The notes beneath the pieces are model-generated. The model did no database searches and was not told the origin of the DNA. It worked only from the letters and a program-made list of their open reading frames with translations. This document shows, piece by piece, positions 1 through 44,270 of a stretch of DNA of 44,270 nt. The translations under genes were made by a program, and so were the position numbers. This DNA comes from a virus. The stretch lies in the IMG/VR virus record IMGVR_UViG_3300011443_000011, positions 1 to 44,270 of that record, one strand, 5' to 3'. Within the stretch, counting starts at the first letter, position 1. Every line of letters begins with the position of its first letter.

Positions 1-123
1 CAGGATCGCGTTGAGCTGTTGCTCGGTTGTGCCTGCTCCAGCGGTGCCGATTGCTCCGACTGGGGTGCGGACTTCTGCCGGCACATCGGGTGGACCTGCG
101 GAATCGATCCAGTCGAAGAATCC
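1..123. repeat. Terminal overlap, identical to 44148..44270 (circular closure)
   Basis: The string caggatcgcgttgagctgttgctcgg...atccagtcgaagaatcc occurs at both window ends. It lies inside one continuous reading frame (the capsid gene), so it is a circularisation/assembly overlap rather than a physical DTR. Confidence 0.95.
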
Positions 124-570
124 GCGCGTGAGATAGGGTATATCCGCGGCACCCACCTGCCGGTCCTGGCCTGAGCAGAGAGTGAGTTCGATGTCGCGCT
201 TGAGTTCACGCGCGCTCTTGAACTTCGCATAGGCGTACTCGTCATCGACCGCGGCGGTCTCAACGAGTTCCTGCAGATCGGTAACGGCGTATTCGTCGCG
301 GAAAATCTGAACGTAATTGCCGATTCGTTTGCGGTTGATCGCCTTGTTGTTGAACAATTGGACATCCTGGCCTTCGGGCACGCCGCCGATTCGGGCGGGT
401 CTCAGGTTATCCACGAGCCACTCGCTGAAGACCGCTTTGGGCGCGGCCCCTTTGCGCAGAGTGGAGGTGACCGGGTAAGTCTCCGGTTCGACAATCGTGA
501 GGACATCCATGAGGTCCTCCCGGTTGCCGCCGGGCCAACTCGGATTCGAATACGTATTGGCTGCTGGCAT
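1..570 (-). CDS. Major capsid protein, 5' part (N-terminal 190 aa); the CDS wraps the junction and continues at 44147..43734
   Basis: ATG at 570..568. Translation MPAANTYSNPSWPGGNREDLMDVLTIVEPETYPVTSTLRKGAAPKAVFSEWLVDNL... matches the N-terminal pattern I recognise from HK97-fold SU10-type capsid proteins. The frame runs off position 1 and is continuous with ORF 43734..44231 through the overlap. The joined length is 984 nt (327 aa). Confidence 0.85.
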   Translation of the reverse strand, partial: MPAANTYSNPSWPGGNREDLMDVLTIVEPETYPVTSTLRKGAAPKAVFSEWLVDNLRPARIGGVPEGQDVQLFNNKAINRKRIGNYVQIFRDEYAVTDLQELVETAAVDDEYAYAKFKSARELKRDIELTLCSGQDRQVGAADIPYLTRGFFDWIDSAGPPDVPAEVRTPVGAIGTAGAGTTEQQLNAIL

Positions 571-576
571 ATTAAT

Positions 577-669
577 TAGGGGCTAGGGGAGAGGGACGAG
601 GGGCGAGGAGGGATGAGGGCAAAACCGTACGGTCTTCCCTAATCCCTAGTCTCTCATCTCTAGACCCTA
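577..669. repeat. Inverted pair of heptamer arrays (TAGGGNN type) forming an imperfect hairpin between scaffold stop and capsid start
   Basis: Left arm 577..620: TAGGGGC TAGGGGA GAGGGAC GAGGGGC GAGGAGG GATGAGG. Right arm 635..669: TTCCCTA ATCCCTA GTCTCTC ATCTCTA GACCCTA. The scaffold stop (660..662) is inside the right arm. The capsid ATG (570) is 7 nt from the left arm. Confidence 0.85.
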
Positions 670-1856
670 GCTTCACGAAGTTGACGTTTCACTGCTTGCA
701 GCCTGGCAAAATTCCTCGCGTCGGATTTCTCCTTCCATGCTTTCTCCGCAGCAGCTAGATCCGCTTCCAGGGCGCCCTTCGGCCCCGTTCTTGGCGGGGC
801 GGCTGTCGGCGCGCCGAGCACCTTTGGCGGTGGTGTGGCCGGCTTGGGTTTGGCCACTGGCGGTTTCGCCGCGGCCTTCATCCTGGCTTCCCTTGCCTCG
901 AGCCCCTCGACGAAGATCGCCGTCGCTGAAACCCAGTCCGGTCGGAGCCGGATTTGGGGGTAATCCGCGAGCGCCTTGCGAAATTTGGCGAATTGTGGCG
1001 AATTCCTATCGGTGAGCCAGGTGAACTCCCGGAGCGCCTCACTGGAGTGAGCTTGCTCAGCCCGGAGATATTCGCGCCGCCTGGGGAAGTGCTGCTCGAG
1101 GTCATCCTCGGTCGCTTCCTTCATCGCGCGGACCTGTTCCCCGGTAAATTCCCGGGTTGAATATCCGCCTTTACCATCGGGCACCTGCAGGACGCCACCT
1201 TCCGGGTTGCGCTCGCACCAACGTTTCAGGGTTCGGGCCTGAATCGCGGCCTGCTCGAGTTGCAGCTCGTTCCTGATCCCACTGGCGGGATCGGACTCGC
1301 TCACAACCACGGGCACTGGCGGTTCAGGCGCTGGCGCCGACTTGTACCGCTCCACTTCGGATTGGAGTTGCTGGCGCTCGGTCTCTGTGGCCTGGAGTTT
1401 GCGTTCCAGGTCGCCTTTCTGGCGAGTGAACCGCGCGATCCGCTTCTGGAGCCATTCCGGGGCGTCCTCTGGCAGGGCCAGGTCATCCTGGGCGGCCTCT
1501 CCCTCTTCTGAGGCACTCGGTTCTTCCGGGGCGGCCTCAGAAGAGGCGGTGTCTGACTTGTCGGACGCGTCTGACGTGTCTGACCCGTCGGACTTCTCGG
1601 ACTCTGCTGCTGCTTGAGAAAGAACAGTTGGACTTACCGTGCCAGTTTCGGGCGCGTCCGGCTGCTTCTGGGCGCTTGCCTTTGGCTGGCTTCGCGATTT
1701 CGGCGCAGACTTCGTCCCCGTCGCTTCGCGCTCCCGCAATTTGCGGCGCGCATACTCGAGGACCGAAGCGTTGCCTTCTGTGGGTGCCGGCGGAGTAGCA
1801 ACAGCGGGTGCTGCTGGTGGCGGGGCGCCGTCCCCCGCCGAGATTTCATCAGGCAT
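660..1856 (-). CDS. Probable scaffolding protein (398 aa, Ala/Pro/Glu/Ser-rich with a coiled-coil-like core)
   Basis: ATG at 1856. It sits immediately upstream of the capsid gene and downstream of the portal. It has low-complexity acidic N-terminal and basic C-terminal regions and a heptad-like middle (LERKLQATETERQQLQSEVERYK). The call rests on position and composition only. Confidence 0.5.
   Translation of the reverse strand: MPDEISAGDGAPPPAAPAVATPPAPTEGNASVLEYARRKLREREATGTKSAPKSRSQPKASAQKQPDAPETGTVSPTVLSQAAAESEKSDGSDTSDASDKSDTASSEAAPEEPSASEEGEAAQDDLALPEDAPEWLQKRIARFTRQKGDLERKLQATETERQQLQSEVERYKSAPAPEPPVPVVVSESDPASGIRNELQLEQAAIQARTLKRWCERNPEGGVLQVPDGKGGYSTREFTGEQVRAMKEATEDDLEQHFPRRREYLRAEQAHSSEALREFTWLTDRNSPQFAKFRKALADYPQIRLRPDWVSATAIFVEGLEAREARMKAAAKPPVAKPKPATPPPKVLGAPTAAPPRTGPKGALEADLAAAEKAWKEKSDARNFARLQAVKRQLREARV
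1551..1602. repeat. 9-bp-periodic GTCNGAC array A (6 units) inside the scaffold CDS
   Basis: GTCTGAC at 1551, GTCGGAC at 1560, GTCTGAC at 1569, GTCTGAC at 1578, GTCGGAC at 1587, CTCGGAC at 1596, with exact 9-nt spacing. It encodes SEKSDGSDTSDASDKSD. Confidence 0.9.
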
Positions 1857-2094
1857 TTCGAGGCCGTCCTGATTCCGGCGATCGCTTATTTCGCCGCGGC
1901 CCAGAACGTGAGGCCAAATGTCAACCGCAAGGCTGACACAGGTTCAGGGAGGTAAAACAAACGTTATCTGCTTCCATTCAGGTCCGTTTGAGCCAGATTG
2001 GGCCCGATTGAGTCCGATTTTGTTGAGTTAATTTGTGACTCGGTGTAGGTTTGAGGCACGGGCAGACCCCAAAAAGGCGGGAGCCCGGCGTAGA

Positions 2095-2376
2095 ATGATT
2101 GATCAAATTACGGCAGTCCGGGCGCTCAAAGAGGCCAAAATGCCCGAAGCGCAAGCTGAGGCGGTGGTTCAATTCATCAGCGATGCCACCACCGGGGAGA
2201 TCGCGACGAAGTCTGATCTGCGAGAGTTAGGGGTGCGTATCGGGGCGGACATCCAGGAAATAAAAGGTGAGCTATTCTGGCATCGATGGCTGTTAGGGGC
2301 GGTACTGGCGATGCAACTTGGGATTCTCGCTCTCATCGCAAATGTGCTGCTAAAGATCGCCGCGCTGAAACCATGA
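2095..2376 (+). CDS. DUF1640-like tail-anchored coiled-coil membrane protein (93 aa)
   Basis: ATG at 2095, preceded by GGCGGGAG. MIDQITAVRALKEAKMPEAQAEAVVQFI...ATKSDLRELGVRIGADIQEIKGEL is followed by a C-terminal TM helix (WLLGAVLAMQLGILALIANVLL). This pattern matches the DUF1640 proteins I recall. It is on the opposite strand to the surrounding structural genes and in visibly AT-richer DNA. Confidence 0.6.
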   Translation: MIDQITAVRALKEAKMPEAQAEAVVQFISDATTGEIATKSDLRELGVRIGADIQEIKGELFWHRWLLGAVLAMQLGILALIANVLLKIAALKP

Positions 2377-2744
2377 TCGCTGAACAGATGAGTACAGCGG
2401 AGATCGAGGCTTCGTTCATTGGAAGAGTCGAAGATATCTCTGGTGACTCTGCGTTCGTGAGCCTGCTCAATGAGAAGACTGGTGAGCGAATGGAAGCCAA
2501 GTGCAAGACGTCGATACTGCAAGAAAGTGGAATTGGGCTTGGGGACGAATTTCGGTGCGAGGTTCAACGCTCAAAGTCCGGGGTGAGTGCGCACCTGTTG
2601 CATTTGCTTCCGAAACCACTCAGCAAAGAACAAGTGGAGACATTCACGCCGAATTCAAAGACCGCTGGACTTTCTAGAATCAACCAACCCGCTTCAGCTC
2701 GGCCTCCTCGCAAATCCCGAATAACCGGGCCTCGATCGCCATGA
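2373..2744 (+). CDS. Hypothetical protein with possible S1/OB-like N-terminus (123 aa), coupled to the DUF1640 gene by ATGA
   Basis: ATG 2373 overlaps TGA 2374..2376. FIGRVEDISGDSAFVSLLNEKTGERMEAKC resembles the G-x-V-x-x-I-x-x-x-G-A-F-V motif of S1 domains. The last ~65 nt run antisense into the 2680..2964 gene, so the true C-terminus is uncertain. Confidence 0.4.
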   Translation: MIAEQMSTAEIEASFIGRVEDISGDSAFVSLLNEKTGERMEAKCKTSILQESGIGLGDEFRCEVQRSKSGVSAHLLHLLPKPLSKEQVETFTPNSKTAGLSRINQPASARPPRKSRITGPRSP

Positions 2745-2964
2745 TGGCATCCACGCCACCCAGGTAATGGGCCATGACGGTCCCAGCACTCATGCCGGCT
2801 GCCACCAGCGGCGCCGCGCCCGCTGAGATCAACTGTTGGCGATGATCATACAGCAGGCGTAGGATCGCACCGAAACGCGGATCGCGCGTCATTTCCCGAA
2901 GGGACGCCTCGAGTTGGTCCGGTGTCAAATCCAGGGCGACACTCTGAAGGTCGGTGAATTTCAC
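2680..2964 (-). CDS. Hypothetical protein (94 aa) downstream of portal
   Basis: GTG start at 2964, 5 nt after the portal stop. The composition looks coding. No motif recognised. Confidence 0.5.
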   Translation of the reverse strand: MKFTDLQSVALDLTPDQLEASLREMTRDPRFGAILRLLYDHRQQLISAGAAPLVAAGMSAGTVMAHYLGGVDAIMAIEARLFGICEEAELKRVG

Positions 2965-2969
2965 GAGAA

Positions 2970-5168
2970 TTAGGCTCCCGCTCCGACTTGTTGACTTGGC
3001 AACGTCCCAATTCTTCCGGCCTGCGGATTGACCGTCTTCTGCTCGACCGCGAATTGGAGTTGTTGCCGGTGTTTCTTCAGTAGATCGGCGACGAACTCAT
3101 TCTCGGCCGCGATCTGCATCGCGCGCGGGTTCGTTTGCATGATCTGATCGAACGTCTGGAGCCGGAGTTGATGCGCCTGGCCTGGCTTCACGTCGTTGTC
3201 GATGCCGTTCAGGAGGCCGGTGATGGTGGCGCGTTCAGCATCGACCTCAGCTTGGGCCGCGCCCTGGGGATTCTTGAGCAGACGTTCAGCGAAGCTTGGG
3301 TTGATCGCCTCGAGGCCCAGGCGCAGGAGTTGGTCCCGATCCACTGTGCCGCCGATGTCCACCGTCTGGACAAACTGGATCAGCATCTCGAATTGCTGTT
3401 TCAGCAGGTCGGGCTCGAGGCCGGCGATGTTAAAACTCAGGCTGAGATCGAACTTGCCCTGGATGTCATCGCGGCTCGCGCGGATCGGTTCGCCGTCAAG
3501 CTGGCCGGTCACCCGAAACCAGAATTCGTCCGGCATGAATTGCTGGCACAGCCCGAAGACCTGTCCCAACACCTTCGTCCAGCCTTCGAGCCAGCGCTGG
3601 GTCATCCGCATCCGGCGATTGCGGGCATAACTCGGGTCGCCATCGGCCACCGGGCGGCCAAATGCGCGATCAGCCTGTTGCTGGAGATTCTGAGAGACCT
3701 CGAAGGAGGCGGACGGCTGGTTGGGCACGTCGGCCCAGTGAAATTCGTTGGGCCGCAGCTCCGGCACACGCGCGCCTGGTCCCCAGCGGGTGGGCGGCCG
3801 GCCTGGCGGATGCATCAGGGGCGGGATGGTGGCGATATTGGTGAAATCGGTTCGGGAATCGGCCTCGACCTTGAGCAATTTCTGGAAACTGGCGCCCAGT
3901 TCGCCGTAACCGCGGGAGTCGGTGCAACGCCGGCTGAGCCGTTCCCGTGGAAATTCGACGAAGGGATATTCGCCGTGATCGTAACCGAGGCTTTCGCTGT
4001 AGGCGTAGATTTCCTTGCCGTTCCGGGTGGTGACGGTCGGCGAAAAGACGGTGCAATAGATGCCAGGCACACCGCGTTCATTGGACTTGCGCTCGTAGCA
4101 GTGTACGACCTCGTACAAATCATCGATGCTCAGGTAGGGATCGCCGGGGATTCGGCGGGTGCTCACGATGCCTTTGGCGTCACGCTGTTCGACCCCGGCA
4201 TACCAGGCCGCAGTCGATTGGCCTTTGCCTCGTTCCTTGACCTCTTTCACCCAGGTCTCGTCGTAGCCCATCGCAATCTGCCGATTGTCGAGCATCTCCG
4301 CGGTGACGAATTCACGGCGGTAAATCCGGCGGGCGTCCTGGAGTTTCTGGGTATCGTCGGGCAGGAACAGATCGAGCCGATCGCGCAAGGCGGTCACGCA
4401 CGGCTTGTTTGAGACCAGGCGCGGGACGGCGATGGTGGTCTTGCCTTCCTCGCGCAGTTCGCGGATCCCGGCGCGCACCTCCTCGTTGCTCGGTTCAGGG
4501 ATCTCCGAGTCGTAAAAGTCGCCTGTCTGCGCGGCTTGCTGGCGGTAAATCGCCTTGACGAGTGCCACTGAATCCTCGTCCCGATCCGGATCCATGATCG
4601 TCTGCGGCAAGGCGATGATCAGGTCAAGATTCGGATCCTGGCTGCCCTGTTGCCGCTGGAATTGGGCCATCATCGCGGCGTTGACGATCTGTTCCAGGCT
4701 GAATTCCTGGTCGGTGAGCTGGACCTTTCGTTCCCAGACGATTCCCGCATACGCCACGCCATCCTCAAGCATCCCATTGGCGAGGATCTCCGCTTCAGCA
4801 TCGGCATCGTCGATCTGCGAGCCCCAGAGCCATTGCAGGAATTGCGAAGTGCGCCTGGCCTTGGCGATGTCATCAAGCGCGACGGGCTTGGCCTCGGGCG
4901 TCGCCTGGTTGAACGCCATGCAAAGGATGTCCACGTCCTCGTTGATGTATTGATCCACGAGGTAGACCCTCGAATCGGTGGCGCCTTCCCACGGCACAGC
5001 CTCCTGGCCTGCGGGCATGTTCTTCTTCCATTTCTTGAGGTCAGGCGATTGGCCCGGCCAGACACAGAAACGGGTGTTGTAGTTGAGTTGGCGGCGCGAA
5101 AGGTCGTCCGCAGGGCCGTCAATGAGTTCCTGGAACTCGGTGGCGAGATCGTTGATGTCGGGGACCAT
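2970..5168 (-). CDS. Portal protein (732 aa)
   Basis: The size, its position between terminase and scaffold/capsid, and the N-terminal region ...RQLNYNTRFCVWPGQSPDLKKWKK...ATDSRVYLVDQYINEDVD resemble podovirus portal N-termini I recall. The acidic C-terminal part is also typical of portals. Confidence 0.75.
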   Translation of the reverse strand: MVPDINDLATEFQELIDGPADDLSRRQLNYNTRFCVWPGQSPDLKKWKKNMPAGQEAVPWEGATDSRVYLVDQYINEDVDILCMAFNQATPEAKPVALDDIAKARRTSQFLQWLWGSQIDDADAEAEILANGMLEDGVAYAGIVWERKVQLTDQEFSLEQIVNAAMMAQFQRQQGSQDPNLDLIIALPQTIMDPDRDEDSVALVKAIYRQQAAQTGDFYDSEIPEPSNEEVRAGIRELREEGKTTIAVPRLVSNKPCVTALRDRLDLFLPDDTQKLQDARRIYRREFVTAEMLDNRQIAMGYDETWVKEVKERGKGQSTAAWYAGVEQRDAKGIVSTRRIPGDPYLSIDDLYEVVHCYERKSNERGVPGIYCTVFSPTVTTRNGKEIYAYSESLGYDHGEYPFVEFPRERLSRRCTDSRGYGELGASFQKLLKVEADSRTDFTNIATIPPLMHPPGRPPTRWGPGARVPELRPNEFHWADVPNQPSASFEVSQNLQQQADRAFGRPVADGDPSYARNRRMRMTQRWLEGWTKVLGQVFGLCQQFMPDEFWFRVTGQLDGEPIRASRDDIQGKFDLSLSFNIAGLEPDLLKQQFEMLIQFVQTVDIGGTVDRDQLLRLGLEAINPSFAERLLKNPQGAAQAEVDAERATITGLLNGIDNDVKPGQAHQLRLQTFDQIMQTNPRAMQIAAENEFVADLLKKHRQQLQFAVEQKTVNPQAGRIGTLPSQQVGAGA

Positions 5169-5171
5169 AAA

Positions 5172-5213
5172 GGGAGTTATGAGTTGGAAGTTATGAGTTA
5201 GGAGTTTGGGTTC
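5172..5213. repeat. Tandem heptamer array (ATGAGTT/GGAAGTT type), copy 1
   Basis: GGGAGTT ATGAGTT GGAAGTT ATGAGTT AGGAGTT TGGGTTC. It lies between the portal ATG (5168) and the end of the upstream gene, and contains that gene's stop (5198..5200). Confidence 0.9.
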
Positions 5214-5515
5214 TTCGGCGGGTTATCGAGATCCAGATTCTCCATGTAATGGACGGACGATGAATCCCACTCAAGGTTGTCAGGCATCCGTTTGCCTTTG
5301 CCATACCGCTGACCTGGTCTGGCTTTGCAGCGCCATCGCACCATGGCCTGATCATTGCAATCTCCGGGACCATACCAGTGTCCGACGGCAAGCACTTCAC
5401 CGACAGGTCCGCCTTGCTGGTGTAAGAAACGAACACGCATCCCAACAAGTAAACCCGGAATGAATTCAGCGAGATTCGTGAATTTCTTCATCAGCGCACC
5501 TCTGATCCAGTTCAT
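5198..5515 (-). CDS. Hypothetical protein (105 aa)
   Basis: ATG at 5515. It is bracketed by the two ATGAGTT arrays. GMRVRFLHQQGGPVGEVLAV looks like a small beta-barrel (SH3/Tudor-like). No firm assignment. Confidence 0.5.
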   Translation of the reverse strand: MNWIRGALMKKFTNLAEFIPGLLVGMRVRFLHQQGGPVGEVLAVGHWYGPGDCNDQAMVRWRCKARPGQRYGKGKRMPDNLEWDSSSVHYMENLDLDNPPKNPNS

Positions 5516-5518
5516 TTT

Positions 5519-5553
5519 ATGAGTTATGAGTTGGAAGTTATGAGTTATGAGTT
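5519..5553. repeat. Tandem heptamer array (ATGAGTT/GGAAGTT type), copy 2
   Basis: ATGAGTT ATGAGTT GGAAGTT ATGAGTT ATGAGTT. It shares the 21-mer ATGAGTTGGAAGTTATGAGTT with copy 1 in the same orientation. It contains the stop of the 5545..5766 gene and ends 3 nt from ATG 5515. Confidence 0.9.
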
Positions 5554-5766
5554 GGCTTCGATGCGGAATTGGCCCACTTCACGTAGACCTGCGTAAATGG
5601 CTCCCCAAACACCTTCGGGGACCGCTTCAAATCCAATCTCTCTCGAGATTAACGCTTTCCGCCGACGCACGGCGGCCACGAGGTCTAATTCGTTGAAATG
5701 ATCCGGCATTCGTTCAATCCAGGTCAGATTGTTTCGGCCGACATCCTTGAAATGTACGTTGATCAT
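5545..5766 (-). CDS. Hypothetical protein (73 aa)
   Basis: ATG 5766 overlaps the stop of the upstream gene (ATGA). No motif recognised. Confidence 0.5.
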   Translation of the reverse strand: MINVHFKDVGRNNLTWIERMPDHFNELDLVAAVRRRKALISREIGFEAVPEGVWGAIYAGLREVGQFRIEANS

Positions 5767-5963
5767 TGGGCTGGTTTGAGGAGTTCGAGGACATCATCGC
5801 GCCAATAGCGGTGATGGCCCTTCGGGGTTTGCCGGGTCCGGATCCGGCAGGCCACGCGATACGTCCGGAGAGTGTCCTTGCCGCACCCCAGCAATTGCCG
5901 GGCTTCCTTCGGCGAAAGCCAAATCCGAAAGCCGTCAACGAAAAGCTGGAGGCGCGAGTTCAC
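5763..5963 (-). CDS. Small HTH DNA-binding protein, excisionase/MerR-like (66 aa)
   Basis: WLSPKEARQLLGCGKDTLRTYRVACRIRTRQTPKGHHRYWRDDVLELL fits the HTH_17/Xis-type pattern (HTH followed by a basic wing and R-Y/F-x-x-x-D-V). Confidence 0.55.
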   Translation of the reverse strand: MNSRLQLFVDGFRIWLSPKEARQLLGCGKDTLRTYRVACRIRTRQTPKGHHRYWRDDVLELLKPAQ

Positions 5964-6151
5964 TTCCCCTCCTTGTGCCTCTTCTCTTTCAATGTCCGGC
6001 CGCAGTACGGGCAGAAGTTCATTCCGTTTGCCACGGGGGAATCCTCTATCACTATGAACTTCTCATTGCACCCGGTGTCCCAGTTGCCGTCCTCGTCCTC
6101 GGTCCAGGTACAGGGTCTTTTGCTGTATTTGATGGCCGCGTCCCAGTTCAT
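5960..6151 (-). CDS. Zinc-ribbon protein (63 aa)
   Basis: Two Cys pairs (C-x13-C ... CPYC). ATGA overlaps at both ends. Confidence 0.5.
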   Translation of the reverse strand: MNWDAAIKYSKRPCTWTEDEDGNWDTGCNEKFIVIEDSPVANGMNFCPYCGRTLKEKRHKEGK

Positions 6152-9100
6152 TGCAATGACAACTGGCGGTTCGAACCATCAAACGCGCAGAACTCAATTT
6201 CCAATGGGCCTGAGCATGGGACTGTATAAGGCCAGCGCAGCGCCGTTCCATTCACAGTGATCATGTCCACACCGGCACATGCCAGCTTGCAATCCACTCG
6301 TTCGATTGAGACTGCTGTACCAGGGCCGATCGGCTTAGGATCAGGATTGGGATTGGGACCAGGATCGGGATTCCCACCGGCTACTCGCTCGAATTGAATC
6401 GTGCTGGATGATTGATTGCCTGCTGGATCGCGTGCCTCGACCTTGACGATATGAACACCCGGATTCCTGAATTCCAAGAAGGTCCCCGTCTGCCATTTGC
6501 CGACCTGTCCGTTGATGGTCAGACGGTATTGGATGTCGTTGTAGAACTTACGGCTGGTGTACTTCTGATCCGCCGCCAACCATCGAATGCGTGTGACGGG
6601 TCGAGGGTCTATCCCTGCCCTGGGATATTCACACCATACGATGTGGGGCGCCTCGGTATCGGGTACAACTGCGGCTGATCCCAACGCCTGCGCGATGGTG
6701 TTCCAATTCGGATTATTGATCAGGGACGGCTTGCCGCCATAAACGCCCGCCTGCGCGGGATTACCCCAGATGTCATAGGTCTCGCTCGTCACGCTCGTTG
6801 AATACCGGTGCCGGTCGAGTGCCCGGACAAAGAGCCAATCACCAATCCGCCAGGCCTCGCTGTGAGCTGGTGTCTGGATCTTCGCCCGCGGTCCGTCACT
6901 GATCGCCCACGCAAGTGTTGAATTAGCGCAACCCAGTGGCTTCAGGGTGTCCTGTAAATCGACCTCCGTGTACTGCGCCGAGTAACCCGTGGGATCGCCG
7001 TAATGATGGTACGAGCGATTATCGTAGAAGATGTGTTTGGCACCTCCGCCGCCGATTGTTTGCACGACATTCCACGCCTGCAGCTCGACCGCTTCATTCC
7101 ATGATTTCATGAAGTCCTCGCTGTCCCTGAATCGCAGCAACGGAATCCCGTTGTCCCTCCACGATCCACGTGCGCCGTACCACGCAGAGAATTGATAAAC
7201 GCCCGCTTCGGTGTTCCAGATTTCAGGCCCGAGATTCAGCGAGACGAATTGCTGCGAGCGGAATGAAGCATCCTCATACAAATGAACCGACAGCGCCTTG
7301 ATTCGGGACTGAGTTTCCGGGGGCAACAAGTTCCAGATTTGCGCCAGTTCGTTGGTCTGATTCACACCGGACCCTGCGATCAGATTCGCAGACTCAGGCA
7401 TCAGGGCGACTGCCTGGCGAACCATCTCGCAGTAGAAGTTATAGGTCTGCCCAGTGGGCTTCGGGATTGACCCGTCCAGGTTGGGCTCATTGGCAACTTC
7501 CCACCAATCCACCTTGCCCGCGTAATGCTTGGCGGTCTCGGATGCGTAACTCGCGAAGCGCTCGATAGCAGGCGAATTGACATACAAGGGTGAGACCTGG
7601 ATTGCGCTGCCTCGCGGGCCCGTGACGGTTCCCCCTGGATTGAAAGTCCCGGTAACATTGGTCATCTGCAGGGCCGGGCCTGTGATGCTTTGAGGAGACG
7701 CGACCCAACTGATGTAACCTGTGCCCGTTGCATGTGAGACCCGTTCGCCAGGCGCGAAGGTCCCCAGCACATTGGTCATTGTCAGATACCAGCGATTAGC
7801 CCAGGCCGCCCTCGACTGATACAGCGTCCCGAGCATCGTCTGGCCGGATTGCAGCGCCATGTCCACATCGGTTTCCTCCCATACCCACACACCATCAGAC
7901 GGCTCTATGAAGGCCCACCGGAACAGCGCAGCCGGTGATAGCGCCCGGTTCCAGCCATAAACCCTGGACGCCATCTGGTTGTTGTACCACCACTGCTCAG
8001 CATGAGCGCCCATGTAGGGATTGGGCTTCTCGTTGCGCAACCGGCAGAAGTACAGCTCGGCTTCCACTCCGTTGGTCAGCCATGCGACTGCTCTCAATGG
8101 TCCATAGGGACAATTTGATGGCAGGGTGAATTGCCCTGGCACAGCCATCGATCCGGAATGAATCCGGCGAAAGTCCGCATCGTACACCTCCACATTCGCC
8201 TGGCCTGGACTTCCGAAGACATCGAGGACGGGGACGCCTTGATATCGTCCGCCAAGCGCTGTGTTCTCAAGTCCGATCTCGACCGGGACATTCGTGCCTC
8301 GCGCGGGACCTTCGTCCAGCCGGACATCGTCCACAAACATCGTGCAAGGATTCGGGATGCCGATGTTCGGGAACTTGATGTTCACATAGTATTGAGCGGG
8401 CGCCGGATAACCCCAGAGCACGCCACTCACTGAGATCGTCTGCCAGTTGGTGGTCAGGGTCACCTGGGCGCTCGTGTAGTTGGTCTGCGGCGCCAGGTTG
8501 TAGCCCTCAGGCACGGTCACTGCGGGCAGGATCGATCCCTGGATCTTGCCGCCTGCCGGTTCGCTGCGCGCGCGGAAGCTGAGTGTGTGGCGTTTGTTGG
8601 AAGCTGGATAGAACCCTTGAGACAACAACTCCGGACCGCCTGCTGCCGTCGAGGTGCATGGCTGCGGCCTGTATTTGATCTCATGACCAGTCCACAGGTC
8701 TCGCATCGCCATGTATTTGGACTCGTTGCTGTAAAAACTCCACCCACCTGTGCCGACCTCGAATGATCCGTTATACAAGTAATTACCAACCCTCGGCGCT
8801 GATGTGTCCTCGACGCGATTGGTGGGCCAGAACTGCGCGTAATCATCCATCGTGACGATGATGTTGGTTCGCGTCGTCAGGTAGATGGCGACGATCGATC
8901 CAGGCGAAATCACCGTTGGCTTGGACAACTTGAGGTGCAGGACGTTGGTCGCCACTGGGATGCTCATCGATGACAGGATGGTCCAGTATTGGTTCTCGTC
9001 CCGGTCGTTGGCATATCCACGGCCGACAGACCCGCCAGCATCCGCCTCGATCAACAGGTTGGTGGCGCTGCCATACGCCATCACTTTGACGTAGGGGTAA

Positions 9101-9330
9101 AACAATCCCGCCGGGAAATCATTGGTGATCCAGGCCTCGCCGGTTAATGCCGACGAATTCTGAATCCGCGCGATGCCGCTCGGGCACGTGGCCTCCCCGG
9201 TCCACCAGAACCAGCCAGGACTATCCCCGATCCCAGTCTCGGTTGAATAAATGATGATGTCGGTGTGATCGCTCGTCTGCGCCAGGGCGACCGACAAACA
9301 AAAAAGGGCAGCTAAAACAAGTTGTTTCAT
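6148..9330 (-). CDS. Secreted multidomain glycoside hydrolase, clan GH-A type, with CBM4_9-like and Ig-like domains (1060 aa)
   Basis: N-terminal Sec signal MKQLVLAALFCLSVALA/QTS. NGSFEVGTGGW...MFVDDVRLDE (aa ~185-340) fits the CBM4_9 pattern. KVDWWEVANEPN has the acid/base Glu at 7488..7486, and EIWNTEAGV has the nucleophile Glu at 7209..7207, 93 aa later, which is the spacing typical of (beta/alpha)8 clan GH-A enzymes. VKVEARDPAGNQSS is Ig-like. A Pro-rich linker (GGNPDPGPNPNPDPKP) precedes a Cys-containing C-terminal domain. Confidence 0.7.
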   Translation of the reverse strand: MKQLVLAALFCLSVALAQTSDHTDIIIYSTETGIGDSPGWFWWTGEATCPSGIARIQNSSALTGEAWITNDFPAGLFYPYVKVMAYGSATNLLIEADAGGSVGRGYANDRDENQYWTILSSMSIPVATNVLHLKLSKPTVISPGSIVAIYLTTRTNIIVTMDDYAQFWPTNRVEDTSAPRVGNYLYNGSFEVGTGGWSFYSNESKYMAMRDLWTGHEIKYRPQPCTSTAAGGPELLSQGFYPASNKRHTLSFRARSEPAGGKIQGSILPAVTVPEGYNLAPQTNYTSAQVTLTTNWQTISVSGVLWGYPAPAQYYVNIKFPNIGIPNPCTMFVDDVRLDEGPARGTNVPVEIGLENTALGGRYQGVPVLDVFGSPGQANVEVYDADFRRIHSGSMAVPGQFTLPSNCPYGPLRAVAWLTNGVEAELYFCRLRNEKPNPYMGAHAEQWWYNNQMASRVYGWNRALSPAALFRWAFIEPSDGVWVWEETDVDMALQSGQTMLGTLYQSRAAWANRWYLTMTNVLGTFAPGERVSHATGTGYISWVASPQSITGPALQMTNVTGTFNPGGTVTGPRGSAIQVSPLYVNSPAIERFASYASETAKHYAGKVDWWEVANEPNLDGSIPKPTGQTYNFYCEMVRQAVALMPESANLIAGSGVNQTNELAQIWNLLPPETQSRIKALSVHLYEDASFRSQQFVSLNLGPEIWNTEAGVYQFSAWYGARGSWRDNGIPLLRFRDSEDFMKSWNEAVELQAWNVVQTIGGGGAKHIFYDNRSYHHYGDPTGYSAQYTEVDLQDTLKPLGCANSTLAWAISDGPRAKIQTPAHSEAWRIGDWLFVRALDRHRYSTSVTSETYDIWGNPAQAGVYGGKPSLINNPNWNTIAQALGSAAVVPDTEAPHIVWCEYPRAGIDPRPVTRIRWLAADQKYTSRKFYNDIQYRLTINGQVGKWQTGTFLEFRNPGVHIVKVEARDPAGNQSSSTIQFERVAGGNPDPGPNPNPDPKPIGPGTAVSIERVDCKLACAGVDMITVNGTALRWPYTVPCSGPLEIEFCAFDGSNRQLSLQ

Positions 9331-9536
9331 AGTCGTTTCTGGACGGATTCCATAATCGGTACGTACCTAATCCCGCCATCCTCTGCCAGAGGCGTCCCTG
9401 GGGCGTATTGCATCCAGCCTCTGCCAATCGCTTTGATGCACAGGGGTCGCGCGTCGGGCATTCGCGGCAACACTGGCAGTTTGGCAAGTTCCGCCCGTTC
9501 TTCGTCGGTTATGTATTTCCTGCTGCTGTAGCTCAT
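9327..9536 (-). CDS. Hypothetical protein (69 aa)
   Basis: ATG at 9536, 3 nt after the TerL stop. ATGA overlap with the hydrolase gene. Confidence 0.45.
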   Translation of the reverse strand: MSYSSRKYITDEERAELAKLPVLPRMPDARPLCIKAIGRGWMQYAPGTPLAEDGGIRYVPIMESVQKRL

Positions 9537-9539
9537 AAA

Positions 9540-11567
9540 TCAATACGTTCCTCCTCCCGTAACCAACAGCGACTCGGCGCTGATGTATTGAAGGTCAGCC
9601 AGGGCCATATACCGGACCAGATCGGCAAAATCCTTGCAGCCACCCTTGGGACCTCCCCGCGCGGTATAGGTCTGGAACATCCAGATCACTTGCTCGCACG
9701 TCACGCAAACGAAGAGCTTCGGCTCGTTGAGGCCAGGCACCATGCCGTTGGGGTCCAAGGGATCCCAGTCGAGCAGCTCGTTGACCTCGGCCAGGCCTGT
9801 GCCGATCTGCGCATTCTCGCCAGTCCCGACCTGGCGTCCGCCGTAGGCTGGCTCGAGGATCATCGGTTCGATCACCACGCCACCGGGTGCCACGATGCGC
9901 TCGGCGAACAGGTCCACGACGGTCTTGGCCCCCTGCTCCTGGGCGTGCTCGCTCCCGGCGGCGCGAGGGTCCACGCGGCGGCTGAGTACCTCCTCGCGTA
10001 TCGGTTCGGCCAGGCCAGAGCGAACCTCGCGGACATCTTCTGGATCCCAGCGGTGGGACCGGTCCGACTTGTCAGACTGGTCTGACCTGTTGGACTTCCT
10101 GGCACTGGCCATCAGCCTGTCCGACAGCCTGCGCCTATAGGGATCCTTCTCCGCCCAGTCGCCCTGGGCATTGATCTGGAGGGTCAGACTTTCTTCCGCC
10201 AGGAACAGCTCCTTGTAGCCGGTGACACCCATGCCGTCGCTTTGTTGGGCCATGCCAGCGCGCCCATCCGGTTCCTCCTCTCGATCGCTTGGCACGGCCC
10301 AATCACCAAAGCGGGCTTTGTCCGGCCAATCCCGGTAGATGAAATGGTAGCCGCGCGGATCGACTCGGACCCAGAGCGTCGCCCAGCGTCGGGCGCCAGC
10401 GGGATCGGTGAACATATAGTTCGTCCCCTCGGCCGGCAGATGCTCGGGCTTGATGATGTGCACCGCGCCGAACTTCGGAAACGCCCGGTGCCGGATATCG
10501 ATCGCCCAGCCGTATGAATCCCGCATGATAACAGCCTCAGGCTTCGAGCGGATCTCAGCGGCGTGATCCGCGTAGCGGGCGAAGGGATTGTCCTTGCGAA
10601 AGAAGAAAACCGCGCGCGTCCGCGGACGGCTGCATTCGACCACGGTGGGCATGTGGCCCGGTTTGCAGCCAGGGACAAAAACGCGGTCGTGCGGCAGCAG
10701 CTCGGCGGCCTCCTGTTGGAGGACAGAAGGGCTCCCGAGCATCTCCTTGATAGTGGCTGTGATCCCTTCCAAGGGGGAGAAGGTCCACAGGCCGCACGAC
10801 TGCAAATCCTGGCTTCGGGTTTCGGCGGTCTCGAGCCATAGGAGCGGCATATTCTCATCCGCCCACCAGCCCATGTTCGGCAATGGAATTTCCCGGTCCT
10901 CCGACACTTTGAGCGCGACCTGCTTGTGGCTCTCGGCACCCAGTTTCCACCCCTGGTAATGCTGCGGATCCTGAATGAAGCTCAGAAATTGAATGATGGT
11001 GGGCGGCTCAGTGGGCATCACCAGGAGATTGTCCGAGAACCCGCGTCCCTCGGCGTACTTGAGCTTGAACTCGCGGGATTCCTTGGCGTTGAGATTCACT
11101 CGCCAGGCCCGCGGCAGATATTTCCAGATCGCGGGCTGCTGGATGTTCTGTGAGGATTTCTCGGTCTCACCCAGTACCCAGCGGCGCCCGCCAGGATACG
11201 CCAGGCACGACTTGACGAAGAGCCAGGCGGCGCACTCGGTCTTTGAGGCCCGCTTGCCGCCGCCATTGTAAACCGTGCGCGCGCGCTGGAACTGCTCGAC
11301 CAGCGTGTACCACGGCTCGAGGACGAATCCGTGGGTGAGCGGTTCGCCGGTTCGTTCGTCGGCCGCCTCAACCGCCGCCCGGTGCATCGCGAAGGCATGG
11401 GAGACGTGATGCAACCCGTACTGGAGCGGCTGACGCATGGCCGCGGCAATTTCCTGAGCCGTGGGCAGGCGCAACAGCGGATGCGGCGGGGGCGCATGTT
11501 CCACGAGGAACTTTCGCGCCTGCTCCAGGAGCCAGGCGTCGGTAGTGACTGGAGGGGCGGCGGTCAT
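9540..11567 (-). CDS. terL: Terminase large subunit (675 aa)
   Basis: Deviant Walker A VYNGGGKRASKTE. The C-terminal nuclease-type region has FTDPAGARRWATLWVRVD. The start is set at ATG 11567 (MTAAPPVTTDAWLLEQ...), which overlaps the upstream stop as ATGA. The 92-aa Arg/Pro-rich extension in the ORF track overlaps the upstream gene and is discarded. Confidence 0.85.
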   Translation of the reverse strand: MTAAPPVTTDAWLLEQARKFLVEHAPPPHPLLRLPTAQEIAAAMRQPLQYGLHHVSHAFAMHRAAVEAADERTGEPLTHGFVLEPWYTLVEQFQRARTVYNGGGKRASKTECAAWLFVKSCLAYPGGRRWVLGETEKSSQNIQQPAIWKYLPRAWRVNLNAKESREFKLKYAEGRGFSDNLLVMPTEPPTIIQFLSFIQDPQHYQGWKLGAESHKQVALKVSEDREIPLPNMGWWADENMPLLWLETAETRSQDLQSCGLWTFSPLEGITATIKEMLGSPSVLQQEAAELLPHDRVFVPGCKPGHMPTVVECSRPRTRAVFFFRKDNPFARYADHAAEIRSKPEAVIMRDSYGWAIDIRHRAFPKFGAVHIIKPEHLPAEGTNYMFTDPAGARRWATLWVRVDPRGYHFIYRDWPDKARFGDWAVPSDREEEPDGRAGMAQQSDGMGVTGYKELFLAEESLTLQINAQGDWAEKDPYRRRLSDRLMASARKSNRSDQSDKSDRSHRWDPEDVREVRSGLAEPIREEVLSRRVDPRAAGSEHAQEQGAKTVVDLFAERIVAPGGVVIEPMILEPAYGGRQVGTGENAQIGTGLAEVNELLDWDPLDPNGMVPGLNEPKLFVCVTCEQVIWMFQTYTARGGPKGGCKDFADLVRYMALADLQYISAESLLVTGGGTY
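10053..10095. repeat. 9-bp-periodic GTCNGAC array B (5 units) inside terL
   Basis: GTGGGAC at 10053, GTCCGAC at 10062, GTCAGAC at 10071, GTCTGAC at 10080, GTTGGAC at 10089. It encodes KSNRSDQSDKSDRSH. Confidence 0.9.
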
Positions 11568-12358
11568 TCTGGCGGTTTCTCTTTGTGCGCGGCAAACCAC
11601 TCGAACTGCTTCGCCCAGGAACCGCGGGCGAGTTCGATGTTCTCGTAGATTGCCTTGTGGGCCCCGAGAATATCGAAGTCGAGCGATGGAGCGATCAGGT
11701 CGGCGTAGGTGGCACAGTTCAGGTGATCGAAGCTCTCGATCTGGGCTTGCGTGAATTCCTGCCCGCCGAAGGCGTGCCAGGCCATCGCCAGGGTGTCGTA
11801 GAAGTGATGGGTGACGGCGCCGTTCTTGCGCTCGGGCTGCCATTGCTGAAGCACGGATTCGAGTTGGGGCTCAAAGGGCTCCTGGGGGAAGCGACCGCGA
11901 TATTTCTCCTCGGATTGACTGAAGGCGACCGGGTCAATCCGCATCAGGCAGGTGTGGAGCCGTTCGCGGTACTGGGTGAGGGTCCACGGCTCGAAGAAAC
12001 TGGGGACACGCACTCCCGCCAGCGCGGAACCATCCGGGCGATGCTCGAATCGCCTCCAAAACACAATATCGGTATCGCAAATCCAGAAAGGTTCCTCCTT
12101 CATCGCGATCATGTCCCTGACCCATAAATCATGGGTGGACATGAAATACTCATCATACACCTCAGCTCCCACTGCTACAGCAGCCCTGGAGATTTCCTCC
12201 TGGCAACAGGCGTTGTCCCCAGAGAAGCAAGCATAAACCGGCGCATCCGGAAACCCCACCCGCAGGGTGCGAAACACCAGGGTAGCGGCCGGCAGCAATT
12301 CCGGCTTGCGGCAGGTCACCAGGATATGGACGGGCTCGGCACTCATCAAAATAGCCAC
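11564..12358 (-). CDS. Hypothetical protein with GT-A-like DxD motif (260-264 aa) in the position usually held by terS
   Basis: A beta-strand start (PVHILVTC) followed ~85 aa later by FWICDTDIVFW (DxD) suggests a nucleotide-diphospho-sugar-transferase-like fold. The start is GTG 12358 or, more likely, ATG 12346 (TGATG junction with the small TM ORF). Confidence 0.55.
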   Translation of the reverse strand: MAILMSAEPVHILVTCRKPELLPAATLVFRTLRVGFPDAPVYACFSGDNACCQEEISRAAVAVGAEVYDEYFMSTHDLWVRDMIAMKEEPFWICDTDIVFWRRFEHRPDGSALAGVRVPSFFEPWTLTQYRERLHTCLMRIDPVAFSQSEEKYRGRFPQEPFEPQLESVLQQWQPERKNGAVTHHFYDTLAMAWHAFGGQEFTQAQIESFDHLNCATYADLIAPSLDFDILGAHKAIYENIELARGSWAKQFEWFAAHKEKPPE

Positions 12359-12444
12359 CAGACAAACAACCCTATTGCCACCACGTAAAAGACCGCGGCA
12401 AATACCAGGTCGCGCGCCGTGAAATCATTCCCGTTCTTTTCCAT
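12346..12444 (-). CDS. Possible 32-aa single-pass membrane peptide (not in the ORF track)
   Basis: My own translation is MEKNGNDFTARDLVFAAVFYVVAIGLFVWWLF*. Its stop shares a base with ATG 12346 of the next gene. Confidence 0.35.
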   Translation of the reverse strand: MEKNGNDFTARDLVFAAVFYVVAIGLFVWWLF

Positions 12445-12455
12445 ATTGATTTTGG

Positions 12456-12671
12456 CTATTCAAGGGGGATGAAGTCCGAGTCATGGGCGCCACACCTGCC
12501 ACACTCCAGGCGAGCCAGATCCGCCCCAGGCTCCACTGAACCATCATCCTCATCGCCGCAAAGCCGACACCGGCACTTGCCCACCGTGAAGCCTTCGGCA
12601 CGGTAATAGCGATGGGCCGCTTCCACGTCGCGCCAGAGGCGTGACTGAAATTTCGCGAGGTGTTTACTCAT
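12456..12671 (-). CDS. Zinc-ribbon protein (71 aa)
   Basis: CRCRLCGDE...ECGRCG gives two CxxC-type pairs. ATGA overlap with the upstream gene. Confidence 0.5.
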   Translation of the reverse strand: MSKHLAKFQSRLWRDVEAAHRYYRAEGFTVGKCRCRLCGDEDDGSVEPGADLARLECGRCGAHDSDFIPLE

Positions 12672-13021
12672 CGAAGAGCATCCACGATTCCAATGAACAG
12701 GTCGTCCTTGACCCTTTGAGATACAGGCAATTCATCATACGGCAGGAAGCAAGGATGCTCCTTCTTCTCGGGATCCTTCACCGGGCCGTATTTCCAGCCA
12801 GTCGCTTTCTTTTCTTTCAACCACTCCTCATGACTTTGACTTGGCGAACTGCCTGGATGTGATAGGTGAAATTCGACGCCTTTTACCGCACTTGTCCTTT
12901 GCCATTCTGGAGCAGATTCCCAAACGGGTTGCGATTGATCCCCGAGAGTCTCGCAATAGGCTCGATTGGCTTCGTGGCATACTTTCGCAATTTCTTCTGG
13001 TTTCATATTCTTAACATTCAT
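12668..13021 (-). CDS. RyR-domain protein (117 aa)
   Basis: HEEWLKEKKATGWKYGPVKDPEKKEHPCFLPYDELPVSQRVKD matches the bacterial/phage RyR repeat consensus I recall (E-x-W-x(5)-GW-x-YG...HP-x-L-V/L-PY-x-x-L). The start is set at ATG 13021 (ATGA with the upstream stop). The 67-aa N-terminal extension in the ORF track is discarded. Confidence 0.65.
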   Translation of the reverse strand: MNVKNMKPEEIAKVCHEANRAYCETLGDQSQPVWESAPEWQRTSAVKGVEFHLSHPGSSPSQSHEEWLKEKKATGWKYGPVKDPEKKEHPCFLPYDELPVSQRVKDDLFIGIVDALR

Positions 13022-13215
13022 AACAACAACGGTTGCTTGACGTTCTTCAAGGTCTCCACGATGGCAGTCATGGCCGCGATCTCCCGGTCTGCTTTCAATT
13101 GATTCATCCGGCCTTCGCTCACCCATTTCGGGTAAAAGTTCTTCCGCTTCTCCAGTTCGCGCTCGGCGCAGCGAACTTGTTCCTCGAGCGGAATCTGTGT
13201 CACCGCCTCGCTCAT
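13018..13215 (-). CDS. Hypothetical protein (65 aa)
   Basis: ATG at 13215, 3 nt after the dnaB stop. It looks helical and charged. No motif recognised. Confidence 0.5.
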   Translation of the reverse strand: MSEAVTQIPLEEQVRCAERELEKRKNFYPKWVSEGRMNQLKADREIAAMTAIVETLKNVKQPLLL

Positions 13216-13218
13216 AAT

Positions 13219-14742
13219 TCATAATTCGCTTTCTGCCTCGGCCTCGAGTTCTGCCTCCTGGTTGATCGCCGTGACCCGCCGGCCAGCCTCCACCGCCCCG
13301 GTGTTAGCGTGGCGATCCAGAAACCGGAAGGTCGGCCGGTGAAAGGTCAGCTCCACCCCGCCCGTGGGGCCGTTGCGCTGCTTCACCATCTCGAGGTTGA
13401 CCAGCCAGGTCTCTTCCCTGGCTTCCCTGGCTTCGGGGCTCTCTGATTCGTCCGACGGGTCGGACTTGTCTGACTTGTCGGACCGCCGATCGCGGTAAAG
13501 GATCCCGATGTTGTCCGCCATCTGCTCGAGGTAACCGCTCTCGCGGAGGTCGCTCTTCATTGGGCGGCGCTTCTTGCTCTTGGCCATTTCGCGCTGCCCT
13601 TCCCGATTGAGTTGGGAGAGCACCAGGACTGGCACGTCGAGCGTGAGAGCAAGCCAGCGGCAGGCGCTCATCAGCAGTTTGCCCTCGAGCTTCATGTCGC
13701 CGCGGGCCTCGGGCGCGTAGCATTCGTGAAGGTGATCGAGCATCAGGATCCGGCAGCCGAATTGCTTCACCAGGCGCCGGCCGCGGACCCGGATGTTGAG
13801 CGGGGTCAATTCGCCTCGGTCATCGATGTAGATCGGGGCGGGTGTTAGGCGTCCCGCGCTGCGCACGAGCGCTTGCAGGTCCAGATCGCTCGCGTAGCCG
13901 GAATGGACTTTCTTGCCGTTGACGCGGCCCTCGATGCAGAGCAGGCGCATGGTCAATTCGTTGCGGCCGCTCTCGGCGCTCAGGATGCCCACGGGCGCGC
14001 CCTGGTTGACGGCGATGTGATCCGCGATGTTCAGCATGAGGCTGGTCTTACCCACGCTCGATTCGCCACCGAGCAGGGTGAGTTCGCGGGGTTTATAGCC
14101 TGTGGTGAGTTTGTTGTAGTAGCCCCAGGGGGATTGCAAGCCAGTGGCAAGACCGTTGGTCCGGTGTTCGGTCGATAACTCGATTGTCCTCAGCACCCCG
14201 GGAATGAGATCGCCGATCCGGCTGGGGCCGTGGTTCGCGCTGGCGCCCTGGTCGCTGAGCGCGATGACCTCGCCCTCGAATTGGGTGATCAGTTCCCCGG
14301 CATCGGTGGCGGTGGCGGCCCGGCCCAGGTGGGCGCCGGCTATTTGAAGGCTTTGGCGGATCCGCCATTTGCCCGCGACCTCGTCCAGGTAAAGCCCGAT
14401 CTGGGCGGGGCACGGGCTGGCATCTTCTAACTCCGAGACGTAGCTAATGCCGCCGACGTCATCGAGCTGGCGCAGATCGCGCAACCGGGTGACGAGCAGG
14501 ACGAGGTCCGGCCGGCGATTCTCGGCGTCGAGCGCGAGCATCGCCTGGTAAATGGTCCGGTGCTTGAGATCGTAGAACTGGCAGCCGGCCTCGGTGGCAT
14601 CGGTGCAGGCCAGCTTCTCCTGGGCCAGGCCCATGGCGGTCTCGAAGGCGTCGCCGGGATCGCCCGCGGCCTGGAGCAGGCTGCCTAACACCCCGCGTTC
14701 GGCTTCGGGCGCGTGGGGGGGGAGGTTGGATTCGGGGTTCAT
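13219..14742 (-). CDS. dnaB: Replicative DNA helicase, DnaB family (507 aa)
   Basis: N-terminal LPPHAPEAERGVLGSLLQ is the DnaB signature. Walker A is GGESSVGKTSLMLNIA, Walker B is ILMLDHL, and SQLNRE is present. The start is set at ATG 14742 (ATGA with the loader stop). Confidence 0.9.
   Translation of the reverse strand: MNPESNLPPHAPEAERGVLGSLLQAAGDPGDAFETAMGLAQEKLACTDATEAGCQFYDLKHRTIYQAMLALDAENRRPDLVLLVTRLRDLRQLDDVGGISYVSELEDASPCPAQIGLYLDEVAGKWRIRQSLQIAGAHLGRAATATDAGELITQFEGEVIALSDQGASANHGPSRIGDLIPGVLRTIELSTEHRTNGLATGLQSPWGYYNKLTTGYKPRELTLLGGESSVGKTSLMLNIADHIAVNQGAPVGILSAESGRNELTMRLLCIEGRVNGKKVHSGYASDLDLQALVRSAGRLTPAPIYIDDRGELTPLNIRVRGRRLVKQFGCRILMLDHLHECYAPEARGDMKLEGKLLMSACRWLALTLDVPVLVLSQLNREGQREMAKSKKRRPMKSDLRESGYLEQMADNIGILYRDRRSDKSDKSDPSDESESPEAREAREETWLVNLEMVKQRNGPTGGVELTFHRPTFRFLDRHANTGAVEAGRRVTAINQEAELEAEAESEL
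13441..13483. repeat. 9-bp-periodic GTCNGAC array C (5 units) inside dnaB
   Basis: CTCTGAT at 13441, GTCCGAC at 13450, GTCGGAC at 13459, GTCTGAC at 13468, GTCGGAC at 13477. It encodes RRSDKSDKSDPSDESE, an insertion-like acidic loop near the helicase C-terminus. Confidence 0.9.
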
Positions 14743-15464
14743 TTCCGGAAGCATTCCCAGTCGCATTCGATGATGCCGCCGCCCTGCCGGGCCCGGTTGA
14801 CGATCGGTTCGCCCAGGAACTCGGCGAAACCGGCGTGGCTGTCGTTCGAGATGAGGACGGTGTCGCGTTTGGCATGGTACCGGTCGCTGACGAGTTCGCG
14901 CAGGAATCGTGAGCTGGCGTCGCTCTCGGCGCTGGCCGAGCAGTCGTCGAACACGAGCAGGCTCGGCGCCGCGAATTGGTCGATGACCTCGCGCCTCGAC
15001 CGGGCCGAGGCCGGTCTCAAGCCCTCTTCCATCGCCAGGCAGGCCCGGTAAAGGCTCGAGTACCGGGCCGATCGCAGACGCCAGATGGCCAGCAGCATCA
15101 GGCCGGCCGCGAGCACGGTCTTGCCGGAGCCATGGTACCCCGCCAGCCCGACGACGACGCCGGTGTCCCGCTCGGCTCGTCCCTCAATCCGGAGCCGCGC
15201 CACGTTGTAGGCGGCGTCCCACGCGGCGTGGCCGCTGGGATTGGGATCGAGATACGCCGGTTTCCCTAACACTTTGGAGCGGAATCTCCACCACTCCTTC
15301 GCCGAGCGCGGAATATCCGCCTCGAAGTGAAGGTCCATCCGTTTCATGCGTCGTTGCGAGCGCGCAAATTCCTCGTCGGAGATGACGCGCGGCGGACCGC
15401 CCCAGGGATTCTGCTCGGGCCGATACACGGCGGGGGATTCATCGCCTGAAAGGTCTCTATTCAT
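14739..15464 (-). CDS. DnaC/IstB-like AAA+ helicase loader (241 aa)
   Basis: Walker A GYHGSGKTVLAAG and Walker B LLVFDD. It sits immediately upstream of dnaB. The start is set at ATG 15464, after the stop of the upstream gene (15472). Confidence 0.75.
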   Translation of the reverse strand: MNRDLSGDESPAVYRPEQNPWGGPPRVISDEEFARSQRRMKRMDLHFEADIPRSAKEWWRFRSKVLGKPAYLDPNPSGHAAWDAAYNVARLRIEGRAERDTGVVVGLAGYHGSGKTVLAAGLMLLAIWRLRSARYSSLYRACLAMEEGLRPASARSRREVIDQFAAPSLLVFDDCSASAESDASSRFLRELVSDRYHAKRDTVLISNDSHAGFAEFLGEPIVNRARQGGGIIECDWECFRK

Positions 15465-15471
15465 GCGTGTG

Positions 15472-16356
15472 TTAGTTGAGTTTTTTGAGCTCGGATTTCC
15501 GCTGCATTTCATGCGCAAACGCCTTGGACCCACCCCTCACGCCAGGAGGGGCTTTGCCATGTCCGCCCGACGCAGGCGTGCGTTCGCGGATCTTGGCCAG
15601 GACGAAGGAGGCGTGCCGCCGCAGCCGGGTGCGGTCGATGCCCTTCCATCGGTCGGCCGGGGTCTTGCGCTCCTGGTTGTCCCACTCCGCCTCGAGCTGG
15701 ACCAGGGTCATGCCCTCCATCTGGGCCGCGGCCTGCCACTCCTGGTGGCTCGGCCATTCGGCGTAGCTGTGGTGTCCGTTTTGATACTCGGACTCCGCAG
15801 AATCCGGAGAGTCTGAGCGAGCTTCAGAAACGGGCGCGGGCTTGGAGGTCGCCAAGGCTGCGGTGGCGCCTCCCACCGTACCCTGTGGTACCACTACCCG
15901 CGCCTTTTCTTCTTCTGAAGTTGAATCTGAATATGAAGGTGAAATATGAAGAGGGTTGTTACCGGGGCGTTTCAAAGGCGTTACAGAATCAGTTGTTAAA
16001 TCAGGAGTTACCTCATCGTTACGCCGGTGTTTCTCAACTCTTTGTTTCGTGCTAACACGTTGAGCGTGTTCGCGTTGCATCCTTCTATTGATGACAGTTA
16101 CTTGAGTGTTACATCGGAGAATGTTTGCGGTGTCTGTTGCTTCCAATTCCTTTAAAGCGGAACGCATTTGGGGGGAAGAACAGCGAGCCAGACGGGCAAG
16201 TTGCGATTCACTTCCTGTTATAAATCCGGTACGGGACATGTCGTGCATGCGGCAAAGCAGATCGATCCAGATACCACGAGTGGCCGGTGAGCACTTCGAT
16301 AAAGCGCCGTCTCTGAGCCAGTCCCCGTAGTAGAGTTGGAAGAAGGGCAGCTTCAC
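15472..16356 (-). CDS. DUF1376 (YdaU-like) replication protein
   Basis: KLPFFQLYYGDWLRDGALSKCSPATRGIWIDLLCRMH is the DUF1376 N-terminal signature. The start is uncertain. GTG 16356 is proposed (MKLPFFQLYY...) because that signature normally sits at the N-terminus and the longer ORF overlaps 16403..16624. Confidence 0.65.
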   Translation of the reverse strand: MKLPFFQLYYGDWLRDGALSKCSPATRGIWIDLLCRMHDMSRTGFITGSESQLARLARCSSPQMRSALKELEATDTANILRCNTQVTVINRRMQREHAQRVSTKQRVEKHRRNDEVTPDLTTDSVTPLKRPGNNPLHISPSYSDSTSEEEKARVVVPQGTVGGATAALATSKPAPVSEARSDSPDSAESEYQNGHHSYAEWPSHQEWQAAAQMEGMTLVQLEAEWDNQERKTPADRWKGIDRTRLRRHASFVLAKIRERTPASGGHGKAPPGVRGGSKAFAHEMQRKSELKKLN

Positions 16357-16402
16357 CTTTTGTGTATCGTGTGCGATGGGATCCAGGACATCGATAAAGC
16401 CC

Positions 16403-16624
16403 CTAACCGATTGTGGCTGCGCTGACCGGGTCGCCGTTGCGGAAGGCGGCGTAACGACTGGCAACAGTGCTTTTCTTTGGGCGTTTTTTGAGCGCCAGCG
16501 AAACAGGGCCAAGCCTGGGCGGTGGCAGGTTGGCATCGTTGATGATGATCGTCTCGAGGGCACTGGCCTGGCGGTGCAGTTGCGCGATCTCCTGCTTCAG
16601 TTGGTTGATTAATTGAGGACTCAT
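16403..16624 (-). CDS. Hypothetical protein (73 aa), N-terminal coiled coil
   Basis: MSPQLINQLKQEIAQLHRQASALE.... It is an alternative to the N-terminal extension of the DUF1376 ORF. Confidence 0.4.
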   Translation of the reverse strand: MSPQLINQLKQEIAQLHRQASALETIIINDANLPPPRLGPVSLALKKRPKKSTVASRYAAFRNGDPVSAATIG

Positions 16625-16654
16625 TGGTTTTTGTTTCCCTTTTTGTGGTGTTAG

Positions 16655-17191
16655 CTACCAGCGTCCCGGCCAGCGGGGACCACGCGCCCCCGCTTCGGGC
16701 CGGTCCGGATTCCCAAGAAATTCCCAGGCCGCGCCCTCGGGCGACGGCCTCGCCAGGATCCGCATCCCCTGGCGAAAGAGCCGGCCATCCTTCACCCGCA
16801 CGGTGATTGGAGTGGTGGAGTGGCCATTATTTTCAGGGCGGCAATGAATGACCCGCGAGTTCGGGAAGTTCCAGGCAGTGACCCGCAGCACCTCGGCAGG
16901 CGAAAGCGGCGGGGTCGCCAGCGCGTCGGAGACCTCCGGTCGGGATTCAACACCGTTTTGAGGCAACTGGCGCAGGGCAATGGCGCTGGCGGCTTTTTCG
17001 GTCCAGCAAACCCGGTGGCCACGAACCTGCCAATCGGCGCCACGAATAAAGGAAAGCCTGGCTGCCCGGAGATCGGTGCGGTTCAGACCCAGGGAGGCCG
17101 AGAGCTGTTCCTCGGCCACGACAAAGAGGGAATTTTGGGTAGAGTTTTCCGGCTCGGAGTCATCACCAGAAGTAGGGGGCACTTGATCCAT
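16655..17191 (-). CDS. Hypothetical early protein (178 aa)
   Basis: A long ORF in the early operon. No motif recognised. Confidence 0.5.
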   Translation of the reverse strand: MDQVPPTSGDDSEPENSTQNSLFVVAEEQLSASLGLNRTDLRAARLSFIRGADWQVRGHRVCWTEKAASAIALRQLPQNGVESRPEVSDALATPPLSPAEVLRVTAWNFPNSRVIHCRPENNGHSTTPITVRVKDGRLFRQGMRILARPSPEGAAWEFLGNPDRPEAGARGPRWPGRW

Positions 17192-17207
17192 AAGTTATTC
17201 GACCTGA

Positions 17208-17939
17208 TCAATCGTCTATCCGAAGGGGCGCGGCGGGCGCGATCCCCCCCCCCGGTAGGGTCGCCAGGGCGGCGGGCGGCGGGTGGGCCACCGTAGCAAA
17301 TCCCGTAGCAATCAGGTCAAGTGGTTTGTCATTCAACAACTTGCGCACGTCACCATTTGATTGCGTATCAATTGGCAGGATCGGCGCAAAGACCTCCCGA
17401 AGCTTCCGGTTGTATTCCTCGACCACATCGGCGGCCGGCGCGCCTATTCTTTGTTCTGTAATCTGGGTCGCCTGACCGGTCACCAGTTGCAGTTTCTCGG
17501 TGGCAATCCCCATCGCCACACCGAGCGAGCGAACGGCGCCGGCCGTCTCGAGGTTCCAATCACCATCATCAATCAGCCGGTGAAGCTCGAGCGCCGAGGA
17601 TTCGGCCACCCGGCCCAGAGCGTAGGCCAACCGTTGCTGGAGCCCTGGCACCCGGCCTGACCTTTCAAGTTGTTCCATCACCGGGCCGATCGTGTTCCGG
17701 CTGCAACCGACCCGGCGGGCGGTCTCGAGATCGGATAGCCCGGCCAGTTTGCACGCCGCGATCGCCAGCACCCGGGCGTCGTCCCTGGTGGTGATCGCCG
17801 CGGTATGCGTCAGCCTGGCGGCCGCCTTGCCTAACCCCAAGTCGATTGGAATGTCGGCCAAATCGAAAAGCAATGGCTGCGCTGCAATGGCATCGGCGGC
17901 GCTAAAAACGGCATCGGCGATGGATGATGTCTTTCGCAT
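17208..17939 (-). CDS. HTH-containing early protein (243 aa)
   Basis: LSDLETARRVGCSRNTIGPVMEQLERSG is a resolvase/terminase-small-type HTH. It contains a C10 (coding G10) run at 17244..17253 and an inverted pair of TGCTACGG octamers at 17291..17310. Confidence 0.55.
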   Translation of the reverse strand: MRKTSSIADAVFSAADAIAAQPLLFDLADIPIDLGLGKAAARLTHTAAITTRDDARVLAIAACKLAGLSDLETARRVGCSRNTIGPVMEQLERSGRVPGLQQRLAYALGRVAESSALELHRLIDDGDWNLETAGAVRSLGVAMGIATEKLQLVTGQATQITEQRIGAPAADVVEEYNRKLREVFAPILPIDTQSNGDVRKLLNDKPLDLIATGFATVAHPPPAALATLPGGGIAPAAPLRIDD

Positions 17940-17941
17940 CT

Positions 17942-18250
17942 TTAGGTGCTGATCTCGAATTTCTTGCCGACCGCTACCGGGAAAGTCGTCCGCCAGCGGT
18001 CGAGAGCCGTCTCGATATCAGTGAGTGGAATCCGGATATCGCCGCCTGGCATCTTGACGTGCTTGGGGAATTCCTCGATGTGACTCCGCACCCAACCGGA
18101 GTGGACCGACAGCATATCGGCAACATCAGCGATTGAGAAAAGCCGGACGACGCCGGAGCCGGGCGTACGGATCTGAATAACGCAGCCACCCCGGCGGGCG
18201 GTGTCAAGAGCATGGGTCAATTCCCAGGGAGTAGGAGAATCGTCTTTCAT
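17942..18250 (-). CDS. Excisionase/AlpA-like HTH protein (102 aa), first gene of the minus-strand operon
   Basis: LFSIADVADMLSVHSGWVRSHIEEFPKHVKMPGGDIRIPLTDIE fits HTH_17 (Xis/AlpA). It faces the lysogeny block across the 18251..18564 intergenic region. Confidence 0.6.
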   Translation of the reverse strand: MKDDSPTPWELTHALDTARRGGCVIQIRTPGSGVVRLFSIADVADMLSVHSGWVRSHIEEFPKHVKMPGGDIRIPLTDIETALDRWRTTFPVAVGKKFEIST

Positions 18251-18440
18251 GGAAACGTAACCAAATTGCTACGGCGAACTACTGATACGCAAACAGAAAG
18301 TTTGATATCATCAAAAATGCACGAAACCGGATTGTGCAATTCACTAGTATTAGGTAGTCAAACTGTAGCCTTCAGCAGATCGCCACATAAAATAGCCACT
18401 TGGCATAAAACCGAATTAACTACTTATTAATGAGAATTAA

Positions 18441-18470
18441 TTGGAGTATGCGCAAGCGCTTGCGTATTGT
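18441..18470 (+). promoter_or_regulatory. Sigma70-like promoter with a palindromic operator in the spacer (upstream of the RadC-like gene)
   Basis: TTGGAG (18441..18446), an 18-nt spacer containing the palindrome CGCAAGC|GCTTGCG (18451..18464), then TATTGT (18465..18470). Confidence 0.4.
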
Positions 18471-18564
18471 CTCTTGTAGTCAGAAGTAGTTACAAACAAA
18501 ACGGCCAGTTGAGACCGCGCTAACGGTTCAACCGGCCTAACCAAAAACGAAAGGTGAGTTTCGT

Positions 18565-19146
18565 ATGATGGCTAGTCTTCAAAGTGTACCGGGAGCGCTG
18601 CCCGGTCAAATGCAGTTCAATCTTGGGCCGGCCATTGAGGCCGCCTGTCAGCAGGGCCGGCGCCAGGCCAGGAAATCGGCGCCGGGCCGGTGGCGCCTGG
18701 CCTCGATGCACGACGGACCGGTGATCGATCTCAAGAAACTCGATCAGCCCGAAAGTGTCGCCGACTATTGGGCCACCCATATTGCACCCGATCCCGAGGT
18801 GTCAACCGAGGTTGAAAGCCTGTTTGCCATTTGTCTCACTGTCCGCTTTCAGCCGATCGGCCATTTCCGGGTCGCCGAGGGTCTCTTAAGTGAAATCCTG
18901 TGCCACCCGCGTGAGGTCTTCCGGGGCGCGATCGTCGCCGCGGCTCATTCGATTGTGGTTGTCCACAATCATCCATCAGGCGATCCCACGCCGAGCGATT
19001 CGGATATATCAGCCACCCGCGAGCTGATCAAATGCGGCAAGCTATTAAAGATTCAGGTATTGGATCATATCATCATTGGCCGCCCGGCGCCTGGCCGCGC
19101 CAGGCATTATACAAGCTTGCGTGAATTGGGCTATTTCTACTGCTAA
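18565..19146 (+). CDS. radC: RadC-like JAB/MPN domain protein (193 aa)
   Basis: HNHPSGDPTPSDSDISATRELIKCGKLLKIQVLDHIIIG is the RadC JAB signature. An SD-like AAAGGTGAG lies 6-14 nt upstream of ATG 18565. Confidence 0.85.
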   Translation: MMASLQSVPGALPGQMQFNLGPAIEAACQQGRRQARKSAPGRWRLASMHDGPVIDLKKLDQPESVADYWATHIAPDPEVSTEVESLFAICLTVRFQPIGHFRVAEGLLSEILCHPREVFRGAIVAAAHSIVVVHNHPSGDPTPSDSDISATRELIKCGKLLKIQVLDHIIIGRPAPGRARHYTSLRELGYFYC

Positions 19147-19151
19147 CACCC

Positions 19152-19388
19152 ATGCGCGATTTCTTCTCAAAACCCGAATCCGTGGCCGAGCAAAAAGAGC
19201 GATTGCGCCACGAGAGCGAACGGCGCCGGATCGCCGAGGCGATCGCCCGGCGCCTGGCCGCCCCGATCGGCGGCCGGCCGGTCGATACCACCGGCGATCT
19301 ATTCGACCAGGCGGCGGCCGAGGCGCCGCTATTCGCCACCCTTTCACCTGGGCAAAAACAATTGACAATGCGCAAGCGCTTGCGCTAA
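19152..19388 (+). CDS. Hypothetical protein (78 aa)
   Basis: ATG 19152 is 5 nt after the radC stop. Its 3' end contains the second operator palindrome. Confidence 0.45.
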   Translation: MRDFFSKPESVAEQKERLRHESERRRIAEAIARRLAAPIGGRPVDTTGDLFDQAAAEAPLFATLSPGQKQLTMRKRLR

Positions 19389-19390
19389 AC
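19362..19390 (+). promoter_or_regulatory. Sigma70-like promoter with the same palindromic operator (upstream of the small-ORF/integrase pair)
   Basis: TTGACA (19362..19367), a 17-nt spacer containing the perfect 16-bp palindrome GCGCAAGCGCTTGCGC (19370..19385), then CTAAAC. The 17-mer ATGCGCAAGCGCTTGCG is identical to 18448..18464. Confidence 0.4.
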
Positions 19391-19397
19391 ACCTCCG

Positions 19398-19562
19398 ATG
19401 CCTAAAAGCAAGCATAATCTCAACAAGAATCCCGCCGCGGTTCAACTGGGCCGCCTGGGCGGCGCCGCCGGCCGCGGCGCGCGCAAGGCCAGGCCGAGCG
19501 AGAGCGCCCGCCGGGCCGCCCAAATCCGATGGAACGGCAACGGCAATCAGCAAAAACCATGA
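19398..19562 (+). CDS. Small basic protein (54 aa, not in the ORF track)
   Basis: My own translation is MPKSKHNLNKNPAAVQLGRLGGAAGRGARKARPSESARRAAQIRWNGNGNQQKP*. The LGR-x-GG...R..AA..RW pattern recurs in small phage/plasmid proteins. Its TGA overlaps the integrase ATG (ATGA at 19559..19562). Confidence 0.45.
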   Translation: MPKSKHNLNKNPAAVQLGRLGGAAGRGARKARPSESARRAAQIRWNGNGNQQKP

Positions 19563-20833
19563 CGCAGACATTCAAATTCGAGGGCAGAGAGCGCCGGATA
19601 TTCAAACGCGGGGGCAACTGGTCTTTGCGCCTTTATGTGGACGGCAAAGACCGGTGGATCAGTCTCAAGACTGGCATCTTGGGCAGCGCCATCGAGGCCG
19701 CCAAGAATATCATCAAGGCGCACCGGGAGACGCGCGCCGAGGACTTTGCCGCCGCCCTGGGCCAGCGGCCGCGGGGCGAGATCACGGTCGGCAATATCGT
19801 AGCCGCCTTTAACGCGGCACCCCTGGCCATCGCCCGGGGCAGCCGGGCCGGTTATCTATGGGCGTTACGTAGCATCATTGAGACGGTGCACGGCAAGGAG
19901 CCGGCCTGGACCGATCACCCGCTCTCGATTCTCAACGGCGATCTCATCTTTAAGTATCGCAAAGGGATCATGGCCACGGCCCTGGCGGCCGGCGCCGGGG
20001 CCGCCGCTCTCGAGCGCGCCAAGCGCAGCGCCAATAGCGCCCTGCGCCAGGCCCGTTCGATATTCTCGGAGCATTTGATGGAACACTACCGGATCGAGGC
20101 CGGGCTCTCATTGCCGGCCGGCTTGAGCGGGTTCCGCTCGGCGCCAGGCTTCCGCGGGGCGGTCAAGACAGATTATCAACCGCCCGATGACGCCCTGATT
20201 CAAAAGACGCTTGGCGAACTCGAGGCCACCCGCGAGTTGCACCCCGACCGCTACCTGGCCTGCTGGTTGTCGCTCGGGTTCGGGCTGCGCAAATCCGAGG
20301 TGTCGGCGTTGAAAGGCGATAGCTTCTTCGAGATCAATGGCCGGCCGCACGTCGAATTGCGCTCCGTGACCGTGATTGGCGGCGAGTGCGATCTAACCAA
20401 AAACGGCACCCAGGCACCGCGGGTGCCGGTGGCCAACGACGCCTGGCGCCGGATCGGCCCCATGATCGAGCATATCCCGGCCGGCCACTATCTGATAGCG
20501 GGCACCATGACCTATCGCACAGAGGGGATGTTCCGCGAGATCAATGACTGGTTGCGGGCTCTCGGTTGGAAGACCCAGAAAGGCTTTCATGAGTTGCGCG
20601 CCTATGCCGGGTGCCAGGTGGCCCTGCGATCGGGCCTCCTCGAGGCCAGCAAATGGCTGCGGCACGAGAGCGTCACGACGACCCAGGCAGCCTACGGCCG
20701 CTATCTCAAGATCCAGGTTACCGACGCGCCGATGTCCCTGGCGCCACCCACGGATCAGTCCGGCGGCGGGGCGGGCCGGATCCTGGCGGCGGGCGCAGCC
20801 CTGATGATCGGGGCGGTGGCGGTATGCTCCTAG
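19559..20833 (+). CDS. int: Tyrosine integrase (424 aa)
   Basis: GLRKSEV (box I Arg), FHELRAY (H-x-x-R) and LRHESVTTTQAAYGRY (catalytic Tyr). It is adjacent to a tRNA-like attP core. Confidence 0.9.
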   Translation: MTQTFKFEGRERRIFKRGGNWSLRLYVDGKDRWISLKTGILGSAIEAAKNIIKAHRETRAEDFAAALGQRPRGEITVGNIVAAFNAAPLAIARGSRAGYLWALRSIIETVHGKEPAWTDHPLSILNGDLIFKYRKGIMATALAAGAGAAALERAKRSANSALRQARSIFSEHLMEHYRIEAGLSLPAGLSGFRSAPGFRGAVKTDYQPPDDALIQKTLGELEATRELHPDRYLACWLSLGFGLRKSEVSALKGDSFFEINGRPHVELRSVTVIGGECDLTKNGTQAPRVPVANDAWRRIGPMIEHIPAGHYLIAGTMTYRTEGMFREINDWLRALGWKTQKGFHELRAYAGCQVALRSGLLEASKWLRHESVTTTQAAYGRYLKIQVTDAPMSLAPPTDQSGGGAGRILAAGAALMIGAVAVCS

Positions 20834-20893
20834 AATCAGTTGTTCAGTGTATTGTTCAATCAGTTGTTTATAAACGCCAATTTAGCGCCATGA

Positions 20894-20916
20894 CTGCTAC
20901 GGAAACTGCTACGGTC
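20894..20916 (+). repeat. 23-bp direct repeat, left copy (candidate integrase arm site)
   Basis: CTGCTACGGAAACTGCTACGGTC is identical to 21160..21182. Each copy holds two TGCTACGG octamers. Confidence 0.8.
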
Positions 20917-21097
20917 TGCATAAAAACGAGACCATACTAAAGCGTACTGGAGTGGTACGGTTTGATAAACTTTGGTACACGGCAAAAGTGAACCAATTGA
21001 CTGATAACAAGGCACTTGGAAACGTAAATAGCTTGGCACCAGTAAGTTAAAACCACTTAACAACGTGTCAGGACGATAAACTCTTAATCAGTTGGTT

Positions 21098-21122
21098 GAC
21101 GGTTCGAGTCCGTCCCGGGGCA
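21098..21122 (+). other. tRNA 3' fragment (T arm plus 3' acceptor strand): probable attP core
   Basis: GACGG TTCGAGT CCGTC CCGGGGC A has a canonical T stem and GTTCGAGTC-type T loop, a 7-nt acceptor strand and a discriminator. No matching 5' acceptor strand (GCCCCGG) or D arm lies upstream, so it is not a complete tRNA. Confidence 0.6.
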
Positions 21123-21140
21123 CTTCTAGATCAACGAGTT

Positions 21141-21473
21141 ATGAAAGATTGGAAAAAGTCTGCTACGGAAACTGCTACGGTCGCCGCCGGTGCCGACCCT
21201 TCACCTAACACTAGCGGACAGACGACGGCCGCGGGCCTTGCTACGGTCGATGCTAACACACCTAAAAAGCGAATCGACTGGCTGGAATTATGCCTCTGGA
21301 TCGGTACTCTCTCCTGGGCCGGCGCCGTCTTATGGCTCTTCCATCGGCTCGGGCCGGAGTTCGATGATCGTCCCTGGCTCGAGATCGCGCTCGTAGGCGG
21401 AGCGCTCCTAAGCTATTTCGTGTGGACCTTTATTTGGGTCGAGAGCAACAAGCCACCCAAGCGCACCCGCTAG
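21141..21473 (+). CDS. Two-TM membrane protein (110 aa), att-adjacent moron
   Basis: ATG 21141 gives MKDWKK.... TM helices are WLELCLWIGTLSWAGAVLWLF and LEIALVGGALLSYFVWTFIWV. The ORF-track start at 21096 reads through the tRNA fragment and is discarded. Confidence 0.5.
   Translation: MKDWKKSATETATVAAGADPSPNTSGQTTAAGLATVDANTPKKRIDWLELCLWIGTLSWAGAVLWLFHRLGPEFDDRPWLEIALVGGALLSYFVWTFIWVESNKPPKRTR
21160..21182 (+). repeat. 23-bp direct repeat, right copy (candidate integrase arm site)
   Basis: Identical to 20894..20916. The two copies bracket the tRNA-like core at 21098..21122. Confidence 0.8.
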
Positions 21474-24400
21474 CGAACCTTGAGCCGTTTCCCCATTTCC
21501 GTGATCCGCTCAGCCCGGCGCGCGGCCGTCCGATACCTGGCCTGCCGGCTCTCGAGATTTGGATCCTTGTTAGCCCGATCGAGGAGATCCTTGATTTGTT
21601 CGTGGGCCGGCTGCAAGGCATGCCAGTAGGCTTTCTCTTTCGCGGTGAGCGGATGCGTCTTCGAACGGGATCGCATCCCTATGAAAGAGTAGTCGTCGAA
21701 AAAGTCGGCAATGAATTGATTATTCTGGCTGTAGCCGCCACCCCGCCGGAACAACCGGCCAACGATCGGCCAGTCGGCCGGCTCCGGCTCGCGGCCTGGC
21801 TTGTCGCTGGCCAGGTCCCGGACCGCGCCAGGCAGGGAAAGAATATCGGTCGCAAGGCCGCCACCCAGTTGTTGCGCCAGGGCGTCAACCCGCTGCGGTG
21901 AGATCGTATTGGGCGCCAGGTCACCCAGGGCCGCAGCCGGAAGCGAGGTGTAGGGCCCGCGCTGCTCGCCTGGCGGCCGGCCGACCAGATTCGCGGGCAC
22001 AATATTTCGATCAAAGAAAAAGCGCTTGTTGGCAAACTGCTCTCCCGCGGCGGTGAGAAGCGGCGGGGCACTTCCGGGCACCGTGGTCAAAAATAGATGA
22101 TTGAACGCTTGCTTGGCGAACTCGGGATCGCGCTGGTGAAGTGTATCCATGAGGGCCTCGGGGATGACCTGGAACATATTCCCCCATTCGTGCGGGCGAG
22201 GCACTTTCACGATCACCCCGTTAGGCATTTCCACGTGAGTGTTGAGATAGCGCTCGCGCCAGGGCAGGCCGCGGTACCAATCCTTGTCCTTGTTGCGGTT
22301 CCAATTGGCCATCGTCCAGGCGGTGATCATCCCGCCGGCCATTGACATCTGGAGGGCCAGCTTTGCCCGTGACCGTTCCGGGCCGACCAGGCGATCGCGC
22401 TTAAAGGTCCGCGCAGTCCCTCGAAGACCTTGAACCGCGGCGCCGAAAAAGGGCGAGTACCGTTGCAAGGCCCGATAGGTGCCACTGCCCCCGCGCGCGG
22501 TGAAATCCGTGGTCACCCGCTTGGTGGCGATCGCCAATTGCAACGCTTGTTCCGCGGTGATCGGCTCGCCCGGTTTCCAGCCGAAGTGATCCAACCCCAG
22601 CTTGAGTTCAGCCAGTCGCGGGGCGTTCTCCACCGAGCCGATCAGATCCCGCAGCGTCTCAACCGGCGACATCGCCCGGCGAAAGAGCCGGCCCCGGAAC
22701 AAGTGCCGGCTTTCGCGGCGCAAGGTCCGGATATCCCCGGCGTTGAAATTGGCCATCGGGGTGCCGAGGTCATTGAGCATCTTGAGGGTTTCGGAGCCCT
22801 TGCCCAGGCCCACCTCCTGGAACAGGCCCTTGAGATTCTCGCCCCAGGCCCCCATGTAAGCGGCCAGGATCTTGTCGGGGCGCCCGGTGAAATGCGATTG
22901 AACCAGCAGCGTTTGCAGATCACGCAACCCGTTGAAAATGGCGAACGGCACCCGCAGGCCGGTGGTGCCCAGCTTGAAGAGCCGGTTTGAGCCGGCGAAA
23001 ATCTCGCCGATCGCGTGGCTATATTTCTTGAGCTGGGCGGGCGGGGTCTCGCTCAACACCTCGGCGATCTCCGGGTTGACCTGGTACCAGTCGGTCTCGC
23101 CTCCGACCGTCTTGCGGACCATCACCGAGTCCCAGCCCTTGGGCTTGTGTGCGTCGGTGAAATAGCTGACAAAGGCATCAGCAGGAACGCCCGTCAAATC
23201 GAGCCCCATCGCCTCGAGCTGCGATTTGATCTTGTCGATCGAGACATTGTTCGGCACCTGATCTTTGGGCACCTTCTCAACCAGCGACCCCATTCCGGGC
23301 GTATTCGCGGCCTCAAAAACCGTTTCAGTGACCAGATCGCGGTGGGCCTTGTCGATCAGGCCGCTGGCCACTTTCAGCGTCGATTCGTAGATATTGCGGA
23401 TCCCGAGACCCGACCCCTCCATCTTATGCAGGCCGCCGCCGCCGCGGCCGGCCTCGCCGGCTCGGGCGAGGGCCTCGGGAATCTGGCGGGGCAATGGCAC
23501 ATATTCATGAGAATGCTGGCGGATGCGGTCAACCAGCTCGGCATTCGCGGGGCTCGCCTCCGCCACGTAATCGAGGATCCCGTCCCACCATTTGTAATAG
23601 CCTTGAGCGGCGCGGGCGAAGCGGGGATTCTCGAGCAGCGCCCGGTTGTGCTGGGCATCAGCCAGGCTCATGCCGGGGTTGACCGGCTCCGGCCGGCCCC
23701 AGCGCTCGATCGCGCGGCGCGCCCACAGATACACCGCGAATTGCTCGGCCTCGCCCGGTTTGATCGGCGCCAGGGCGTTCTTGAGCGATTCACCACCGGT
23801 GGCGCGGCCCCAGATATCGAGCATCCCGTCATTGACCATTGTCTGCAACACCTTGGGCGTTGCCCCGCGCTTGGCGGTATAGATCGCGAAGGGATCCTGG
23901 GTCACCGGCAATTTGGCGCCGGTCAACTCGCGGTGCGCCTCGCCAATCCGCTCAAGCGGGGTGGCCTCCTCAACAAACCCTTTCGTGCTCAGCGTCTCGC
24001 GGACCGATTGAAGCTTGCTCGCAAGCCAGCTTGAGGGCGGCGCCATCTGAGCCATGGCCCGCTCATAGGAGCCTTGTTCCCGCCAGAGATCCGTGGCCCG
24101 CTTGGCGGCCTGCATCGCCTCGGCAAACCCTGGCTTGCCGGCGAACACGACGTTCTCGAGCCATTGCGTGGCGTGGGGCGCCACGGTCCGGGCATCATCC
24201 AGGGTCAGCCAGTGCCGCAGTAATTCGGAAAAACCCTCGGAGGTGTAGCCGGCGTTCGGCTTCCGGCTGCCGTAAAGGGCCCGGCCCATCGCCACCAACT
24301 CGGCGCGCACATTCGGCGGGGTCGAGGTATGAAGGGGGGTGCCGGCCTTGCGGAACATCCGGTGATCGATCGCATGGGCAATCTCGTGGGCGGCCGTGGT

Positions 24401-26521
24401 GATGTTGTCGGCGCTATTGAGCCGGATCACCTCGGCGCGCGGTTTGAAAATGCCGCGGGCGGTGCGGGCAGCCTTTCCCATCCGCCCCCAGCGGATCGGT
24501 GTGGGCGATCCGACCGTCCTCATCACCCTGGAGTAATAACCAAAAATCTCTGGAATGCTGATCCGTCCCGTCCCGGCCGCCGCCCGGTTCATCGCCACCG
24601 GGAACCGCGTGCCGCCAGTGACGGGTGTGGTCCCCGCCGGCAATGCCTGGGTCGCGGGCTCGGCTTGAATACTTTCACCGCCGCTGGTTGCGCCTGGCGC
24701 TGGTTCGCCCAGTTCAAGCTCACCGCCCGCGGCGCCACCGGAGAGCGGGGGCGGGGCTGTATAATCGGGCGGGGGCGCCTTGCCGCGAACGATATCGACC
24801 AGGTCCGGGTGCAGATGCCAGTTCTCCCAGCGGGCGCGTTCGGCGCGCAGGTGAGCCAGCTTGGCCTCGAGGGCCGCCGGGTTCTTGATATCGATCCCGT
24901 ACCGGGCGGCCACCTCCGGCTTGCGTGCGGCGCCGAGGATCGCGCGGATATTCTCGGTGTACTCCGCCTGGATCCTCGAGGCCCTTGCGGCCTGGTCCTC
25001 CATCGCCCGGATCGCGGCGTCGTCCCGGCCGAAGATGTCGATCTGCTCGCCGCCACCGCCGCCCGGGGCGGAGGTCTTCTGGTCCATCGCGGCAACCCGC
25101 GCAATGTTCGCGGAATCCTGCGGGCTCTTGCCTTTCAGGGCGGCGCCAATGCCGACCCGTTGAACGGCGTCGTTCTCCGGGGCGACTAAGGCGATGGCTT
25201 CGGCGTGGTCGGGGCTGATCCTTTCGTTGATGAAGGCGTCCCACGTACTATCCGAGGCAGAGAATGCAATGGACGTAGCTTTCCCTGCTCTTTCGCCAAG
25301 AGATCGGCCTTGCGCCAGCGCAGCATCCTTGCCGTGTGTTGCTGCGAGGTTTCGGAAAAATTTCGCCTGGTCATAAATCGTCCCTTTGCCGTCAGCGATA
25401 TTGATCTCGGCCGCTTTCGTCCGCGCGGCCGCTTCGCTCCATCCATCCGATTCCCGGATGATTTGCGCGCCCAGGTCGGCAACCGCGTCACGCTTGGCCT
25501 TGGCGACCCGATGATGACCGTTGGCGACGATATACCGCTCGGCCGGCCCGAGGCCATACTTCGCCTTGTCGAGCGGCTCCCACAAGAGCAAATTGCCGCC
25601 CTTGTACGGATCCCATTTGCCGGTAATGGCGTCCCGTTTGTTCTCCCCGGTCCGAACATCGTCCTGCTGTTTGAATTGCATCACGTCCGGGCGCGACACA
25701 ATTTCACCGGTCGGCACCCGTCGAGCCACATGGCCCTCGAGTTCAGCCGGAGGTTCAACTGGAGGGGCGGGTGGCCTGGCCGCGGGCTCGGTCTGGGCTG
25801 GCTTGAAATCGATCTTCGCTGGCTCAGTGGGCGCCAACTTCATTTCCGCCTCGAACCCGCCAGTTGCAGGGACCGGGCGGGTGCGACTGAGGGCGTGCGT
25901 TGCGGCGCCGGCTGCCATTGCCCCGGTCAACAAGGCGCCGGTGGCCGCCTCGGCGGCACCCTGCATATCCCCGCGCTTGTAGGCTTCCTGGGCTGCGGGA
26001 ACCTGCTGGAGGGCGCCGAGGGTCATATCCACCCCGAAAGCGCCACTCATCAGCTTGAGAATGCTCGGGGCCTGCGCAAGAGCGGCGCCGGCGCCAAATG
26101 TCAAAACCGATCCGGGTGATGCCAATACGTCGGCAACGTTCAGCGTTGCGTTGTAGGCGCCACCGGCAAGCTGCACGGGCAGGGAATCCTGCGGGCCGAC
26201 CCGCAAGGTGCGAGTGTTGACCTTCTCGCTCGGCATGAACATGCCAGGGATCAATCCGAACCGGTCGATCCTGCTCGCCGCCTCACCCTTCATCGGCTCC
26301 CCGCCACGCCGGCCCAGCAATGCCTCGACCGGGGCGGAGTCCCGAGCCGCGGTCACTGCCCGGCCAAGAAATGGCTCAGCCTTCGGGATTCGCGGGGCAA
26401 CCGTTGGCCAGTACCGATCCGGTAACGCAAGAGCCGCCTGGCTCTCTTTGGCCTCGGGTTCCGGTTCCGGCTCGAAGGCGATCTCCTCCTCGGGCTCGAA
26501 ATCTATGGTCTCACTGGGCAA
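21470..26521 (-). CDS. Giant polyvalent (probably virion-internal/ejected) protein with ParB-like and zincin HExxH domains (1683 aa)
   Basis: TTG start at 26521. Gly/Ala-rich hydrophobic segments span aa ~115-210. The ParB/Srx-type motif YIVANGHHRVAKAKRD has GHHR at 25519..25508. The zincin motif AAHEIAHAIDH has HEIAH at 24388..24374. It is the last gene of the late operon. The architecture matches the polyvalent proteins described for phages and conjugative elements. Confidence 0.7.
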   Translation of the reverse strand: MPSETIDFEPEEEIAFEPEPEPEAKESQAALALPDRYWPTVAPRIPKAEPFLGRAVTAARDSAPVEALLGRRGGEPMKGEAASRIDRFGLIPGMFMPSEKVNTRTLRVGPQDSLPVQLAGGAYNATLNVADVLASPGSVLTFGAGAALAQAPSILKLMSGAFGVDMTLGALQQVPAAQEAYKRGDMQGAAEAATGALLTGAMAAGAATHALSRTRPVPATGGFEAEMKLAPTEPAKIDFKPAQTEPAARPPAPPVEPPAELEGHVARRVPTGEIVSRPDVMQFKQQDDVRTGENKRDAITGKWDPYKGGNLLLWEPLDKAKYGLGPAERYIVANGHHRVAKAKRDAVADLGAQIIRESDGWSEAAARTKAAEINIADGKGTIYDQAKFFRNLAATHGKDAALAQGRSLGERAGKATSIAFSASDSTWDAFINERISPDHAEAIALVAPENDAVQRVGIGAALKGKSPQDSANIARVAAMDQKTSAPGGGGGEQIDIFGRDDAAIRAMEDQAARASRIQAEYTENIRAILGAARKPEVAARYGIDIKNPAALEAKLAHLRAERARWENWHLHPDLVDIVRGKAPPPDYTAPPPLSGGAAGGELELGEPAPGATSGGESIQAEPATQALPAGTTPVTGGTRFPVAMNRAAAGTGRISIPEIFGYYSRVMRTVGSPTPIRWGRMGKAARTARGIFKPRAEVIRLNSADNITTAAHEIAHAIDHRMFRKAGTPLHTSTPPNVRAELVAMGRALYGSRKPNAGYTSEGFSELLRHWLTLDDARTVAPHATQWLENVVFAGKPGFAEAMQAAKRATDLWREQGSYERAMAQMAPPSSWLASKLQSVRETLSTKGFVEEATPLERIGEAHRELTGAKLPVTQDPFAIYTAKRGATPKVLQTMVNDGMLDIWGRATGGESLKNALAPIKPGEAEQFAVYLWARRAIERWGRPEPVNPGMSLADAQHNRALLENPRFARAAQGYYKWWDGILDYVAEASPANAELVDRIRQHSHEYVPLPRQIPEALARAGEAGRGGGGLHKMEGSGLGIRNIYESTLKVASGLIDKAHRDLVTETVFEAANTPGMGSLVEKVPKDQVPNNVSIDKIKSQLEAMGLDLTGVPADAFVSYFTDAHKPKGWDSVMVRKTVGGETDWYQVNPEIAEVLSETPPAQLKKYSHAIGEIFAGSNRLFKLGTTGLRVPFAIFNGLRDLQTLLVQSHFTGRPDKILAAYMGAWGENLKGLFQEVGLGKGSETLKMLNDLGTPMANFNAGDIRTLRRESRHLFRGRLFRRAMSPVETLRDLIGSVENAPRLAELKLGLDHFGWKPGEPITAEQALQLAIATKRVTTDFTARGGSGTYRALQRYSPFFGAAVQGLRGTARTFKRDRLVGPERSRAKLALQMSMAGGMITAWTMANWNRNKDKDWYRGLPWRERYLNTHVEMPNGVIVKVPRPHEWGNMFQVIPEALMDTLHQRDPEFAKQAFNHLFLTTVPGSAPPLLTAAGEQFANKRFFFDRNIVPANLVGRPPGEQRGPYTSLPAAALGDLAPNTISPQRVDALAQQLGGGLATDILSLPGAVRDLASDKPGREPEPADWPIVGRLFRRGGGYSQNNQFIADFFDDYSFIGMRSRSKTHPLTAKEKAYWHALQPAHEQIKDLLDRANKDPNLESRQARYRTAARRAERITEMGKRLKVR

Positions 26522-27794
26522 GTCGATAACCTTTCTTCAGGGCGACCTCGACCTGGCTGGCGGGAATCGTTCCCCGCTTGCCGTCAGGAGCGACCACCGT
26601 GACCCGTGCCTTGGCTGGTTCCGGGGTGGGTTCCATGGCCGATCCTGGCTGGGTCGTGACAGCACCAGCAACCTCGGCATCGGGCACCACGGGCGCCTCC
26701 TCGCCCCGGAGCGATTCGCGCAGGTCGCCAAACGCCGGACGAAAGTTCTGCGCGGGCACATCATCCCCGCGCAGGGATTGCCGCAGGTCGCCGAATGCCG
26801 CCTTGAGCGGCACCGGTTCCGCTGGTCCCGCCGGGGCTGGCGGGTTCAACAACATATTCAGGTCGTTGATCGCCTTCTCCATCTCGGAGATATCGCGCTG
26901 GTATTGCTCAGCCTCCGGACCCGTGACGCCTTCCGCTTGAGTTCGTAACTCGCGCAACTTCTCCGCGATCTCGGCCCGCGTCTTGATAACCGTTCCACGC
27001 TGGGCAGGTGTCAGGGTGGTAACTCCCTTGTCCTTGGGCAAAAGCTGGAATCCGCCCTTGCCCGTGGGAATCCCGAAACTGATGATGTTACCTTTCTCAT
27101 CACGGATTGCCTGCGCCGTTGGAGTTTCACCACCCCCGATCTCATTCGGCAAAACTTGGAATGCGCCTGTTCCCCGCGAAAAAACCACCTTGCGCCCGGC
27201 CAGGTCCATCTCTTCCGGAACCCGGTCGCGCTCGCCCGCGCCGTACCGCTGCAAGGCGTTGATCATCGTATCGACATGCGGGCTGCCGGCCACCCCGGAC
27301 TCGCCCGCATAGCGGGTCAGGGTTGCGGCATCAATCGAGGGAGGGGGTGCCGCAAAGGGAACCTGGACATTGGCCGGCCGATTAAAATGCCCGGCAATAA
27401 GCTGATTGTATCTGGCAAGCTTGCGGGCATCATCGGCCTTGAGCGCGGCCGCCTGCTGGCTCAATGCGAGCTGGGCCTCCGCCCGGCGATTGTCCGCCTC
27501 GTAATTGGCGATCTGCGCCTTGCGCACCTTGTCCGCCATGTACATCGCCGCGCCGCCGATCACCCCCTTGGCGGCACCCGTGCTCATGCTCGGCACCTTG
27601 GAGAGCTGCTCGCCGAACAGTTCGAGCGCCTGCGGATCGTCCTTCAGATACCGGCCGATCATTTCGGCGGTGGCGGTCGTTTGCTGGCGTTCCTCACGGT
27701 TGCGCCGCCAGTCCTGGAGGTTCTGGGCAAGGCGCGGGCCGACCTGCGAGAAGTATTCGCCGGCTTGAGCCTGTATTCCTGGGGCGTAAGGCAT
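26511..27794 (-). CDS. Internal virion/structural protein (427 aa)
   Basis: Coiled-coil-rich. It has an internal tandem duplication AAFGDLRQSLRGDDVP / PAFGDLRESLRGEEAP (26682..26801). It overlaps the next gene by 11 nt. Confidence 0.5.
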   Translation of the reverse strand: MPYAPGIQAQAGEYFSQVGPRLAQNLQDWRRNREERQQTTATAEMIGRYLKDDPQALELFGEQLSKVPSMSTGAAKGVIGGAAMYMADKVRKAQIANYEADNRRAEAQLALSQQAAALKADDARKLARYNQLIAGHFNRPANVQVPFAAPPPSIDAATLTRYAGESGVAGSPHVDTMINALQRYGAGERDRVPEEMDLAGRKVVFSRGTGAFQVLPNEIGGGETPTAQAIRDEKGNIISFGIPTGKGGFQLLPKDKGVTTLTPAQRGTVIKTRAEIAEKLRELRTQAEGVTGPEAEQYQRDISEMEKAINDLNMLLNPPAPAGPAEPVPLKAAFGDLRQSLRGDDVPAQNFRPAFGDLRESLRGEEAPVVPDAEVAGAVTTQPGSAMEPTPEPAKARVTVVAPDGKRGTIPASQVEVALKKGYRLAQ

Positions 27795-27812
27795 ATAACG
27801 ATGGGTTAGAGA

Positions 27813-28244
27813 CTAGTGGGGATTTCCTTGTTCATCGTGGTTGTCGCGCCAGGTATGGCGGCGCAGCGTTGGAGAGACTTTGCGCATGTGCTCGTAGCCC
27901 CCGCAGATTGCCGCAACCAGGCAGCACATCTCGAGTCCGCAAAATCGCAGGATGTCCGCCATCTGCCTTTCGCTGGCTTCACTGGATTTCTCCCAGGCCA
28001 CGCTGTCGGCGTACGCATTCGTGATGATGATGATGAGCGGGCGCAAATGGCTCCAATGCGCCAGGAAGAACGGGTGGGTGTAGAGATCCACCGCCTGGGC
28101 CAGGATCGCCAGAAAGCTTTCGGGCCCGCGCTGCTCGTCGATTTGATCGTCAATGTCATGGCAATATTTCGCCCATTTCTGGAGCCAATCCGCCGCGATC
28201 GCGTCGCCTTTAGTGACCTCTCCGATGGCAAGTTCAAACGTCAA
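27813..28244 (-). CDS. DDxxD-motif helical protein, paralog 1 (143 aa from TTG 28244; 160 aa if 28295)
   Basis: It is collinear with 29791..30279: HDIDDQID vs LDDLEDGD, HPFFLAHWSHLRPL vs NPFFAQHAAYLIPL, and CLVAAICGGYEHMRKVSPTLR vs CLVAGLVGGYQHRRTVSPRIR. TTG 28244 overlaps the upstream TGA (TTGA). Confidence 0.55.
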   Translation of the reverse strand: MTFELAIGEVTKGDAIAADWLQKWAKYCHDIDDQIDEQRGPESFLAILAQAVDLYTHPFFLAHWSHLRPLIIIITNAYADSVAWEKSSEASERQMADILRFCGLEMCCLVAAICGGYEHMRKVSPTLRRHTWRDNHDEQGNPH

Positions 28245-28573
28245 GCCAGTTGCAAGTCGTGCGCGGCGCTGGTCACCACAAAGCCAGGCAGCCAATGCTC
28301 AATAGTCAGAAACGCAGCCCGGCTATGCGCGCTGGCCCCGTGGATCTGGCCGGCCCGGACCCGCATCGGACGGATCGGACCGATCGGACCAGTCGGACGG
28401 CTGCGGTCGTCCCGGCGCCAGGTCATCCGGCCCCACAACGGGATGAGATAGGCGTCCAAGTGCCGGTGGCGGTGGTCCGGGATCTCTGCCCCGCAAGGCG
28501 CGAGCCAGAGTTCCGCGCGCCAGCGACCCAGTCGCAACAGCGGGATGCCAGTGCAATGGAAAACGTGGTTCAA
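28241..28573 (-). CDS. Small cupin-like protein (110 aa) carrying repeat array D
   Basis: PDHRHRHLDAYLIPLWGRM...VRAGQIHGASAHSRAAFLTIEHW suggests a His-rich beta-barrel. ATGA/TTGA coupling at both ends supports this frame. Confidence 0.5.
   Translation of the reverse strand: MNHVFHCTGIPLLRLGRWRAELWLAPCGAEIPDHRHRHLDAYLIPLWGRMTWRRDDRSRPTGPIGPIRPMRVRAGQIHGASAHSRAAFLTIEHWLPGFVVTSAAHDLQLA
28354..28398. repeat. 9-bp-periodic (A/G)TCGGAC array D inside the cupin-like CDS, read in a different frame
   Basis: CCCGGAC at 28354, ATCGGAC at 28365, 28374 and 28383, GTCGGAC at 28392. It is translated as PTGPIGPIRPM, not SD. Confidence 0.85.
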
Positions 28574-28902
28574 AAGCGGATCTTGCTCTGCAATGCGGAG
28601 CGGCCCAGGCCGCTCTTGCCTTGGACTTGATCGAGCACCGCGGCGTAATCGATCGCGCCGCCGCCGTAAAGTTTGTTTGCGCCGGAGGTCGCTGGCTGTG
28701 TGGGCTGGCCAGGAACAGGTTGAGCTTGGCCACCAATGCCGCCTTGGGTGATCAACTGCTGGATCGGAAGCTCCTCGCCCGTGCCGAGATCGCCGTTCGG
28801 GCCGGCCGTCATCCTGGCTTCAACAGCGGCGCGAAAATCCTGCAATTGTTTCTCTTCGGCCAACCGTTGCTGCCAGTTCCTCAGATTCGAGCCTAAGGCC
28901 AT
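28570..28902 (-). CDS. Hypothetical structural-module protein (110 aa)
   Basis: ATG at 28902. ATGA overlap with the downstream gene. Confidence 0.5.
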   Translation of the reverse strand: MALGSNLRNWQQRLAEEKQLQDFRAAVEARMTAGPNGDLGTGEELPIQQLITQGGIGGQAQPVPGQPTQPATSGANKLYGGGAIDYAAVLDQVQGKSGLGRSALQSKIRF

Positions 28903-28911
28903 AAATAATCC

Positions 28912-29784
28912 TTAGAATGAGGCCAGCGAGGAATAGATGCCCGCCTGGGCATTGCCCTGGGCTATCTTCGAGGCCGCCTGCGCGTTGTAGTTGGTGTTGT
29001 AGAGATCCTGCGCGTAAGCGTTGTTGGGATCGAATCGGTCATAGACCGATTGGCTTTGCGCACCGAAACCCTGCCCTTGCCCGAGCAAGCCCGAGGCGGC
29101 GCCCGGTGTCGTGGCCGAACGACCGAGAATCGCCATGTAGGGATCGGTCTGGGTGGCGGCATTCACGCCGGCCATTTGCATGCCCCTGGACAGGTTCTCG
29201 CCGCGCCACCGGTTCGCAGCCTCGCTCTGCGCCAGGGTCTCGGCATAGGCATCGCTCGGGCCGTACCCCAGCCCGCGCGCTGCCTGGCCGGCGCGCGTGG
29301 ATTGGTTGACCACGTTGCGCAGGCCACCTGGCAGGTTGTACCCAGCCTGGACATCGCTCGTGGTTTGCTGATTGAGAGAATCGAGCAGGGCGGTTGCCTC
29401 GGGATTGAGCGCCCGCATCGACTCCCGCACTTGCGGACCCAGCCTCCCCACATCCGCAATATCCGCCTCGCGCTGCGCTGCGCTTGCTTGCCGATCAAGC
29501 GCGGAGAGTTGCGGGCCAATCTGCTGAGTGTATGCATCGAGCAAACCGCGCTGTCCACCGCTGCCAAAGAGTGCGTTGTTGAAGGATTGCAGCTCGAGCT
29601 GGTCATACTTCGGACGATACTGCGATTCCATCGCGTACCGTTGCGGCGCCAACTCGATTTCTGCCTTGAGTGTGTCGAGGTATTCCTTCTCCAGATCGCG
29701 TTCGCCAGGATCCTCGTAAATGCCTTTAGTCAACGCCTTGGTGCCGCCCGTGACCGGTTTGAGTAGGAAGTCGAAGAAGCCCAT
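28912..29784 (-). CDS. Internal virion protein-like, Gln/Ala/Gly/Asn-rich (290 aa)
   Basis: ATG at 29784, directly preceded by a heptamer array. The composition is typical of podovirus internal/ejection proteins. Call is by position and composition only. Confidence 0.45.
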   Translation of the reverse strand: MGFFDFLLKPVTGGTKALTKGIYEDPGERDLEKEYLDTLKAEIELAPQRYAMESQYRPKYDQLELQSFNNALFGSGGQRGLLDAYTQQIGPQLSALDRQASAAQREADIADVGRLGPQVRESMRALNPEATALLDSLNQQTTSDVQAGYNLPGGLRNVVNQSTRAGQAARGLGYGPSDAYAETLAQSEAANRWRGENLSRGMQMAGVNAATQTDPYMAILGRSATTPGAASGLLGQGQGFGAQSQSVYDRFDPNNAYAQDLYNTNYNAQAASKIAQGNAQAGIYSSLASF

Positions 29785-29790
29785 GGAAAG

Positions 29791-30279
29791 TTAGGTGTGA
29801 GGTGTGAGGTGTGAGGTTTCAGGAGCCAGCGAGTCCGCTTGGGCGTCCCAATCGGGGTATAGGAGCATCCGAATGCGGGGGCTCACGGTGCGGCGGTGCT
29901 GGTATCCGCCAACCAGGCCGGCCACCAGGCACGCGATCTCGTTGATTTGGCCGGACCACACTTTGCTCGAGGGGAGAAGTCCATCCGGATCCATCTGGCT
30001 GGCATCCTGCCACGCGTTGATTGCAGCGTCGTGCAAGGGGATCAGATAAGCCGCGTGCTGGGCGAAGAAGGGATTGCGGGGCAAGACCACTAAAGTGAGG
30101 TGAGCCAGGTATCCGACTTCGACCGGGCCGTGATCGCCATCCTCGAGGTCATCCAGCATCCGGGCCACTTGCGCAATCAACCCGAGATAGGCCGCGGCTT
30201 GCTGATTCTCGCCCGCTGCAAGTGCAATGGCCTCACGCACGGCGGTCTGGTTCTGTTCGAGGTCGGCCTTGGTGCTCAT
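29791..30279 (-). CDS. DDxxD-motif helical protein, paralog 2 (162 aa)
   Basis: See 27813..28244. Its last 7 codons (SHLTPHT*) are encoded by the heptamer array. Confidence 0.55.
   Translation of the reverse strand: MSTKADLEQNQTAVREAIALAAGENQQAAAYLGLIAQVARMLDDLEDGDHGPVEVGYLAHLTLVVLPRNPFFAQHAAYLIPLHDAAINAWQDASQMDPDGLLPSSKVWSGQINEIACLVAGLVGGYQHRRTVSPRIRMLLYPDWDAQADSLAPETSHLTPHT
29793..29827. repeat. Tandem heptamer array (AGGTGTG variant), unpaired
   Basis: AGGTGTG x3, AGGTTTC, AGGAGCC. It ends 8 nt from ATG 29784 and contains the upstream stop (29791..29793). Confidence 0.9.
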
Positions 30280-31583
30280 GCGAAGACAGCGATCATGAGG
30301 TATTGGGGATCGTTGCGATTATTGCCCACAAGCGAGCGACAGCACACATCGAAGGATCCAGGAGATGGACTTAAGGTGGCCGGTGGGTCCGGATCCGCCC
30401 CGCCCACGTTGATAGAGCATACCTGGCTCTGCAAGTCAGCCTCGTCGTCGTAATAGCTACCCGTCACCTGGACGGCGTAGTTCTCGGTCAACATCGGGGT
30501 CTCAAAAAATATTCGGAAGTCGCCGTGGTCTCCAGAAGTGGTTCCCCTGGTACGGATAATGGCGGAGATATTCGAACTGCCCCGGATCGGATTGTTCGCC
30601 CAGTAAAAGAATGCGCGACCAGGCGTTGAGCTGGTGATATCCACCAACTGTGCTGTGTCGCCAGTGAGCGCCGCCGCTTTGGTCTTAAAGAGTCGGAACT
30701 GGGTGGAAGATCCCCCCAGCATGGAAACGTAGTAGGGCGTCCAGGCGGTGACTCCCGCGGCGGCCTGTGTCGGTACAAACCAGATGAATTCCCCGGTCTC
30801 GAGTCCAAGGGGCAGGGCGGTGCCTATGACGTTGGCATCCGCGTCCCAAAAGTTGGTGGCGACCGACGTCGAGGTTTCCGCGCCGTTGATATTGGCCCAG
30901 GCTTTCATTCCTCCAGCCTGCGCGACCAGGTCCTTGACCTTTAGCCGCACCTGCTGATTAGGGGCCGTCAGACTCACGTCCCTGACCAACACCTCGTCAT
31001 TGTTGATATCGATCTCAGTGCCCGGATTCGATTTGGCAATCAGGATGTTGGTGAACGAGGCCACCACATTGCCCACCTTCGCCTTTCGGTTCGGGTTGCT
31101 GCCAGCCAGGGCCGTCGCGTCCCAGAGCATCAGCATGTCGTTGCCCTCATCGATGCCACCGGCAGTGGTGATCTCGGTTTGGCCGCTGATTCCCTCGCGC
31201 AGCGTATTCTCTATCGTGGCTTTCTTGTTGGGCCCAGCAGCCTGGATGATCCATGCGAAATCCCCAAACTTGACATCGGAAATCGCGTCCAGGTGCGGCG
31301 TGGATAAGGCCAGGATCTCATTGATCGTTGCGCTGCGAAGTCCACCTGAACTGATATCCTCGAACATCATCAGGTCGAGGCCGTCAGGCGTTGCGCGAGT
31401 CAAGCCGGAGATCAGCCCTGGCGAGAGTTTATCCGAGGTGATTGACCCAGGCGGAATCAGCGCCGCGGAGATGGTTCCCTCGAGTTCAATAGTGGGCCGC
31501 CCCAGTTGATTGAGCTTGGTCTGGGTCAGTTTCTCGTTCTCGGAGAACTGATAACCGGGAATGACTCTGAGGCTGAGTGCCAT
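30276..31583 (-). CDS. Tail fibre/spike-like protein (435 aa)
   Basis: The N-terminus MALSLRVIPGYQFSENEKLTQTKLNQLGRP...IPPGSITSDKLSPG resembles tail-fibre N-terminal adaptor segments. Its position after the large tail protein supports the call. Confidence 0.5.
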   Translation of the reverse strand: MALSLRVIPGYQFSENEKLTQTKLNQLGRPTIELEGTISAALIPPGSITSDKLSPGLISGLTRATPDGLDLMMFEDISSGGLRSATINEILALSTPHLDAISDVKFGDFAWIIQAAGPNKKATIENTLREGISGQTEITTAGGIDEGNDMLMLWDATALAGSNPNRKAKVGNVVASFTNILIAKSNPGTEIDINNDEVLVRDVSLTAPNQQVRLKVKDLVAQAGGMKAWANINGAETSTSVATNFWDADANVIGTALPLGLETGEFIWFVPTQAAAGVTAWTPYYVSMLGGSSTQFRLFKTKAAALTGDTAQLVDITSSTPGRAFFYWANNPIRGSSNISAIIRTRGTTSGDHGDFRIFFETPMLTENYAVQVTGSYYDDEADLQSQVCSINVGGADPDPPATLSPSPGSFDVCCRSLVGNNRNDPQYLMIAVFA

Positions 31584-31586
31584 AAA

Positions 31587-34028
31587 TTAGACTTTGATCC
31601 CTGGCTGGCGGTTGGTTTCGGCCAGTTCAAGGGTGACCGCGCGCAACTCGAAGATGCCATCGGTGTTGGCAACCACGGCTTGATGCCATCGGCCGCGAGA
31701 GCGGACCATTCGCAATGGATGGTTGGCTTCCTGCTTGAGATCAATCGCCACTCCAGTGTCGAGATCGAATTGGGCTTGAAGCGAAGACAAAAGTAATGGC
31801 TGACCCGTACTCAACAGGAGTGGAGCGCGAGTCGATAGCAATAACGGATTTCCCGATGAGCCAAGGTATACCGAGTAATCCTGCCGATAGGGTGTATAGA
31901 AGTCGTGATTTGAATTGTCGGTTACCCAGCGGGGAACGCCCGAGGGCTTCTCATATACCCGCCGATCCCGGGTGCGTCCCGCAACCAGGCTGGATTCCTC
32001 AGAGACACCTTCGGTCCTGGTCGCAACGGAGTATTCAGGTTCCTGCGTCGCCAGGACCATCCGCGCAAAGAGACCAGCCTTGAAACCGGCTGAACCGGCG
32101 GTATAGCCGCGAGTCACGGCACTCACCACGATTGGCGCCAGGCCGAGCAAGTTGGGCGCGGCGGGGTCAAACACCTGGTCGCCCGCGTCGCTCTCCTCGT
32201 AGAGATTCAGGTAGCCATCGGCCGTGACGCAACAGAGGCGTTCAATACCGTCCACGGTCATCACGAACCATTCTTTGACCGCCAGGTCCGCGCCGCGCTG
32301 GAGCGGTTGCCAGGCCCCGGTCTGATAATCGAATACGATGACCCCGGTGTTCACATCCACCAGGACCCGTTGCAGCGTGCCGAGGGCCGGGAGATCGGTT
32401 TGGGTTTCCGTATTGCGATAAATCCCGAAGGTGCTCTTGCCGTCCCAGACCACATCGACCACTGCCTGCTCGTCGAAGTGTTCGCCGTTGCAGAGTAACA
32501 CCTCGTTTCCATTGGCTGCCGGCGACGGCCGCCAGCGAAACGTCTGGCCCGCGGAGGTCCAATTGAACGCCCCCACGTCGAGGAACTCGGTGAAGGGGAA
32601 GCCGGCAATCAAATTGGGCGAGACGGATTCGCTTGAATCGACTGGCGCTGCGACGTAAAGCGCATCGTTCCAGTAGGCCACCCGGATCGCATCGGCCAAG
32701 GTCCAATCGATTTGATCGATCCATTGCTGGATGGGATTCGAGAAGGCGGTCTCGGTGCCCTGGATCTTGTTCTGATCTGTTTGCCGCAGGGAGACGACGC
32801 CGCGGCGGGGTGAAACGAAGACAACGTCCTTGCCTACCTCGGCGGCCGCCCGGGGATTCACCACCCCATAATTGCGGATGATCATTTCCAGGGTCAGCGA
32901 GGTGAGGTCGCCGGTGACATTCGTGAGAAGACCCACGGTTGCGGATTTAAGCGCCAGCACCGCGCTGTCGCCGATCTTGACCAGGGCCTGAAGTTCATCG
33001 GCACTGCCCTGGTTGATCCGGAATTCGTTGTTGGGCGCGAACCGCCGATAATCCAGAACATATGTCGCCGCAACAAAGTCGCGCTTGGCGCCGTATCCGC
33101 CGCTGTCGAACTGCCCTCCCGGGATCCAGGAGGTCGTGACCATGAGACGATTGTTGACGTAGATCCCGTTGGTGCAATTGGGAAGGACGAGCCAATCGCG
33201 TTCCCATGCCTCATCGACACCTGGCTCAGAGCCAGCGTCAACATCCTCAACGTCCTCACTTATCTTCCAAGACTCAGAGTTAATCGACCACTCGAGTGTT
33301 GGCCCAACGCTGGTCATGTTGGATGGATAAATGATGAAGGAGTATTCATCCACCACCTGAACGGTGTACCGGCCGTCCTGGAAGCCCGCGGTCGTGCCGC
33401 GCACCTGGATATCAGAGCCGGTAATCAGGCCATGTGGCTCAGGCATCGTCACTGTGAGCTGGCCGCCGGATGAAGTGACATTACCGGTCACCCACGGCCC
33501 CCACGCCACCAGCGCTTCCTCCTCGTATGGGATCGTCGAATCCCATCGCTCAACGAGATCCTTGAATCCCTCATCGATCGATTCCATCACCAGCGGCGCC
33601 ATCTTCTCGCCGCGCAGCATGAACATCAGGTTGAACGCCTGAACGAACGCGACCTCGGTGATGATCTTGATTCCCTTCGGAAGCGGGACTCCCAGCGAGG
33701 TATTGTAAGGCCGGATCGCATGAACCCCTTCGTCCGCCGCGAGCAACAGCCACTCGATCCCATTGGGATCCTTGAACGGCTGCGGTTGACCTTGAATCGC
33801 GCCCCAGGGAAGGACCTTCTCGACATCGAGCCGATTCATCCAGGCCGGTTTCCATAAGCCCAGCCGGGTCACGGGCCGCCCCGTGCGGCATCGGAGATTC
33901 TGCCCGTCGGAGAGCAGGCCGGCCTGAAGCTGAGAGGGCTCAGCGTTCAGGTAGACACCCGACCAGGCGGCGTCGCCGTTGTCGATCGGCGTGTCGTCGC
34001 CAGGGGTATAGGTGCGGTAGCGGGGCAC
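31587..34028 (-). CDS. Large tail (nozzle/tubular-B-like) protein (813 aa)
   Basis: GTG start at 34028. The size and position are comparable to podovirus tail tubular protein B. No motif-level support. Confidence 0.45.
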   Translation of the reverse strand: MPRYRTYTPGDDTPIDNGDAAWSGVYLNAEPSQLQAGLLSDGQNLRCRTGRPVTRLGLWKPAWMNRLDVEKVLPWGAIQGQPQPFKDPNGIEWLLLAADEGVHAIRPYNTSLGVPLPKGIKIITEVAFVQAFNLMFMLRGEKMAPLVMESIDEGFKDLVERWDSTIPYEEEALVAWGPWVTGNVTSSGGQLTVTMPEPHGLITGSDIQVRGTTAGFQDGRYTVQVVDEYSFIIYPSNMTSVGPTLEWSINSESWKISEDVEDVDAGSEPGVDEAWERDWLVLPNCTNGIYVNNRLMVTTSWIPGGQFDSGGYGAKRDFVAATYVLDYRRFAPNNEFRINQGSADELQALVKIGDSAVLALKSATVGLLTNVTGDLTSLTLEMIIRNYGVVNPRAAAEVGKDVVFVSPRRGVVSLRQTDQNKIQGTETAFSNPIQQWIDQIDWTLADAIRVAYWNDALYVAAPVDSSESVSPNLIAGFPFTEFLDVGAFNWTSAGQTFRWRPSPAANGNEVLLCNGEHFDEQAVVDVVWDGKSTFGIYRNTETQTDLPALGTLQRVLVDVNTGVIVFDYQTGAWQPLQRGADLAVKEWFVMTVDGIERLCCVTADGYLNLYEESDAGDQVFDPAAPNLLGLAPIVVSAVTRGYTAGSAGFKAGLFARMVLATQEPEYSVATRTEGVSEESSLVAGRTRDRRVYEKPSGVPRWVTDNSNHDFYTPYRQDYSVYLGSSGNPLLLSTRAPLLLSTGQPLLLSSLQAQFDLDTGVAIDLKQEANHPLRMVRSRGRWHQAVVANTDGIFELRAVTLELAETNRQPGIKV

Positions 34029-34031
34029 GGG

Positions 34032-34197
34032 AGGTGTCGGGTGTCAGGTGTCAGGTTTCAGGGGGGCACAAACGGAGGTGTCAGGTGTCGGGTGTCAGGT
34101 GTTAGGGGGGCAGAGGCGGCACCACTCGGATTTCTACGCACAGGTGATTGGTTTCGGTGACCCCTGGCACCTGAAACCCGACACCTGACACCTCTCT
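34032..34197. repeat. Three-arm heptamer-array element: two direct arrays plus one inverted array
   Basis: Arm a 34032..34066: AGGTGTC GGGTGTC AGGTGTC AGGTTTC AGGGGGG. Arm b 34076..34110: AGGTGTC AGGTGTC GGGTGTC AGGTGTT AGGGGGG. Arm c 34163..34197: CCTGGCA CCTGAAA CCCGACA CCTGACA CCTCTCT. Arms b and c pair over 33 positions (34076..34108 with 34161..34193): 30 WC, 2 G:T, 1 G:A. Confidence 0.9.
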
Positions 34198-34401
34198 GCC
34201 CAACGTATTCGGCGCCATATTGGCTACAGGGATTCGCGAGACCCTGGTGAAGTGAGCGAACCCAATAATAAAGCCGTCCGTGGCGTCGTCCTTGAATTGG
34301 CCCAGGCCAAAAATCTGGGTGTGAGAAACCCGCGAAGAATGAGGCGCATGCTGGCATCCGGCCATCAAGGCCGCTGCGACCAGTGGAATTATGCGTTTCA
34401 C
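34102..34401 (-). CDS. Lipoprotein (99 aa)
   Basis: MKRIIPLVAAALMAGC has a lipobox LMAG/C. The C-terminal ~30 codons run through heptamer arm c and the loop, and stop inside arm b, so the true 3' end is uncertain. Confidence 0.55.
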   Translation of the reverse strand: MKRIIPLVAAALMAGCQHAPHSSRVSHTQIFGLGQFKDDATDGFIIGFAHFTRVSRIPVANMAPNTLGREVSGVGFQVPGVTETNHLCVEIRVVPPLPP

Positions 34402-34420
34402 TCACGACCATTCCCAAATC

Positions 34421-34864
34421 CTATGCGCTCCCGGTCACCCGGTCCCCGGTAATTGTCAAAGTCACTCGGTCCCCGCTCTGTCGAAAGGAAACGCCGACCT
34501 GCCGCAGCACCATATCGAAATTCCCAGGCGCTGGTGGCGGCGCTTGCGTCTCGCACGGGTTTGGGACCGGATCGCCATCCTCGTCGAGAATCACCTCCCA
34601 GCTCGATCGCAGTGATGGCAGGATGACTCTCCGGTACCATCGCAGCCCGGCATTGATGGTTAATTGTGAAAACTGCCCGGTGCTTTCCGCCTGTTGGCGA
34701 TCGGCCTTGATGATCTCGAGCACGTCCTGTTTGCGCTGGCCCTCGAGCGTTTCCTGCCATTGCGGAGGTGTATGCGTATCGTCGGTGAAATACGCGACCA
34801 CCTCGCACGCGGGATTGGCTGGGTCCGCACCGTAAACGAGCCATGCATAAGCTTCGGTTCTCAT
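34421..34864 (-). CDS. Hypothetical structural-module protein (147 aa)
   Basis: ATG at 34864, preceded by a heptamer array. Confidence 0.5.
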   Translation of the reverse strand: MRTEAYAWLVYGADPANPACEVVAYFTDDTHTPPQWQETLEGQRKQDVLEIIKADRQQAESTGQFSQLTINAGLRWYRRVILPSLRSSWEVILDEDGDPVPNPCETQAPPPAPGNFDMVLRQVGVSFRQSGDRVTLTITGDRVTGSA

Positions 34865-34868
34865 AAGC

Positions 34869-34964
34869 AGGTTTCAGGTTTCAGGTGTCGGGTGTCAGGG
34901 AGGCATAGGCGGAGGGCGGGTCCCGCGTCTGCGGGAGGCCTTCCCTGACACCTGACACCTCATA
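34869..34964. repeat. Heptamer-array hairpin
   Basis: Left arm: AGGTTTC AGGTTTC AGGTGTC GGGTGTC AGGGAGG (34869..34903). Right arm: ...CCTGACA CCTGACA CCTCATA (34937..34964). The stem pairs 34883..34903 with 34940..34960 (21 bp: 19 WC, 2 G:T). The upstream stop (34960..34962) is at the stem base. Confidence 0.9.
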
Positions 34965-35547
34965 CAAGCGCCTCGACCACCCCGTATTGGGGATCGTGAT
35001 ACGTGTCGTTGAGATCGCGCACCAGGGCGCCGATAAAGCCGCCATCCTTGAAGGCCTGGAGGTACTTGTTGAAGTTGGCCTTGTCGCTTACCTGGACCAC
35101 CTGCGGGATATCCACCCCCTCCGGTTGCGGCCCCAGGTTCACCAGGGCATAGGAGCGCTGCATGGCGGTCCGGTCCGGCTGGTACACGTCATTGATCAGC
35201 CAGAGCGGGGTGTCGATCTGGATGCCATCCGTCCCGGGAAACTTGATGTTGATAAACCGGGCGAAAGAGAAGCCGATCCCAGTCATGCCAGGCCGGTACT
35301 CTTCGCCGGCAAGATGGGTCGTCGTTGAGGGGTAAACCCACCACGCAGGCGGTGTCTGGCGCCAATAGGTCTCCTCGGTGTCCAGGTTATAGATGATCTG
35401 GCGGCCGCCGCCCCATGGGATCATCAGGGCAGGAAATTTCGGTTCCCAAGTCGGCAGAATGTCCTGGAATGCGATCGGCGGATCCGGCCAGTCGAGAGTG
35501 ATCCTGCGTTCTCGCCGGCGACGACGGATATATGGATTGAGTTTCAT
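34960..35547 (-). CDS. Hypothetical protein (195 aa), possibly a tail tubular-A-like adaptor
   Basis: Only its size and position support a tail role. No lysozyme or peptidase motif seen. Confidence 0.35.
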   Translation of the reverse strand: MKLNPYIRRRRRERRITLDWPDPPIAFQDILPTWEPKFPALMIPWGGGRQIIYNLDTEETYWRQTPPAWWVYPSTTTHLAGEEYRPGMTGIGFSFARFINIKFPGTDGIQIDTPLWLINDVYQPDRTAMQRSYALVNLGPQPEGVDIPQVVQVSDKANFNKYLQAFKDGGFIGALVRDLNDTYHDPQYGVVEALV

Positions 35548-35590
35548 AATAGTTAAAATGGATTGCTGCCGCGTTTGCCTCCGCCGCCCG

Positions 35591-35791
35591 TTAGCCGAGT
35601 TGTATTAGTTTGGTCAGGAGATACACCATCACCAACACCACAAGGACGACCTTCACCCAGTAGTTAAAGATCGGTTGCTTGATTGCGAAGTCGATCAGTG
35701 CCCACAGCCCACACGCCACCGCACAGACGATAATCACACGGACCATCACCTTCAGCATTTCCGCGTCGGTCATTGCTAATATTGTTTTCAT
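35591..35791 (-). CDS. Holin-like two-TM protein (66 aa)
   Basis: ATG 35791 is 7 nt after the fibre stop. In MKTILAMTDAEMLKVMVRVIIVCAVACGLWALIDFAIKQPIFNYWVKVVLVVLVMVYLLTKLIQLG I see two hydrophobic helices and a charged C-terminus. The 132-aa ORF-track version overlaps the fibre gene and is discarded. Confidence 0.5.
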   Translation of the reverse strand: MKTILAMTDAEMLKVMVRVIIVCAVACGLWALIDFAIKQPIFNYWVKVVLVVLVMVYLLTKLIQLG

Positions 35792-35798
35792 GGCTAGT

Positions 35799-38700
35799 TC
35801 ATTGTAATCGCAACCACATCCTGGCCGGATCGATTGAGGAACGGACGGAAATCGCGCCGGAGACGTTCGGGTCGTAGGCCGCGAGGTAATAATCCGCATG
35901 GCCCCGATCGCCGACCGTGAGATTTCCAAGGGTGGAGACCTTCTTGAAGGTGATGGGAACGTCCGCGAGGTCGGCGAAGGTATCGACAACGCCAGCGAAT
36001 GAGATCGAAGTCACTTTCCGGCTGACCGAGTTCGTGACCGCGAATCCCTCCGACATTGCAAGCGCAGTGCGGTAGCCTGAATTGACCATCACCCATGCGC
36101 CTGGCAGTCCGGGTCCGCTCCAGTTACGGTAGAAAACCAAGTCGACTGCGGTGCCTTCCTTGAGGGTGTTTGCGGGCAGTTCTCCGCCATCCGGAAGGAA
36201 AATAGAACGCTCATACGTGCGATCAGCGCCGGATGGGGGATTGGTCGGAAAGTTGAGTGACACCCCGCCGGTTCCGGTATTTGCCCAACCACCTGGGGCG
36301 TTGGGCCGGCGCACACGGCCGACAAGTCGCGTGCCTTCAGGTGGCTCAGGCAAGGCACCCGTATACGCGGGATTCAACGTTCCGACCCCGAACCACAATG
36401 TCGTCGGATTGACTGCCGTGGTTGTGTCCGTCAAAGTCGATTCGAATTGCAGCGGGCTGCCCGCCGTTCCGGCGAGCGACGCAAACTCCACCGACCCATC
36501 CACATTATTGAGGGTGAGCACCTGGCCGGTTGCCACCGCGCCCGCGCCCTGGTTCACCTTGGGCGTCTTCAGGCGCAGCACCGATTGTCCCTTCAACTCA
36601 AGCTCGCCGGAGGTTTCGATCTTGGCTCTCGAGATCGCGTTGACATCGAACGTTCCAAGGGAATTCATCGCCATGTTGCCGAATCCCTGGAAGGTCAGCG
36701 TCTGGTTGTTCATGGTCACCGTCCGAGGGCCACTGAGTGTGCCGTTGGCGTTGTAGATGCTCGTATCGGGTGGCAGGGCGGCATACTCGACCCTGCCGAC
36801 ATCCTGGTCCATGAGCGTGAGCACCTGGCCATTGATCGCGGTCCCATCCGAAATCTTGGGTGTGAAAATGTCGAGCTTGGTCCGGCCTTCCAGGTGCAAG
36901 GTGCCACTGGTTTGCAACGTGCCATCCGCGGTCGAATTCAGATTGTAACTAGTGAGGGCCGTGCCGAACAGCCGGCCAGGCCCTTGGAAATTCAAATTCA
37001 CCCCGCTCATGGTGACCGTGCGATTGCCTGTCAAGGCGCCGTCCGAGTTGTATAGATTGACTGTTGGGACCGTGTTAAACTCCACGGCGCCATTGCTCTG
37101 GTCAATCAATTGCAGGAATTGACCTTGCCGGCCGGCGTATAAAGGAGTCCGAAGCATCAAACGGGTGGGTGCGGCAATGGTGGTGGTGGCGGAGGACACC
37201 CCGAAATCGTTCAGGCCAGTGAAAAGCAAGCTGTTGTTGTTGCCGCTCAGCGTGCGATGCCCGGTTAAAGCCGCGTCATGCGTGTAAATGCTGACATCCG
37301 GACCGGCCACGCTCAAGGGTTGGTAATCTGCCGTGCCGTCAGCGGCGAGGGTGAGCACCTGGCCGGCCATCAAGGCGGGAGTTGAGGCGATCAAGCGTGG
37401 CGTGTTGAGGTAGAATTGCTTGGTGGACGTTAGCCGAATCCACTCGGACGCGAACACGTCGTTGGTCTTGGCGGACAAGACGATTCGGTTCGGGCCGTTC
37501 ACCTGGAAACGATCGCCTGTGCCCGTAAAATCGAGGTTGAATGTGCTCTGGTTAACTTGCCGATTGCCGGTCAACACTCCGTCAGCAGTGTAGATATTTA
37601 CCGCATTGGTCGGTAACGGCAGCGGGGCAAATTCAACCCGGCCACTCGACGATTCTTGAAGCGTCAACACGTACCCATTGGCGACGCCGCCGTTGGTAAG
37701 CACCTTGGGTGTCGCGATACTGACGCTCCCCTTGCCCCAAATCGCCGCGTTCGTGCTGTCCACAAAGAACTGATTGAGACCGACCATGTTCAGGCTGTTA
37801 CCGGCGCCCGTGATGGTCCGAGTGCCGGTCAATGTGCCGCTCGTCGTGTATATGTTGGTTGGGAAATACCAATCGCACTCGCCATCCGCTGCCGTCAGCG
37901 TGAGGACCATTCCAATGGTTGCCGCGCCCCTGGGCTCTGGCGCCTGGTTATCTCTTTGAAAAAGGTCGAGCATTTCAGTGGGCAATTGCCCGCTCTCCCT
38001 GAGCAGCGTGAAGATCCGCGGGGTCGCCAGCTTGAACTTGCTTGCCCCCGTAAGCTGCAGCAGCGTCGAACCGTAGACGTCGTTCGTCACCCCATAGAAT
38101 CGCCCTCGCCCGAAATTGATGGCGTCGAAATAACCAGTCGTACCAAACGCGACATTTCCCGAGCCCGAAAACGAGAGTGTCCTTGGACTTGGACCTACCG
38201 TGACTGTCCGATCCGCCGTAATCGTCCCGCTCGCGGTGTAAATGCTGACATCCGTGGGAAAGGAGATCGATTTGTACTCCGCGGTCCCGGTGGCGGGATT
38301 CATCAGTGTCAACACCTGGTTGGAGACCGCCGTGGAGCCGGCGACATTGGGCGTCTTCAGGTTAAACTCCAGCGCGCCGCTGATCGTTGAGGTACGGCCG
38401 CTCGAGCTGAAATGATTCAGATTGGTCAGCGACAGCTCCCGGAAATTGCCCTCAACAATGCGATTGCCGCCCAAAATGCCATTCGTGTTATAGAGGTTAT
38501 AGGCCGGGTGAAAGTCCGCGAGGCCAGTGCCGGAATTCACCATGGTTAATACCTGCCCATCAGCCGCGCCTGCGCTGAATCGCGGGGTAAATAACTTGAA
38601 CCGCTGCCCAGCGCCCACCTGGTATTCCTCGGTTGCGTATTGGACATTCGTGATGGAGGACATCCCGATATACTTGATAGCCTCCACCGTGAATTGCCCG

Positions 38701-40391
38701 CCGGGATCGATAAATGAAAGCCGGTTGGTCCCAAGACGAAACGAAAGCTGATTCGTGCCAAGATGAACCTGTCGCGGACCGGTGAGTGTTCCGTCCGAGG
38801 TGTAAATGTTCACCGAGGAGGTCACCGGCAACGGCCGCCAGTCCACAAGGCCGCCCGTGTCCAGCAAGGTGAGGACCTGGTTGGTGGCTGCGGTTCCACC
38901 CACGATGCTGGGTGTGCGCATTCTATATTCCACCGACGCCCCGGAGATATTCGTCAGGATTCCCCGGGTCTCATAAAGGCTGAAGTTGGTGAACGTGAGG
39001 TTCCTGCTAGCGCCGGATACGGTTCGATTATCTGCCAGGGCGCCATTGGCGGTGTAGAGATTGGAGGAGACCACAAACTCTGAACGGCCCGTTGCCGCAT
39101 CGAGCAGGGTCAAGACATGCCCGTTGGTTGCCGTGGCGGCGACCACATTGGGAGTCGCCAGGCCGAGTGAACTGGAGCCGTACAGCAAGGAATTCTGGGC
39201 CGCCGCGCCGAAGTTCAAGAGGTTCGTGAAGGTCAATCTCCGGGAGGCCCCTTGCAGCGTTCGGTCACTCGAGATCGTGCCATCGGAATTGTAGATATTG
39301 AGCGTTGGCTGCGCGACTGCCGGCAAAAATTCCGCCATTCCCGTCGTCGCATTCGCCAAGGTCAGCACGTGGCCAACCTGGGCGCTGGCATTGCGAACAT
39401 TGGGCGTACGGACGTTAAAGAAGTTGGTGGCGACGATGAGCGCCTCGCCGCCGCGCATCGCCGCCGCGGGCGATTGGATCTCAACAATGGGCGCCGTCAT
39501 AAGCAACCCACTGCCCGCATTGGTCGATATGAACTGGAGAACGCGATTAGTGAGGTCAACAACCCGGTTGCCAGTTAATGCTCCGTTGCTGTTGTAGATA
39601 TTCGTCCCGCTCGCTCCGGCTGGGAGCGGGGCGAATTCAACCACGCCATTGACCCCGCTCAAGGTGAGCACCTGGCCCACCTGGGAGCCGCCCGCGACAA
39701 CGTTCGGGGTTCGAATGCTCAGGAGTCCAGGGGACTCAATGATGGTGTTGCCCGCGCTCTTCAGGCTGGCGAATTGGCTCGCATCCACTGAAAATGTATC
39801 GACTGGCACAAAGGTGACCGGGCCACCCCTGAAAGTGAGTGACTTGCCGTTGAGCGTGACGATCCGGTTGCTCGCGATCGTTCCATCCCCTGTATAGAGC
39901 GTCGTAGCGGGGGTTGGGGTTCTGAATTCCGCCTCGCCCGTGCCAACATTGATCAACGTCAGAGCGTCACCAGCCTTGGCACTGGCAGCGCTCACGAAGG
40001 GAGTGCGGAGATTGAAATGCTGACCAGGGGACAAAGTGATATCACTCGGGGTCGCCAGGCTGATTAAACCATTGGCCGCCACCGTAAAGCTGCTGATGTT
40101 CGAGGAAGCGATGCTCCCAGGGCCGCGCCAAAAAAGAGGGTTGGCGCCGAGATCAACTATCCGGGGGCCATTCAGGGTGCCATCGGAGGTATAAAAGGTT
40201 GGCCCGCTGGCGATCGGCAGCATCCGCCAGGCCCAGGGCGCGGTGCTCGAGGCGATCAAGGTGCTCGTATTGGTGCCGCTCCAGGTATTGGTGAGGGCGT
40301 ACATTGCCGCCGTCTCCTGGACGGTGACGGTTGCCGTTCGGTTGCCGCCTGGGGTGGGATCCGCGACTTGAAACGGGTTGGCCGCCACCAT
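35799..40391 (-). CDS. Giant modular fibre/adhesin-like protein (1530 aa from ATG 40391; 1584 aa if ATG 40553)
   Basis: 13 tandem modules averaging ~96 aa span aa 120-1367 of the long ORF. Each has [IL]Y[TN]xxGxLxxxRxV...LxFxG followed by TP[NRK]vxxxxxxxGqVLTLxxxxxGxxEF. A unique 217-aa C-terminal domain follows. The start is ambiguous (see findings). Confidence 0.7.
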   Translation of the reverse strand: MVAANPFQVADPTPGGNRTATVTVQETAAMYALTNTWSGTNTSTLIASSTAPWAWRMLPIASGPTFYTSDGTLNGPRIVDLGANPLFWRGPGSIASSNISSFTVAANGLISLATPSDITLSPGQHFNLRTPFVSAASAKAGDALTLINVGTGEAEFRTPTPATTLYTGDGTIASNRIVTLNGKSLTFRGGPVTFVPVDTFSVDASQFASLKSAGNTIIESPGLLSIRTPNVVAGGSQVGQVLTLSGVNGVVEFAPLPAGASGTNIYNSNGALTGNRVVDLTNRVLQFISTNAGSGLLMTAPIVEIQSPAAAMRGGEALIVATNFFNVRTPNVRNASAQVGHVLTLANATTGMAEFLPAVAQPTLNIYNSDGTISSDRTLQGASRRLTFTNLLNFGAAAQNSLLYGSSSLGLATPNVVAATATNGHVLTLLDAATGRSEFVVSSNLYTANGALADNRTVSGASRNLTFTNFSLYETRGILTNISGASVEYRMRTPSIVGGTAATNQVLTLLDTGGLVDWRPLPVTSSVNIYTSDGTLTGPRQVHLGTNQLSFRLGTNRLSFIDPGGQFTVEAIKYIGMSSITNVQYATEEYQVGAGQRFKLFTPRFSAGAADGQVLTMVNSGTGLADFHPAYNLYNTNGILGGNRIVEGNFRELSLTNLNHFSSSGRTSTISGALEFNLKTPNVAGSTAVSNQVLTLMNPATGTAEYKSISFPTDVSIYTASGTITADRTVTVGPSPRTLSFSGSGNVAFGTTGYFDAINFGRGRFYGVTNDVYGSTLLQLTGASKFKLATPRIFTLLRESGQLPTEMLDLFQRDNQAPEPRGAATIGMVLTLTAADGECDWYFPTNIYTTSGTLTGTRTITGAGNSLNMVGLNQFFVDSTNAAIWGKGSVSIATPKVLTNGGVANGYVLTLQESSSGRVEFAPLPLPTNAVNIYTADGVLTGNRQVNQSTFNLDFTGTGDRFQVNGPNRIVLSAKTNDVFASEWIRLTSTKQFYLNTPRLIASTPALMAGQVLTLAADGTADYQPLSVAGPDVSIYTHDAALTGHRTLSGNNNSLLFTGLNDFGVSSATTTIAAPTRLMLRTPLYAGRQGQFLQLIDQSNGAVEFNTVPTVNLYNSDGALTGNRTVTMSGVNLNFQGPGRLFGTALTSYNLNSTADGTLQTSGTLHLEGRTKLDIFTPKISDGTAINGQVLTLMDQDVGRVEYAALPPDTSIYNANGTLSGPRTVTMNNQTLTFQGFGNMAMNSLGTFDVNAISRAKIETSGELELKGQSVLRLKTPKVNQGAGAVATGQVLTLNNVDGSVEFASLAGTAGSPLQFESTLTDTTTAVNPTTLWFGVGTLNPAYTGALPEPPEGTRLVGRVRRPNAPGGWANTGTGGVSLNFPTNPPSGADRTYERSIFLPDGGELPANTLKEGTAVDLVFYRNWSGPGLPGAWVMVNSGYRTALAMSEGFAVTNSVSRKVTSISFAGVVDTFADLADVPITFKKVSTLGNLTVGDRGHADYYLAAYDPNVSGAISVRSSIDPARMWLRLQ

Positions 40392-40433
40392 CTGGCTGAT
40401 CGTGATGAACGACTTGACGGTCGGCTGGGCAAC

Positions 40434-40529
40434 TAGGGAAGAGGGACTAGAGGCGAGGGACGAGAGCAGAAAGAACCAAAGGAAACGCAAGAGTCTTCCC
40501 TGACCCCTCGCCCCTAATCCCTCGCCCCT
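40434..40529. repeat. Inverted pair of heptamer arrays (NAGGGNN type) upstream of or within the fibre 5' end
   Basis: Left arm 40434..40468: TAGGGAA GAGGGAC TAGAGGC GAGGGAC GAGAGCA. Right arm 40495..40529: CTTCCCT GACCCCT CGCCCCT AATCCCT CGCCCCT. On the mRNA the 5' arm reads AGGGGCGAGGGAUUAGGGGCGAGGGGUCAGGGAAG. Confidence 0.85.
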
Positions 40530-40534
40530 AACTA

Positions 40535-40942
40535 CTACATCCACTTGTACCATACTAAGCCTGTGAAAACGTTGGGCCGGATGCGGTCACCGTTGTTGTC
40601 CTGGTCAGTGGAGACGACCGTGACGTAGATCCCGGCCTGGTTGTCGAAAGGGATGGTGCCACCCAGACAGAAACAGAGCTGTTTGGCGGCGGATGGCGTG
40701 AAACTCCGCATCTCAGCCTTGTTCGTCGCGGTGAACAACTGGACCTGGGCGATCAGGTCGCCCAAAGGGATCCGGAAATCCTGGGCGCCACCCGTGGTGA
40801 GCTTGCGGACGTAGGTGGCGTAATCCTGAAGGTTGAGCCCTGCCGGATTGAGCGCCGGCAACTCAGTCAATTCCTGGCCGGGACCCTCGGTAGCAGCCAG
40901 GGCGGCCGCGGATCCATTCGCTCGTGTGGCGCGGTTGCTCAT
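40535..40942 (-). CDS. Hypothetical structural protein (135 aa)
   Basis: ATGA overlap with the upstream gene. No motif recognised. Confidence 0.5.
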   Translation of the reverse strand: MSNRATRANGSAAALAATEGPGQELTELPALNPAGLNLQDYATYVRKLTTGGAQDFRIPLGDLIAQVQLFTATNKAEMRSFTPSAAKQLCFCLGGTIPFDNQAGIYVTVVSTDQDNNGDRIRPNVFTGLVWYKWM

Positions 40943-41301
40943 TGGATATAGCTCACGACGACCGCATCTGCGCCGGTTCCAGTCCCGGCAAGATCCTTCA
41001 GGTTGAACTTCGTGCCGGGCGCCGGCGCGTAGGTCACCTTCCCGCCAGGGGTCACGACATCCATGATCTTGGCAACACCTTCCACGTAAGGCCCGATGCC
41101 GACATTGGCCACGTTGTTCGTGGGCACAGCGGTTGGAGAGAGAGCCTTGTAGCCATAAAAGCTCGCCTCGGTGACCCAGAGATCCGTCGCGCTTATCGGG
41201 GTGGTGACTCCAGCCGGCAAGGGGACTGGCCCGAGGGTCTTTGCCACCTTGGCGATGCTCGCCCCGATCAGGTTGGCAGCCGCGAATGAGTTAATGCCCA
41301 T
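40939..41301 (-). CDS. Small beta-rich structural protein, MGINS paralog B (120 aa)
   Basis: MGINSFAAANLIGASIAK... parallels MGINSYTVVNLITSAAAK... in the adjacent gene. The shared C-terminal pattern is PGGKV.Y.P.PGT.F.L. Confidence 0.55.
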   Translation of the reverse strand: MGINSFAAANLIGASIAKVAKTLGPVPLPAGVTTPISATDLWVTEASFYGYKALSPTAVPTNNVANVGIGPYVEGVAKIMDVVTPGGKVTYAPAPGTKFNLKDLAGTGTGADAVVVSYIQ

Positions 41302-41303
41302 AG

Positions 41304-41657
41304 TTATGCCAGGTACTTGAAATAGACCTTGTCCCCGGTGGTCCCGAGGATGGTGAGATTGAAGAGGTCCAACGCGGTGCCGCCTGGCGGCTTGAACACG
41401 ATCTTTCCTCCCGCCGGAAGCGTCTCAAAGAGTCCAGAGCCCGCGGCATCGACCAAACACGCGCCAGCGTTGGCAACCGGGATCGTGTTCATCCCGATGG
41501 ATGAATAGCCGTAAATCTCCACCTGGGTCACCAGGCGCGAGGTGGCGCTCAGGCGCACCGGGGTGCCCGTGGTGAGATTGACCGGGCCCTCGGCCACGTA
41601 CTGCTTGGCCGCGGCGGACGTGATCAAATTGACTACGGTATAAGAATTGATTCCCAT
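41304..41657 (-). CDS. Small beta-rich structural protein, MGINS paralog A (117 aa)
   Basis: Tandem paralog of 40939..41301. It is preceded by a heptamer array. Confidence 0.55.
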   Translation of the reverse strand: MGINSYTVVNLITSAAAKQYVAEGPVNLTTGTPVRLSATSRLVTQVEIYGYSSIGMNTIPVANAGACLVDAAGSGLFETLPAGGKIVFKPPGGTALDLFNLTILGTTGDKVYFKYLA

Positions 41658-41665
41658 TTCGGAGC

Positions 41666-41709
41666 AGGTGGCAGGTGGTAGGTGTCGGGTTTCAGGGGGG
41701 CTGGCACCT
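41666..41709. repeat. Tandem heptamer array (AGGTGNN type) with a short inverted tail
   Basis: AGGTGGC AGGTGGT AGGTGTC GGGTTTC AGGGGGG followed by CTGGCACCT. It lies between stop 41709 and ATG 41657. Confidence 0.85.
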
Positions 41710-42746
41710 CATCTTGTCGCCATGGTCCAGGGTTCCTGCTGGCGTTGTTGCCGTTCTATCTGGTCGAATTCAAGTTGCAGGTGCACGAATGCCTTGGAGT
41801 TCGCCGCCAGTGCTTTGTCGTTCTGGCCATCGAGTTCGAGCCAATCCCCGTGTGTTGCCCAACCGAGGTAATTGCCGAAAATGCTGGGGATCTCGATTCG
41901 GCGCCATTTGGTCGGATCCACGGCTGGCGATTCGGCTTCCCCCGCGAACTCGATGCAGTCGTAGAAATCGCCGGTGCCCGCATTGTCCGGCCAGGTGAAA
42001 TAGACCTGATCGCCCACCTCGTAGGTTGCCTCCGCATCCCACGGATCGCCCTCGAGGACCGGGCAAACCATCCGGTACCGGAACCAGGCGCTGCCCGGAT
42101 CGCCCTCGACCCGCACCGCATCATCGACGAGCAGGAATTCCAGCCGGTATTGGTTCAGCTCCGGCGATCGCACCGAGGCGAGCCCGAGAACCTCCGCCAT
42201 CGGCTTCTGGAAACCATCGTCCAGGGGAAAGGCCGGATCCCATGCTGGCAGCGGGTAGAAGGACTGCTCTGAGTTGATATCGCCATAGAAAGCGCCATCG
42301 ACCTTGCAGTAGTAGATGATACCGTCCTCGGCATTTACCACCCGATCGCCCACCTGGTATTGGGTGACAGGATCGTTAGTTGCAGCGACGGGGTAGGTGC
42401 CCAGTGGCGCCCATTGAAATGGGTTGTCCTTGGGCTCATCATCGCCTGGATCCACCGCAGCCACGCAGACGTAACAGCGGTCGCTCACGTGGTCATAGAC
42501 CTGAGCGCCGGGCTCGTAGTCGGCGGCATAATCAAAGCGATCTTTCAGCCGGGCGCGCCGGTCCAGGACTACCAGTGTCGGCCAGGGGAACATCCGCCAG
42601 GCTGTCTCGAGCCGATCCGACATGATCGAGCGAACCATCCGGAAATCACTGATCGAGAGGGAATCCTCCCCAGCCCGATGCGACCACGGCTGCCCGTGAT
42701 ACGAGCAAGCGCTGCGGAAAATCCGGCTGGCGGGGATGCTTCGCAT
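41709..42746 (-). CDS. Structural protein with three CBM5/12-like Y-x-x-G-D-x-V...Y-x-C...P...W repeats (345 aa)
   Basis: The three repeats are YEPGAQVYDHVSDRCYVCVA...PFQW, YQVGDRVVNAEDGIIYYCKV...PLPAW and YEVGDQVYFTWPDNAGTGDFYDCIE...PTKW. Confidence 0.5.
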   Translation of the reverse strand: MRSIPASRIFRSACSYHGQPWSHRAGEDSLSISDFRMVRSIMSDRLETAWRMFPWPTLVVLDRRARLKDRFDYAADYEPGAQVYDHVSDRCYVCVAAVDPGDDEPKDNPFQWAPLGTYPVAATNDPVTQYQVGDRVVNAEDGIIYYCKVDGAFYGDINSEQSFYPLPAWDPAFPLDDGFQKPMAEVLGLASVRSPELNQYRLEFLLVDDAVRVEGDPGSAWFRYRMVCPVLEGDPWDAEATYEVGDQVYFTWPDNAGTGDFYDCIEFAGEAESPAVDPTKWRRIEIPSIFGNYLGWATHGDWLELDGQNDKALAANSKAFVHLQLEFDQIERQQRQQEPWTMATR

Positions 42747-42747
42747 C

Positions 42748-42848
42748 AGGTGTTAGGTGTTAGGTGTCGGGTGTCAGGGGAACACAGGGAGGAGGGTGGG
42801 CCTTCCGGCCTTACCTGACACCCGACACCTGACACCTGACACCTGGTT
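42748..42848. repeat. Heptamer-array hairpin (best example)
   Basis: Left arm: AGGTGTT AGGTGTT AGGTGTC GGGTGTC AGGGGAA. Right arm: CCTGACA CCCGACA CCTGACA CCTGACA CCTGGTT. The stem pairs 42748..42778 with 42814..42844 (31 bp: 29 WC, 2 G:T) with a 35-nt loop. The stop at 42847..42849 and ATG 42746 flank the stem base. Confidence 0.95.
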
Positions 42849-43161
42849 ATTTCCACGGTTGCACCTCGGGGTTATCTTTCACGAACCGCTTCCAATTACC
42901 CTTGTCCTTGAAGAAATGCGGATCGGTCTGGAGCCACCGAAAATAAGTCCGCGCATCAATGATCCCAGTGAGCGTAAGCTCCCCCATCTGACGGTTCGCG
43001 ACATTCCGATACGGCGCAGCAGCAGCCACCATGCGGCGTTTGGTGTCCGCACGTTCGCGCGCGATCTTGCGCTGAAGCCACGAGCCAAATCGAAGTTCAT
43101 TCTCAATCGTCCGGCGGCCCGAACCGCTCAGCCCGCCAAACTTTGGTACGATGATTTGCAC
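42847..43161 (-). CDS. Hypothetical protein (104 aa)
   Basis: ATG at 43161. The composition looks coding. No motif recognised. Confidence 0.5.
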   Translation of the reverse strand: MQIIVPKFGGLSGSGRRTIENELRFGSWLQRKIARERADTKRRMVAAAAPYRNVANRQMGELTLTGIIDARTYFRWLQTDPHFFKDKGNWKRFVKDNPEVQPWK

Positions 43162-43174
43162 CCCTGCGGGAATT

Positions 43175-43215
43175 CGGGAGGGACCGGAGCAAAACCACTA
43201 AACCGATCCCTCCCG
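43175..43215. repeat. Simple intergenic hairpin (9-bp perfect stem)
   Basis: CGGGAGGGA (43175..43183) pairs with TCCCTCCCG (43207..43215) around a 23-nt loop. No U tract on either strand. Confidence 0.7.
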
Positions 43216-43233
43216 TGTACCGATATGCGCGGT

Positions 43234-43704
43234 TTATCCTTGGACTTTCGCTAGATCCGCTGCGCGAATGACATTCACGAAGACCAGGATCTCGCCGGCC
43301 GTCGCCAGGCTTAGATTTCCGGTCGAACCAATGGTGATCGTGAGAAACTTCGCTGTGCCGTCCGAAACGAACGGGCCTCCGCCAGTGGCAGCCGGGCCGA
43401 TTGCCCCAAGGCTGCGGCCGGTGACCGGTGTGCCGCTCGCCACGAGCGCGTCAGCCGTTCCAGTGACACCCACCGAGATCGTTGGGGCGCTGAGCCCGGC
43501 GCCTGCTGGAGCCGTCTTGGTATAAACATGGGCGAGCGGATACGCCACCGTATCACCCGCCAGCAACGTCAGCGGTTGAAGCGTGGCCGTAGCTGCGGCG
43601 ACGTTGAAGTCGTTCTCAGCCGGCACCGATGAATAGCCAACGCGAATGCAATGCGAGAACCCGGTCTGGGCTCGCTCGCTTTCTGTAAGTGCAGATATTC
43701 TCAT
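43234..43704 (-). CDS. Small beta-rich protein downstream of capsid (156 aa), possible decoration protein
   Basis: It sits right after the capsid gene. It is Gly/Ala/Thr-rich, and its C-terminal pattern FLTITIGSTGNLSLATAGEILVFVNV resembles the MGINS paralogs. Confidence 0.45.
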   Translation of the reverse strand: MRISALTESERAQTGFSHCIRVGYSSVPAENDFNVAAATATLQPLTLLAGDTVAYPLAHVYTKTAPAGAGLSAPTISVGVTGTADALVASGTPVTGRSLGAIGPAATGGGPFVSDGTAKFLTITIGSTGNLSLATAGEILVFVNVIRAADLAKVQG

Positions 43705-43714
43705 ATATTTGAAT

Positions 43715-43742
43715 AGGTTTCAGGTTCCGGGTGTCAGGTGAT
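43715..43742. repeat. Tandem heptamer array, unpaired
   Basis: AGGTTTC AGGTTCC GGGTGTC AGGTGAT. It contains the capsid stop (43734..43736) and lies 10 nt from ATG 43704. Confidence 0.85.
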
Positions 43743-44270
43743 CTTACCCAAACCACGCGGATTAAGTACCCGCAACTGGAGGATGCCCTTGGTGTAACCG
43801 CGCGGGCCGCCACCCTGGTCCGGCAATTCCATCGCGTGGAGCTTGTCCATATACGCCAGTTCGCAGAGTTCCGTGTTGAGAATCAGGCCGGCATTCTGGC
43901 TGATGGTCCCGGCGACCGGATTCATGAAGGTATCCGGCACGAAATTGATATCGCCGAACGTGCTCTCGAATCGCTTCACATGCAGGGTGATGACATGGCT
44001 CGAGGCGTCTTCGGTGACGGTGAAGCGGTTGCGGGTCGAATCCGCCGCGCCTGAGAGCCGGGTGAAGTTGTCGACCTGCGCGATCAGGTTCGTCCCGAAC
44101 GCGCCGAGATATTCCTTGGGACCGCCTTGCACCTCGAAGAGCGCTTGCAGGATCGCGTTGAGCTGTTGCTCGGTTGTGCCTGCTCCAGCGGTGCCGATTG
44201 CTCCGACTGGGGTGCGGACTTCTGCCGGCACATCGGGTGGACCTGCGGAATCGATCCAGTCGAAGAATCC
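43734..44270 (-). CDS. Major capsid protein, 3' part (C-terminal region); 44148..44270 duplicates 1..123
   Basis: Same frame as 1..570 through the overlap. The ORF-track entry 43734..44231 starts at an internal Met (MPAEVRTPVG...). Confidence 0.85.
   Translation of the reverse strand, partial: GFFDWIDSAGPPDVPAEVRTPVGAIGTAGAGTTEQQLNAILQALFEVQGGPKEYLGAFGTNLIAQVDNFTRLSGAADSTRNRFTVTEDASSHVITLHVKRFESTFGDINFVPDTFMNPVAGTISQNAGLILNTELCELAYMDKLHAMELPDQGGGPRGYTKGILQLRVLNPRGLGKIT
44148..44270. repeat. Terminal overlap, identical to 1..123
   Basis: See 1..123. Confidence 0.95.

Follow-up and report, generated by a model that had tools for sequence, protein, structure and literature searches.

Nine-base-pair GTCNGAC arrays in three genes of a temperate phage as candidate protein-binding sites

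Introduction

Arrays of short DNA sites inside open reading frames (ORFs) are found in several phages, including the ori iterons of lambda (gene O), the pac hexamers of P1 (pacA), the stoperators of mycobacteriophage L5 and the dispersed centromere repeats of N15. Ribbon-helix-helix (RHH) dimers bind cooperatively to tandem operators made of short palindromes, among them the 8-bp met boxes of MetJ, (AGACGTCT)n, the 7-bp heptads of omega and the iterons of ParR and ParG. The Ser-Asp regions of staphylococcal Sdr/Clf proteins are built on an 18-bp DNA repeat. In addition, FadR and LldR, dimeric wHTH proteins of the GntR family, have operators with GTCNGAC at the centre (aaCTGGTCnGACC(T/A)Gtt and AAnTGGTCnGACCAnTT, respectively) (PMC9329746, PMC10272880). 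Low-complexity regions of prokaryotic and phage proteins form a further comparison class (PMC6821194).

In this study, a viral contig of 44,270 nt (IMG/VR record IMGVR_UViG_3300011443_000011, hereafter the window) was analysed, in which short near-palindromic units recur at exact 9-nt spacing within coding sequences. The phage is temperate, the window encodes a tyrosine integrase, and the host probably belongs to the Verrucomicrobiota.

Results

Regular arrays occur in four genes

The presence of regular arrays was confirmed. Of the 18 copies of GTCNGAC in the window, 12 lie within three arrays (five from 1551, three from 10062 and four from 13450), while the six copies outside compare with about 12 expected, indicating no enrichment. 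Using the relaxed core TCNGAC, chains of at least three units at exact 9-nt spacing were found at 1552 (six units), 10063 (three), 13451 (four) and 28366 (four), and nowhere else in the window. No such chain appeared in 200 simulated first-order Markov sequences, compared with four in the window, and chains of at least two units averaged 0.055 per simulated sequence. Moreover, a motif-blind scan for self-similarity at lag 9 returned the same four loci and no others, and no further arrays of 9-, 12-, 15- or 18-bp period were found in the window. The arrays comprise three to six units arranged head to tail, in frame in all four genes (Table 1). The codon analysis below refers to 12 units of one genome, in a window chosen because it looked regular and unusual. 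Two lone GTCNGAC sites lie near array 2, at 10119 and 10183. The genome is generally rich in short tandem repeats, for example the EAREAR repeat and leader arrays of 7-bp period.

Table 1. Positions of the arrays, their host genes and an adjoining repeat in the window
Feature	Coordinates	Strand	Description
Array 1	1551..1602	minus	Five strict GTCNGAC units (1551, 1560, 1569, 1578, 1587) and degenerate CTCGGAC at 1596
Array 2	10053..10095	minus	Strict units at 10062, 10071 and 10080; one-mismatch flanks GTGGGAC (10053) and GTTGGAC (10089)
Array 3	13441..13483	minus	Strict units at 13450, 13459, 13468 and 13477; degenerate CTCTGAT (13441)
Array 4	28365..28398	minus	ATCGGAC x3 and GTCGGAC x1 at 9-nt spacing
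Host gene 1, scaffold-like	660..1856	minus	398 aa, Ala/Pro/Glu-rich; directly upstream of SU10-type major capsid gene
Host gene 2, large terminase (TerL)	9540..11567	minus	675 aa (= P0001); identity by fold
Host gene 3, DnaB replicative helicase	13219..14766	minus	Pfam match; 507 aa in public record
Host gene 4	28241..28573	minus	110-aa conserved small protein; 60-72% identity to three relatives
Second 9-bp tandem repeat, DnaB loop	13413..13434	minus	GAAGCCAGG x2.4, read EAREAR; adjoins array 3, unrelated to it

The initial annotation had described four loci with four to six GTCNGAC copies each. Strict cores were recovered at loci 1-3, with three strict copies in TerL and four in DnaB, the remaining units of these two arrays being degenerate. 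Locus 4 is mostly ATCGGAC (three of four units) and starts at 28365 rather than at 28354, where CCCGGAC is out of register (11 nt) and hence outside the array. The remark that all loci share one polarity carries no information for loci 1-3, since GTCNGAC reads identically on both strands. The quoted translations (SEKSDGSDTSDASDKSD, KSNRSDQSDKSDRSH and RSDKSDKSDPSDESE) were correct, but lie on the minus strand. The genes had been named scaffold, terL, dnaB and cupin-like; the second and third names were borne out, whereas the first gene is called scaffold-like from its position and composition, with no family match in Pfam and PHROG scans, and the cupin resemblance is a sub-threshold Pfam match (Cupin_2, E = 0.086). 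A 767-aa TerL ORF was rejected as a spurious 5' extension of the 675-aa gene.

The positions of arrays 1-3 are variable or of low predicted confidence. Array 1 lies in the N-terminal low-complexity part of the scaffold-like protein, with the minus-strand codons GAG-TCC-GAG, AAG-TCC-GAC, GGG-TCA-GAC, ACG-TCA-GAC, GCG-TCC-GAC and AAG-TCA-GAC (ESE KSD GSD TSD ASD KSD). Array 2 (KSN RSD QSD KSD RSH) lies in a predicted low-confidence TerL loop between helices (pLDDT 62-71, residues about 491-510), just N-terminal of the nuclease-domain motif VDPRAAG. Array 3 (RSD KSD KSD PSD ESE) was placed in an expanded DnaB loop that links the YRD and KQRNGPTG strands and exceeds its counterpart in Thermus DnaB (2q6t) by about 17 aa. 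The three array-bearing genes are expected to be essential for phage growth.

Silent codon positions are fixed in arrays 1-3

The unit frame of arrays 1-3 is xxG-TCN-GAC, read as x-Ser-Asp, and all 12 core units have G-TCN-GAC. In comparison, GAC makes up 49% of Asp codons and G precedes 18% of TCN codons in 20 confident genes, and among the 46 Ser-Asp dipeptides outside the arrays TCN-GAC was used in 11 and a preceding G was present in 14. The probability that all x codons end in G is 1.7e-4 and that all Asp codons are GAC 1.9e-4, giving a product of 3e-8 if the units are independent and about 2e-3, an estimate from codon usage, when each array is counted once. AGY codons, which account for 38% of Ser codons in the genome, are never used in the arrays, while all four bases occur at the Ser wobble position and eight different states at the first two positions of x.

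The six bases of the palindrome arms are thus invariant, including two wobble positions free of protein constraint, and the centre base and 2-bp spacer look randomised or saturated. Because these neighbouring free sites look saturated, the fixed wobbles would not stem from common descent of the units, and because the invariant bases include silent codon positions, the constraint would act on DNA rather than on protein. The pattern therefore points to a nucleic-acid-level constraint on the arms. A dyad-symmetric, conserved GTC.GAC with free N and NN in a 9-bp register is the pattern of operator- or iteron-type sites, and it was found here; arrays 1-3 displayed neither even divergence over unconstrained positions nor the near-identity of recent units. 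The initial suggestion that the element works at the DNA level, and not as a protein motif, withstood both refuting conditions named with it: homologues lack equivalent Ser-Asp loops, and Ser-Asp codon usage does not explain the arrays.

Arrays 1-3 are missing from sampled relatives

About 120 kb of sequence from relatives was sampled, in which TerL is 73-84% identical. No array was found in TerL, DnaB or the scaffold-like gene of any sampled relative, including those with 81-84% identical TerL, and no Ser-Asp loops equivalent to arrays 1-3 were present. Within this sample, arrays 1-3 are lineage-specific, and any function they have would be both recent and dispensable. The search of related phages proposed earlier thus returned an array at locus 4 only, in relative L136, and array sites at loci 1-3 are not conserved.

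The Ser-Asp segments had also been proposed to be insertions, which holds for TerL: its loop exceeds that of L002, L003 and most other relatives by 8 aa, and is longer than the loop of any relative aligned. In DnaB, array 3 and the acidic loop NEDDKKSGEEDEQE of the nearest relative, L003, are equally long, indicating replacement and no length gain. In the scaffold-like protein a clear length change was absent, and a degenerate x-(P/S/G)-(D/E) period is already there in L003. This copy-number comparison involves one genome, the only one of this lineage in the collections.

Strict arrays recur in unrelated viral contigs

Several strict arrays per contig were found in unrelated viral contigs, with at least six in 6.6 kb of L053, at least four in L120 and at least three in L091, and 80 of the 106 units in additional arrays were strict among the matches listed. 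In several multi-array contigs every lag-9 array was of the strict GTCNGAC type, which points to a motif-specific, genome-specific factor. In an unbiased scan, none of about 14 arrays in GC-rich contigs was fully strict among the matches listed. Heterogeneous x-S-D arrays of the ordinary kind in viral contigs show variation at both the Asp wobble and the third position of x.

These data bear on a protein-level explanation, in which selection in three proteins favoured acidic, flexible Ser-Asp-x linkers, perhaps with a phospho-acceptor or metal-binding role, and the palindrome simply follows from codon choice and the shared origin of the units. The three heterogeneous arrays all use the Ser-Asp frame, with Ser and Asp invariant and x variable, the replaced loops of DnaB and of the L003 scaffold were already acidic, and (x-S-D)n arrays are common in viral proteins in many codon versions. 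Moreover, homology-supported frames in L055 and L120 again place the arrays in the Ser-Asp frame, so that a protein-level component stays alive. The codon data oppose this explanation, with Asp wobble C in 12/12 (vs. 49%), the preceding wobble G in 12/12 (vs. 18-30%), a free Ser wobble, the low probabilities given above under either way of counting, and no AGY codons. A conserved amino-acid motif with varying synonymous codons, as in an Sdr-like or phospho-acceptor linker, was not observed. Furthermore, no relative has Ser-Asp loops, and the strict arrays of L053 span three codon phases, with an x-x-Thr reading at the N-terminus of the portal protein. We therefore consider selection for the peptide unlikely.

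Repeat growth as a possible origin of the arrays

A neutral in-frame minisatellite would arise by 9-bp slippage or template switching, stabilised by GTC-GAC arm pairing between units, and would have no organism-level function. If units with intact arms alone take part, the arms would stay uniform through molecular drive while the unpaired centre and spacer drift, and purifying selection would remove all arrays but those in loops that tolerate them and in the harmless Ser-Asp frame. In favour of this model, the unit length is divisible by 3, the arrays are confined to variable loops, degenerate units lie at the array edges as is typical of minisatellites, and short tandem repeats abound in the genome. 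The absence of arrays from relatives fits a dispensable sequence. Adjacent identical units in arrays of L091, L055 and L010 suggest recent duplication. Arrays 1-3 also fold into predicted imperfect hairpins of -20 to -22 kcal/mol, but this folding is only marginally better than that of shuffled sequences (z -1.6, -1.2 and -1.9 at loci 1-3, and +0.45 at locus 4). Slippage copies whole units and should homogenise centre and spacer, yet these look saturated; the window holds no other 9-, 12-, 15- or 18-bp arrays and hence no general slippage phenotype; slippage gives no reason for strict arrays to cluster in particular genomes; and the DnaB array has the ancestral loop length. On balance a neutral minisatellite lies on the unlikely side, although it deserves serious weight.

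Alternatively, the arrays may be footprints of an enzyme with a 9-bp stagger acting at N-GTCNGAC-N, where excision or cleavage, fill-in and rejoining would duplicate 9 bp in frame and recreate the target, so that arrays would build up at hot spots wherever a genome meets the enzyme. The Tn10 target, NGCTNAGCN, has the same architecture. Such footprints would account for the unit of exactly 9 bp with symmetric 3-bp half-sites, for in-frame growth, motif specificity, genome clustering and absence in relatives, and for substrates limited to units with intact arms. The target preference is hypothetical, however, and neither a transposase nor a matching nuclease was found in the window, the tyrosine integrase being the only such enzyme. 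Duplication would give identical neighbours, and none are identical here; DnaB carries its array without length gain. This origin appears very unlikely.

Array 4 is of a different kind

In its true frame, array 4 has the codons CGT-CCG-ACT, GGT-CCG-ATC, GGT-CCG-ATC and CGT-CCG-ATG (RPT GPI GPI RPM), and a Ser-Asp reading is confined to a non-conserved overlapping frame. A GTCNGAY array is kept at this locus in one of three relatives (L136), with no length change. Judged from these alignments, array 4 is an ancestral tripeptide repeat, older than arrays 1-3 and read in a different frame; it has part of the core in common with them and may be part of their system or separate from it. Because of its frame, its mostly ATCGGAC units and its presence in L136, it should not be pooled with arrays 1-3, and the initial annotation of the four loci as one set was abandoned.

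Such a difference in frame, age and unit would be expected from coincidence, in which three independent low-complexity expansions grew from the same Ser-Asp seed and the fourth is an unrelated Gly-Pro-x repeat, sharing GTCCGA because GGTCCGACN is also a common collagen-like unit. In viral contigs x-S-D and G-P-T, both containing GTCCGAC, rank with the most frequent tandem units of 9 bp, and the window was selected as unusual-looking. Nevertheless, the core is common to all four lag-9 arrays, relatives have no arrays in scaffold, TerL and DnaB, the codon statistics oppose coincidence, and strict multi-array contigs recur elsewhere, with an excess over Poisson suggested among the matches listed. 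Coincidence is thus the least probable of the explanations, and hardly to be expected.

Other candidates were rejected. For a diversity-generating retroelement, no RT was found in the scanned ORFs, the four loci are dispersed with no template copy, and the A of GAC is invariant. A structured RNA element was rejected on the folding z values and the absence of an Rfam match, and collagen-like G-X-Y because loci 1-3 read x-S-D and locus 4 has Gly in 2/4 units. A FadR/GntR operator was rejected on account of the variable flanks, the tiling of the sites at 9 bp and the lack of any GntR domain in the scanned ORFs.

Discussion

We tentatively favour, as a possibility somewhat short of even, the prediction that the arrays are dyad-symmetric protein-binding sites embedded in tolerant coding loops. 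At loci 1-3 the DNA element would be the 7-bp palindrome GTCNGAC with a 2-bp spacer, repeated three to six times, and selection would act on nucleic acid with the Ser-Asp-x peptide as a tolerated by-product. Each palindrome would most likely be the site of a dimeric sequence-specific DNA-binding protein, encoded by phage or host, and the run in 9-bp register would load a cooperative protein array. If this is true, the binding platforms would serve, for example, as intragenic repressor roadblocks or operators of the temperate phage, or as packaging or partition-type sites. Their placement in coding loops may reflect the near absence of non-coding DNA from the genome, and the frame used at arrays 1-3 is the one giving a hydrophilic x-Ser-Asp loop. 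The binding-site prediction is weakened because no candidate protein was recognised, Pfam and PHROG scans of about 40 ORFs giving weak HTH matches only and no GntR, and because lone GTCNGAC sites show no enrichment. Compared with known operators, 7-bp palindromes set 9 bp apart from centre to centre are unusual, which also counts against it, as do the absence of arrays 1-3 from relatives with 81-84% identical TerL, the sample of 12 units from one genome in a window picked for its regularity, and the Ser-Asp frame of the homology-supported arrays in L055 and L120. It is conceivable but doubtful that (GTCNGAC-NN)n represents an undescribed class of phage DNA element, namely predicted binding platforms in a harmless Ser-Asp-x frame that evolved repeatedly in unrelated phages and are bound by a phage or host factor.

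Among known systems, the FadR and LldR operators have an identical central GTCNGAC palindrome with a free middle base, which offers a precedent for binding by a dimer, and the box agrees at 10 bases with the array 2 unit TGGTCTGACC (10078-10087). Their operators, found alone or in pairs, are 17 bp long and have conserved flanks (TGGTCNGACCA), whereas the flanks here are free and the units tile at 9 bp.

Like the Sdr/Clf regions and the low-complexity regions of prokaryotic and phage proteins, the arrays are in-frame Ser/Asp-rich disordered segments with a short DNA repeat and unit-multiple lengths. The Sdr/Clf regions consist of dipeptide repeats over hundreds of residues in surface proteins with normal codon variation, whereas the arrays comprise three to six tripeptide units in cytoplasmic phage enzymes with fixed silent positions. 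The collagen-like Gly-Pro-Thr repeats of tail fibres, (GGTCCGACN)n, which made up about half of the viral-contig scan matches among the matches listed, share the 9-bp period and the GTCCGAC core, but are homogeneous and long, lie in fibre proteins in a G-X-Y frame and always have C as centre base. Locus 4 (GPIGPI) resembles this class.

The MetJ, omega, ParR and ParG sites likewise consist of 2-10 very short units, partly palindromic and arranged head to tail; binding of a single dimer to each unit and a centre spacing below one helical turn would be further likenesses, judged here from sequence. These sites lie in promoters or centromeres at periods of 7, 8 or 11 bp, in contrast to the ORF location of the arrays, and no RHH gene was recognised in the window. 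The sites of lambda, P1, L5 and N15 are 13-19 bp long or GATC-based, are spaced by at least 10 bp, have identified binding proteins and are conserved within phage groups, whereas relatives of this phage lack arrays 1-3. As in those phages, the arrays are short repeated DNA sites inside ORFs, several per genome, with constrained silent positions, and such sites often lie at a flexible protein linker.

Genome context and identity of the array-bearing genes

The window represents a nearly complete 44.3-kb phage genome (the public contig has 44,288 nt) with almost all genes on the minus strand and a terminase that is unique within the protein collection. Relatives of this terminase came mostly from genome bins of Verrucomicrobiota and other PVC-group members, so the host probably belongs to this phylum or group. 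The DnaB assignment was secure (Pfam, 2e-54). Direct sequence search gave no Pfam or PDB match for TerL; large terminases made up the first 33 Foldseek matches of its AlphaFold model (mean pLDDT 85.8), and the assignment was thus borne out by the predicted fold. The true terL gene spans 9540..11567 (675 aa), with the public gene call and homologues beginning at 11567. The 767-aa longest ORF across it (9540-11843) was rejected as spurious, its 92-residue Arg-rich 5′ extension overlapping the upstream 264-aa gene. The locus 1 gene lies upstream of that for the capsid, and this placement together with its composition makes it a putative scaffold gene; that at locus 4 is tentatively cupin-like from a sub-threshold Pfam match (E=0.086).

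Four loci carry 9-nt-spaced arrays

The initial annotation had described GTCNGAC arrays with 9-nt spacing at four places, and these were confirmed by chain counts, simulations and a motif-blind scan. The window has 18 copies of GTCNGAC against 12.2 ± 3.7 expected, indicating that the total is not unusual. Twelve of the 18 copies fall into three runs of exact 9-nt spacing; the six outside the arrays compare with approximately 12 expected, so that isolated copies are under-represented if anything. Chains of at least three TCNGAC cores at this spacing occur in the window at loci 1-4 only, and 0 of 200 first-order Markov sequences contained one. A lag-9 self-similarity scan recovered exactly the same four loci, with a concordant result from Tandem Repeats Finder, and the lag scan detected no further tandem structure of period 9, 12, 15 or 18 nt across the window. 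As a DNA-level signature, the arrays are real and statistically solid in a sample of 12 units from one genome plus surveys of listed matches. That the arrays are footprints of 9-bp staggered cuts was considered very unlikely, and that they arose by coincidence was the least probable of the readings weighed. The arrays in TerL and DnaB were real as described, except that degenerate flanking units had been missed, and the remark that all copies share one polarity is empty, as GTCNGAC is palindromic.

Positions of arrays, other repeats and selected genes
Feature	Sequence	Position	Detail
Locus 1 array, scaffold-like gene	window	GTCNGAC run 1551 (x5); TCNGAC chain 1552 (x6)	ESE-KSD-GSD-TSD-ASD-KSD
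Locus 2 array, TerL gene	window	GTCNGAC run 10062 (x3); TCNGAC chain 10063 (x3)	KSN-RSD-QSD-KSD-RSH
Locus 3 array, DnaB gene	window	GTCNGAC run 13450 (x4); TCNGAC chain 13451 (x4)	RSD-KSD-KSD-PSD-ESE
Locus 4 array, cupin-like gene	window	TCNGAC chain 28366 (x4)	RPT-GPI-GPI-RPM in the true frame
Second 9-bp tandem repeat	window	13413-13434	GAAGCCAGG x2.4 (EAREAR)
G-poor heptad arrays	window	5173-5206, 5517-5553, 29793-29817, 34032-34062, 34076-34106, 41664-41684, 42746-42778, 43705-43740, ~583-610	3-5 copies
Heptad inverted pair	window	42747-42778 / 42814-42845	32-nt arms, 94% complementary, 35 nt apart
Heptad inverted pair	window	34878-34901 / 34942-34965	24-nt arms, 88% complementary
Further inverted heptad arrays	window	34158-34193	
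Heptad arrays in relatives	L136; L135	9978; 11993	ACTCATC x4; CTCTCAA x3
AT-rich 12-bp tandem repeats	window	15914-15950, 15987-16010	inside DnaD-like loader gene (15472..16563)
AT-rich 12-bp tandem repeat	window	20834-20868	
GAATCG-type array	L006; L008; L134	5030-5096; 5164-5230; 15901-15967	distant relatives
Six strict arrays in 6.6 kb	L053 (IMGVR_UViG_3300031949_000778)	693-1060 and 5555-6026	
Four strict arrays	L120	481, 1290, 4763, 9108	
Three strict arrays	L091	1840, 4269, 4684	
Three strict arrays	one 37-kb contig		
Paralogous pair, PHROG 21390	window	27813-28295, 29791-30279	function unknown
Tyrosine integrase	window		
DnaC/IstB-like loader, DnaB	window		
RadC; RyR-domain protein; LPD38 giant protein	window		
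SU10-type capsid protein	window		divided by window ends

Arrays 1-3 encode Ser-Asp loops absent from relatives

The coding-strand unit at loci 1-3 is xxG-TCN-GAC, read as x-Ser-Asp, and all three arrays lie at protein sites that tolerate change. In the TerL model, the array falls within a low-confidence loop (pLDDT 62-71) between two helices, directly before the nuclease motif VDPRAAG, and the length of this loop varies across the family. The DnaB loop is approximately 17 residues longer than its Thermus DnaB counterpart, and the array of the scaffold-like protein lies within an Ala/Pro/Glu/Ser-rich N-terminal segment.

Relatives were collected from IMG/VR and JGI metagenomes at 73-84% TerL identity. 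Chains of three or more units were found in none of their TerL, DnaB or scaffold genes, and approximately 120 kb of related sequence held no lag-9 array except the locus 4 homologue in the relative L136. Since the relatives lack them in these genes, arrays 1-3 are lineage-specific in this comparison. The Ser-Asp segments had been proposed to be insertions, which held for TerL and failed for DnaB and the scaffold. The TerL loop has eight residues more than those of L002, L003 and most other relatives (window, ARKSNRSDQSDKSDRSHRW; relatives, ARKSRPA--------PGRW) and was the longest when aligned with all ten near relatives. DnaB equals its nearest relative in length, the acidic NEDDKKSGEEDEQE of L003 corresponding to SDKSDKSDPSDESE in the window. 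The L003 scaffold shows a degenerate equivalent period (E-P-E, K-P-D, Q-S-E, Q-G-D, P-S-E) with no palindrome in its coding sequence. The DnaB and scaffold arrays therefore look like pre-existing acidic loops rewritten into the motif. A metagenome scan, protein search and exact-protein look-up for closer relatives returned this genome alone, and BLAST of one array against cultured phages gave trivial 18-21-nt matches only.

Silent positions of the units are constrained

Codon usage was calibrated on 20 confident window genes: GAC makes up 49% of Asp codons and AGY 38% of Ser codons, and TCN codons are preceded less often by G (18%) than by any other base. Beyond the arrays there are 46 Ser-Asp dipeptides, of which 11 use TCN-GAC and 14 follow a G. 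All 12 core array units are G-TCN-GAC. Given the amino acids, the probability that every x codon ends in G is 1.7e-4 and that every Asp codon is GAC is 1.9e-4 (product, 3e-8); treating each array as one event gives P ~2e-3 by our own estimate from codon usage. Codon usage and codon context were rejected as the cause: Asp codon choice sorted by the next base, and the base ahead of TCN, both fail to explain the pattern. Within the arrays, the Ser wobble base varies (A5, C4, G2, T1), x shows eight states over its first two positions, and the two wobble positions completing the palindrome are invariant. Because these free neighbouring sites look saturated and the palindrome wobbles never vary, common descent of the units does not save a protein-only reading.

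As a control, viral contigs were scanned in an unbiased way for TCNGAY repeating every 9 nt. Arrays of the (x-S-D)n type were common, in many codon versions; heterogeneous ones usually varied at the Asp wobble and at that of the preceding codon, the exceptions being near-homogeneous arrays from AT-rich genomes. By our reading of the match list, none of approximately 14 arrays from GC-rich contigs was fully strict. That the arrays serve as a protein-level linker was considered unlikely. Since homologues carry no equivalent Ser-Asp loops and Ser-Asp codon usage does not account for the motif, we infer that the constraint acts on the nucleic acid, in agreement with the DNA-level element first proposed; silent positions are constrained in 12 units of one genome.

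Locus 4 is a separate object

Locus 4 had been counted as the fourth member of one set, and it differs in frame, unit and age. Three of its four units are ATCGGAC, and the first unit originally listed (28354) is out of register. The conserved frame is a 110-aa ORF (28241..28573), 60-72% identical and free of stops in three relatives, with stops interrupting the overlapping Ser-Asp frame in two of the three (L134 and L135). Array length is unchanged against relatives. At this position L136 carries GTCAGAC, GTCAGAT and GTCCGAC, the arms being kept and the centre base altering the amino acid (Pro to Gln), and L135 retains GGTCC alone. Synonymous conservation was not clearly higher in the array than in the remaining gene. 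Locus 4 is an older tripeptide repeat with part of the core in common. It could be the ancestral member of the array system, and the likeness could equally be coincidence, given that no collagen-like unit is commoner in phages than GGTCCGACN. The PHROG 21390 pair flanks the cupin-like gene region, and relatives likewise have two copies.

Strict arrays cluster in unrelated viral contigs

Scanning IMG/VR for three strict units (GTCNGAC plus a 2-nt spacer) returned at least 118 stretches. Among the matches listed, about half were homogeneous Gly-Pro-Thr collagen-like repeats and a minority were heterogeneous strict arrays, with none of the latter contigs related to the window. Several of these unrelated contigs hold 3-6 strict arrays each, of heterogeneous GTCNGACNN. 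Loci fetched for one strict array contained 28 further relaxed arrays, of which 18 were strict, as were 80 of their 106 units, and in several multi-array contigs every lag-9 array was of the strict type. This clustering in particular genomes argues for a motif-specific, genome-specific cause.

The L053 arrays occupy three codon phases; two map to the N-terminal part of a portal protein confirmed by PHROG and read x-x-Thr, the centre base giving Gln, Arg, Leu or Pro. In L055 and L120, where homology fixes the frame, the Ser-Asp frame recurs. Frame independence across genomes is thus only indicated, from L053, automatic calling being noisy: GC3-phase calling was discarded as unreliable after mis-calling the window's own locus 1, and a self-trained codon model called the window frames correctly and left few foreign arrays under strict filters. 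The L091 arrays lie at gene boundaries beside other 9-bp arrays, and one of those in L120 falls within a probable scaffold gene located upstream of that for the capsid, as in the window.

Other repeats and neighbouring genes

Many late or structural genes of the window have G-poor 7-nt tandem repeats directly next to their start codons. On the mRNA strand the repeat units are AACTCAT/AACTCCT, CACACCT, GACACCT and NACACCT. The likeness is to the 16S rRNA 3′ end itself (CACCUCC) and not to the complement of that end. At corresponding positions, relatives show heptads built from other units. The heptads, arguably as odd as the GTCNGAC arrays, may function as translational leaders or in the regulation of late genes, and the inverted pairs could form large hairpins or divergent sites.

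Between TerL and a portal-like gene, the gap at 5198-9536 measures 4.4 kb, against 0.5-1.7 kb in relatives. This stretch codes for a glycoside-hydrolase-like protein of 1060 aa, which bears a signal peptide and the motif WWEVANEP; no homologue was found in any relative, and the gene is lineage-specific cargo. The second 9-bp repeat adjoins the DnaB Ser-Asp array in a common loop. More distant relatives carry a 6/12-nt array (GAATCG/GAAGTCGGAATCGG...) upstream of DnaB, Glu-Ser-rich if in frame, which is another Ser/acidic repeat of a different unit. The 12-bp repeats in the DnaD-like gene could plausibly be an origin of replication lying within an initiator gene, an arrangement known from lambda O.

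Candidate mechanisms

Six dyad-symmetric bases of the unit are fixed, the centre and spacer are free, and the register is constant at several genome sites. Because fixed dyad-symmetric bases at a set register are the classical signature of dimeric DNA-binding proteins, we tentatively rank first the reading that loci 1-3 are binding-site arrays embedded in coding loops. A dimeric protein would occupy the palindromes, and the encoded proteins would tolerate Ser-Asp-x as a by-product. The alternatives, Val-Arg/Gly/stop-x and x-(Pro/Gln/Arg/Leu)-Thr in the other two frames, would presumably account for the choice of this one. The arrays might act as an intragenic roadblock in a temperate phage, or as a packaging or partition platform. 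Against binding-site arrays, no candidate cognate factor was found, relatives lack the arrays, isolated sites are not enriched and the 9-bp spacing is unusual. The sole large lineage-specific gene nearby, encoding the secreted glycoside-hydrolase-like protein and no DNA binder, was rejected as a trans factor.

The main rival, rated as somewhat improbable, is a palindromic minisatellite that perpetuates itself, its slipped intermediates being stabilised as the arms of different units pair. The arrays do fold in the predicted way; however, their folding hardly beats shuffles, and slippage should homogenise the centre and spacer, which are still varied. The same marginal folding of each array, and the lack of any Rfam match, set aside RNA structure as the main explanation. 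A DGR (no RT present), integrase arm sites (arrays distant from the integrase gene), origin iterons (the 12-bp repeats being the better candidate), DnaA boxes and VSP-type repair drive were also set aside, the motif not being enriched genome-wide.

Comparison with known systems

If the constraint is truly on DNA, the arrays would provide a clean example of dual coding in nature: a DNA signal, regulatory or structural, would overlie essential phage genes at loops, in a frame that the protein can tolerate. They would offer a handle on a new DNA-binding factor, for example by phylogenetic profiling against multi-array genomes, warn annotators that some phage Ser-Asp low-complexity loops are by-products of DNA signals, and bring a little-known group of temperate phages of Verrucomicrobiota type into the set of systems for studying such signals. 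Palindromic minisatellites would instead exemplify molecular drive shaping protein loops, of narrower interest. A literature search found no description of such an element, and full-text motif search returned FadR- and LldR-type operators only. GTCNGAC is the centre of these operators (PMC9329746, PMC10272880), and the window arrays share this palindrome centre; the free flanks, 9-bp tiling and lack of a GntR protein set them apart from operators of this type. Coding repeats that keep the frame are a known kind of element, as are DNA sites placed within ORFs, and the arrays would combine the two.

Follow-up and report, generated by a model that had tools for sequence, protein, structure and literature searches.

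The 1683-aa gene at 21470..26521 (minus strand) of the 44,270-nt stretch of phage DNA analyzed here (hereafter the window) is real and belongs to the known class of giant phage polyvalent proteins. We consider it probable (roughly 0.6) that its product is packaged in the virion, as a phage-type polyvalent protein of a temperate podovirus-like phage of ~44 kb. Part of the evidence lies in a C-terminal module that is homologous to virion-associated and infection-critical proteins of cultured phages.

The open reading frame has exactly the coordinates that an earlier note on this DNA had given it. It opens with a TTG codon; an AAAGG lies 8 nt before it, and the start and the upstream gene's stop overlap by 11 nt. 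Identity to full-length relatives is 39-52%, and the alignment with one of them, P0079, begins at residue 3, indicating that the long N-terminus is translated. The source genome is a complete, circular, ~44.1-kb temperate phage, and we found in it a SU10-type capsid protein, a portal homolog and an integrase, in agreement with the earlier view of the gene as a late gene of a phage. The giant gene ends the same-strand block that contains the portal and capsid genes, and its relatives have an identical layout, with the giant gene closing the late operon and an integrase-sized gene following it. The gene divides into the following features, all on the minus strand:

21470..26521, minus strand: whole gene, 1683 aa; it closes the late operon, with translational coupling to the 427-aa gene upstream
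26207..26521, minus strand: aa 1-105, acidic N-terminus rich in Pro; conservation is low and disorder probable
25877..26206, minus strand: aa 106-215, conserved Gly/Ala-rich, moderately hydrophobic N-terminal domain
25736..25876, minus strand: aa 216-262, Pro/Ala-rich linker
25394..25726, minus strand: aa 266-376, N-terminal half of module A, a ParB/Srx-like beta-beta-beta-alpha-beta-alpha unit (pLDDT 52-79)
25067..25393, minus strand: aa 377-485, helical bundle of module A (modeled with pLDDT 82-97)
24752..25024, minus strand: aa 500-590, long C-terminal helices of module A, ending in a conserved RWxNW..PDLV motif
24587..24751, minus strand: aa 591-645, Gly/Pro/Ala-rich linker before a conserved PVAM motif
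24017..24586, minus strand: aa 646-835, zincin metallopeptidase domain with HExxH, E741 and EGxxE
21473..24016, minus strand: aa 836-1683, C-terminal core, largely helical and conserved, with homologs at the C-termini of four phage proteins
21761..22285, minus strand: aa 1413-1587, Pfam LPD38 (PF18857), E 7.8e-26, 91.8 bits against a cut-off of 27

This architecture is that of a phage-type polyvalent protein. LPD38 is a curated signature domain of polyvalent proteins, several unrelated domains that are recombined among relatives are joined in one giant polypeptide, and the gene sits in a late, virion-gene position. Among the domains that Iyer et al. 2017 (PMC5512222) record for phage-type polyvalent proteins are MPTase, DdrB-ParB and LPD38, and a fusion of MPTase to a ParB domain is also described there. 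In our set, the C-terminal module is 39-52% identical in the relatives P0079-P0092, and proteins that share it bear ART-PolyVal, ddrB-ParB, SLT or RadC domains elsewhere in the sequence. In four relatives that also share the N-terminal domain (P0079, P0081, P0083 and P0084), no module A match was found between that domain and the C-terminal module. With LPD38 above the Pfam cut-off and differing additional domains among the proteins that share the module, the earlier proposal of a polyvalent protein was borne out. The class itself is already established, and the gene overturns nothing.

The ~850-aa core has homologs in the C-termini of Bcep22 gp75, PTXU04 gp25, Vibrio phage 1.232.O gp28 and Pelagibacter phage HTVC204P gp40. 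An HMM of the module matched Bcep22 gp75 at aa 3540-4583 (E 2e-35), including the HExxH, and matched the other three proteins with E-values of 9e-122 to 1e-143. Foldseek searches of BFVD with the C-terminal module returned an E-value of 7e-31, with a query-normalised TM of up to 0.64 over ~1000 columns. Within the core, domain libraries describe LPD38 alone, and Pfam covers only 190 aa of the module. The earlier note had left ~900 residues unassigned; most of these do lack a library domain, but aa 1413-1587 are covered by LPD38.

The homologs differ in what else they carry. In Bcep22 gp75 (Lessievirus), the C-terminal ~1040 aa that match the HMM contain both the HExxH zincin and LPD38, and the likeness to Bcep22 and JC1 extends to gene order, with the giant gene lying close to the end of the virion morphogenesis genes in both phages. 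Unlike the protein here, gp75 has 4602 aa, lacks module A and shows low identity, and Bcep22-like phages are ~61-64 kb. PTXU04 gp25 (PTXU04_00025), a late gene product of a podovirus-like Escherichia phage, shares the core over HMM positions 168-1026 (E 9e-122) and by Foldseek (E 1.8e-29, query-normalised TM 0.61), but has neither an HExxH zincin nor module A, and no annotation covers its N-terminal ~1300 aa. In HTVC204P, a T7-like pelagiphage, the gene for gp40 follows those of the internal virion proteins and precedes that of the tail fibre, a place that we take to be the position of T7 gp16. This gene position is the one link to T7 gp16-type ejection proteins, as the C-terminal module did not match solved ejection-protein structures: Foldseek searches of the PDB with the whole module gave no credible match, T7 gp16 included. 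No transmembrane helix was predicted in the module. Support for a conduit-forming role therefore comes from synteny and from what other authors have proposed.

Evidence for packaging and for a role in infection comes from cultured phages. JC1 gp69, which is 79% identical to Bcep22 gp75 and differs from the protein here in carrying LT-like, methylase, helicase and LPD3 domains, yielded 51 peptides in CsCl-purified virions (PMC9144972). The LPD38-carrying gp47 of phi24B is abundant in virions and was proposed to be an ejection protein (bioRxiv 10.64898/2026.04.10.717836). Knock-down of PTXU04_00025 by CRISPRi-ART impairs infection (bioRxiv 10.1101/2023.09.18.558157). From the homology to virion proteins, we infer that the protein encoded here is also packaged in its virion. 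The C-terminal module (aa ~836-1683, LPD38 included) would then be a conserved vehicle that loads the protein into the capsid and lets it leave together with the DNA; a contribution to the ejection apparatus is possible. A unit of ~850-1040 aa around LPD38 is conserved across Bcep22-like phages, PTXU04, T7-like pelagiphages, 37-kb vibriophages and this phage, and is always C-terminal, whatever domains lie elsewhere, which points to a general protein-cargo delivery vehicle in podovirus-like phages.

The putative cargo is the variable region upstream of this module, which here holds module A (aa ~263-590), the part that the earlier note had called ParB-like. Its GHHR motif (aa 335-338, nt 25508-25519; NGHHR at 25508-25522) falls inside the interval claimed for it, 25367-25720. 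Across 19 relatives, NGHHR is conserved with R338 nearly invariant (at least 90%), and the invariant residues of the module are R277, Q282, K284, N334, G335, H336, E357 and N374. We modeled module A with AlphaFold (AF2; pLDDT 77) and searched the PDB with Foldseek. The top 20 matches were all ParB, Noc or Spo0J, with probabilities of 0.54-1.0 (>0.75 in 19 of the 20) and a target-normalised TM of up to 0.55, at E-values of only ~0.02. These chromosomal CTP-dependent DNA clamps are the best and only consistent structural matches; the alignments span ~215-245 columns against truncated chains of 187-221 residues comprising the N-domain and the DNA-binding domain. In the model, a ParB N-domain fold is followed by a helical DNA-binding domain, and the conserved Arg motif at the strand-to-helix junction (GxxR, as in GERR) is present as NGHHR. 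From the alignment length, the bundle at aa 377-485 probably corresponds to the HTH DNA-binding domain of ParB/Noc, and the helices at aa 500-590 are a possible dimerisation element. The helical domain may partly drive these matches, given that model confidence is lowest in the N-domain (pLDDT 52-79).

Sequence profiles gave less. Pfam ParBc (PF02195) and ddrB-ParB (PF18763) gave no match to the protein at E<=1 and none to 19 family members at E<=10, and hhalign of module A with P1 DdrB, P0093, Spo0J and a ParB alignment returned non-significant E-values of 0.14-0.35. The pairings within these alignments, which carry no significance, set RPDLMQFK opposite QPRK, YIVANGHHR opposite YxIVAGERR and IRE opposite VRE, so that the ParB motifs QPRK, GERR and VRE correspond to MQFK, GHHR and IRE of module A. 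Module A differs from ParB in having NGHHR for GERR, in a long low-confidence insert after the first motif, and in its place within a 1683-aa virion protein. The ParB-like identity is thus supported at the fold level, by Foldseek on the AlphaFold model, and not by sequence profiles, none of which was significant; as the earlier note had named failing profile searches as grounds for refutation, the ParB half of its claim is borderline. General annotation scans of the window returned no ParA-type ATPase.

Module A is common. It is 40-56% identical across ~70 giant proteins that otherwise differ, and its family, which sits in giant proteins, comprises 3201 clusters at 50% identity. Among the Pfam and NCBIfam models tried none matched it, PHROGs gave a partial match only, and we found no cultured phage that carries it. 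P1 DdrB offers the same conceptual pairing, a ParB-superfamily domain with a zincin MPTase, within a single late protein associated with the head (PMC5512222), but its ParB domain shows no detectable similarity to module A, it lacks the LPD38 core, and its own zincin is C-terminal. The predicted fold of module A resembles canonical ParB/Noc rather than the DdrB-type ParB already known in polyvalent proteins.

Module A looks like a complete ParB-type unit, with a putative nucleotide-binding ParB/Srx N-domain that has NGHHR where ParB has GERR, then a helical DNA-binding domain and, at the C-terminal end, long helices. We infer that it would bind DNA in a nucleotide-dependent manner as soon as the genome enters, and would then either act on the incoming phage DNA (protection, compaction or circularisation) or nick host DNA. 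An alternative, possible though on balance doubtful, is that module A is a ParB/Srx-type nuclease or NTPase (compare Osa, GmrS, the DndB-like DGQHR proteins and ParB-methylase) and not a CTP-switch DNA clamp, and that after injection it degrades or nicks host DNA or hydrolyses a nucleotide signal. Its NGHHR motif is closer to the D-G-x-H/Q-R of ParB-like nucleases and NTPases than to GERR. In its favor, too, an NTP-regulated DNase activity was predicted for the ParB domains of polyvalent proteins (Iyer et al., PMC5512222). The best structural matches, however, are chromosomal ParB/Noc with an HTH domain rather than Srx- or Osa-like single domains, module A has the long helical DNA-binding part and C-terminal helices of a full ParB, and it does not match the ddrB-ParB model. 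The most specific version of the ParB-type reading is a long shot: a complete CTP-switch-type ParB, carried in the virion on the LPD38 delivery module, whose clamp would be released onto DNA at entry and would protect, compact or silence it. If nucleotide and DNA binding by module A hold true, ParB biology would extend to the first seconds of phage infection.

Between module A and the core lies the zincin domain, its HEIAH at aa 712-716 (H712, E713 and H716) located precisely where the earlier note had put the motif, at nt 24374-24388. Downstream, E762-G763-x-x-E766 is encoded at nt 24224-24238. H712/E713/H716, E741 and E762/G763/E766 are invariant in 20 relatives with identity down to 23%. 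An AF2 model (pLDDT 70-93) has helices at 16-29, 67-84 and 96-110 and strands at 36-38, 50-53 and 58-61, giving the alpha-3beta-alpha-alpha topology of the expected zincin core (N-terminal helix, three-stranded sheet, two C-terminal helices), with the HExxH and the downstream Glu motif on model helices 67-84 and 119-134. The best PDB profile match was to Zmp1/PPEP-1, an M34 Pro-Pro endopeptidase, at a marginal E of 0.006-0.008 over 87 residues that include the HExxH. In that alignment the conserved EGxxE and the EFFAE of PPEP-1 face each other with an offset of one column, and E766 is presumably the third zinc ligand, as E185 is in the PPEP-1 structure. There was also a weak alignment with the HExxH region of P1 DdrB (E 0.013). 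Pfam peptidase and MPTase models found no match at E<=0.1 in 26 relatives, and a Foldseek search with the whole 1043-aa model had no zincin among its matches. The invariant HExxH and ExxxE, the AF2 topology and the marginal profile match together give the zincin reading reasonable support. Like Zmp1/PPEP-1 and the anthrax lethal-factor-like proteases (M34, ATLF), the domain has an HExxH and then an ExxxE on a helix ~45 residues later; it differs from known M34, ATLF and MPTase domains in matching no Pfam peptidase or MPTase model and in the extra invariant E741 between the motifs. Iyer et al. (PMC5512222) linked polyvalent MPTases to lethal factor.

The zincin, which sits at the front of the C-terminal module that the PVAM motif opens, is probably an anthrax-lethal-factor/PPEP-like gluzincin. 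Most likely it would cut the polypeptide, in cis or in trans, at flexible Gly/Pro linkers, with the linker at aa 591-645 as the candidate processing site, and cleavage would free the N-terminal part after packaging or after entry. An unlikely alternative is that the domain is a degenerate, non-proteolytic scaffold, or that it attacks host substrates (the cell wall or host proteins) and not its own polypeptide. The phi24B authors proposed that the metallopeptidase domain degrades peptidoglycan (bioRxiv 10.64898/2026.04.10.717836), and Iyer et al. (PMC5512222) noted that effector roles are possible. Moreover, several phages, including PTXU04, HTVC204P and Vibrio phage 1.232.O, have the core but no zincin, indicating that the protease is not needed for the core's function. 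Yet the full invariance of HExxH and ExxxE in 20 divergent relatives argues for retained catalysis as judged from sequence, the nearest solved relatives are protein endopeptidases (PPEP-1, ATLF-like) rather than cell-wall hydrolases, and in every full-module relative the zincin directly follows the variable N-terminal part and precedes the core, an arrangement that fits cis-processing.

The earlier note had also supposed that the C-terminal 900 aa may hold undescribed effector domains. We found there instead one conserved module, shared with the virion-associated or infection-critical giant proteins of cultured phages, and this stretch is more likely a packaging or ejection module than an effector. 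In its strongest form, that supposition makes the whole protein an accessory weapon against restriction or other defences, comparable to P1 DarB/DdrB, that the phage could do without in hosts lacking defences and that has further, undescribed effector enzymes in the C-terminal 900 aa; cultured homologs are annotated as 'DarB-like antirestriction', conflict roles were proposed for polyvalent domains (Iyer et al., PMC5512222), and ART, methylase, RelA/SpoT or helicase domains occur in relatives, but we consider it improbable, since the C-terminal module has no detectable relation to P1 DarB or DdrB, one unit conserved across distant phages whatever their other domains fits a structural or delivery role and not variable effectors, the PTXU04 homolog matters for infection in a laboratory host (bioRxiv 10.1101/2023.09.18.558157), and the only invariant residues of the module outside the zincin (R1012, G1036, G1076, F1193, N1197, R1200 and D1201) showed no link to a known catalytic motif. 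Homology to P1 DarB itself was rejected: the HMMs of module A and of the C-terminal module do not match it, and Pfam returned no methylase or helicase matches. Co-injection with the DNA and a counter-defence function are both putative for this protein.

The N-terminal part of the protein had been described as having Gly/Ala-rich, glycine-zipper-like hydrophobic stretches. The zipper-like character did not exceed chance: aa ~106-215 contain a single GxxxG, and their 19 small-xxx-small pairs compare with 18.4 expected from composition. A transmembrane segment at aa 106-215 was likewise rejected, the maximum 19-residue Kyte-Doolittle hydropathy being 1.28. The Gly/Ala-rich stretch itself is present and conserved, and charged residues are conserved within it. 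This domain is found near the N-terminus of relatives with or without module A or the C-terminal module.

The 1683-aa giant protein is a new, divergent member of the already known polyvalent class, whose phage-type domains include MPTase, ParB-type and LPD38 domains and for which MPTase-ParB fusions have been mentioned (Iyer et al. 2017). Its gene runs on the minus strand from 26521 to 21470 as an unbroken ORF of 1683 codons with a TTG start, and AAAGG lies 8 nt 5' of this start. The window sequence confirmed the ORF described in the earlier note and both motifs on which that description relied: GHHR lies at aa 335–338 (nt 25508–25519), within the region read as ParB-like, and HEIAH at aa 712–716 (nt 24374–24388). 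The ORF and the 427-aa gene before it overlap by 11 nt at the latter's stop codon, which indicates translational coupling. The alignment of P0079, a collected relative, to the giant protein begins at residue 3, so the long N-terminus is real. The full-length protein had no match in a PDB sequence search, an NCBIfam scan of the protein and seven neighbours gave nothing relevant, and the only Pfam match in the protein was LPD38, at aa 1413–1587 (E 7.8e-26).

Local BLAST of the giant protein against 96 collected relatives produced the following layout:

aa 1–105: acidic, Pro-rich, poorly conserved
aa 106–215: Gly/Ala-rich domain, kept near the N-terminus in relatives with quite different downstream parts
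aa ~263–590: module A, the ParB-like part, 40–56% identity in about 70 otherwise differing giants of 1.7–2.9 k aa
between module A and the C-terminal module: Gly/Pro linker
aa ~641–1683: C-terminal module, 39–52% identity in relatives P0079–P0092

The giant protein is modular. Four relatives (P0079, P0081, P0083 and P0084) share the N-terminal domain and have no module A match between it and the C-terminal module. An HMM of the C-terminal module detected it in 29 of the 96 collected proteins; among the remaining module-A proteins there is at least one further type of C-terminus, as in P0008, and ART-PolyVal, ddrB-ParB, SLT or RadC domains occur elsewhere in relatives' sequences. Both GC and GC3 stay even over the length of the giant gene, and a recent horizontal acquisition of module A was rejected on this base composition.

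Several features of the relatives stood out. Many module-A giants (P0004–P0011 and others, for example at 10001–16480 of the related locus L004) have another conserved unit, about 1150 aa long, at their C-terminus. This P0008-type unit shows 21–36% identity among subfamilies, is missed by our C-terminal-module HMM, and may represent a second delivery-module family. In several relatives (P0045, P0050, P0054, P0055, P0062, P0068 and P0069) a RadC domain is fused within the giant protein. Several of these lie on contigs that, at about 40 kb, match this phage genome in size, in contrast to the listing of RadC as limited to polyvalent proteins of conjugative elements (Iyer et al. 2017). A PVAM motif at aa 641–644 (window ~24590–24601) is strongly conserved and often preceded by R-M or R-F. 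In most full-module relatives it lies precisely where the variable Gly/Pro linker gives way to the zincin domain, and it may serve as a self-cleavage site or a docking strand.

The Gly/Ala-rich N-terminal stretch had been described as glycine-zipper-like, a description that did not hold. The stretch is conserved, as are charged residues inside it, hydropathy reaches a maximum of 1.28, GxxxG occurs once, and small-xxx-small pairs are about as frequent as composition predicts (19 observed, 18.4 expected). We therefore rejected both a glycine zipper and a transmembrane anchor. Because the N-terminal position of this domain is constant across differing C-terminal types, a targeting or interaction role is suggested.

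The C-terminal module has counterparts in other phages. Its AF2 model (pLDDT 80, pTM 0.71) returned 63 Foldseek matches in BFVD at E ≤1e-3, the best at 7e-31; query-normalised TM was as high as 0.64, over about 950–1200 columns. The matches listed are large phage proteins, as chunks or whole chains; several have LPD domains in their names, and in a few the name refers to methylase, RelA/SpoT, lysozyme, helicase or ART. Similarity found by tblastn to the VvAW1 'DarB-like' protein, pelagiphages, vibriophages and PTXU04 extends well past the LPD38 segment. The HMM of the module matched HTVC204P gp40 over positions 196–1031, Vibrio phage 1.232.O gp28 over 194–1024, PTXU04 gp25 over 168–1026 and, in aa 3540–4583 of Bcep22 gp75, positions 58–1019, with an HExxH at 3552; P1 DarB and DdrB gave no match to it. 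These extents delimit the conserved core to aa ~836–1675, with the zincin as an optional part in front of it. The C-terminal ~900 aa, suspected in the earlier note of harbouring undescribed effectors, are thus not a string of such domains, as the conserved core recurs in other phages' giants. Identity of the module to any cultured phage protein is at most 27%.

Several of the related proteins have been studied in their phages. JC1 gp69, which is 79% identical to Bcep22 gp75, ranked second by score among the proteins in mass spectrometry of virions (PMC9144972). The LPD38 protein phi24B gp47 is abundant in virions, is not visible in the cryo-EM map and has been proposed to be an ejection protein, and knock-down of PTXU04_00025 impaired infection. 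In the T7-like pelagiphage HTVC204P, the homolog's gene is placed behind those of the internal virion proteins and ahead of the tail fibre, a location we take to be the gp16 position. A Foldseek search of PDB with the whole 1043-aa model gave only spurious helical-repeat or transporter matches (probability ≤0.3) and no match to the T7 gp16 structure, and no hydrophobic helix was seen in the module. We propose that the LPD38 core would have a delivery or ejection function: the giant protein would be made late, its conserved N- and/or C-terminal modules would bring about its packaging into the head, and it would exit the capsid together with the DNA. A rival explanation is that the giant protein is a purely accessory anti-defence effector. 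Beyond the published accounts we found, the 850–1040 aa surrounding LPD38 form a single conserved unit that behaves like a delivery module.

The reading of HExxH as a zincin is well supported, and highly probable. H712, E713, H716, E741, E762, G763 and E766 are invariant in 20 relatives with identity down to 23%. The C-terminal-module model starts with a helix, three strands and the HExxH helix, followed by helices bearing E741 and E762/E766, which is the core topology that Iyer et al. describe for zincins. A PDB profile search matched the M34 Pro-Pro endopeptidase Zmp1/PPEP-1 (E 0.006–0.008) as well as an ATLF-like domain; the Zmp1/PPEP-1 alignment spans HExxH and places EGxxE opposite EFFAE, one column off exact register. 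The second Glu of EFFAE, E185, is a zinc ligand of PPEP-1, and by analogy we assume E766 to be the third zinc ligand here. The HExxH region also aligned weakly with that of P1 DdrB, and Pfam peptidase models matched none of the relatives. The domain is likely, by prediction, to be proteolytically competent. In the mechanism we propose, it would cut its own giant protein at flexible linkers; the alternative is that it acts on host substrates.

The ParB-like reading of module A stood at the level of predicted fold but found no significant sequence profile. Pfam ParBc and ddrB-ParB gave no match to the giant protein at E ≤1, Pfam at E ≤10 returned noise without any ParB for 19 members of the module A family, and a PDB profile search with module A likewise gave only noise (CopG, SRP). 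Using hhalign, we compared module A with B. subtilis Spo0J (query sequence identical to PDB 6sdk) and with a 13-sequence reference alignment made from plasmid ParBs; a homology search with Spo0J had yielded no ParBs other than those of Bacillus with 80% identity or more. Both comparisons were non-significant (E 0.14–0.3), though in the expected register: RPDLMQFK/QPRK, LLLWEP/LQPI, YIVANGHHR/YxIVAGERR and IRE/VRE. An AF2 model from a 19-sequence alignment (pLDDT 77, pTM 0.67) nevertheless had ParB, Noc or Spo0J as all of its top 20 Foldseek matches in PDB, with probabilities of 0.54–1.0 (>0.75 in 19) over 156–333 columns, E-values of about 0.02 and target-normalised TM ≤0.55; confidence in the model is lowest in the N-domain (pLDDT 52–79). 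The conserved positions R277, Q282, K284, N334-G335-H336, R338, E357, N374 and D377 presumably fall on the three nucleotide-binding motifs of ParB.

A ParB-type fold is therefore probable for module A, whose modelled layout of N-domain, then helical DNA-binding domain, then C-terminal helices resembles full-length chromosomal ParB. We rejected membership in the DdrB-ParB family, the type described for polyvalent proteins, because hhalign comparisons of module A with P1 DdrB and with P0093, a relative with a genuine ddrB-ParB, gave no ParB-region alignment. We propose that the ParB-like cargo would work on DNA in a nucleotide-dependent manner directly after entry; alternatively, module A could have nuclease or NTPase activity instead of forming a clamp. 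An exhaustive profile search found module A in 3201 clusters (50% identity) at E ≤1e-3, 2143 at ≤1e-10 and 703 at ≤1e-30, and among the proteins listed with at least 1000 aa the match was mostly several hundred residues inward. In phage records we found a single short match, in Prochlorococcus phage P-SCSP1f (35% over aa 269–390), and no other. Module A is thus a large family unmatched by Pfam and NCBIfam and, by its predicted fold, canonical-ParB-like rather than DdrB-like, which also goes beyond the published accounts we found.

The window ends in an exact 123-nt direct repeat (1–123 = 44148–44270). Removing the repeat creates a 331-codon ORF across the junction (about 327 aa from the first Met), whose C-terminal part is the 165-aa ORF 43734–44231 with a Pfam SU10_MCP match (E 2.5e-16); we take its product to be the major capsid protein. 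Given the terminal repeat and the ORF reading through the junction, the window represents a complete genome of about 44.1 kb, either circular or terminally redundant. It also codes for a DnaB-type helicase and a replication initiator, and its other features include:

2970–5168: portal homolog
12668–13222, minus, adjacent to the DnaB helicase: 184-aa protein with a ryanodine-receptor-type (RyR) domain (Pfam E 5e-10)
18565–19146, plus: stand-alone RadC/JAB protein gene (Pfam E 2.4e-32), about 2.3 kb from the giant gene
19529–20833, plus: tyrosine-integrase-like protein
26511–27794, minus: 427-aa gene coupled to the giant gene
35799–40553, minus: second giant ORF, 1584 aa, in the same late block

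The 427-aa protein had no match in the libraries or, by tblastn, in cultured phages. A 352–379-aa gene occupies the same position in relatives (loci L003 and L004), which suggests that the 427-aa product is a conserved partner of the giant protein. The 1584-aa second giant had no match in Pfam, PHROGs or NCBIfam, or in cultured phages by tblastn, and most other window proteins had none in Pfam, PHROGs, NCBIfam or cultured phages. The 184-aa RyR-domain protein also had strong matches to PHROGs of unknown function. A 125-aa ORF without a family match (21096–21473, plus) runs towards the giant gene from the opposite strand, with a 4-nt overlap at the giant gene's stop codon. The long minus-strand block of portal, capsid and tail-like genes ends with the giant gene and adjoins the integrase region; two relatives on 38–42-kb contigs have the same layout, with the giant gene last in the operon and then an integrase-sized gene. 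Scanning 185,579 species genomes located module A in only 4 MAG contigs, and a Hyphomicrobiales MAG together with the 60% GC hints at a host among the Alphaproteobacteria.

Follow-up and report, generated by a model that had tools for sequence, protein, structure and literature searches.

Tandem heptanucleotide arrays were found on the minus strand of the window, the whole 44,270-nt stretch of DNA from an uncultivated phage. A tandem-repeat scan (TRF) returned 14 non-overlapping arrays of period 7 and two more that were scored as period 14. Five hairpins (A to E) are formed by inverted arrays, and further arrays stand singly before start codons. In coordinate order, the features are as follows.

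576..670, minus strand: hairpin E, before the capsid-gene ATG (570-568); 5' G-rich arm CUAGGGUCUAGAGAUGAGAGACUAGGGAUUAGGGAAG (670-634) holding the TAG (662-660) of a 398-aa gene; 3' C-rich arm (CCCUCNN)n (620-576), ending 5 nt before the ATG.
5173..5207, minus strand: single array of the units AACUCCU, AACUCAU, AACUUCC, AACUCAU and AACUCC, holding the upstream stop TAA (5200-5198), 4 nt before ATG 5168; TRF period 7/14.
5516..5553, minus strand: single array (CUCAUAA)n, TRF period 7, 5.3 copies, holding the upstream stop TAA (5547-5545) and adjoining ATG 5515.
29793..29823, minus strand: single array of CCUGAAA, three units of CCUCACA, and CCU; TRF 100% matches; 8 nt before ATG 29784.
34032..34060, minus strand: proximal G-poor array of UGAAACC, UGACACC, UGACACC, CGACACC and a final U, found by TRF, 3 nt before GTG 34028 of an 813-aa gene.
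34075..34196, minus strand: hairpin C; 5' G-rich arm 34196-34157; 3' arm 34104-34075, opened by a TAA (34104-34102).
34868..34962, minus strand: hairpin B; 5' arm GAGGUGUCAGGUGUCAGGGAAGG, beginning with the stop TGA (34962-34960) of a 195-aa gene; 3' arm CCUCCCUGACACCCGACACCUGAAACCUGAAACCUG, 3 nt before ATG 34864, its terminal ~25 nt unpaired.
40433..40534, minus strand: hairpin D; 5' arm UAGUUAGGGGCGAGGGAUUAGGGGCGAGGGGUCAGGGAAG (40534-40495); 3' arm CUCUCGUCCCUCGCCUCUAGUCCCUCUUCCCUAG (40466-40433).
41664..41696, minus strand: single array of CCUGAAA, CCCGACA, CCUACCA, CCUGCCA and CCUGC, found by TRF, between TGA (41711-41709) and ATG 41657 with a gap of 6 nt.
42747..42846, minus strand: hairpin A, a 100-nt insert exactly between TAA (42849-42847) and ATG (42746-42744); 5' arm (AGGUGUC)n 42846-42813; loop 42812-42779; 3' arm (GACACCY/UAACACC)n 42778-42747.
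43715..43740, minus strand: weak single array of CACCUGA, CACCCGG, AACCUGA and AACCU, 11 nt before ATG 43704.

A preliminary description had listed ten arrays and placed them in gaps of the late operon. All ten were present, nine by TRF and the one at 43715-43740 by eye only. The list was incomplete: it lacked the hairpins at 670-576 and 40534-40433 and the single arrays at 5553-5516 and 5207-5173, so the heptamer feature is larger than first described. The sites do lie mostly at gene boundaries; with further sites elsewhere, they are not confined to the late operon.

The TRF rows of period 7 included 29793-29817, 34032-34062, 34076-34106, 34158-34193 (inverted), 34868-34899, 34944-34960 (inverted), 41664-41684, 42746-42778 and 42813-42845 (inverted). 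In 100 dinucleotide-preserving shuffles, the mean number of period-7 arrays was 1.1 and the maximum 4, compared with 14 in the window; the observed numbers and shuffle means of other periods were 2 and 1.4 (period 8), 3 and 1.7 (period 10), and 0 and 1.3 (period 11). Non-coding DNA accounts for about 7.4% of the window, and 10 of the 16 period-7 rows lie wholly inside it. Five of the remaining six lie at gene ends, and the sole gene-internal row is a weak 2.4-copy GGGCGGC repeat (17267-17283) about 220 codons into a 243-codon gene. The arrays are thus non-random and associated with junctions, as the preliminary description had held. Three genes of the phage carry repeats of period 9/18 (TRF), which are in-frame units. 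The arrays share with STRRs at least three head-to-tail 7-nt copies, above the expectation from composition, and with long SSRs a concentration in non-coding DNA and in-gene units that are multiples of 3.

An approximate map of 39 junctions gave TRF arrays at 10, ATGA overlaps at 9, spacers of 2-18 nt at 9, longer spacers at 7 and other overlaps at 4. The script flagged nine array junctions, and the hairpin junction at 40.5 kb, scored there as an overlap, was counted as the tenth. The statement that array-free junctions are mostly ATGA overlaps was not upheld on this map, in which 29 junctions have no array. A scan of the whole window against Rfam 15 at the gathering score gave 0 matches.

In all five hairpins, the upstream stop codon lies at or inside the base of the 5' arm. 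The stems are very stable, with MFEs of -43 to -73 kcal/mol and z-scores of -4.4 to -8.4: -66.4 kcal/mol (z -8.4) for A, -51 kcal/mol (z -5.8) for B, -60.4 kcal/mol (z -5.1) for D and -43.4 kcal/mol (z -4.4) for E, each against dinucleotide shuffles of which 0/200 were as stable, and -73.1 kcal/mol (z -4.9) for C against mononucleotide shuffles. The stability of A, B and C agrees with the earlier account, which had listed these three sites. TRF detected period 7 at 578-608 in hairpin E, and the capsid gene that follows was assigned via the related genome L274 and other relatives (PF17236, SU10_MCP). Eight of 10 hairpins folded better in the antisense than in the sense orientation because the 3' arms have less G and more A/U than a perfect complement would need. 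No intrinsic terminator (G+C-rich stem with a U-tract) coincided with an array arm pair, and the 3' arms lead into start codons, not T-runs. The units AGGUGUC, GAGUGAC and UUAUGAG have no G-runs, so the window arrays fall outside the G-quadruplex subclass, defined by four or more units that each hold a run of three or more G; G-runs were restricted to the GAGGGGC-type arms of hairpins D and E.

Stable stem-loops between co-transcribed genes are known from the RNase III sites of T7 and the REP elements of enterobacteria, and REPs are dispersed, multi-copy, extragenic and mobilised as hairpins. Neither consists of tandem heptamers, has a G-arm/C-arm order or adjoins the next start. It is possible, though unlikely, that the paired arrays are T7-like hairpins for RNase III-type processing or mRNA stabilisation. 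The predicted cut would separate the cistrons, shield the 3' end of the upstream message with a stem and free the G-poor downstream leader. Stems of 25-33 bp are long enough for bacterial RNase III, and those found here have this length, with periodic mismatches. Such stems stand before the capsid gene and before three large genes of the same block, and no canonical intrinsic terminator was seen at these sites. However, single arrays, which make up about half of all sites, cannot be substrates, eight of the 10 stems are weaker in sense than in antisense, and cutting hairpin D, which is part of an ORF, would destroy the message. Such processing is also compatible with the explanation favoured below, not exclusive of it.

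The intergenic location claimed for the arrays applied to most sites, but three are exceptions. The array at 29793-29823 is translated as the last ~9 codons (ETSHLTPHT) of a 162-aa gene, into its stop TAA (29793-29791). In hairpin C, homology comparison showed that the 5' arm and loop are read as a C-terminal extension of a 99-aa lipoprotein gene, whose stop codon is the TAA at the opening of the 3' arm. Hairpin D starts directly after the TAG (40537-40535) of a 135-aa gene and lies inside the open frame from ATG 40553, the signal peptide of a 1584-aa protein. The reading frame through it stays open in the window and in the relatives L165, L168, L001 and L278, and its loop contains no in-frame ATG, GTG or TTG in L165 or L278; in L166, which has no array at this site, the signal peptide is plain. 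For hairpin D and the two other translated arms, tolerance where sequence is unconstrained fits at least as well as a junction device.

A serious rival explanation, although a rather doubtful one, is that the arrays are functionless self-renewing repeats, arising by 7-nt replication slippage and/or from a dispersed palindrome copied between junctions, host and phage. They would be kept where harmless, in stop-start spacers, disordered protein tails and signal peptides, and their orientation and position would come from purifying selection only. Arrays within coding ends with the frame kept open fit this explanation, and the 9-nt in-frame repeats in genes of the same phage are as expected of a slippage-prone genome. 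A polymerase-slippage origin has been proposed for heptamers (Mrazek et al. 2007, as reported in PMC4679880).

All single arrays, in the window and in relatives, are G-poor on the sense strand and end 0-11 nt before a start codon. Such start-proximal arrays were found at 10 sites, with units that differ from TAACTGA, and the strict polarity described earlier, with the G-poor strand as sense strand beside the start codon, was confirmed. The statement that every array ends 1-10 nt before a start is accurate for most sites; the array at 34076, the distal of two, ends 44 nt upstream, and that at 43715 is borderline at 11 nt. The 43715 array contains the capsid-gene stop TGA (43736-43734). At the 41664 site, one vestigial G-rich unit GGUGCCAG follows the stop TGA.

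Analysis of the leaders from -35 to +15 showed a mean fold of -2.6 kcal/mol for array leaders, compared with -8.3 for the other starts of the phage and -12.9 for random 50-mers (Mann-Whitney p = 5e-5 for the array-leader difference). The leader at 29793 was unstructured (-2.3 kcal/mol, z +1.7), and that at 5173 had an MFE between -0.8 and -5.2 kcal/mol. Leaders of the phage are generally depleted in G (0.18 at -10 to -1 compared with 0.30 in coding sequence). Of six elements examined outside the phage, five have the A-rich arm variant GAAACCU on the sense strand, facing the start codon. The low structure of G-poor repeats comes partly from composition and is therefore no proof of selection by itself.

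The phage uses no Shine-Dalgarno (SD) sites: SD cores were not enriched upstream of its genes (10/42 leaders compared with 10.0 expected). The preliminary description had taken the AGGUG of the 5' arms for repeated SD sequences and the CACCU of the 3' arms for anti-SD mimics, which would sequester or present the ribosome-binding site. Both motifs occur literally in the main unit, which is widespread, but no such likeness is seen in the other units that occupy these or equivalent junctions, and SD-like 4-mers were not enriched in other G-rich units (0.18 compared with 0.22 in shuffled units). Moreover, 60-100 nt separate the SD-like arm from the start downstream of it, and the start-side arm cannot pair with 16S rRNA. 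Given the diversity of units, the resemblance is incidental; the reading is largely refuted and very improbable.

Comparison with relatives of 55-70% protein identity showed that the junctions concerned carry arrays of other units there, or no array, which bears out the positional recurrence expected earlier. The units were GAGUGAC/GUCACUC, GAGGGGC/CUCGUCC, GAAGGCU/AGCCUUC, CUCAACU and CUCUCAA, and the window phage itself has CUCAUAA and CCCUCGC-type units beside the main unit. Orthologous junctions in L001, L163-L168 and L276-L279 varied in array presence, length and unit; as in long SSRs, a given locus differs in copy number and sequence from one related genome to another. Neither shifting of register, also put forward earlier, nor phase variation was needed to account for anything that was seen, and a second assembly of the same phage was identical to the window over the compared part.

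At the junction of the 104-aa and 345-aa genes (the site of hairpin A), eight relatives have TAATG, ATGA or 1-nt junctions, and a hairpin of 100 nt (window) or 101 nt (L168), with different units, stands exactly between stop and start. Covariation in homologous phages had been suggested as a check of the stems; between hairpin A and its L168 counterpart, 12 of 39 stem pairs were changed on both sides with pairing kept. Compensatory arm changes can also occur without RNA-level selection, by arm-to-arm template switching in palindromic DNA. The 1584-aa gene is preceded by a hairpin in 6 of 9 genomes covering the junction (window, L165, L168, L278, L279 and L001, the last cut by the contig end), with three unit families. 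L168 carries a GAGUGAU/GUCACUC hairpin at the capsid-gene junction (hairpin E) and a GAGUGAC/ACUCAUC hairpin before its 815-aa gene, the ortholog of the 813-aa gene at the 34032 site. At the 41664 junction, L165 has (CUCAACU)n and L168 CUCUCGC/CUCUAAU, and L163, L166 and L001 have only 1-8 nt. The 43715 junction has a spacer of 17-40 nt in every relative, visibly G-poor in most and heptamer-periodic in L163, L168, L278 and partly L276.

Identical boundary repeats might alternatively act at the DNA level, as recombination linkers for module exchange between co-infecting phages, which is hardly probable. Along the structural module, the closest relative alternates between L168 (156-aa and 104-aa genes) and L165 (345-aa, 135-aa and 813-aa genes), with two switch points at array junctions. 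However, the identity differences are small and could be accounted for by rate variation, one switch point is an ATGA overlap, and units that differ between relatives would not recombine together. The sense-strand polarity would also be left unexplained.

Other viral contigs and bacterial genomes from many phyla commonly showed the same architecture. Among inverted array pairs, 150 had the order 5' G-rich/3' C-rich and 6 the reverse. In 161 unrelated loci, ORFs of 100 aa or more began right after the C-rich reading in 103 cases and after the G-rich reading in 39, and a long ORF stopped at the G-rich reading in 107 cases compared with 50. This was replicated in 105 other viral loci (starts 158 vs 75; stops 169 vs 76). 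Pairs between convergent genes, as called heuristically, had the G-rich arm first in 16 cases and last in none; no start codon is involved there, so selection on leaders is not the whole cause.

The explanation by functionless repeats also draws on the presence/absence and unit turnover among close relatives and on the clean 100-nt insertion into an ancestral TAATG/ATGA junction. A mobile palindrome of the MITE or REP kind would have many near-identical copies, internal part included, a target-site signature and a cognate transposase. No target duplication was visible at this insertion (104-aa/345-aa junction), and no transposase gene, RAYT-like or other, was found in the window. Loop cores (AAGRCCG..CGG) were partly common to hairpins at non-orthologous junctions (z 2.5-4.7), and loops were common to elements in different Desulfobacterota MAGs. 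Against this stand the very strong polarity of arm order, the reuse of the same junctions with different units, the stems that stay near-perfect where the proteins are about 60% identical, with 12 pairs changed on both sides, and the systematic A/U enrichment of the 3' arms, which together need selection or some directional mechanism.

The window arrays are members of the known bacterial heptanucleotide repeats of the STRR/LSSR kind and a phage example of them. STRR heptanucleotide repeats of cyanobacteria were reportedly described by Mazel in 1990. In Xanthomonas and Nostoc, the heptamers GGGAATC and GGGGA(C/T)T stand with the G-rich strand immediately behind stops and with the C-rich strand immediately ahead of starts; inverted copies able to form stem-loops were mentioned, and no function was settled on (Rehm et al. 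2015, PMC4692102). Like the window arrays, these repeats have a 7-nt unit in typically ~4 copies, are strongly non-coding and mostly between co-oriented genes, overlap stop codons, and vary in length and sequence among close relatives at the same junctions. Their orientation rule (G-rich after a stop, C-rich sense before an ORF) is obeyed at all sites of the window and relatives. The differences are that most units here (AGGUGUC, GAGUGAC), having no G-runs, have no G-quadruplex option, that the genome here is that of a phage, and that PMC4692102 analysed neither arms paired precisely at a stop and a start nor the statistic of arm order.

Direct TAACTGA repeats occur in marine Beggiatoaceae, where they stand directly upstream of SD-less starts, and in cyanobacteria and Bacteroidetes, and a role in translation via S1, Csp or CsrA was proposed (MacGregor 2015, PMC4679880). 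Like the window arrays, they stand in 2-6 copies a few nt upstream of starts, in one orientation, where canonical SD sequences are rare; the unit contains stop triplets and the phylogenetic distribution is scattered. However, one unit dominates there and only one indirect repeat was reported, whereas several units occur per genome here, many across relatives, and about half of the sites are inverted pairs. In long SSRs, as PMC4679880 reports from Mrazek et al. 2007, heptanucleotides are likewise the commonest longer class, intergenic, with in-gene units in multiples of 3; the STRR and long-SSR surveys are genome-wide descriptions of cellular genomes, and what is reported of them holds no stop/start architecture or phage example. 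The preliminary description knew of no such arrangement in a phage, and our literature search found none described there; in bacteria the arrangement is known (PMC4692102, PMC4679880). Orientation rule and start-codon proximity are already published for bacteria.

From the anatomy, polarity, enrichment, unstructured leaders, stem stability and recurrence with unit turnover described above, we infer the steps that would involve ribosomes, nucleases or selection. Tentatively, the arrays are best explained as structure-free, SD-free leaders, whose stem, where present, couples downstream initiation to upstream termination or is a processing site. The elements lie on gene boundaries of an SD-less podovirus-like phage, and a G-poor (C/A/U) array at the start codon would provide an open ribosome landing site in a transcript of 60% G+C. 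Roughly half of the sites have a complementary G-rich array at the upstream stop, and the two arms would form a stem of 25-33 bp with the stop codon on one side of its base and the next start codon on the other, and the start region would then be closed. A closed 30-bp stem ending at a start codon should inhibit initiation; coupling is the putative reconciliation, in which the ribosome finishing the upstream gene would melt the stem base, or else a dsRNA nuclease may cut the stem. RNase III processing and termination-reinitiation are thus both possible roles at the hairpin sites. Arrays may be born and turned over rapidly, through slippage in 7-nt steps and through whole hairpin elements being copied from junction to junction, and selection would let them persist at gene ends only, in the orientation of the G-poor leader only. 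Arrays are lacking at the majority of the phage's genes, and in most relatives at the majority of junctions, so any benefit is dispensable.

Such leaders could also serve as multi-site platforms for a putative sequence-specific, probably oligomeric RNA- or ssDNA-binding protein of host or phage that would co-regulate array-bearing genes, although this seems quite improbable. HutP, which reads three UAG triplets 4 nt apart (a 7-nt period), and TRAP are precedents. Within one genome the units are alike, and they change from one genome to the next; in the units of the window, an ACC (GGU in the opposite arm) stays constant and the bases around it vary. Binders suggested for the TAACTGA repeats are S1, Csp and CsrA (PMC4679880), and for the Nostoc repeats a partner was postulated but not identified (bioRxiv 10.1101/2022.06.06.494920). 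However, three unrelated units occur in one phage, no candidate protein was identified, and one unit was found across many phyla, contrary to a lineage-specific factor. Unit usage across IMG/VR was very uneven (74, 41, 30 and 2 contigs), as a protein platform might lead one to expect.

The period-7 arrays were a genuine and statistically solid feature of the window, and they reached beyond the coordinates first reported. The tandem-repeat finder TRF detected 14 period-7 arrays that did not overlap one another; 100 dinucleotide-preserving shuffles averaged 1.1, with at most 4 in any one of them. The preliminary description, which had listed ten arrays between 29793 and 43742 and had set them apart from random low complexity, was borne out, with TRF arrays at all of its coordinates but 43715, where a weak array is visible in the sequence. 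Compared with the shuffles, periods 8, 10, and 11 were at background level, and periods 9, 12, and 18 were raised, mainly by in-frame coding repeats. According to an approximate gene map, 7.4% of the window was non-coding; 10 of the 16 TRF rows were wholly non-coding, five of the remaining six touched gene ends, and the last was a weak GGGCGGC array deep inside a gene. Co-directional spacers of 25-100 nt were nearly all built of heptamer arrays. The hairpins formed by paired arrays, together with the arrays that had been overlooked, were as follows (genes are named by product length).

Hairpins and additional arrays of the window, minus strand
42747-42846, hairpin A, before the 345-aa gene
34868-34962, hairpin B
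34075-34196, hairpin C
40534-40433, hairpin D, previously overlooked
670-576, hairpin E, directly before the capsid gene, previously overlooked
Single (CUCAUAA)n-type arrays adjoining the ATGs at 5515 and 5168, previously overlooked

The window represented an entire phage genome of about 44.1 kb, assembled as a circle; its ends (1-733 and 44148-44270 region) overlapped by 123 nt, indicating that the assembly was circular or terminally redundant. Over the 6.2 kb compared, the window was 100% identical to a 44177-nt Logan assembly, SRR6448461, and over that length this sole second assembly showed no strain-level copy-number polymorphism. As two independent assemblies agreed there and the architecture also occurred in relatives from other samples, an assembly artefact was ruled out. 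The G+C content was about 60%, nearly all genes lay on the minus strand, and the window had no tRNA genes. The capsid gene, of the SU10 type (PF17236) in the relatives, was split across the window ends; it began at the minus-strand ATG 570-568. When 30 window proteins were scanned with PHROGs and Pfam, most were left without a family; the Pfam domains recognised were DnaB helicase, IstB-like ATPase, RadC, RyR, and LPD38, and no RNA-binding, RNase, or transposase candidate was found. Megablast of 18 kb of the window against INPHARED and an exact look-up of the 104-aa protein both gave zero matches. The best isolate capsid match was Phage C75C1 at only 37% identity, and its record gives no host; therefore, the host could not be inferred.

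On the mRNA, single arrays consisted of three to five G-poor units (CACCUGA, CACCUCA, CUCAUAA, and variants) ending 0-11 nt before the start codon, often with the upstream stop codon inside the array. In paired arrays, a G-rich arm that began at or included the upstream stop codon was separated by a 30-60-nt loop from the complementary G-poor arm, which reached to the next start codon. The stem energies were -66.4 (A), -51.0 (B), -73.1 (C), -60.4 (D), and -43.4 kcal/mol (E). None of 200 dinucleotide shuffles folded as well as A, B, D, or E, and hairpin C had a z of -4.9 against mononucleotide shuffles; the single-array leader at 29.8 kb was essentially unfolded (-2.3 kcal/mol, z +1.7). Rfam gave 0 matches over the whole window, and the promoter/terminator scan had no hit at the arrays and called fewer terminator-like sites in the window than in shuffled sequence, which ruled out an intrinsic terminator or an Rfam family. 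Between the 156-aa and 104-aa genes, a spacer of 72 nt (43162-43233) held a non-heptamer hairpin (GGGAGGGAUCGG...CCGGUCCCUCCC) that likewise had its G-rich arm first; this spacer was 100-138 nt long in every relative, and the spacers showed no alignment to one another and no consensus fold.

The 3' arms deviated from perfect complementarity by extra G-to-A, C-to-A, or C-to-U differences, so that 8 of 10 stems would be stabler as antisense RNA (G.U pairs against C.A mismatches counted). Thus stem stability on the message is not being maximised, and avoidance of G beside the start codon seems to outrank it. Sense-strand optimisation was discarded as evidence for RNA-level selection of the stems, as these 8 stems ran opposite to expectation.

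The window phage used no Shine-Dalgarno (SD) sites. The G fraction at -10 to -1 was 0.18 vs. 0.30 in coding sequence, and SD-like 4-mers occurred in 10 of 42 leaders, with 10.0 expected by chance. Array leaders folded at an average of -2.6 kcal/mol over -35 to +15; the remaining starts averaged -8.3, and 50-mers drawn at random -12.9 (p = 5e-5). The array leaders were an extreme form of the general leader pattern of this phage, low in G and free of SD sites. The likeness of AGGUG in the 5' arms and CACCU in the 3' arms to SD and anti-SD, pointed out earlier, is incidental: relatives used other units, SD 4-mers were at chance level, and unit tests together with the SD counts ruled out an SD/anti-SD role as a general array property.

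A leader and coupling model is the reading with the best support and may well account for the arrays, and we advance it tentatively. The G-poor arm would serve as an unstructured, SD-free leader before the start codon, and a G-rich partner arm would turn it into a closable element with the stop and start at the stem base. A ribosome terminating on the upstream gene would then open the start region; alternatively, a dsRNA nuclease could open it by processing the stem. We infer all of these ribosome and nuclease steps. RNase III processing of the stems is compatible with this model and is itself unlikely.

About ten related genomes and fragments (L001, L163-L168, and L276-L279) were compared, in which the 345-aa protein was about 50-67% identical to that of the window. 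The junction position of the arrays recurred in these relatives, with other units or with the array absent.

Junctions in the window and its relatives
Before the 345-aa gene: 100-nt hairpin in the window and 101-nt hairpin GAGUGAC/GUCACUC in L168; TAATG, ATGA, or 1-nt junctions in eight others
After the 345-aa gene: arrays in the window, L165 (CUCAACU), and L168 (CUCUCGC/CUCUAAU); 1-14-nt spacers in the seven others
Before the 1584-aa gene: hairpin in six of the nine genomes covering the junction (window, L165, L168, L278, L279, and L001, the last cut by the contig end)
After the capsid gene: 17-40-nt spacer in all, recognisably low in G in most of them, with a heptamer period in about half

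The units before the 1584-aa gene, whose start is ambiguous, fell into three families (GAGGGGC, GAGUGAC, and GAAGGCU). The ancestral state of the junction that now holds hairpin A is an overlapping stop-start, which fits a coupling kept across the insertion. Column-by-column comparison of the window and L168 hairpins showed 20 stem pairs unchanged, 12 changed on both sides yet still pairing, one changed on one side, and six lost. Because the arms are repeats, the 12 double-sided changes amount to about two substitutions per unit across both arms. A strong rival to the leader and coupling model, in our judgement somewhat unlikely, is that the arrays are functionless, tolerated repeats or mobile palindromes; template switching from arm to arm could keep the pairing without RNA-level selection.

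In several genomes, automatic calls placed the start of the 345-aa gene (41709-42746; homologues in L277-L279) some 40 codons too far downstream (giving 304-310 aa), likely because these phages lack SD sites, and the N-terminus is conserved despite these late starts. Gene callers mis-start genes beside arrays, and the annotation of such phages needs care. Along the structural module (26511-44270), the closest relative alternated between L168 (156-aa and 104-aa proteins) and L165 (345-aa, 135-aa, and 813-aa proteins); two switch points coincided with array junctions, which may reflect mosaicism at the arrays.

Some arrays were translated. The 29.8-kb array coded the nine residues that end a variable protein tail, and the 5' arm and loop of hairpin C were read as an extension of about 25 residues of a small lipoprotein whose homologues in L163, L165, and L168 ended earlier. 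Hairpin D (site 40433-40553) lay inside a frame whose ATG overlapped the end of the upstream gene, and this frame was open across both arms in the window, L165, L168, L001, and L278, with three unit families. No in-frame ATG, GTG, or TTG was found in the loop in L165 or L278, and in L168 the sole unit whose TGA would be in frame was mutated.

Counterparts of the in-frame hairpin in relatives
L165, 12140-12270
L168, 12159-12275
L278, 4560-4700

At the same site, the array-free L166 coded a plain signal peptide, MAHLKRLAAAFVLLCAPVLALA followed by QPAVKSF. From the open frame in five genomes and this plain counterpart, hairpin D is predicted to code a signal peptide, its G-rich arm giving the charged Arg/Gly/Glu n-region, its U-rich loop the hydrophobic core, and its C-rich arm the Ser/Pro/Leu c-region.

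The heptamer-array architecture was not special to the window phage. The exact 20-mer (GACACCT)x3 occurred in 41 IMG/VR contigs and in more than 120 GTDB species genomes of Acidobacteriota, Planctomycetota, Desulfobacterota, Chloroflexota, Gemmatimonadota, Verrucomicrobiota, and other phyla. Among three-unit 20-mers in IMG/VR contigs, GACCACT was found in 74, GACACCT in 41, GTCACTC in 30, and the same-composition permutation GCACATC in 2; some 10-kb viral contigs (e.g., L172) held six arrays of one unit. The 161 (GACACCT)x3 loci contained 431 period-7 arrays with 128 distinct units. By crude ORF calls, long ORFs in these loci started directly after the C-rich reading vs. the G-rich in 103 vs. 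39 cases and stopped at the G-rich reading in 107 vs. 50; unit-complementary inverted pairs less than 150 nt apart had the G-rich arm first in 60 vs. 3. An independent set of 105 viral loci chosen by other units (884 kb, 583 arrays) gave 158 vs. 75, 169 vs. 76, and 90 vs. 3, respectively, so that the G-rich arm came first in 150 vs. 6 pairs of both sets. Arm order is identical when read from either strand and is therefore independent of the crude gene calls. Pairs placed by these calls between convergent genes also had the G-rich arm first (16 vs. 0); thus, the start-codon argument alone is insufficient. In five of six asymmetric outside elements checked, the A-rich arm variant adjoined a start codon on the sense strand.

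Beyond the arrays, the window resembled none of the 270 fetched loci, so that these gave no link to a prophage or a host. Some outside elements, such as those with AAAAAGAAACATA in several Desulfobacterota MAGs, had their loops in common in addition to their arms.

Copies of (AGGTGTC)n, AAAAAGAAACATA-like loop, (CTGAAAC)n in Desulfobacterota MAG contigs
L052, 1589-1658
L094, 2835-2919
L105, 3825-3908
L075, 3850-3919

Loop and arms common to different MAGs point to a dispersed, possibly mobile element family. A tolerated repeat or mobile palindrome explains such shared loops equally well, as it does gain and loss and the insertions at coding ends.

Heptanucleotide repeats have been on record since 1990 and, to our knowledge, still have no established function. 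According to the summary in PMC4679880, in many prokaryotes they outnumber every other class of longer SSR, and Mrazek et al. (2007) proposed polymerase slippage as their source. Rehm et al. (PMC4692102) placed the G-rich heptamers of Xanthomonas and Nostoc no more than 50 bp downstream of stops when on the coding strand, or ahead of ORFs when on the non-coding strand. These repeats overlap stop codons, differ between close relatives, and are sometimes inverted, and no function was found for them. TAACTGA repeats stand directly upstream of SD-less start codons, and binding of S1, Csp, or CsrA was proposed for them (MacGregor, PMC4679880); heptamer repeats near start codons are reported to have effects in Nostoc (preprint, 10.1101/2022.06.06.494920). 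The arrays of the window showed the defining features of this bacterial class and were not members of its G-quadruplex subclass. A literature search turned up no account of such arrays in any phage. The arrays are a phage member of a known, functionally unexplained repeat class and not a new kind of element.

It is improbable, in our estimation, that palindromes of 5' G-rich and 3' C-rich heptamers form one cross-phylum, self-renewing class that colonises stop-start junctions of phages and bacteria and works as a general SD-independent coupling and initiation device. On that reading the upstream stop and the downstream start would sit at the base of the stem, the two arms would evolve together through turnover that is concerted and compensatory, and the unit might match a factor specific to the host; phages would use the element and might also spread it. 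Any future mechanism has to account for two quantitative regularities, the arm-order rule (150 vs. 6) and the compensatory turnover of units. In this phage family the position of each array with respect to a stop and a start codon can be given, and orthologous junctions with an array, without one, and with other units are clean natural comparisons. These comparisons, the ancestral stop-start, and the low leader structure lead to testable predictions on SD-independent initiation and translational coupling.

Repeats of other periods were also present. Coding repeats of 9 nt/18 nt (AAGUCNGAC) in minus-strand genes at 1551-1602, 10056-10096, and 13459-13483 gave (K/R/G/T)SD tripeptide runs in three unrelated proteins. 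The 398-aa protein, for example, carries EKSDGSDTSDASDKSD, the 767-aa protein RSDQSDKSDRS, and the DnaB helicase RSDKSDKSDPSDE. These coding repeats appear to be the in-frame counterpart of the 7-nt arrays. The 12-nt repeats of the AATCAGTTGTT type at 15914-16010 and 20834-20868 lay in the two longest non-coding stretches of the window (15534-16402 and 20834-21469), which flank a short plus-strand gene block with a RadC-like gene and others, and may be operators or an origin.

Follow-up and report, generated by a model that had tools for sequence, protein, structure and literature searches.

A heptamer-array hairpin spanning the gap between a stop codon and the next start codon in a phage genome, and its possible relation to translational coupling

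Catalogues of tandem heptamer repeats beside start and stop codons go back to 1990 for cyanobacteria and were later extended to Xanthomonas and Beggiatoaceae; the repeats have no established function. Repeats of the heptamer TAACTGA occur in Beggiatoaceae, cyanobacteria and Bacteroidetes (PMC4679880) and repeats of GGGNATC in Xanthomonas and Nostoc (PMC4692102). Inverted copies of such repeats could form stem-loops (Rehm et al.). A protein-binding role, involving S1, cold-shock or other proteins, has been proposed for the TAACTGA repeats (PMC4679880), and polymerase slippage has been invoked as the source of heptamer repeats (Mrazek, 2007, cited in PMC4679880 and in PMC4692102). Translation across gene junctions constitutes a second body of relevant work. 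Termination–reinitiation normally requires overlapping genes or very short distances (PMC10666635), and coupling by reinitiation declines within tens of nucleotides (PMC10666635; PMC12548453). Coupling through RNA unfolding is an established model at other pairs of genes (reviewed in PMC12548453), and a stable structure placed right after the stop codon lowered reinitiation in E. coli reporters (PMC7518266). In this study, we analysed a gene junction of a phage at which these two subjects meet. The window, by which we mean the whole stretch of 44 270 nucleotides that was analysed, is well supported as the complete, circularly assembled genome (~44.1 kb) of a phage with an SU10-type capsid protein. 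No close relatives were found among GenBank phages by blastn, no tRNA or tmRNA was found, and AGGTGTC arrays are present in too many phyla to point to a host.

The hairpin lies in the late structural operon, where it occupies the 100-nt gap between the TAA of a 104-aa gene and the ATG of a 345-aa gene, and its mRNA sense is the minus strand, the same as for both flanking genes (Table 1). Its two arms are inverted repeats of 32 nt each, 94% complementary and separated by 35 nt, in each of which TRF finds a period of 7 with 4.7 copies; read directly, the units are those of the heptamer CAGGTGT. On the mRNA strand the stem comprises 7 bp, a mismatch, 6 bp, a mismatch and 17 bp, both mismatches being 1 × 1 C·A. 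The minus-strand RNA is predicted to fold with −71.5 kcal/mol, compared with −42.4 ± 3.5 kcal/mol in 200 dinucleotide shuffles (z = −8.2), none of which was equally stable; RNA of the plus strand would fold more stably, with −87.2 kcal/mol. The initial annotation of this DNA had described a 31-bp hairpin of 29 Watson–Crick and two G:T pairs, with the stop codon and the next ATG at the two ends of the stem. The hairpin is real, all of the claimed pairs falling within the 32-pair stem around the 35-nt loop, and the two codons are placed as described, the TAA lying 1 nt from the stem base and the ATG directly adjoining it. The two non-Watson–Crick positions also exist, but they are G:T on the plus strand only and C·A on the mRNA strand, and because of this the stem carries no sign of selection for RNA pairing. 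The 3′ arm makes up the entire leader of the 345-aa gene from −1 to −32. Its variant unit CCCG mirrors the CGGG of the 5′ arm, and a 17-mer within it, CCTGACACCCGACACCT, also occurs at three other junctions (four in all). A special meaning of the CGGGTGT variant was considered and rejected, since among 129 arrays no transition variant is commoner.

Table 1. Positions of the junction, its hairpin and other array hairpins in the window
Feature	Position	Strand	Description
Upstream gene	42847..43161	-	104 aa, GTG start; found conserved throughout the relatives
Stop TAA of the upstream gene	42847..42849	-	ORF ends ...EVQPWK-TAA
5′ arm on the mRNA	42814..42845	-	G-rich tandem array: CAGGTGT ×3, CGGGTGT, CAGG
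Loop	42779..42813	-	35 nt, unique sequence; small internal GGCC/GGCC stem and C-rich tract
3′ arm on the mRNA	42747..42778	-	C-rich, G-poor: CCTG, ACACCCG, ACACCTA ×2, ACACCTG
Start ATG of the 345-aa gene	42744..42746	-
Downstream gene	41709..42746	-	345 aa, conserved virion-module protein
AGGGGCG-type array hairpin	40429..40535	-	42 positions; 9 G·U and 0 A·C on the mRNA strand
AGGTGTC-type hairpin	34883..34960	-	19 bp, 40-nt loop; first unit overlaps the stop of a 195-aa gene
AGGTGTC-type array hairpin	34075..34194	-	34-bp stem, 52-nt loop; upstream of an 813-aa gene
Weaker AGGGATT/CCCCTNN-type inverted arrays	577..648	-	Between scaffold-like and major capsid genes

Conservation indicates that the annotated stop and start at the hairpin are the real codons, since the C-terminus EVQPWK(A) of the upstream protein is kept in all relatives and the N-terminus of the 345-aa protein is conserved in all of them from residue 1, with MR(S/T)(I/V).AS.IF common to all and 22 of the first 37 residues invariant. 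The reading frame of this ATG is closed by a TAA 9 nt before it. An internal start at Met37 or Met42, the choice of gene callers for P0001, was rejected, residues 1–36 being among the most conserved of the family. Neither Pfam nor PHROG contained a match to the 104-aa protein, and a PDB sequence search with the 345-aa protein gave chance matches only; the AF2 model of the latter is poor (pLDDT 67), and Foldseek aligned this model only weakly and locally with parts of phage tail fibres or baseplates (TM about 0.14).

Several familiar identities of the hairpin were also examined. An intrinsic terminator was rejected: the element has a 35-nt loop and no U tract, the stem is followed by AUGCGAAGC, and a terminator scan finds nothing at the site. 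The hairpin cannot be an efficient terminator, because in addition to the missing U tract the space ahead of the next essential gene's ATG is too short for a promoter. Rfam 15 gave no match at the gathering score in the whole window; its sub-threshold matches were eukaryotic miRNA precursor models only, of the kind that a generic long hairpin produces. A CRISPR array was ruled out, the units being 7 nt long and arranged head to tail without spacers (CRISPR repeats are 23–50 nt), as was a REP or REPIN element, a family of conserved palindromic units of about 20–35 nt, since the arms here are tandem arrays that vary in length and each loop is unique. Pfam scans of 27 window proteins revealed no transposase, and the phage has no RAYT gene.

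The same junction could be compared in 14 related genomes, 11 of which have an ATGA or TAATG overlap or a spacer of 1–3 nt: TAATG in L001 and L130, ATGA in L004, L008, L131 and L132, an overlap in L134, a 1-nt spacer in L002 (TGA-G-ATG), L007 and L143, and a 3-nt spacer in L138. Two relatives carry analogous junction hairpins, each built from another heptamer (GTGATGA in L006 and GAGGCGA in L129); the hairpins of the window, L006 and L129 are not homologous, their heptamers and loops being different. The flanking genes of L006 and of the hairpin-less L138 are 86–90% identical, and the hairpins are precisely where the alignment of the two genomes is interrupted. L002 and L007, the nearest relatives of the window in a neighbour-joining tree, are both without the hairpin. 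These sequence comparisons give good support to the hairpin being a recent and recurrent insertion between an ancestrally overlapping or abutting stop and start, because 11 of the 14 junctions are tight, two relatives have hairpins of other heptamers and L006 is, in the flanking genes, only 10–14% apart from a relative without one. The earlier suggestion that the hairpin mimics an ATGA overlap by structurally collapsing the gap is supported in part: overlapping or abutting codons occupy the same site in those 11 relatives, so that the hairpin does replace an ATGA-type junction, and at least eight 4-nt overlaps were indeed found elsewhere in the genome (for example 40939/40942, 30276/30279 and 13219/13222). 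The preceding junction, from a 156-aa gene to the 104-aa gene, was located by motif search in only three of 12 loci of the relatives.

About ten heptamer arrays lie at gene junctions of the window. The heptamer of the hairpin is used at six of its junctions, L006 uses one different heptamer throughout, and the unrelated heptamers AGGTGTC, AGGGGCG, AACTCAT and CCTCACA coexist in the genome under study. The sister hairpins have no fixed geometry: the stop codon may lie in the 5′ arm or in the 3′ arm, or a free leader of 14–46 nt may follow. Two other hairpins of the window leave unpaired leaders of 18 and 46 nt; that at 34883 is followed by an 18-nt free C-rich leader and then by the ATG of a 147-aa gene, and a second, free C-rich array at 34032–34062 forms the leader of the 813-aa gene. 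The L129 hairpin leaves 14–17 nt free before the start. Two sister hairpins fall inside coding sequence, one at the 3′ end of ORF 34102..34401 and the other (that at 40429) in the signal-peptide coding part of a 1584-aa protein; the latter must be read through by ribosomes. Array palindromes have appeared at the junction of the 104-aa and 345-aa genes three independent times, and also before the 813/815-aa gene. On the mRNA strand, G-rich arrays of the phage family form the 5′ arm eight times, the 3′ arm never and a solitary array once, and C-rich arrays form the 3′ arm ten times and a solitary array nine times; ten hairpins have the G-rich arm first and none is reversed, and nine of ten solitary arrays are C-rich. 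The three AGGTGTC-type hairpins of the window have a G·U:A·C ratio of 0:5 on the mRNA strand. Both the presence and the unit sequence of arrays differ between relatives that are 86–90% identical.

Membership of the hairpin in a polar class of heptamer repeats, G-rich after stops and both C-rich and G-poor before starts, is well supported: the features that define the class, namely at least three tandem 7-nt units, a polar intergenic position and many variable arrays, were all found here. Its heptamer is also present in bacteria of many phyla and in further viral contigs; a literature search for CAGGTGT/ACACCTG found no paper. Among the bacterial loci, a start codon lies within 10 nt after the array in 25 of 124 cases in the C-rich orientation, compared with four of 114 in the other, and in 12 of 19 the stop codon and the stem are no more than 5 nt apart. 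In 44 bacterial hairpins, 55 G·U and 25 A·C oppositions were counted on the G-first strand. As a test of RNA-level selection this asymmetry is informative for the class, and in the stem studied here it runs the opposite way, with 0 G·U and 2 C·A on the mRNA strand. Most other members of the class keep stop and start apart: full collapse of the one onto the other is seen in only one or two of 12 bacterial cases.

Shine–Dalgarno sequences are almost absent in this phage, and the leaders are G-poor. In a folding model, opening positions −18 to +12 of the 345-aa gene costs about 30–31 kcal/mol, the highest value of 30 genes, and the genes behind free arrays have opening costs of 3–8 kcal/mol; the start region of the 345-aa gene is thus predicted to be sequestered in structure. 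Placing a ribosome on the upstream stop in the model lowers the cost of opening −12 to +12 from 24 to about 8 kcal/mol, and the wider window from −18 to +12 still costs 16–18 kcal/mol. The terminating ribosome would reach only the first 8–12 nt of the 5′ arm, with the remaining ~20 bp staying closed. The equivalent start region of L006 is not strongly buried (11.5 kcal/mol).

The best reading of these data, to which we lean tentatively, is that the two genes are coupled by unmasking of the downstream start. It is favoured by the tight junctions of the relatives, the opening costs and their fall with a ribosome on the stop, the near absence of Shine–Dalgarno sequences, and the polarity of the arrays in the phages and in the bacterial loci. 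Against it stand the 16–18 kcal/mol still needed for the wider window, the ~20 bp that would stay closed, the C·A mismatches, the variable geometry of the sister hairpins, the weakly buried start of L006, and the published limits on reinitiation over distance and behind structured stops. In a genome with almost no Shine–Dalgarno sequences, free C-rich arrays would be the most open leaders on which ribosomes can land. Here the C-rich leader would be locked in a 32-bp stem, and independent initiation on the 345-aa gene would for this reason be essentially excluded. A ribosome terminating at the TAA, 1 nt from the stem, would have to melt the basal 8–12 pairs, which the two C·A mismatches may weaken; because it is precisely these pairs that tie up positions −1 to −12 before the ATG codon, each termination would transiently unmask the ATG, which the helix would keep beside the terminating ribosome. 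Translation of the 345-aa gene would then stay coupled to that of the upstream gene, as presumed for the ATGA junctions of the relatives. The hairpin itself would be a mutationally generated palindrome, tolerated because its geometry keeps the coupling, and not a device evolved for that purpose; the stop–start geometry may simply follow from the site of insertion and be tolerated, and need not reflect design. In a different reading that we regard as improbable, the ribosome (70S or 30S) would cross from the TAA over the base of the unmelted 32-bp stem and reach the ATG at a distance of about 2 nm, with no unwinding or scanning of 100 nt. Such a passage, if true, would amount to ribosome shunting in a prokaryote and would explain why array palindromes have repeatedly replaced ATGA overlaps in these phages. 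To our knowledge, reinitiation across a hairpin of 100 nt has not been described in bacteria.

By analogy, the work on ribosome termination structures (RTS; PMC7518266) predicts insulation, the opposite of coupling: as an insulator or attenuator the hairpin would block post-termination ribosomes and mask the next start. The synthesis of the 345-aa protein would then be stepped down and uncoupled from the upstream head-module genes. The start of the stem 1 nt after the stop and the 30 kcal/mol needed to open the start region agree with this, as do E. coli reporters, in which RTS just downstream of stops, reported to be widespread, inhibit reinitiation (PMC7518266). So do the position of the site after capsid-proximal genes, where many phages reduce expression, and the bacterial 5′ arms, which typically begin at the stop codon (12 of 19). 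Insulation nevertheless seems unlikely to us, although we take it seriously: the 345-aa gene is conserved and needed, and its synthesis would be left unexplained if both reinitiation and de novo initiation were blocked; 11 relatives keep tight coupling at this junction; and start masking is not a property of the class, because L129 and other members keep a free leader. Processing or stabilization by an RNase III-type activity is a further possibility. RNase III substrates contain a duplex of at least about 20 bp, and the intercistronic sites of phage T7 provide a precedent for such processing. The 32-bp stem, with 17 perfect pairs and two 1 × 1 mismatches, is long enough for a double-strand-specific RNase, and cleavage of the duplex would separate the two cistrons, so that the upstream message would end in a protective stem at its 3′ side, and turning the most buried start of the genome into an open C-rich leader. 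The sister hairpins located within coding sequence, in the signal-peptide part of the 1584-aa gene and in ORF 34102..34401, argue against obligatory cleavage by RNase III, which would destroy these messages, and we consider this explanation improbable. Ribosome traffic could protect the hairpins within ORFs from cleavage.

The arrays might also have no role as RNA: slippage and template switching could have generated them as selfish or neutral DNA, or they might serve at the DNA level, for example in recombination. They would then be seen at junctions only because insertions elsewhere are lethal. Several observations fit: presence or absence varies between close relatives, the heptamers are genome-specific and replaced in concert, as between L006 and L138, an identical 17-mer stands at four junctions, this stem has C·A and not G·U mismatches, and hairpins also land in ORFs and shift stop codons. 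The proposal of polymerase slippage for heptamer repeats (Mrazek, 2007, as cited in PMC4679880 and PMC4692102) points the same way. This explanation is opposed by the strict polarity with respect to transcription (ten hairpins with the G-rich arm first and none reversed, nine of ten solitary arrays C-rich) and by the excess of G·U over A·C on the sense strand, 55:25 in the 44 bacterial hairpins and 9:0 in the hairpin at 40429–40535. Because of this polarity and this excess, a filter acting on the transcript may be supposed, to which a transcription-coupled mutation bias is the alternative; the absence of any RNA role accordingly appears to us rather improbable. Least probable of all, and very unlikely in our judgement, is that the array serves an RNA- or DNA-binding protein as a row of sites 7 nt apart, access to which would be modulated by the hairpin. 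One heptamer at six junctions here and a different single one throughout L006, the occurrence of the hairpin's heptamer in many phyla and the proposal made for the TAACTGA repeats (PMC4679880) are in its favour, but several unrelated heptamers (AGGTGTC, AGGGGCG, AACTCAT and CCTCACA) share one genome, no candidate protein emerged, and the sites are paired within the hairpin.

For heptamer repeats beside start and stop codons, the phage family provides a compact natural experiment: a single junction occurs with an ATGA overlap, with a spacer of 1–3 nt and with three heptamer hairpins, a pair of genomes nearly 90% identical differs in the presence or absence of the hairpin, and the 345-aa gene appears, from the folding models, to have no other way of being initiated. 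Two questions are thereby made directly testable, the effect of the repeats on translation and reinitiation across a stable hairpin. The strict strand polarity, together with the concerted, genome-specific choice of heptamer, suggests an undescribed constraint or process linked to the host.

Among the described systems, ribosome shunting is eukaryotic and based on scanning, and in genes 38 and 25 of phage T4 a hairpin bridges the Shine–Dalgarno sequence to the start over about 20 nt; as in CaMV 35S shunting and in these T4 genes, a helix here joins a termination event or ribosome-binding element on the 5′ side to a start on the 3′ side. With REP/BIME and REPIN elements (PMC3116915) the hairpin shares the nature of a short, transcribed intergenic palindrome within an operon, near a stop, with many dispersed copies that evolve within genomes, but REPs are defined sequence families mobilized by RAYT transposases (PMC3116915). 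The cases of coupling by RNA unfolding, namely MS2 coat/replicase and coat/lysis, f1 VII/IX and E. coli rpmI-rplT (PMC12548453), resemble it in that the downstream start is masked by a structure whose opposite strand would come within reach of ribosomes completing the upstream gene. There, most of the masking strand belongs to the upstream ORF, whereas here only 8–12 nt past the stop can be reached, and the rest of the stem and the 35-nt loop stand between the cistrons. Like the RTS of Chemla et al. (2020; PMC7518266), the hairpin is a stable structure immediately after a stop within an operon, its stem beginning 1 nt after the TAA with a folding energy of −71.5 kcal/mol. However, RTS are defined as insulators by statistics and reporters (PMC7518266), and here the stem also holds the next start region and the ancestral state of the junction is coupling. 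The closest likeness is to the polar heptamer repeats of LSSR/STRR type, with which the hairpin has in common tandem 7-nt units that are intergenic and transcribed, a G-rich strand at most 50 nt after a stop and a C-rich strand directly upstream of a start, and many copies per genome, whose number and presence or absence vary between relatives. It differs from the known members in having another heptamer (CAGGTGT/ACACCTG), in residing in a phage genome, in the near-perfect 32-bp hairpin that two arrays form across the whole stop–start gap, and in the comparative evidence that it has replaced an overlapping junction.

The junction between the 104-aa and 345-aa genes is occupied by an inverted repeat with 32-nt arms that are 94% complementary and separated by 35 nt. 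The arms are themselves tandem heptamer arrays: on the mRNA strand the 5' arm reads CAGGTGT three times, then CGGGTGT and CAGG, and the 3' arm complements it, with the variant unit mirrored (CGGG/CCCG). The gene-sense RNA folds at -71.5 kcal/mol (shuffles, -42.4 +/- 3.5) and the antisense RNA folds better, at -87.2 kcal/mol. The hairpin described in the initial annotation thus stands (z = -8.2), but its two G:T pairs exist on the + strand only; their mRNA counterparts are C.A mismatches, and the stem comprises 7 bp, a mismatch, 6 bp, a mismatch and 17 bp. The placement of stop and start at the stem ends was borne out, the TAA lying 1 nt off the stem and the ATG following it directly. Both codons are authentic, because the EVQPWK C-terminus of the 104-aa protein and the MRSIPASRIF... 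N-terminus of the 345-aa protein are conserved in every relative, and 22 of the first 37 residues of the latter are invariant among them. Given this N-terminus, the internal Met start chosen by the gene caller (called protein P0001, 304 aa) is wrong. Calls beside hairpins or tight junctions often use internal starts, cutting 20-41 residues from conserved N-termini (P0001, P0009, P0010, P0013, P0015 and the capsid gene of the related contig L006, called at 307 aa).

Features of the window and of related phage contigs (L handles)
Feature	Position or contig	Strand	Remark
Hairpin arms	42747-42778 / 42814-42845		
104-aa gene	42847..43161	-	TAA at 42849-42847
345-aa gene	41709..42746	-	ATG at 42746-42744
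Same junction, ATGA overlap	L004, L008, L131, L132		
Same junction, TAATG overlap	L001, L130		
Same junction, longer overlap	L134		
Same junction, 1-nt spacer	L002, L007, L143		
Same junction, 3-nt spacer	L138		
Same junction, array hairpin	L006, L129		
156-aa/104-aa junction	43162-43233		inverted repeat 43175-43187 / 43203-43215
156-aa/104-aa junction, relatives	L002 9591-9676; L004 8722-8834; L008 9575-9680; L007 8184-8220		
Signal-peptide array region	40429-40553	-	
Signal-peptide region, relatives	L002 12140-12280; L006 12159-12287; L007 10731-10820; L004 11266-11343; L138 ~7040-7230		L004 array-less
Lipoprotein-like ORF and hairpin	34075-34401	-	ORF 34102..34401
Solitary AACTCAT arrays	5173-5206, 5517-5553	-	leaders of genes 2970..5168 and 5198..5515
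Terminal direct repeat	1-123, 44148-44270		exact, 123 nt
Major capsid gene	582..1 joined to 44147..43734		crosses window ends
DnaB-type helicase	13219-14766		
RadC-like JAB protein	18565-19146		opposite strand
1683-aa LPD38-domain protein	21470-26521		
RyR-domain protein	12668-13222		
9-nt and 18-nt tandem repeats	1551-1602, 10056-10096, 13459-13483, 28365-28398		within coding regions

Contigs of 13 other distinct genomes were reached through homologues of the 345-aa protein. The two junction hairpins found there carry a different heptamer each and have unrelated loops: that of L006 (GTGATGA) has a 31-bp stem overlapped by the stop, with the ATG 3 nt beyond, and that of L129 (GAGGCGA) leaves 14-17 free nucleotides ahead of the ATG. 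The flanking genes of L138 and L006 are 86-90% identical, and it is precisely at the L006 hairpins that their alignment is interrupted. A neighbour-joining tree built on the capsid plus 345-aa proteins, weakly resolved and without bootstrap, places the window nearest to relatives that lack the hairpin. From the junction states, the L138/L006 comparison and the tree it follows that the hairpin entered recently, at a junction whose stop and start ancestrally overlapped, and that insertions of this kind took place at least three times at this site. This applies equally 5' of the 813/815-aa gene, where L002 has an ATGA overlap and the window and L006 have hairpins. At the junctions common to L006 and L138 (those preceding the capsid and 345-aa genes, and that in the 1534-aa gene) the heptamer families are wholly different: L006 has the GTGATGA type throughout, L138 the GGGATTA/GGGGCGA type, although the loop of the signal-peptide hairpin is still recognisably homologous; the arms seem to have been replaced in concert across the genome.

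About ten heptamer arrays occur in the window, every one at a gene junction: ACACCTG-type ahead of six genes, AACTCAT ahead of two, CCTCACA ahead of one, and CCCTCNN-type ahead of the capsid gene and in the 5' end of the 1584-aa gene. Hairpins arise at five of them, where the array is paired with an inverted G-rich one. On the mRNA strand, four junctions have an exact copy of the 17-mer CCTGACACCCGACACCT, with none expected by chance. The solitary AACTCAT arrays are G-free and lie directly 5' of two consecutive start codons; one of the proteins behind them (732 aa) is, judged by position, a probable portal. Shine-Dalgarno sequences are absent from almost all window genes, whose starts follow short G-poor, A/T/C-rich leaders such as TAATTT-ATG and AACTATT-ATG, which suggests that the host initiates SD-independently.

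Other structured sites were also noted. Within the reading frame of the 1584-aa protein, an AGGGGCG-type array hairpin codes for a Sec-type signal peptide. The charged n-region is read from the G-rich arm, the hydrophobic core from the loop and the c-region from the C-rich arm, both in the window and in L002, L006, L007 and L138, with heptamers that vary and a frame that is open in every case (the array-less L004 peptide is MAHLKRLAAAFVLLCAPVLALA|QPAVKSF). With 7-nt units in its ORF, this tail-fibre-like protein could also be switched by frameshifting. The lipoprotein-like ORF (VKRIIPLVAAALMAGC...) continues into an array hairpin, across its 5' arm and loop, to a TAA in the 3' arm, gaining about 28 C-terminal residues; its L002 homologue ends by an ATGA overlap with an 810-aa gene. 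The 156-aa/104-aa junction, 72-138 nt in every relative, holds a non-array stem each time, frequently a long-range one whose base lies about 10 nt from stop and start; it is a positionally conserved structured spacer.

The terminal direct repeat identifies the window as a complete phage genome in circular assembly (~44,147 bp). It encodes an SU10-type major capsid protein and has nearly all its genes on the - strand. A Uma2-family endonuclease gene occurs close to the structural module in several relatives among L002, L006 and L007. A second repeat family consists of tandem 9-nt and 18-nt repeats (GTCGGACTT, GTCTGACTT, ATCGGACCG), with periods divisible by three.

Folding models of the region -18..+12 at 30 starts gave the 345-aa gene the highest opening cost (30 kcal/mol), and seven of the nine lowest (3-8 kcal/mol) belonged to genes behind free C-rich arrays. 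When the RNA was kept single-stranded as far as 12 nt beyond the stop, mimicking a terminating ribosome, the cost of -12..+12 fell from 24 to about 8 kcal/mol, as in ordinary genes; that of -18..+12 dropped only to 16-18 kcal/mol. An efficient terminator is excluded, as the stem lacks a U tract and the next conserved gene begins at once, leaving no space for a promoter. The initial annotation had proposed that the hairpin mimics ATGA overlaps and couples translation. We tentatively favour, at somewhat less than even odds, a mutationally generated array palindrome that is tolerated here since stop and start stay close to each other at its base: a ribosome terminating 1 nt away from the stem would unmask the ATG, so that coupling would persist. 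This would correspond to the RNA-unfolding model of coupling, possibly with reinitiation (PMC12548453). Against coupling, E. coli reporters showed less reinitiation when a stable structure came right after the stop (PMC7518266), reinitiation normally calls for overlapping or very closely spaced genes (PMC6728339, PMC10666635), most class members have a free leader and not a collapsed gap, and the L006 start is not strongly buried in the folding model. Insulation or attenuation by the hairpin is a distinctly less likely reading.

Arrays devoid of any RNA role are improbable. A palindrome inserted regardless of transcription should occur in either orientation; counted in gene sense over the phage family, G-rich arrays form the 5' arm eight times, the 3' arm never and stand alone once, and C-rich arrays form the 3' arm ten times and stand alone nine times. 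On the G-first strand, G.U outnumbers A.C by 55 to 25 in 44 bacterial hairpins and by 9 to 0 in the window hairpin at 40429-40535. The bias is reversed (0 to 5) in the three AGGTGTC-type window hairpins, the studied one included; both of its changes are G-to-A in the 3' arm, by which the leader loses G and the basal 14 bp are weakened. RNase III processing, hardly more probable than the lack of a role, is weakened by the sister hairpins inside ORFs, and a protein-binding array is the least probable of these readings.

In a bacterial scan with one genome per species, (AGGTGTC)3 or longer gave more than 120 stretches in Planctomycetota, Acidobacteriota, Chloroflexota, Gemmatimonadota, Desulfobacterota, Cyanobacteria, Bacteroidota, Armatimonadota and other phyla; the pattern also occurs in 24 IMG/VR contigs. 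A long ORF starts within 10 nt after the array at 25 of 124 C-rich loci, compared with 4 of 114 in the opposite orientation. Forty-four of the bacterial arrays form hairpins. An upstream ORF was called for 19 of them, 12 of which have a stop codon 5 nt or less from the start of the 5' arm. The stem-to-start distance varies (mostly 13-40 nt); both distances are fully collapsed in the bacterial locus L091 (Blastocatellia) and nearly so in L098. These loci match published descriptions of heptamer repeats: TAACTGA repeats lie directly 5' of start codons (PMC4679880), and GGGNATC repeats lie within 50 nt past stops on the coding strand and ahead of starts on the other, with the comment that inverted copies could form stem-loops (PMC4692102). 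A literature search gave no paper quoting the AGGTGTC/CAGGTGT heptamer, and no Rfam family was found whose features the window hairpin has. We have not seen described a near-perfect two-array hairpin exactly spanning a stop-to-start gap, the recurrent replacement of ATGA overlaps by array hairpins in a phage family, or the concerted swap of genome-specific heptamers between close relatives with a homologous loop. This striking phenomenon brings old questions within reach of testing. Among known systems, the window hairpin lacks the defining features of intrinsic terminators, REP elements and CRISPR arrays, and has those of polar heptamer tandem repeats.
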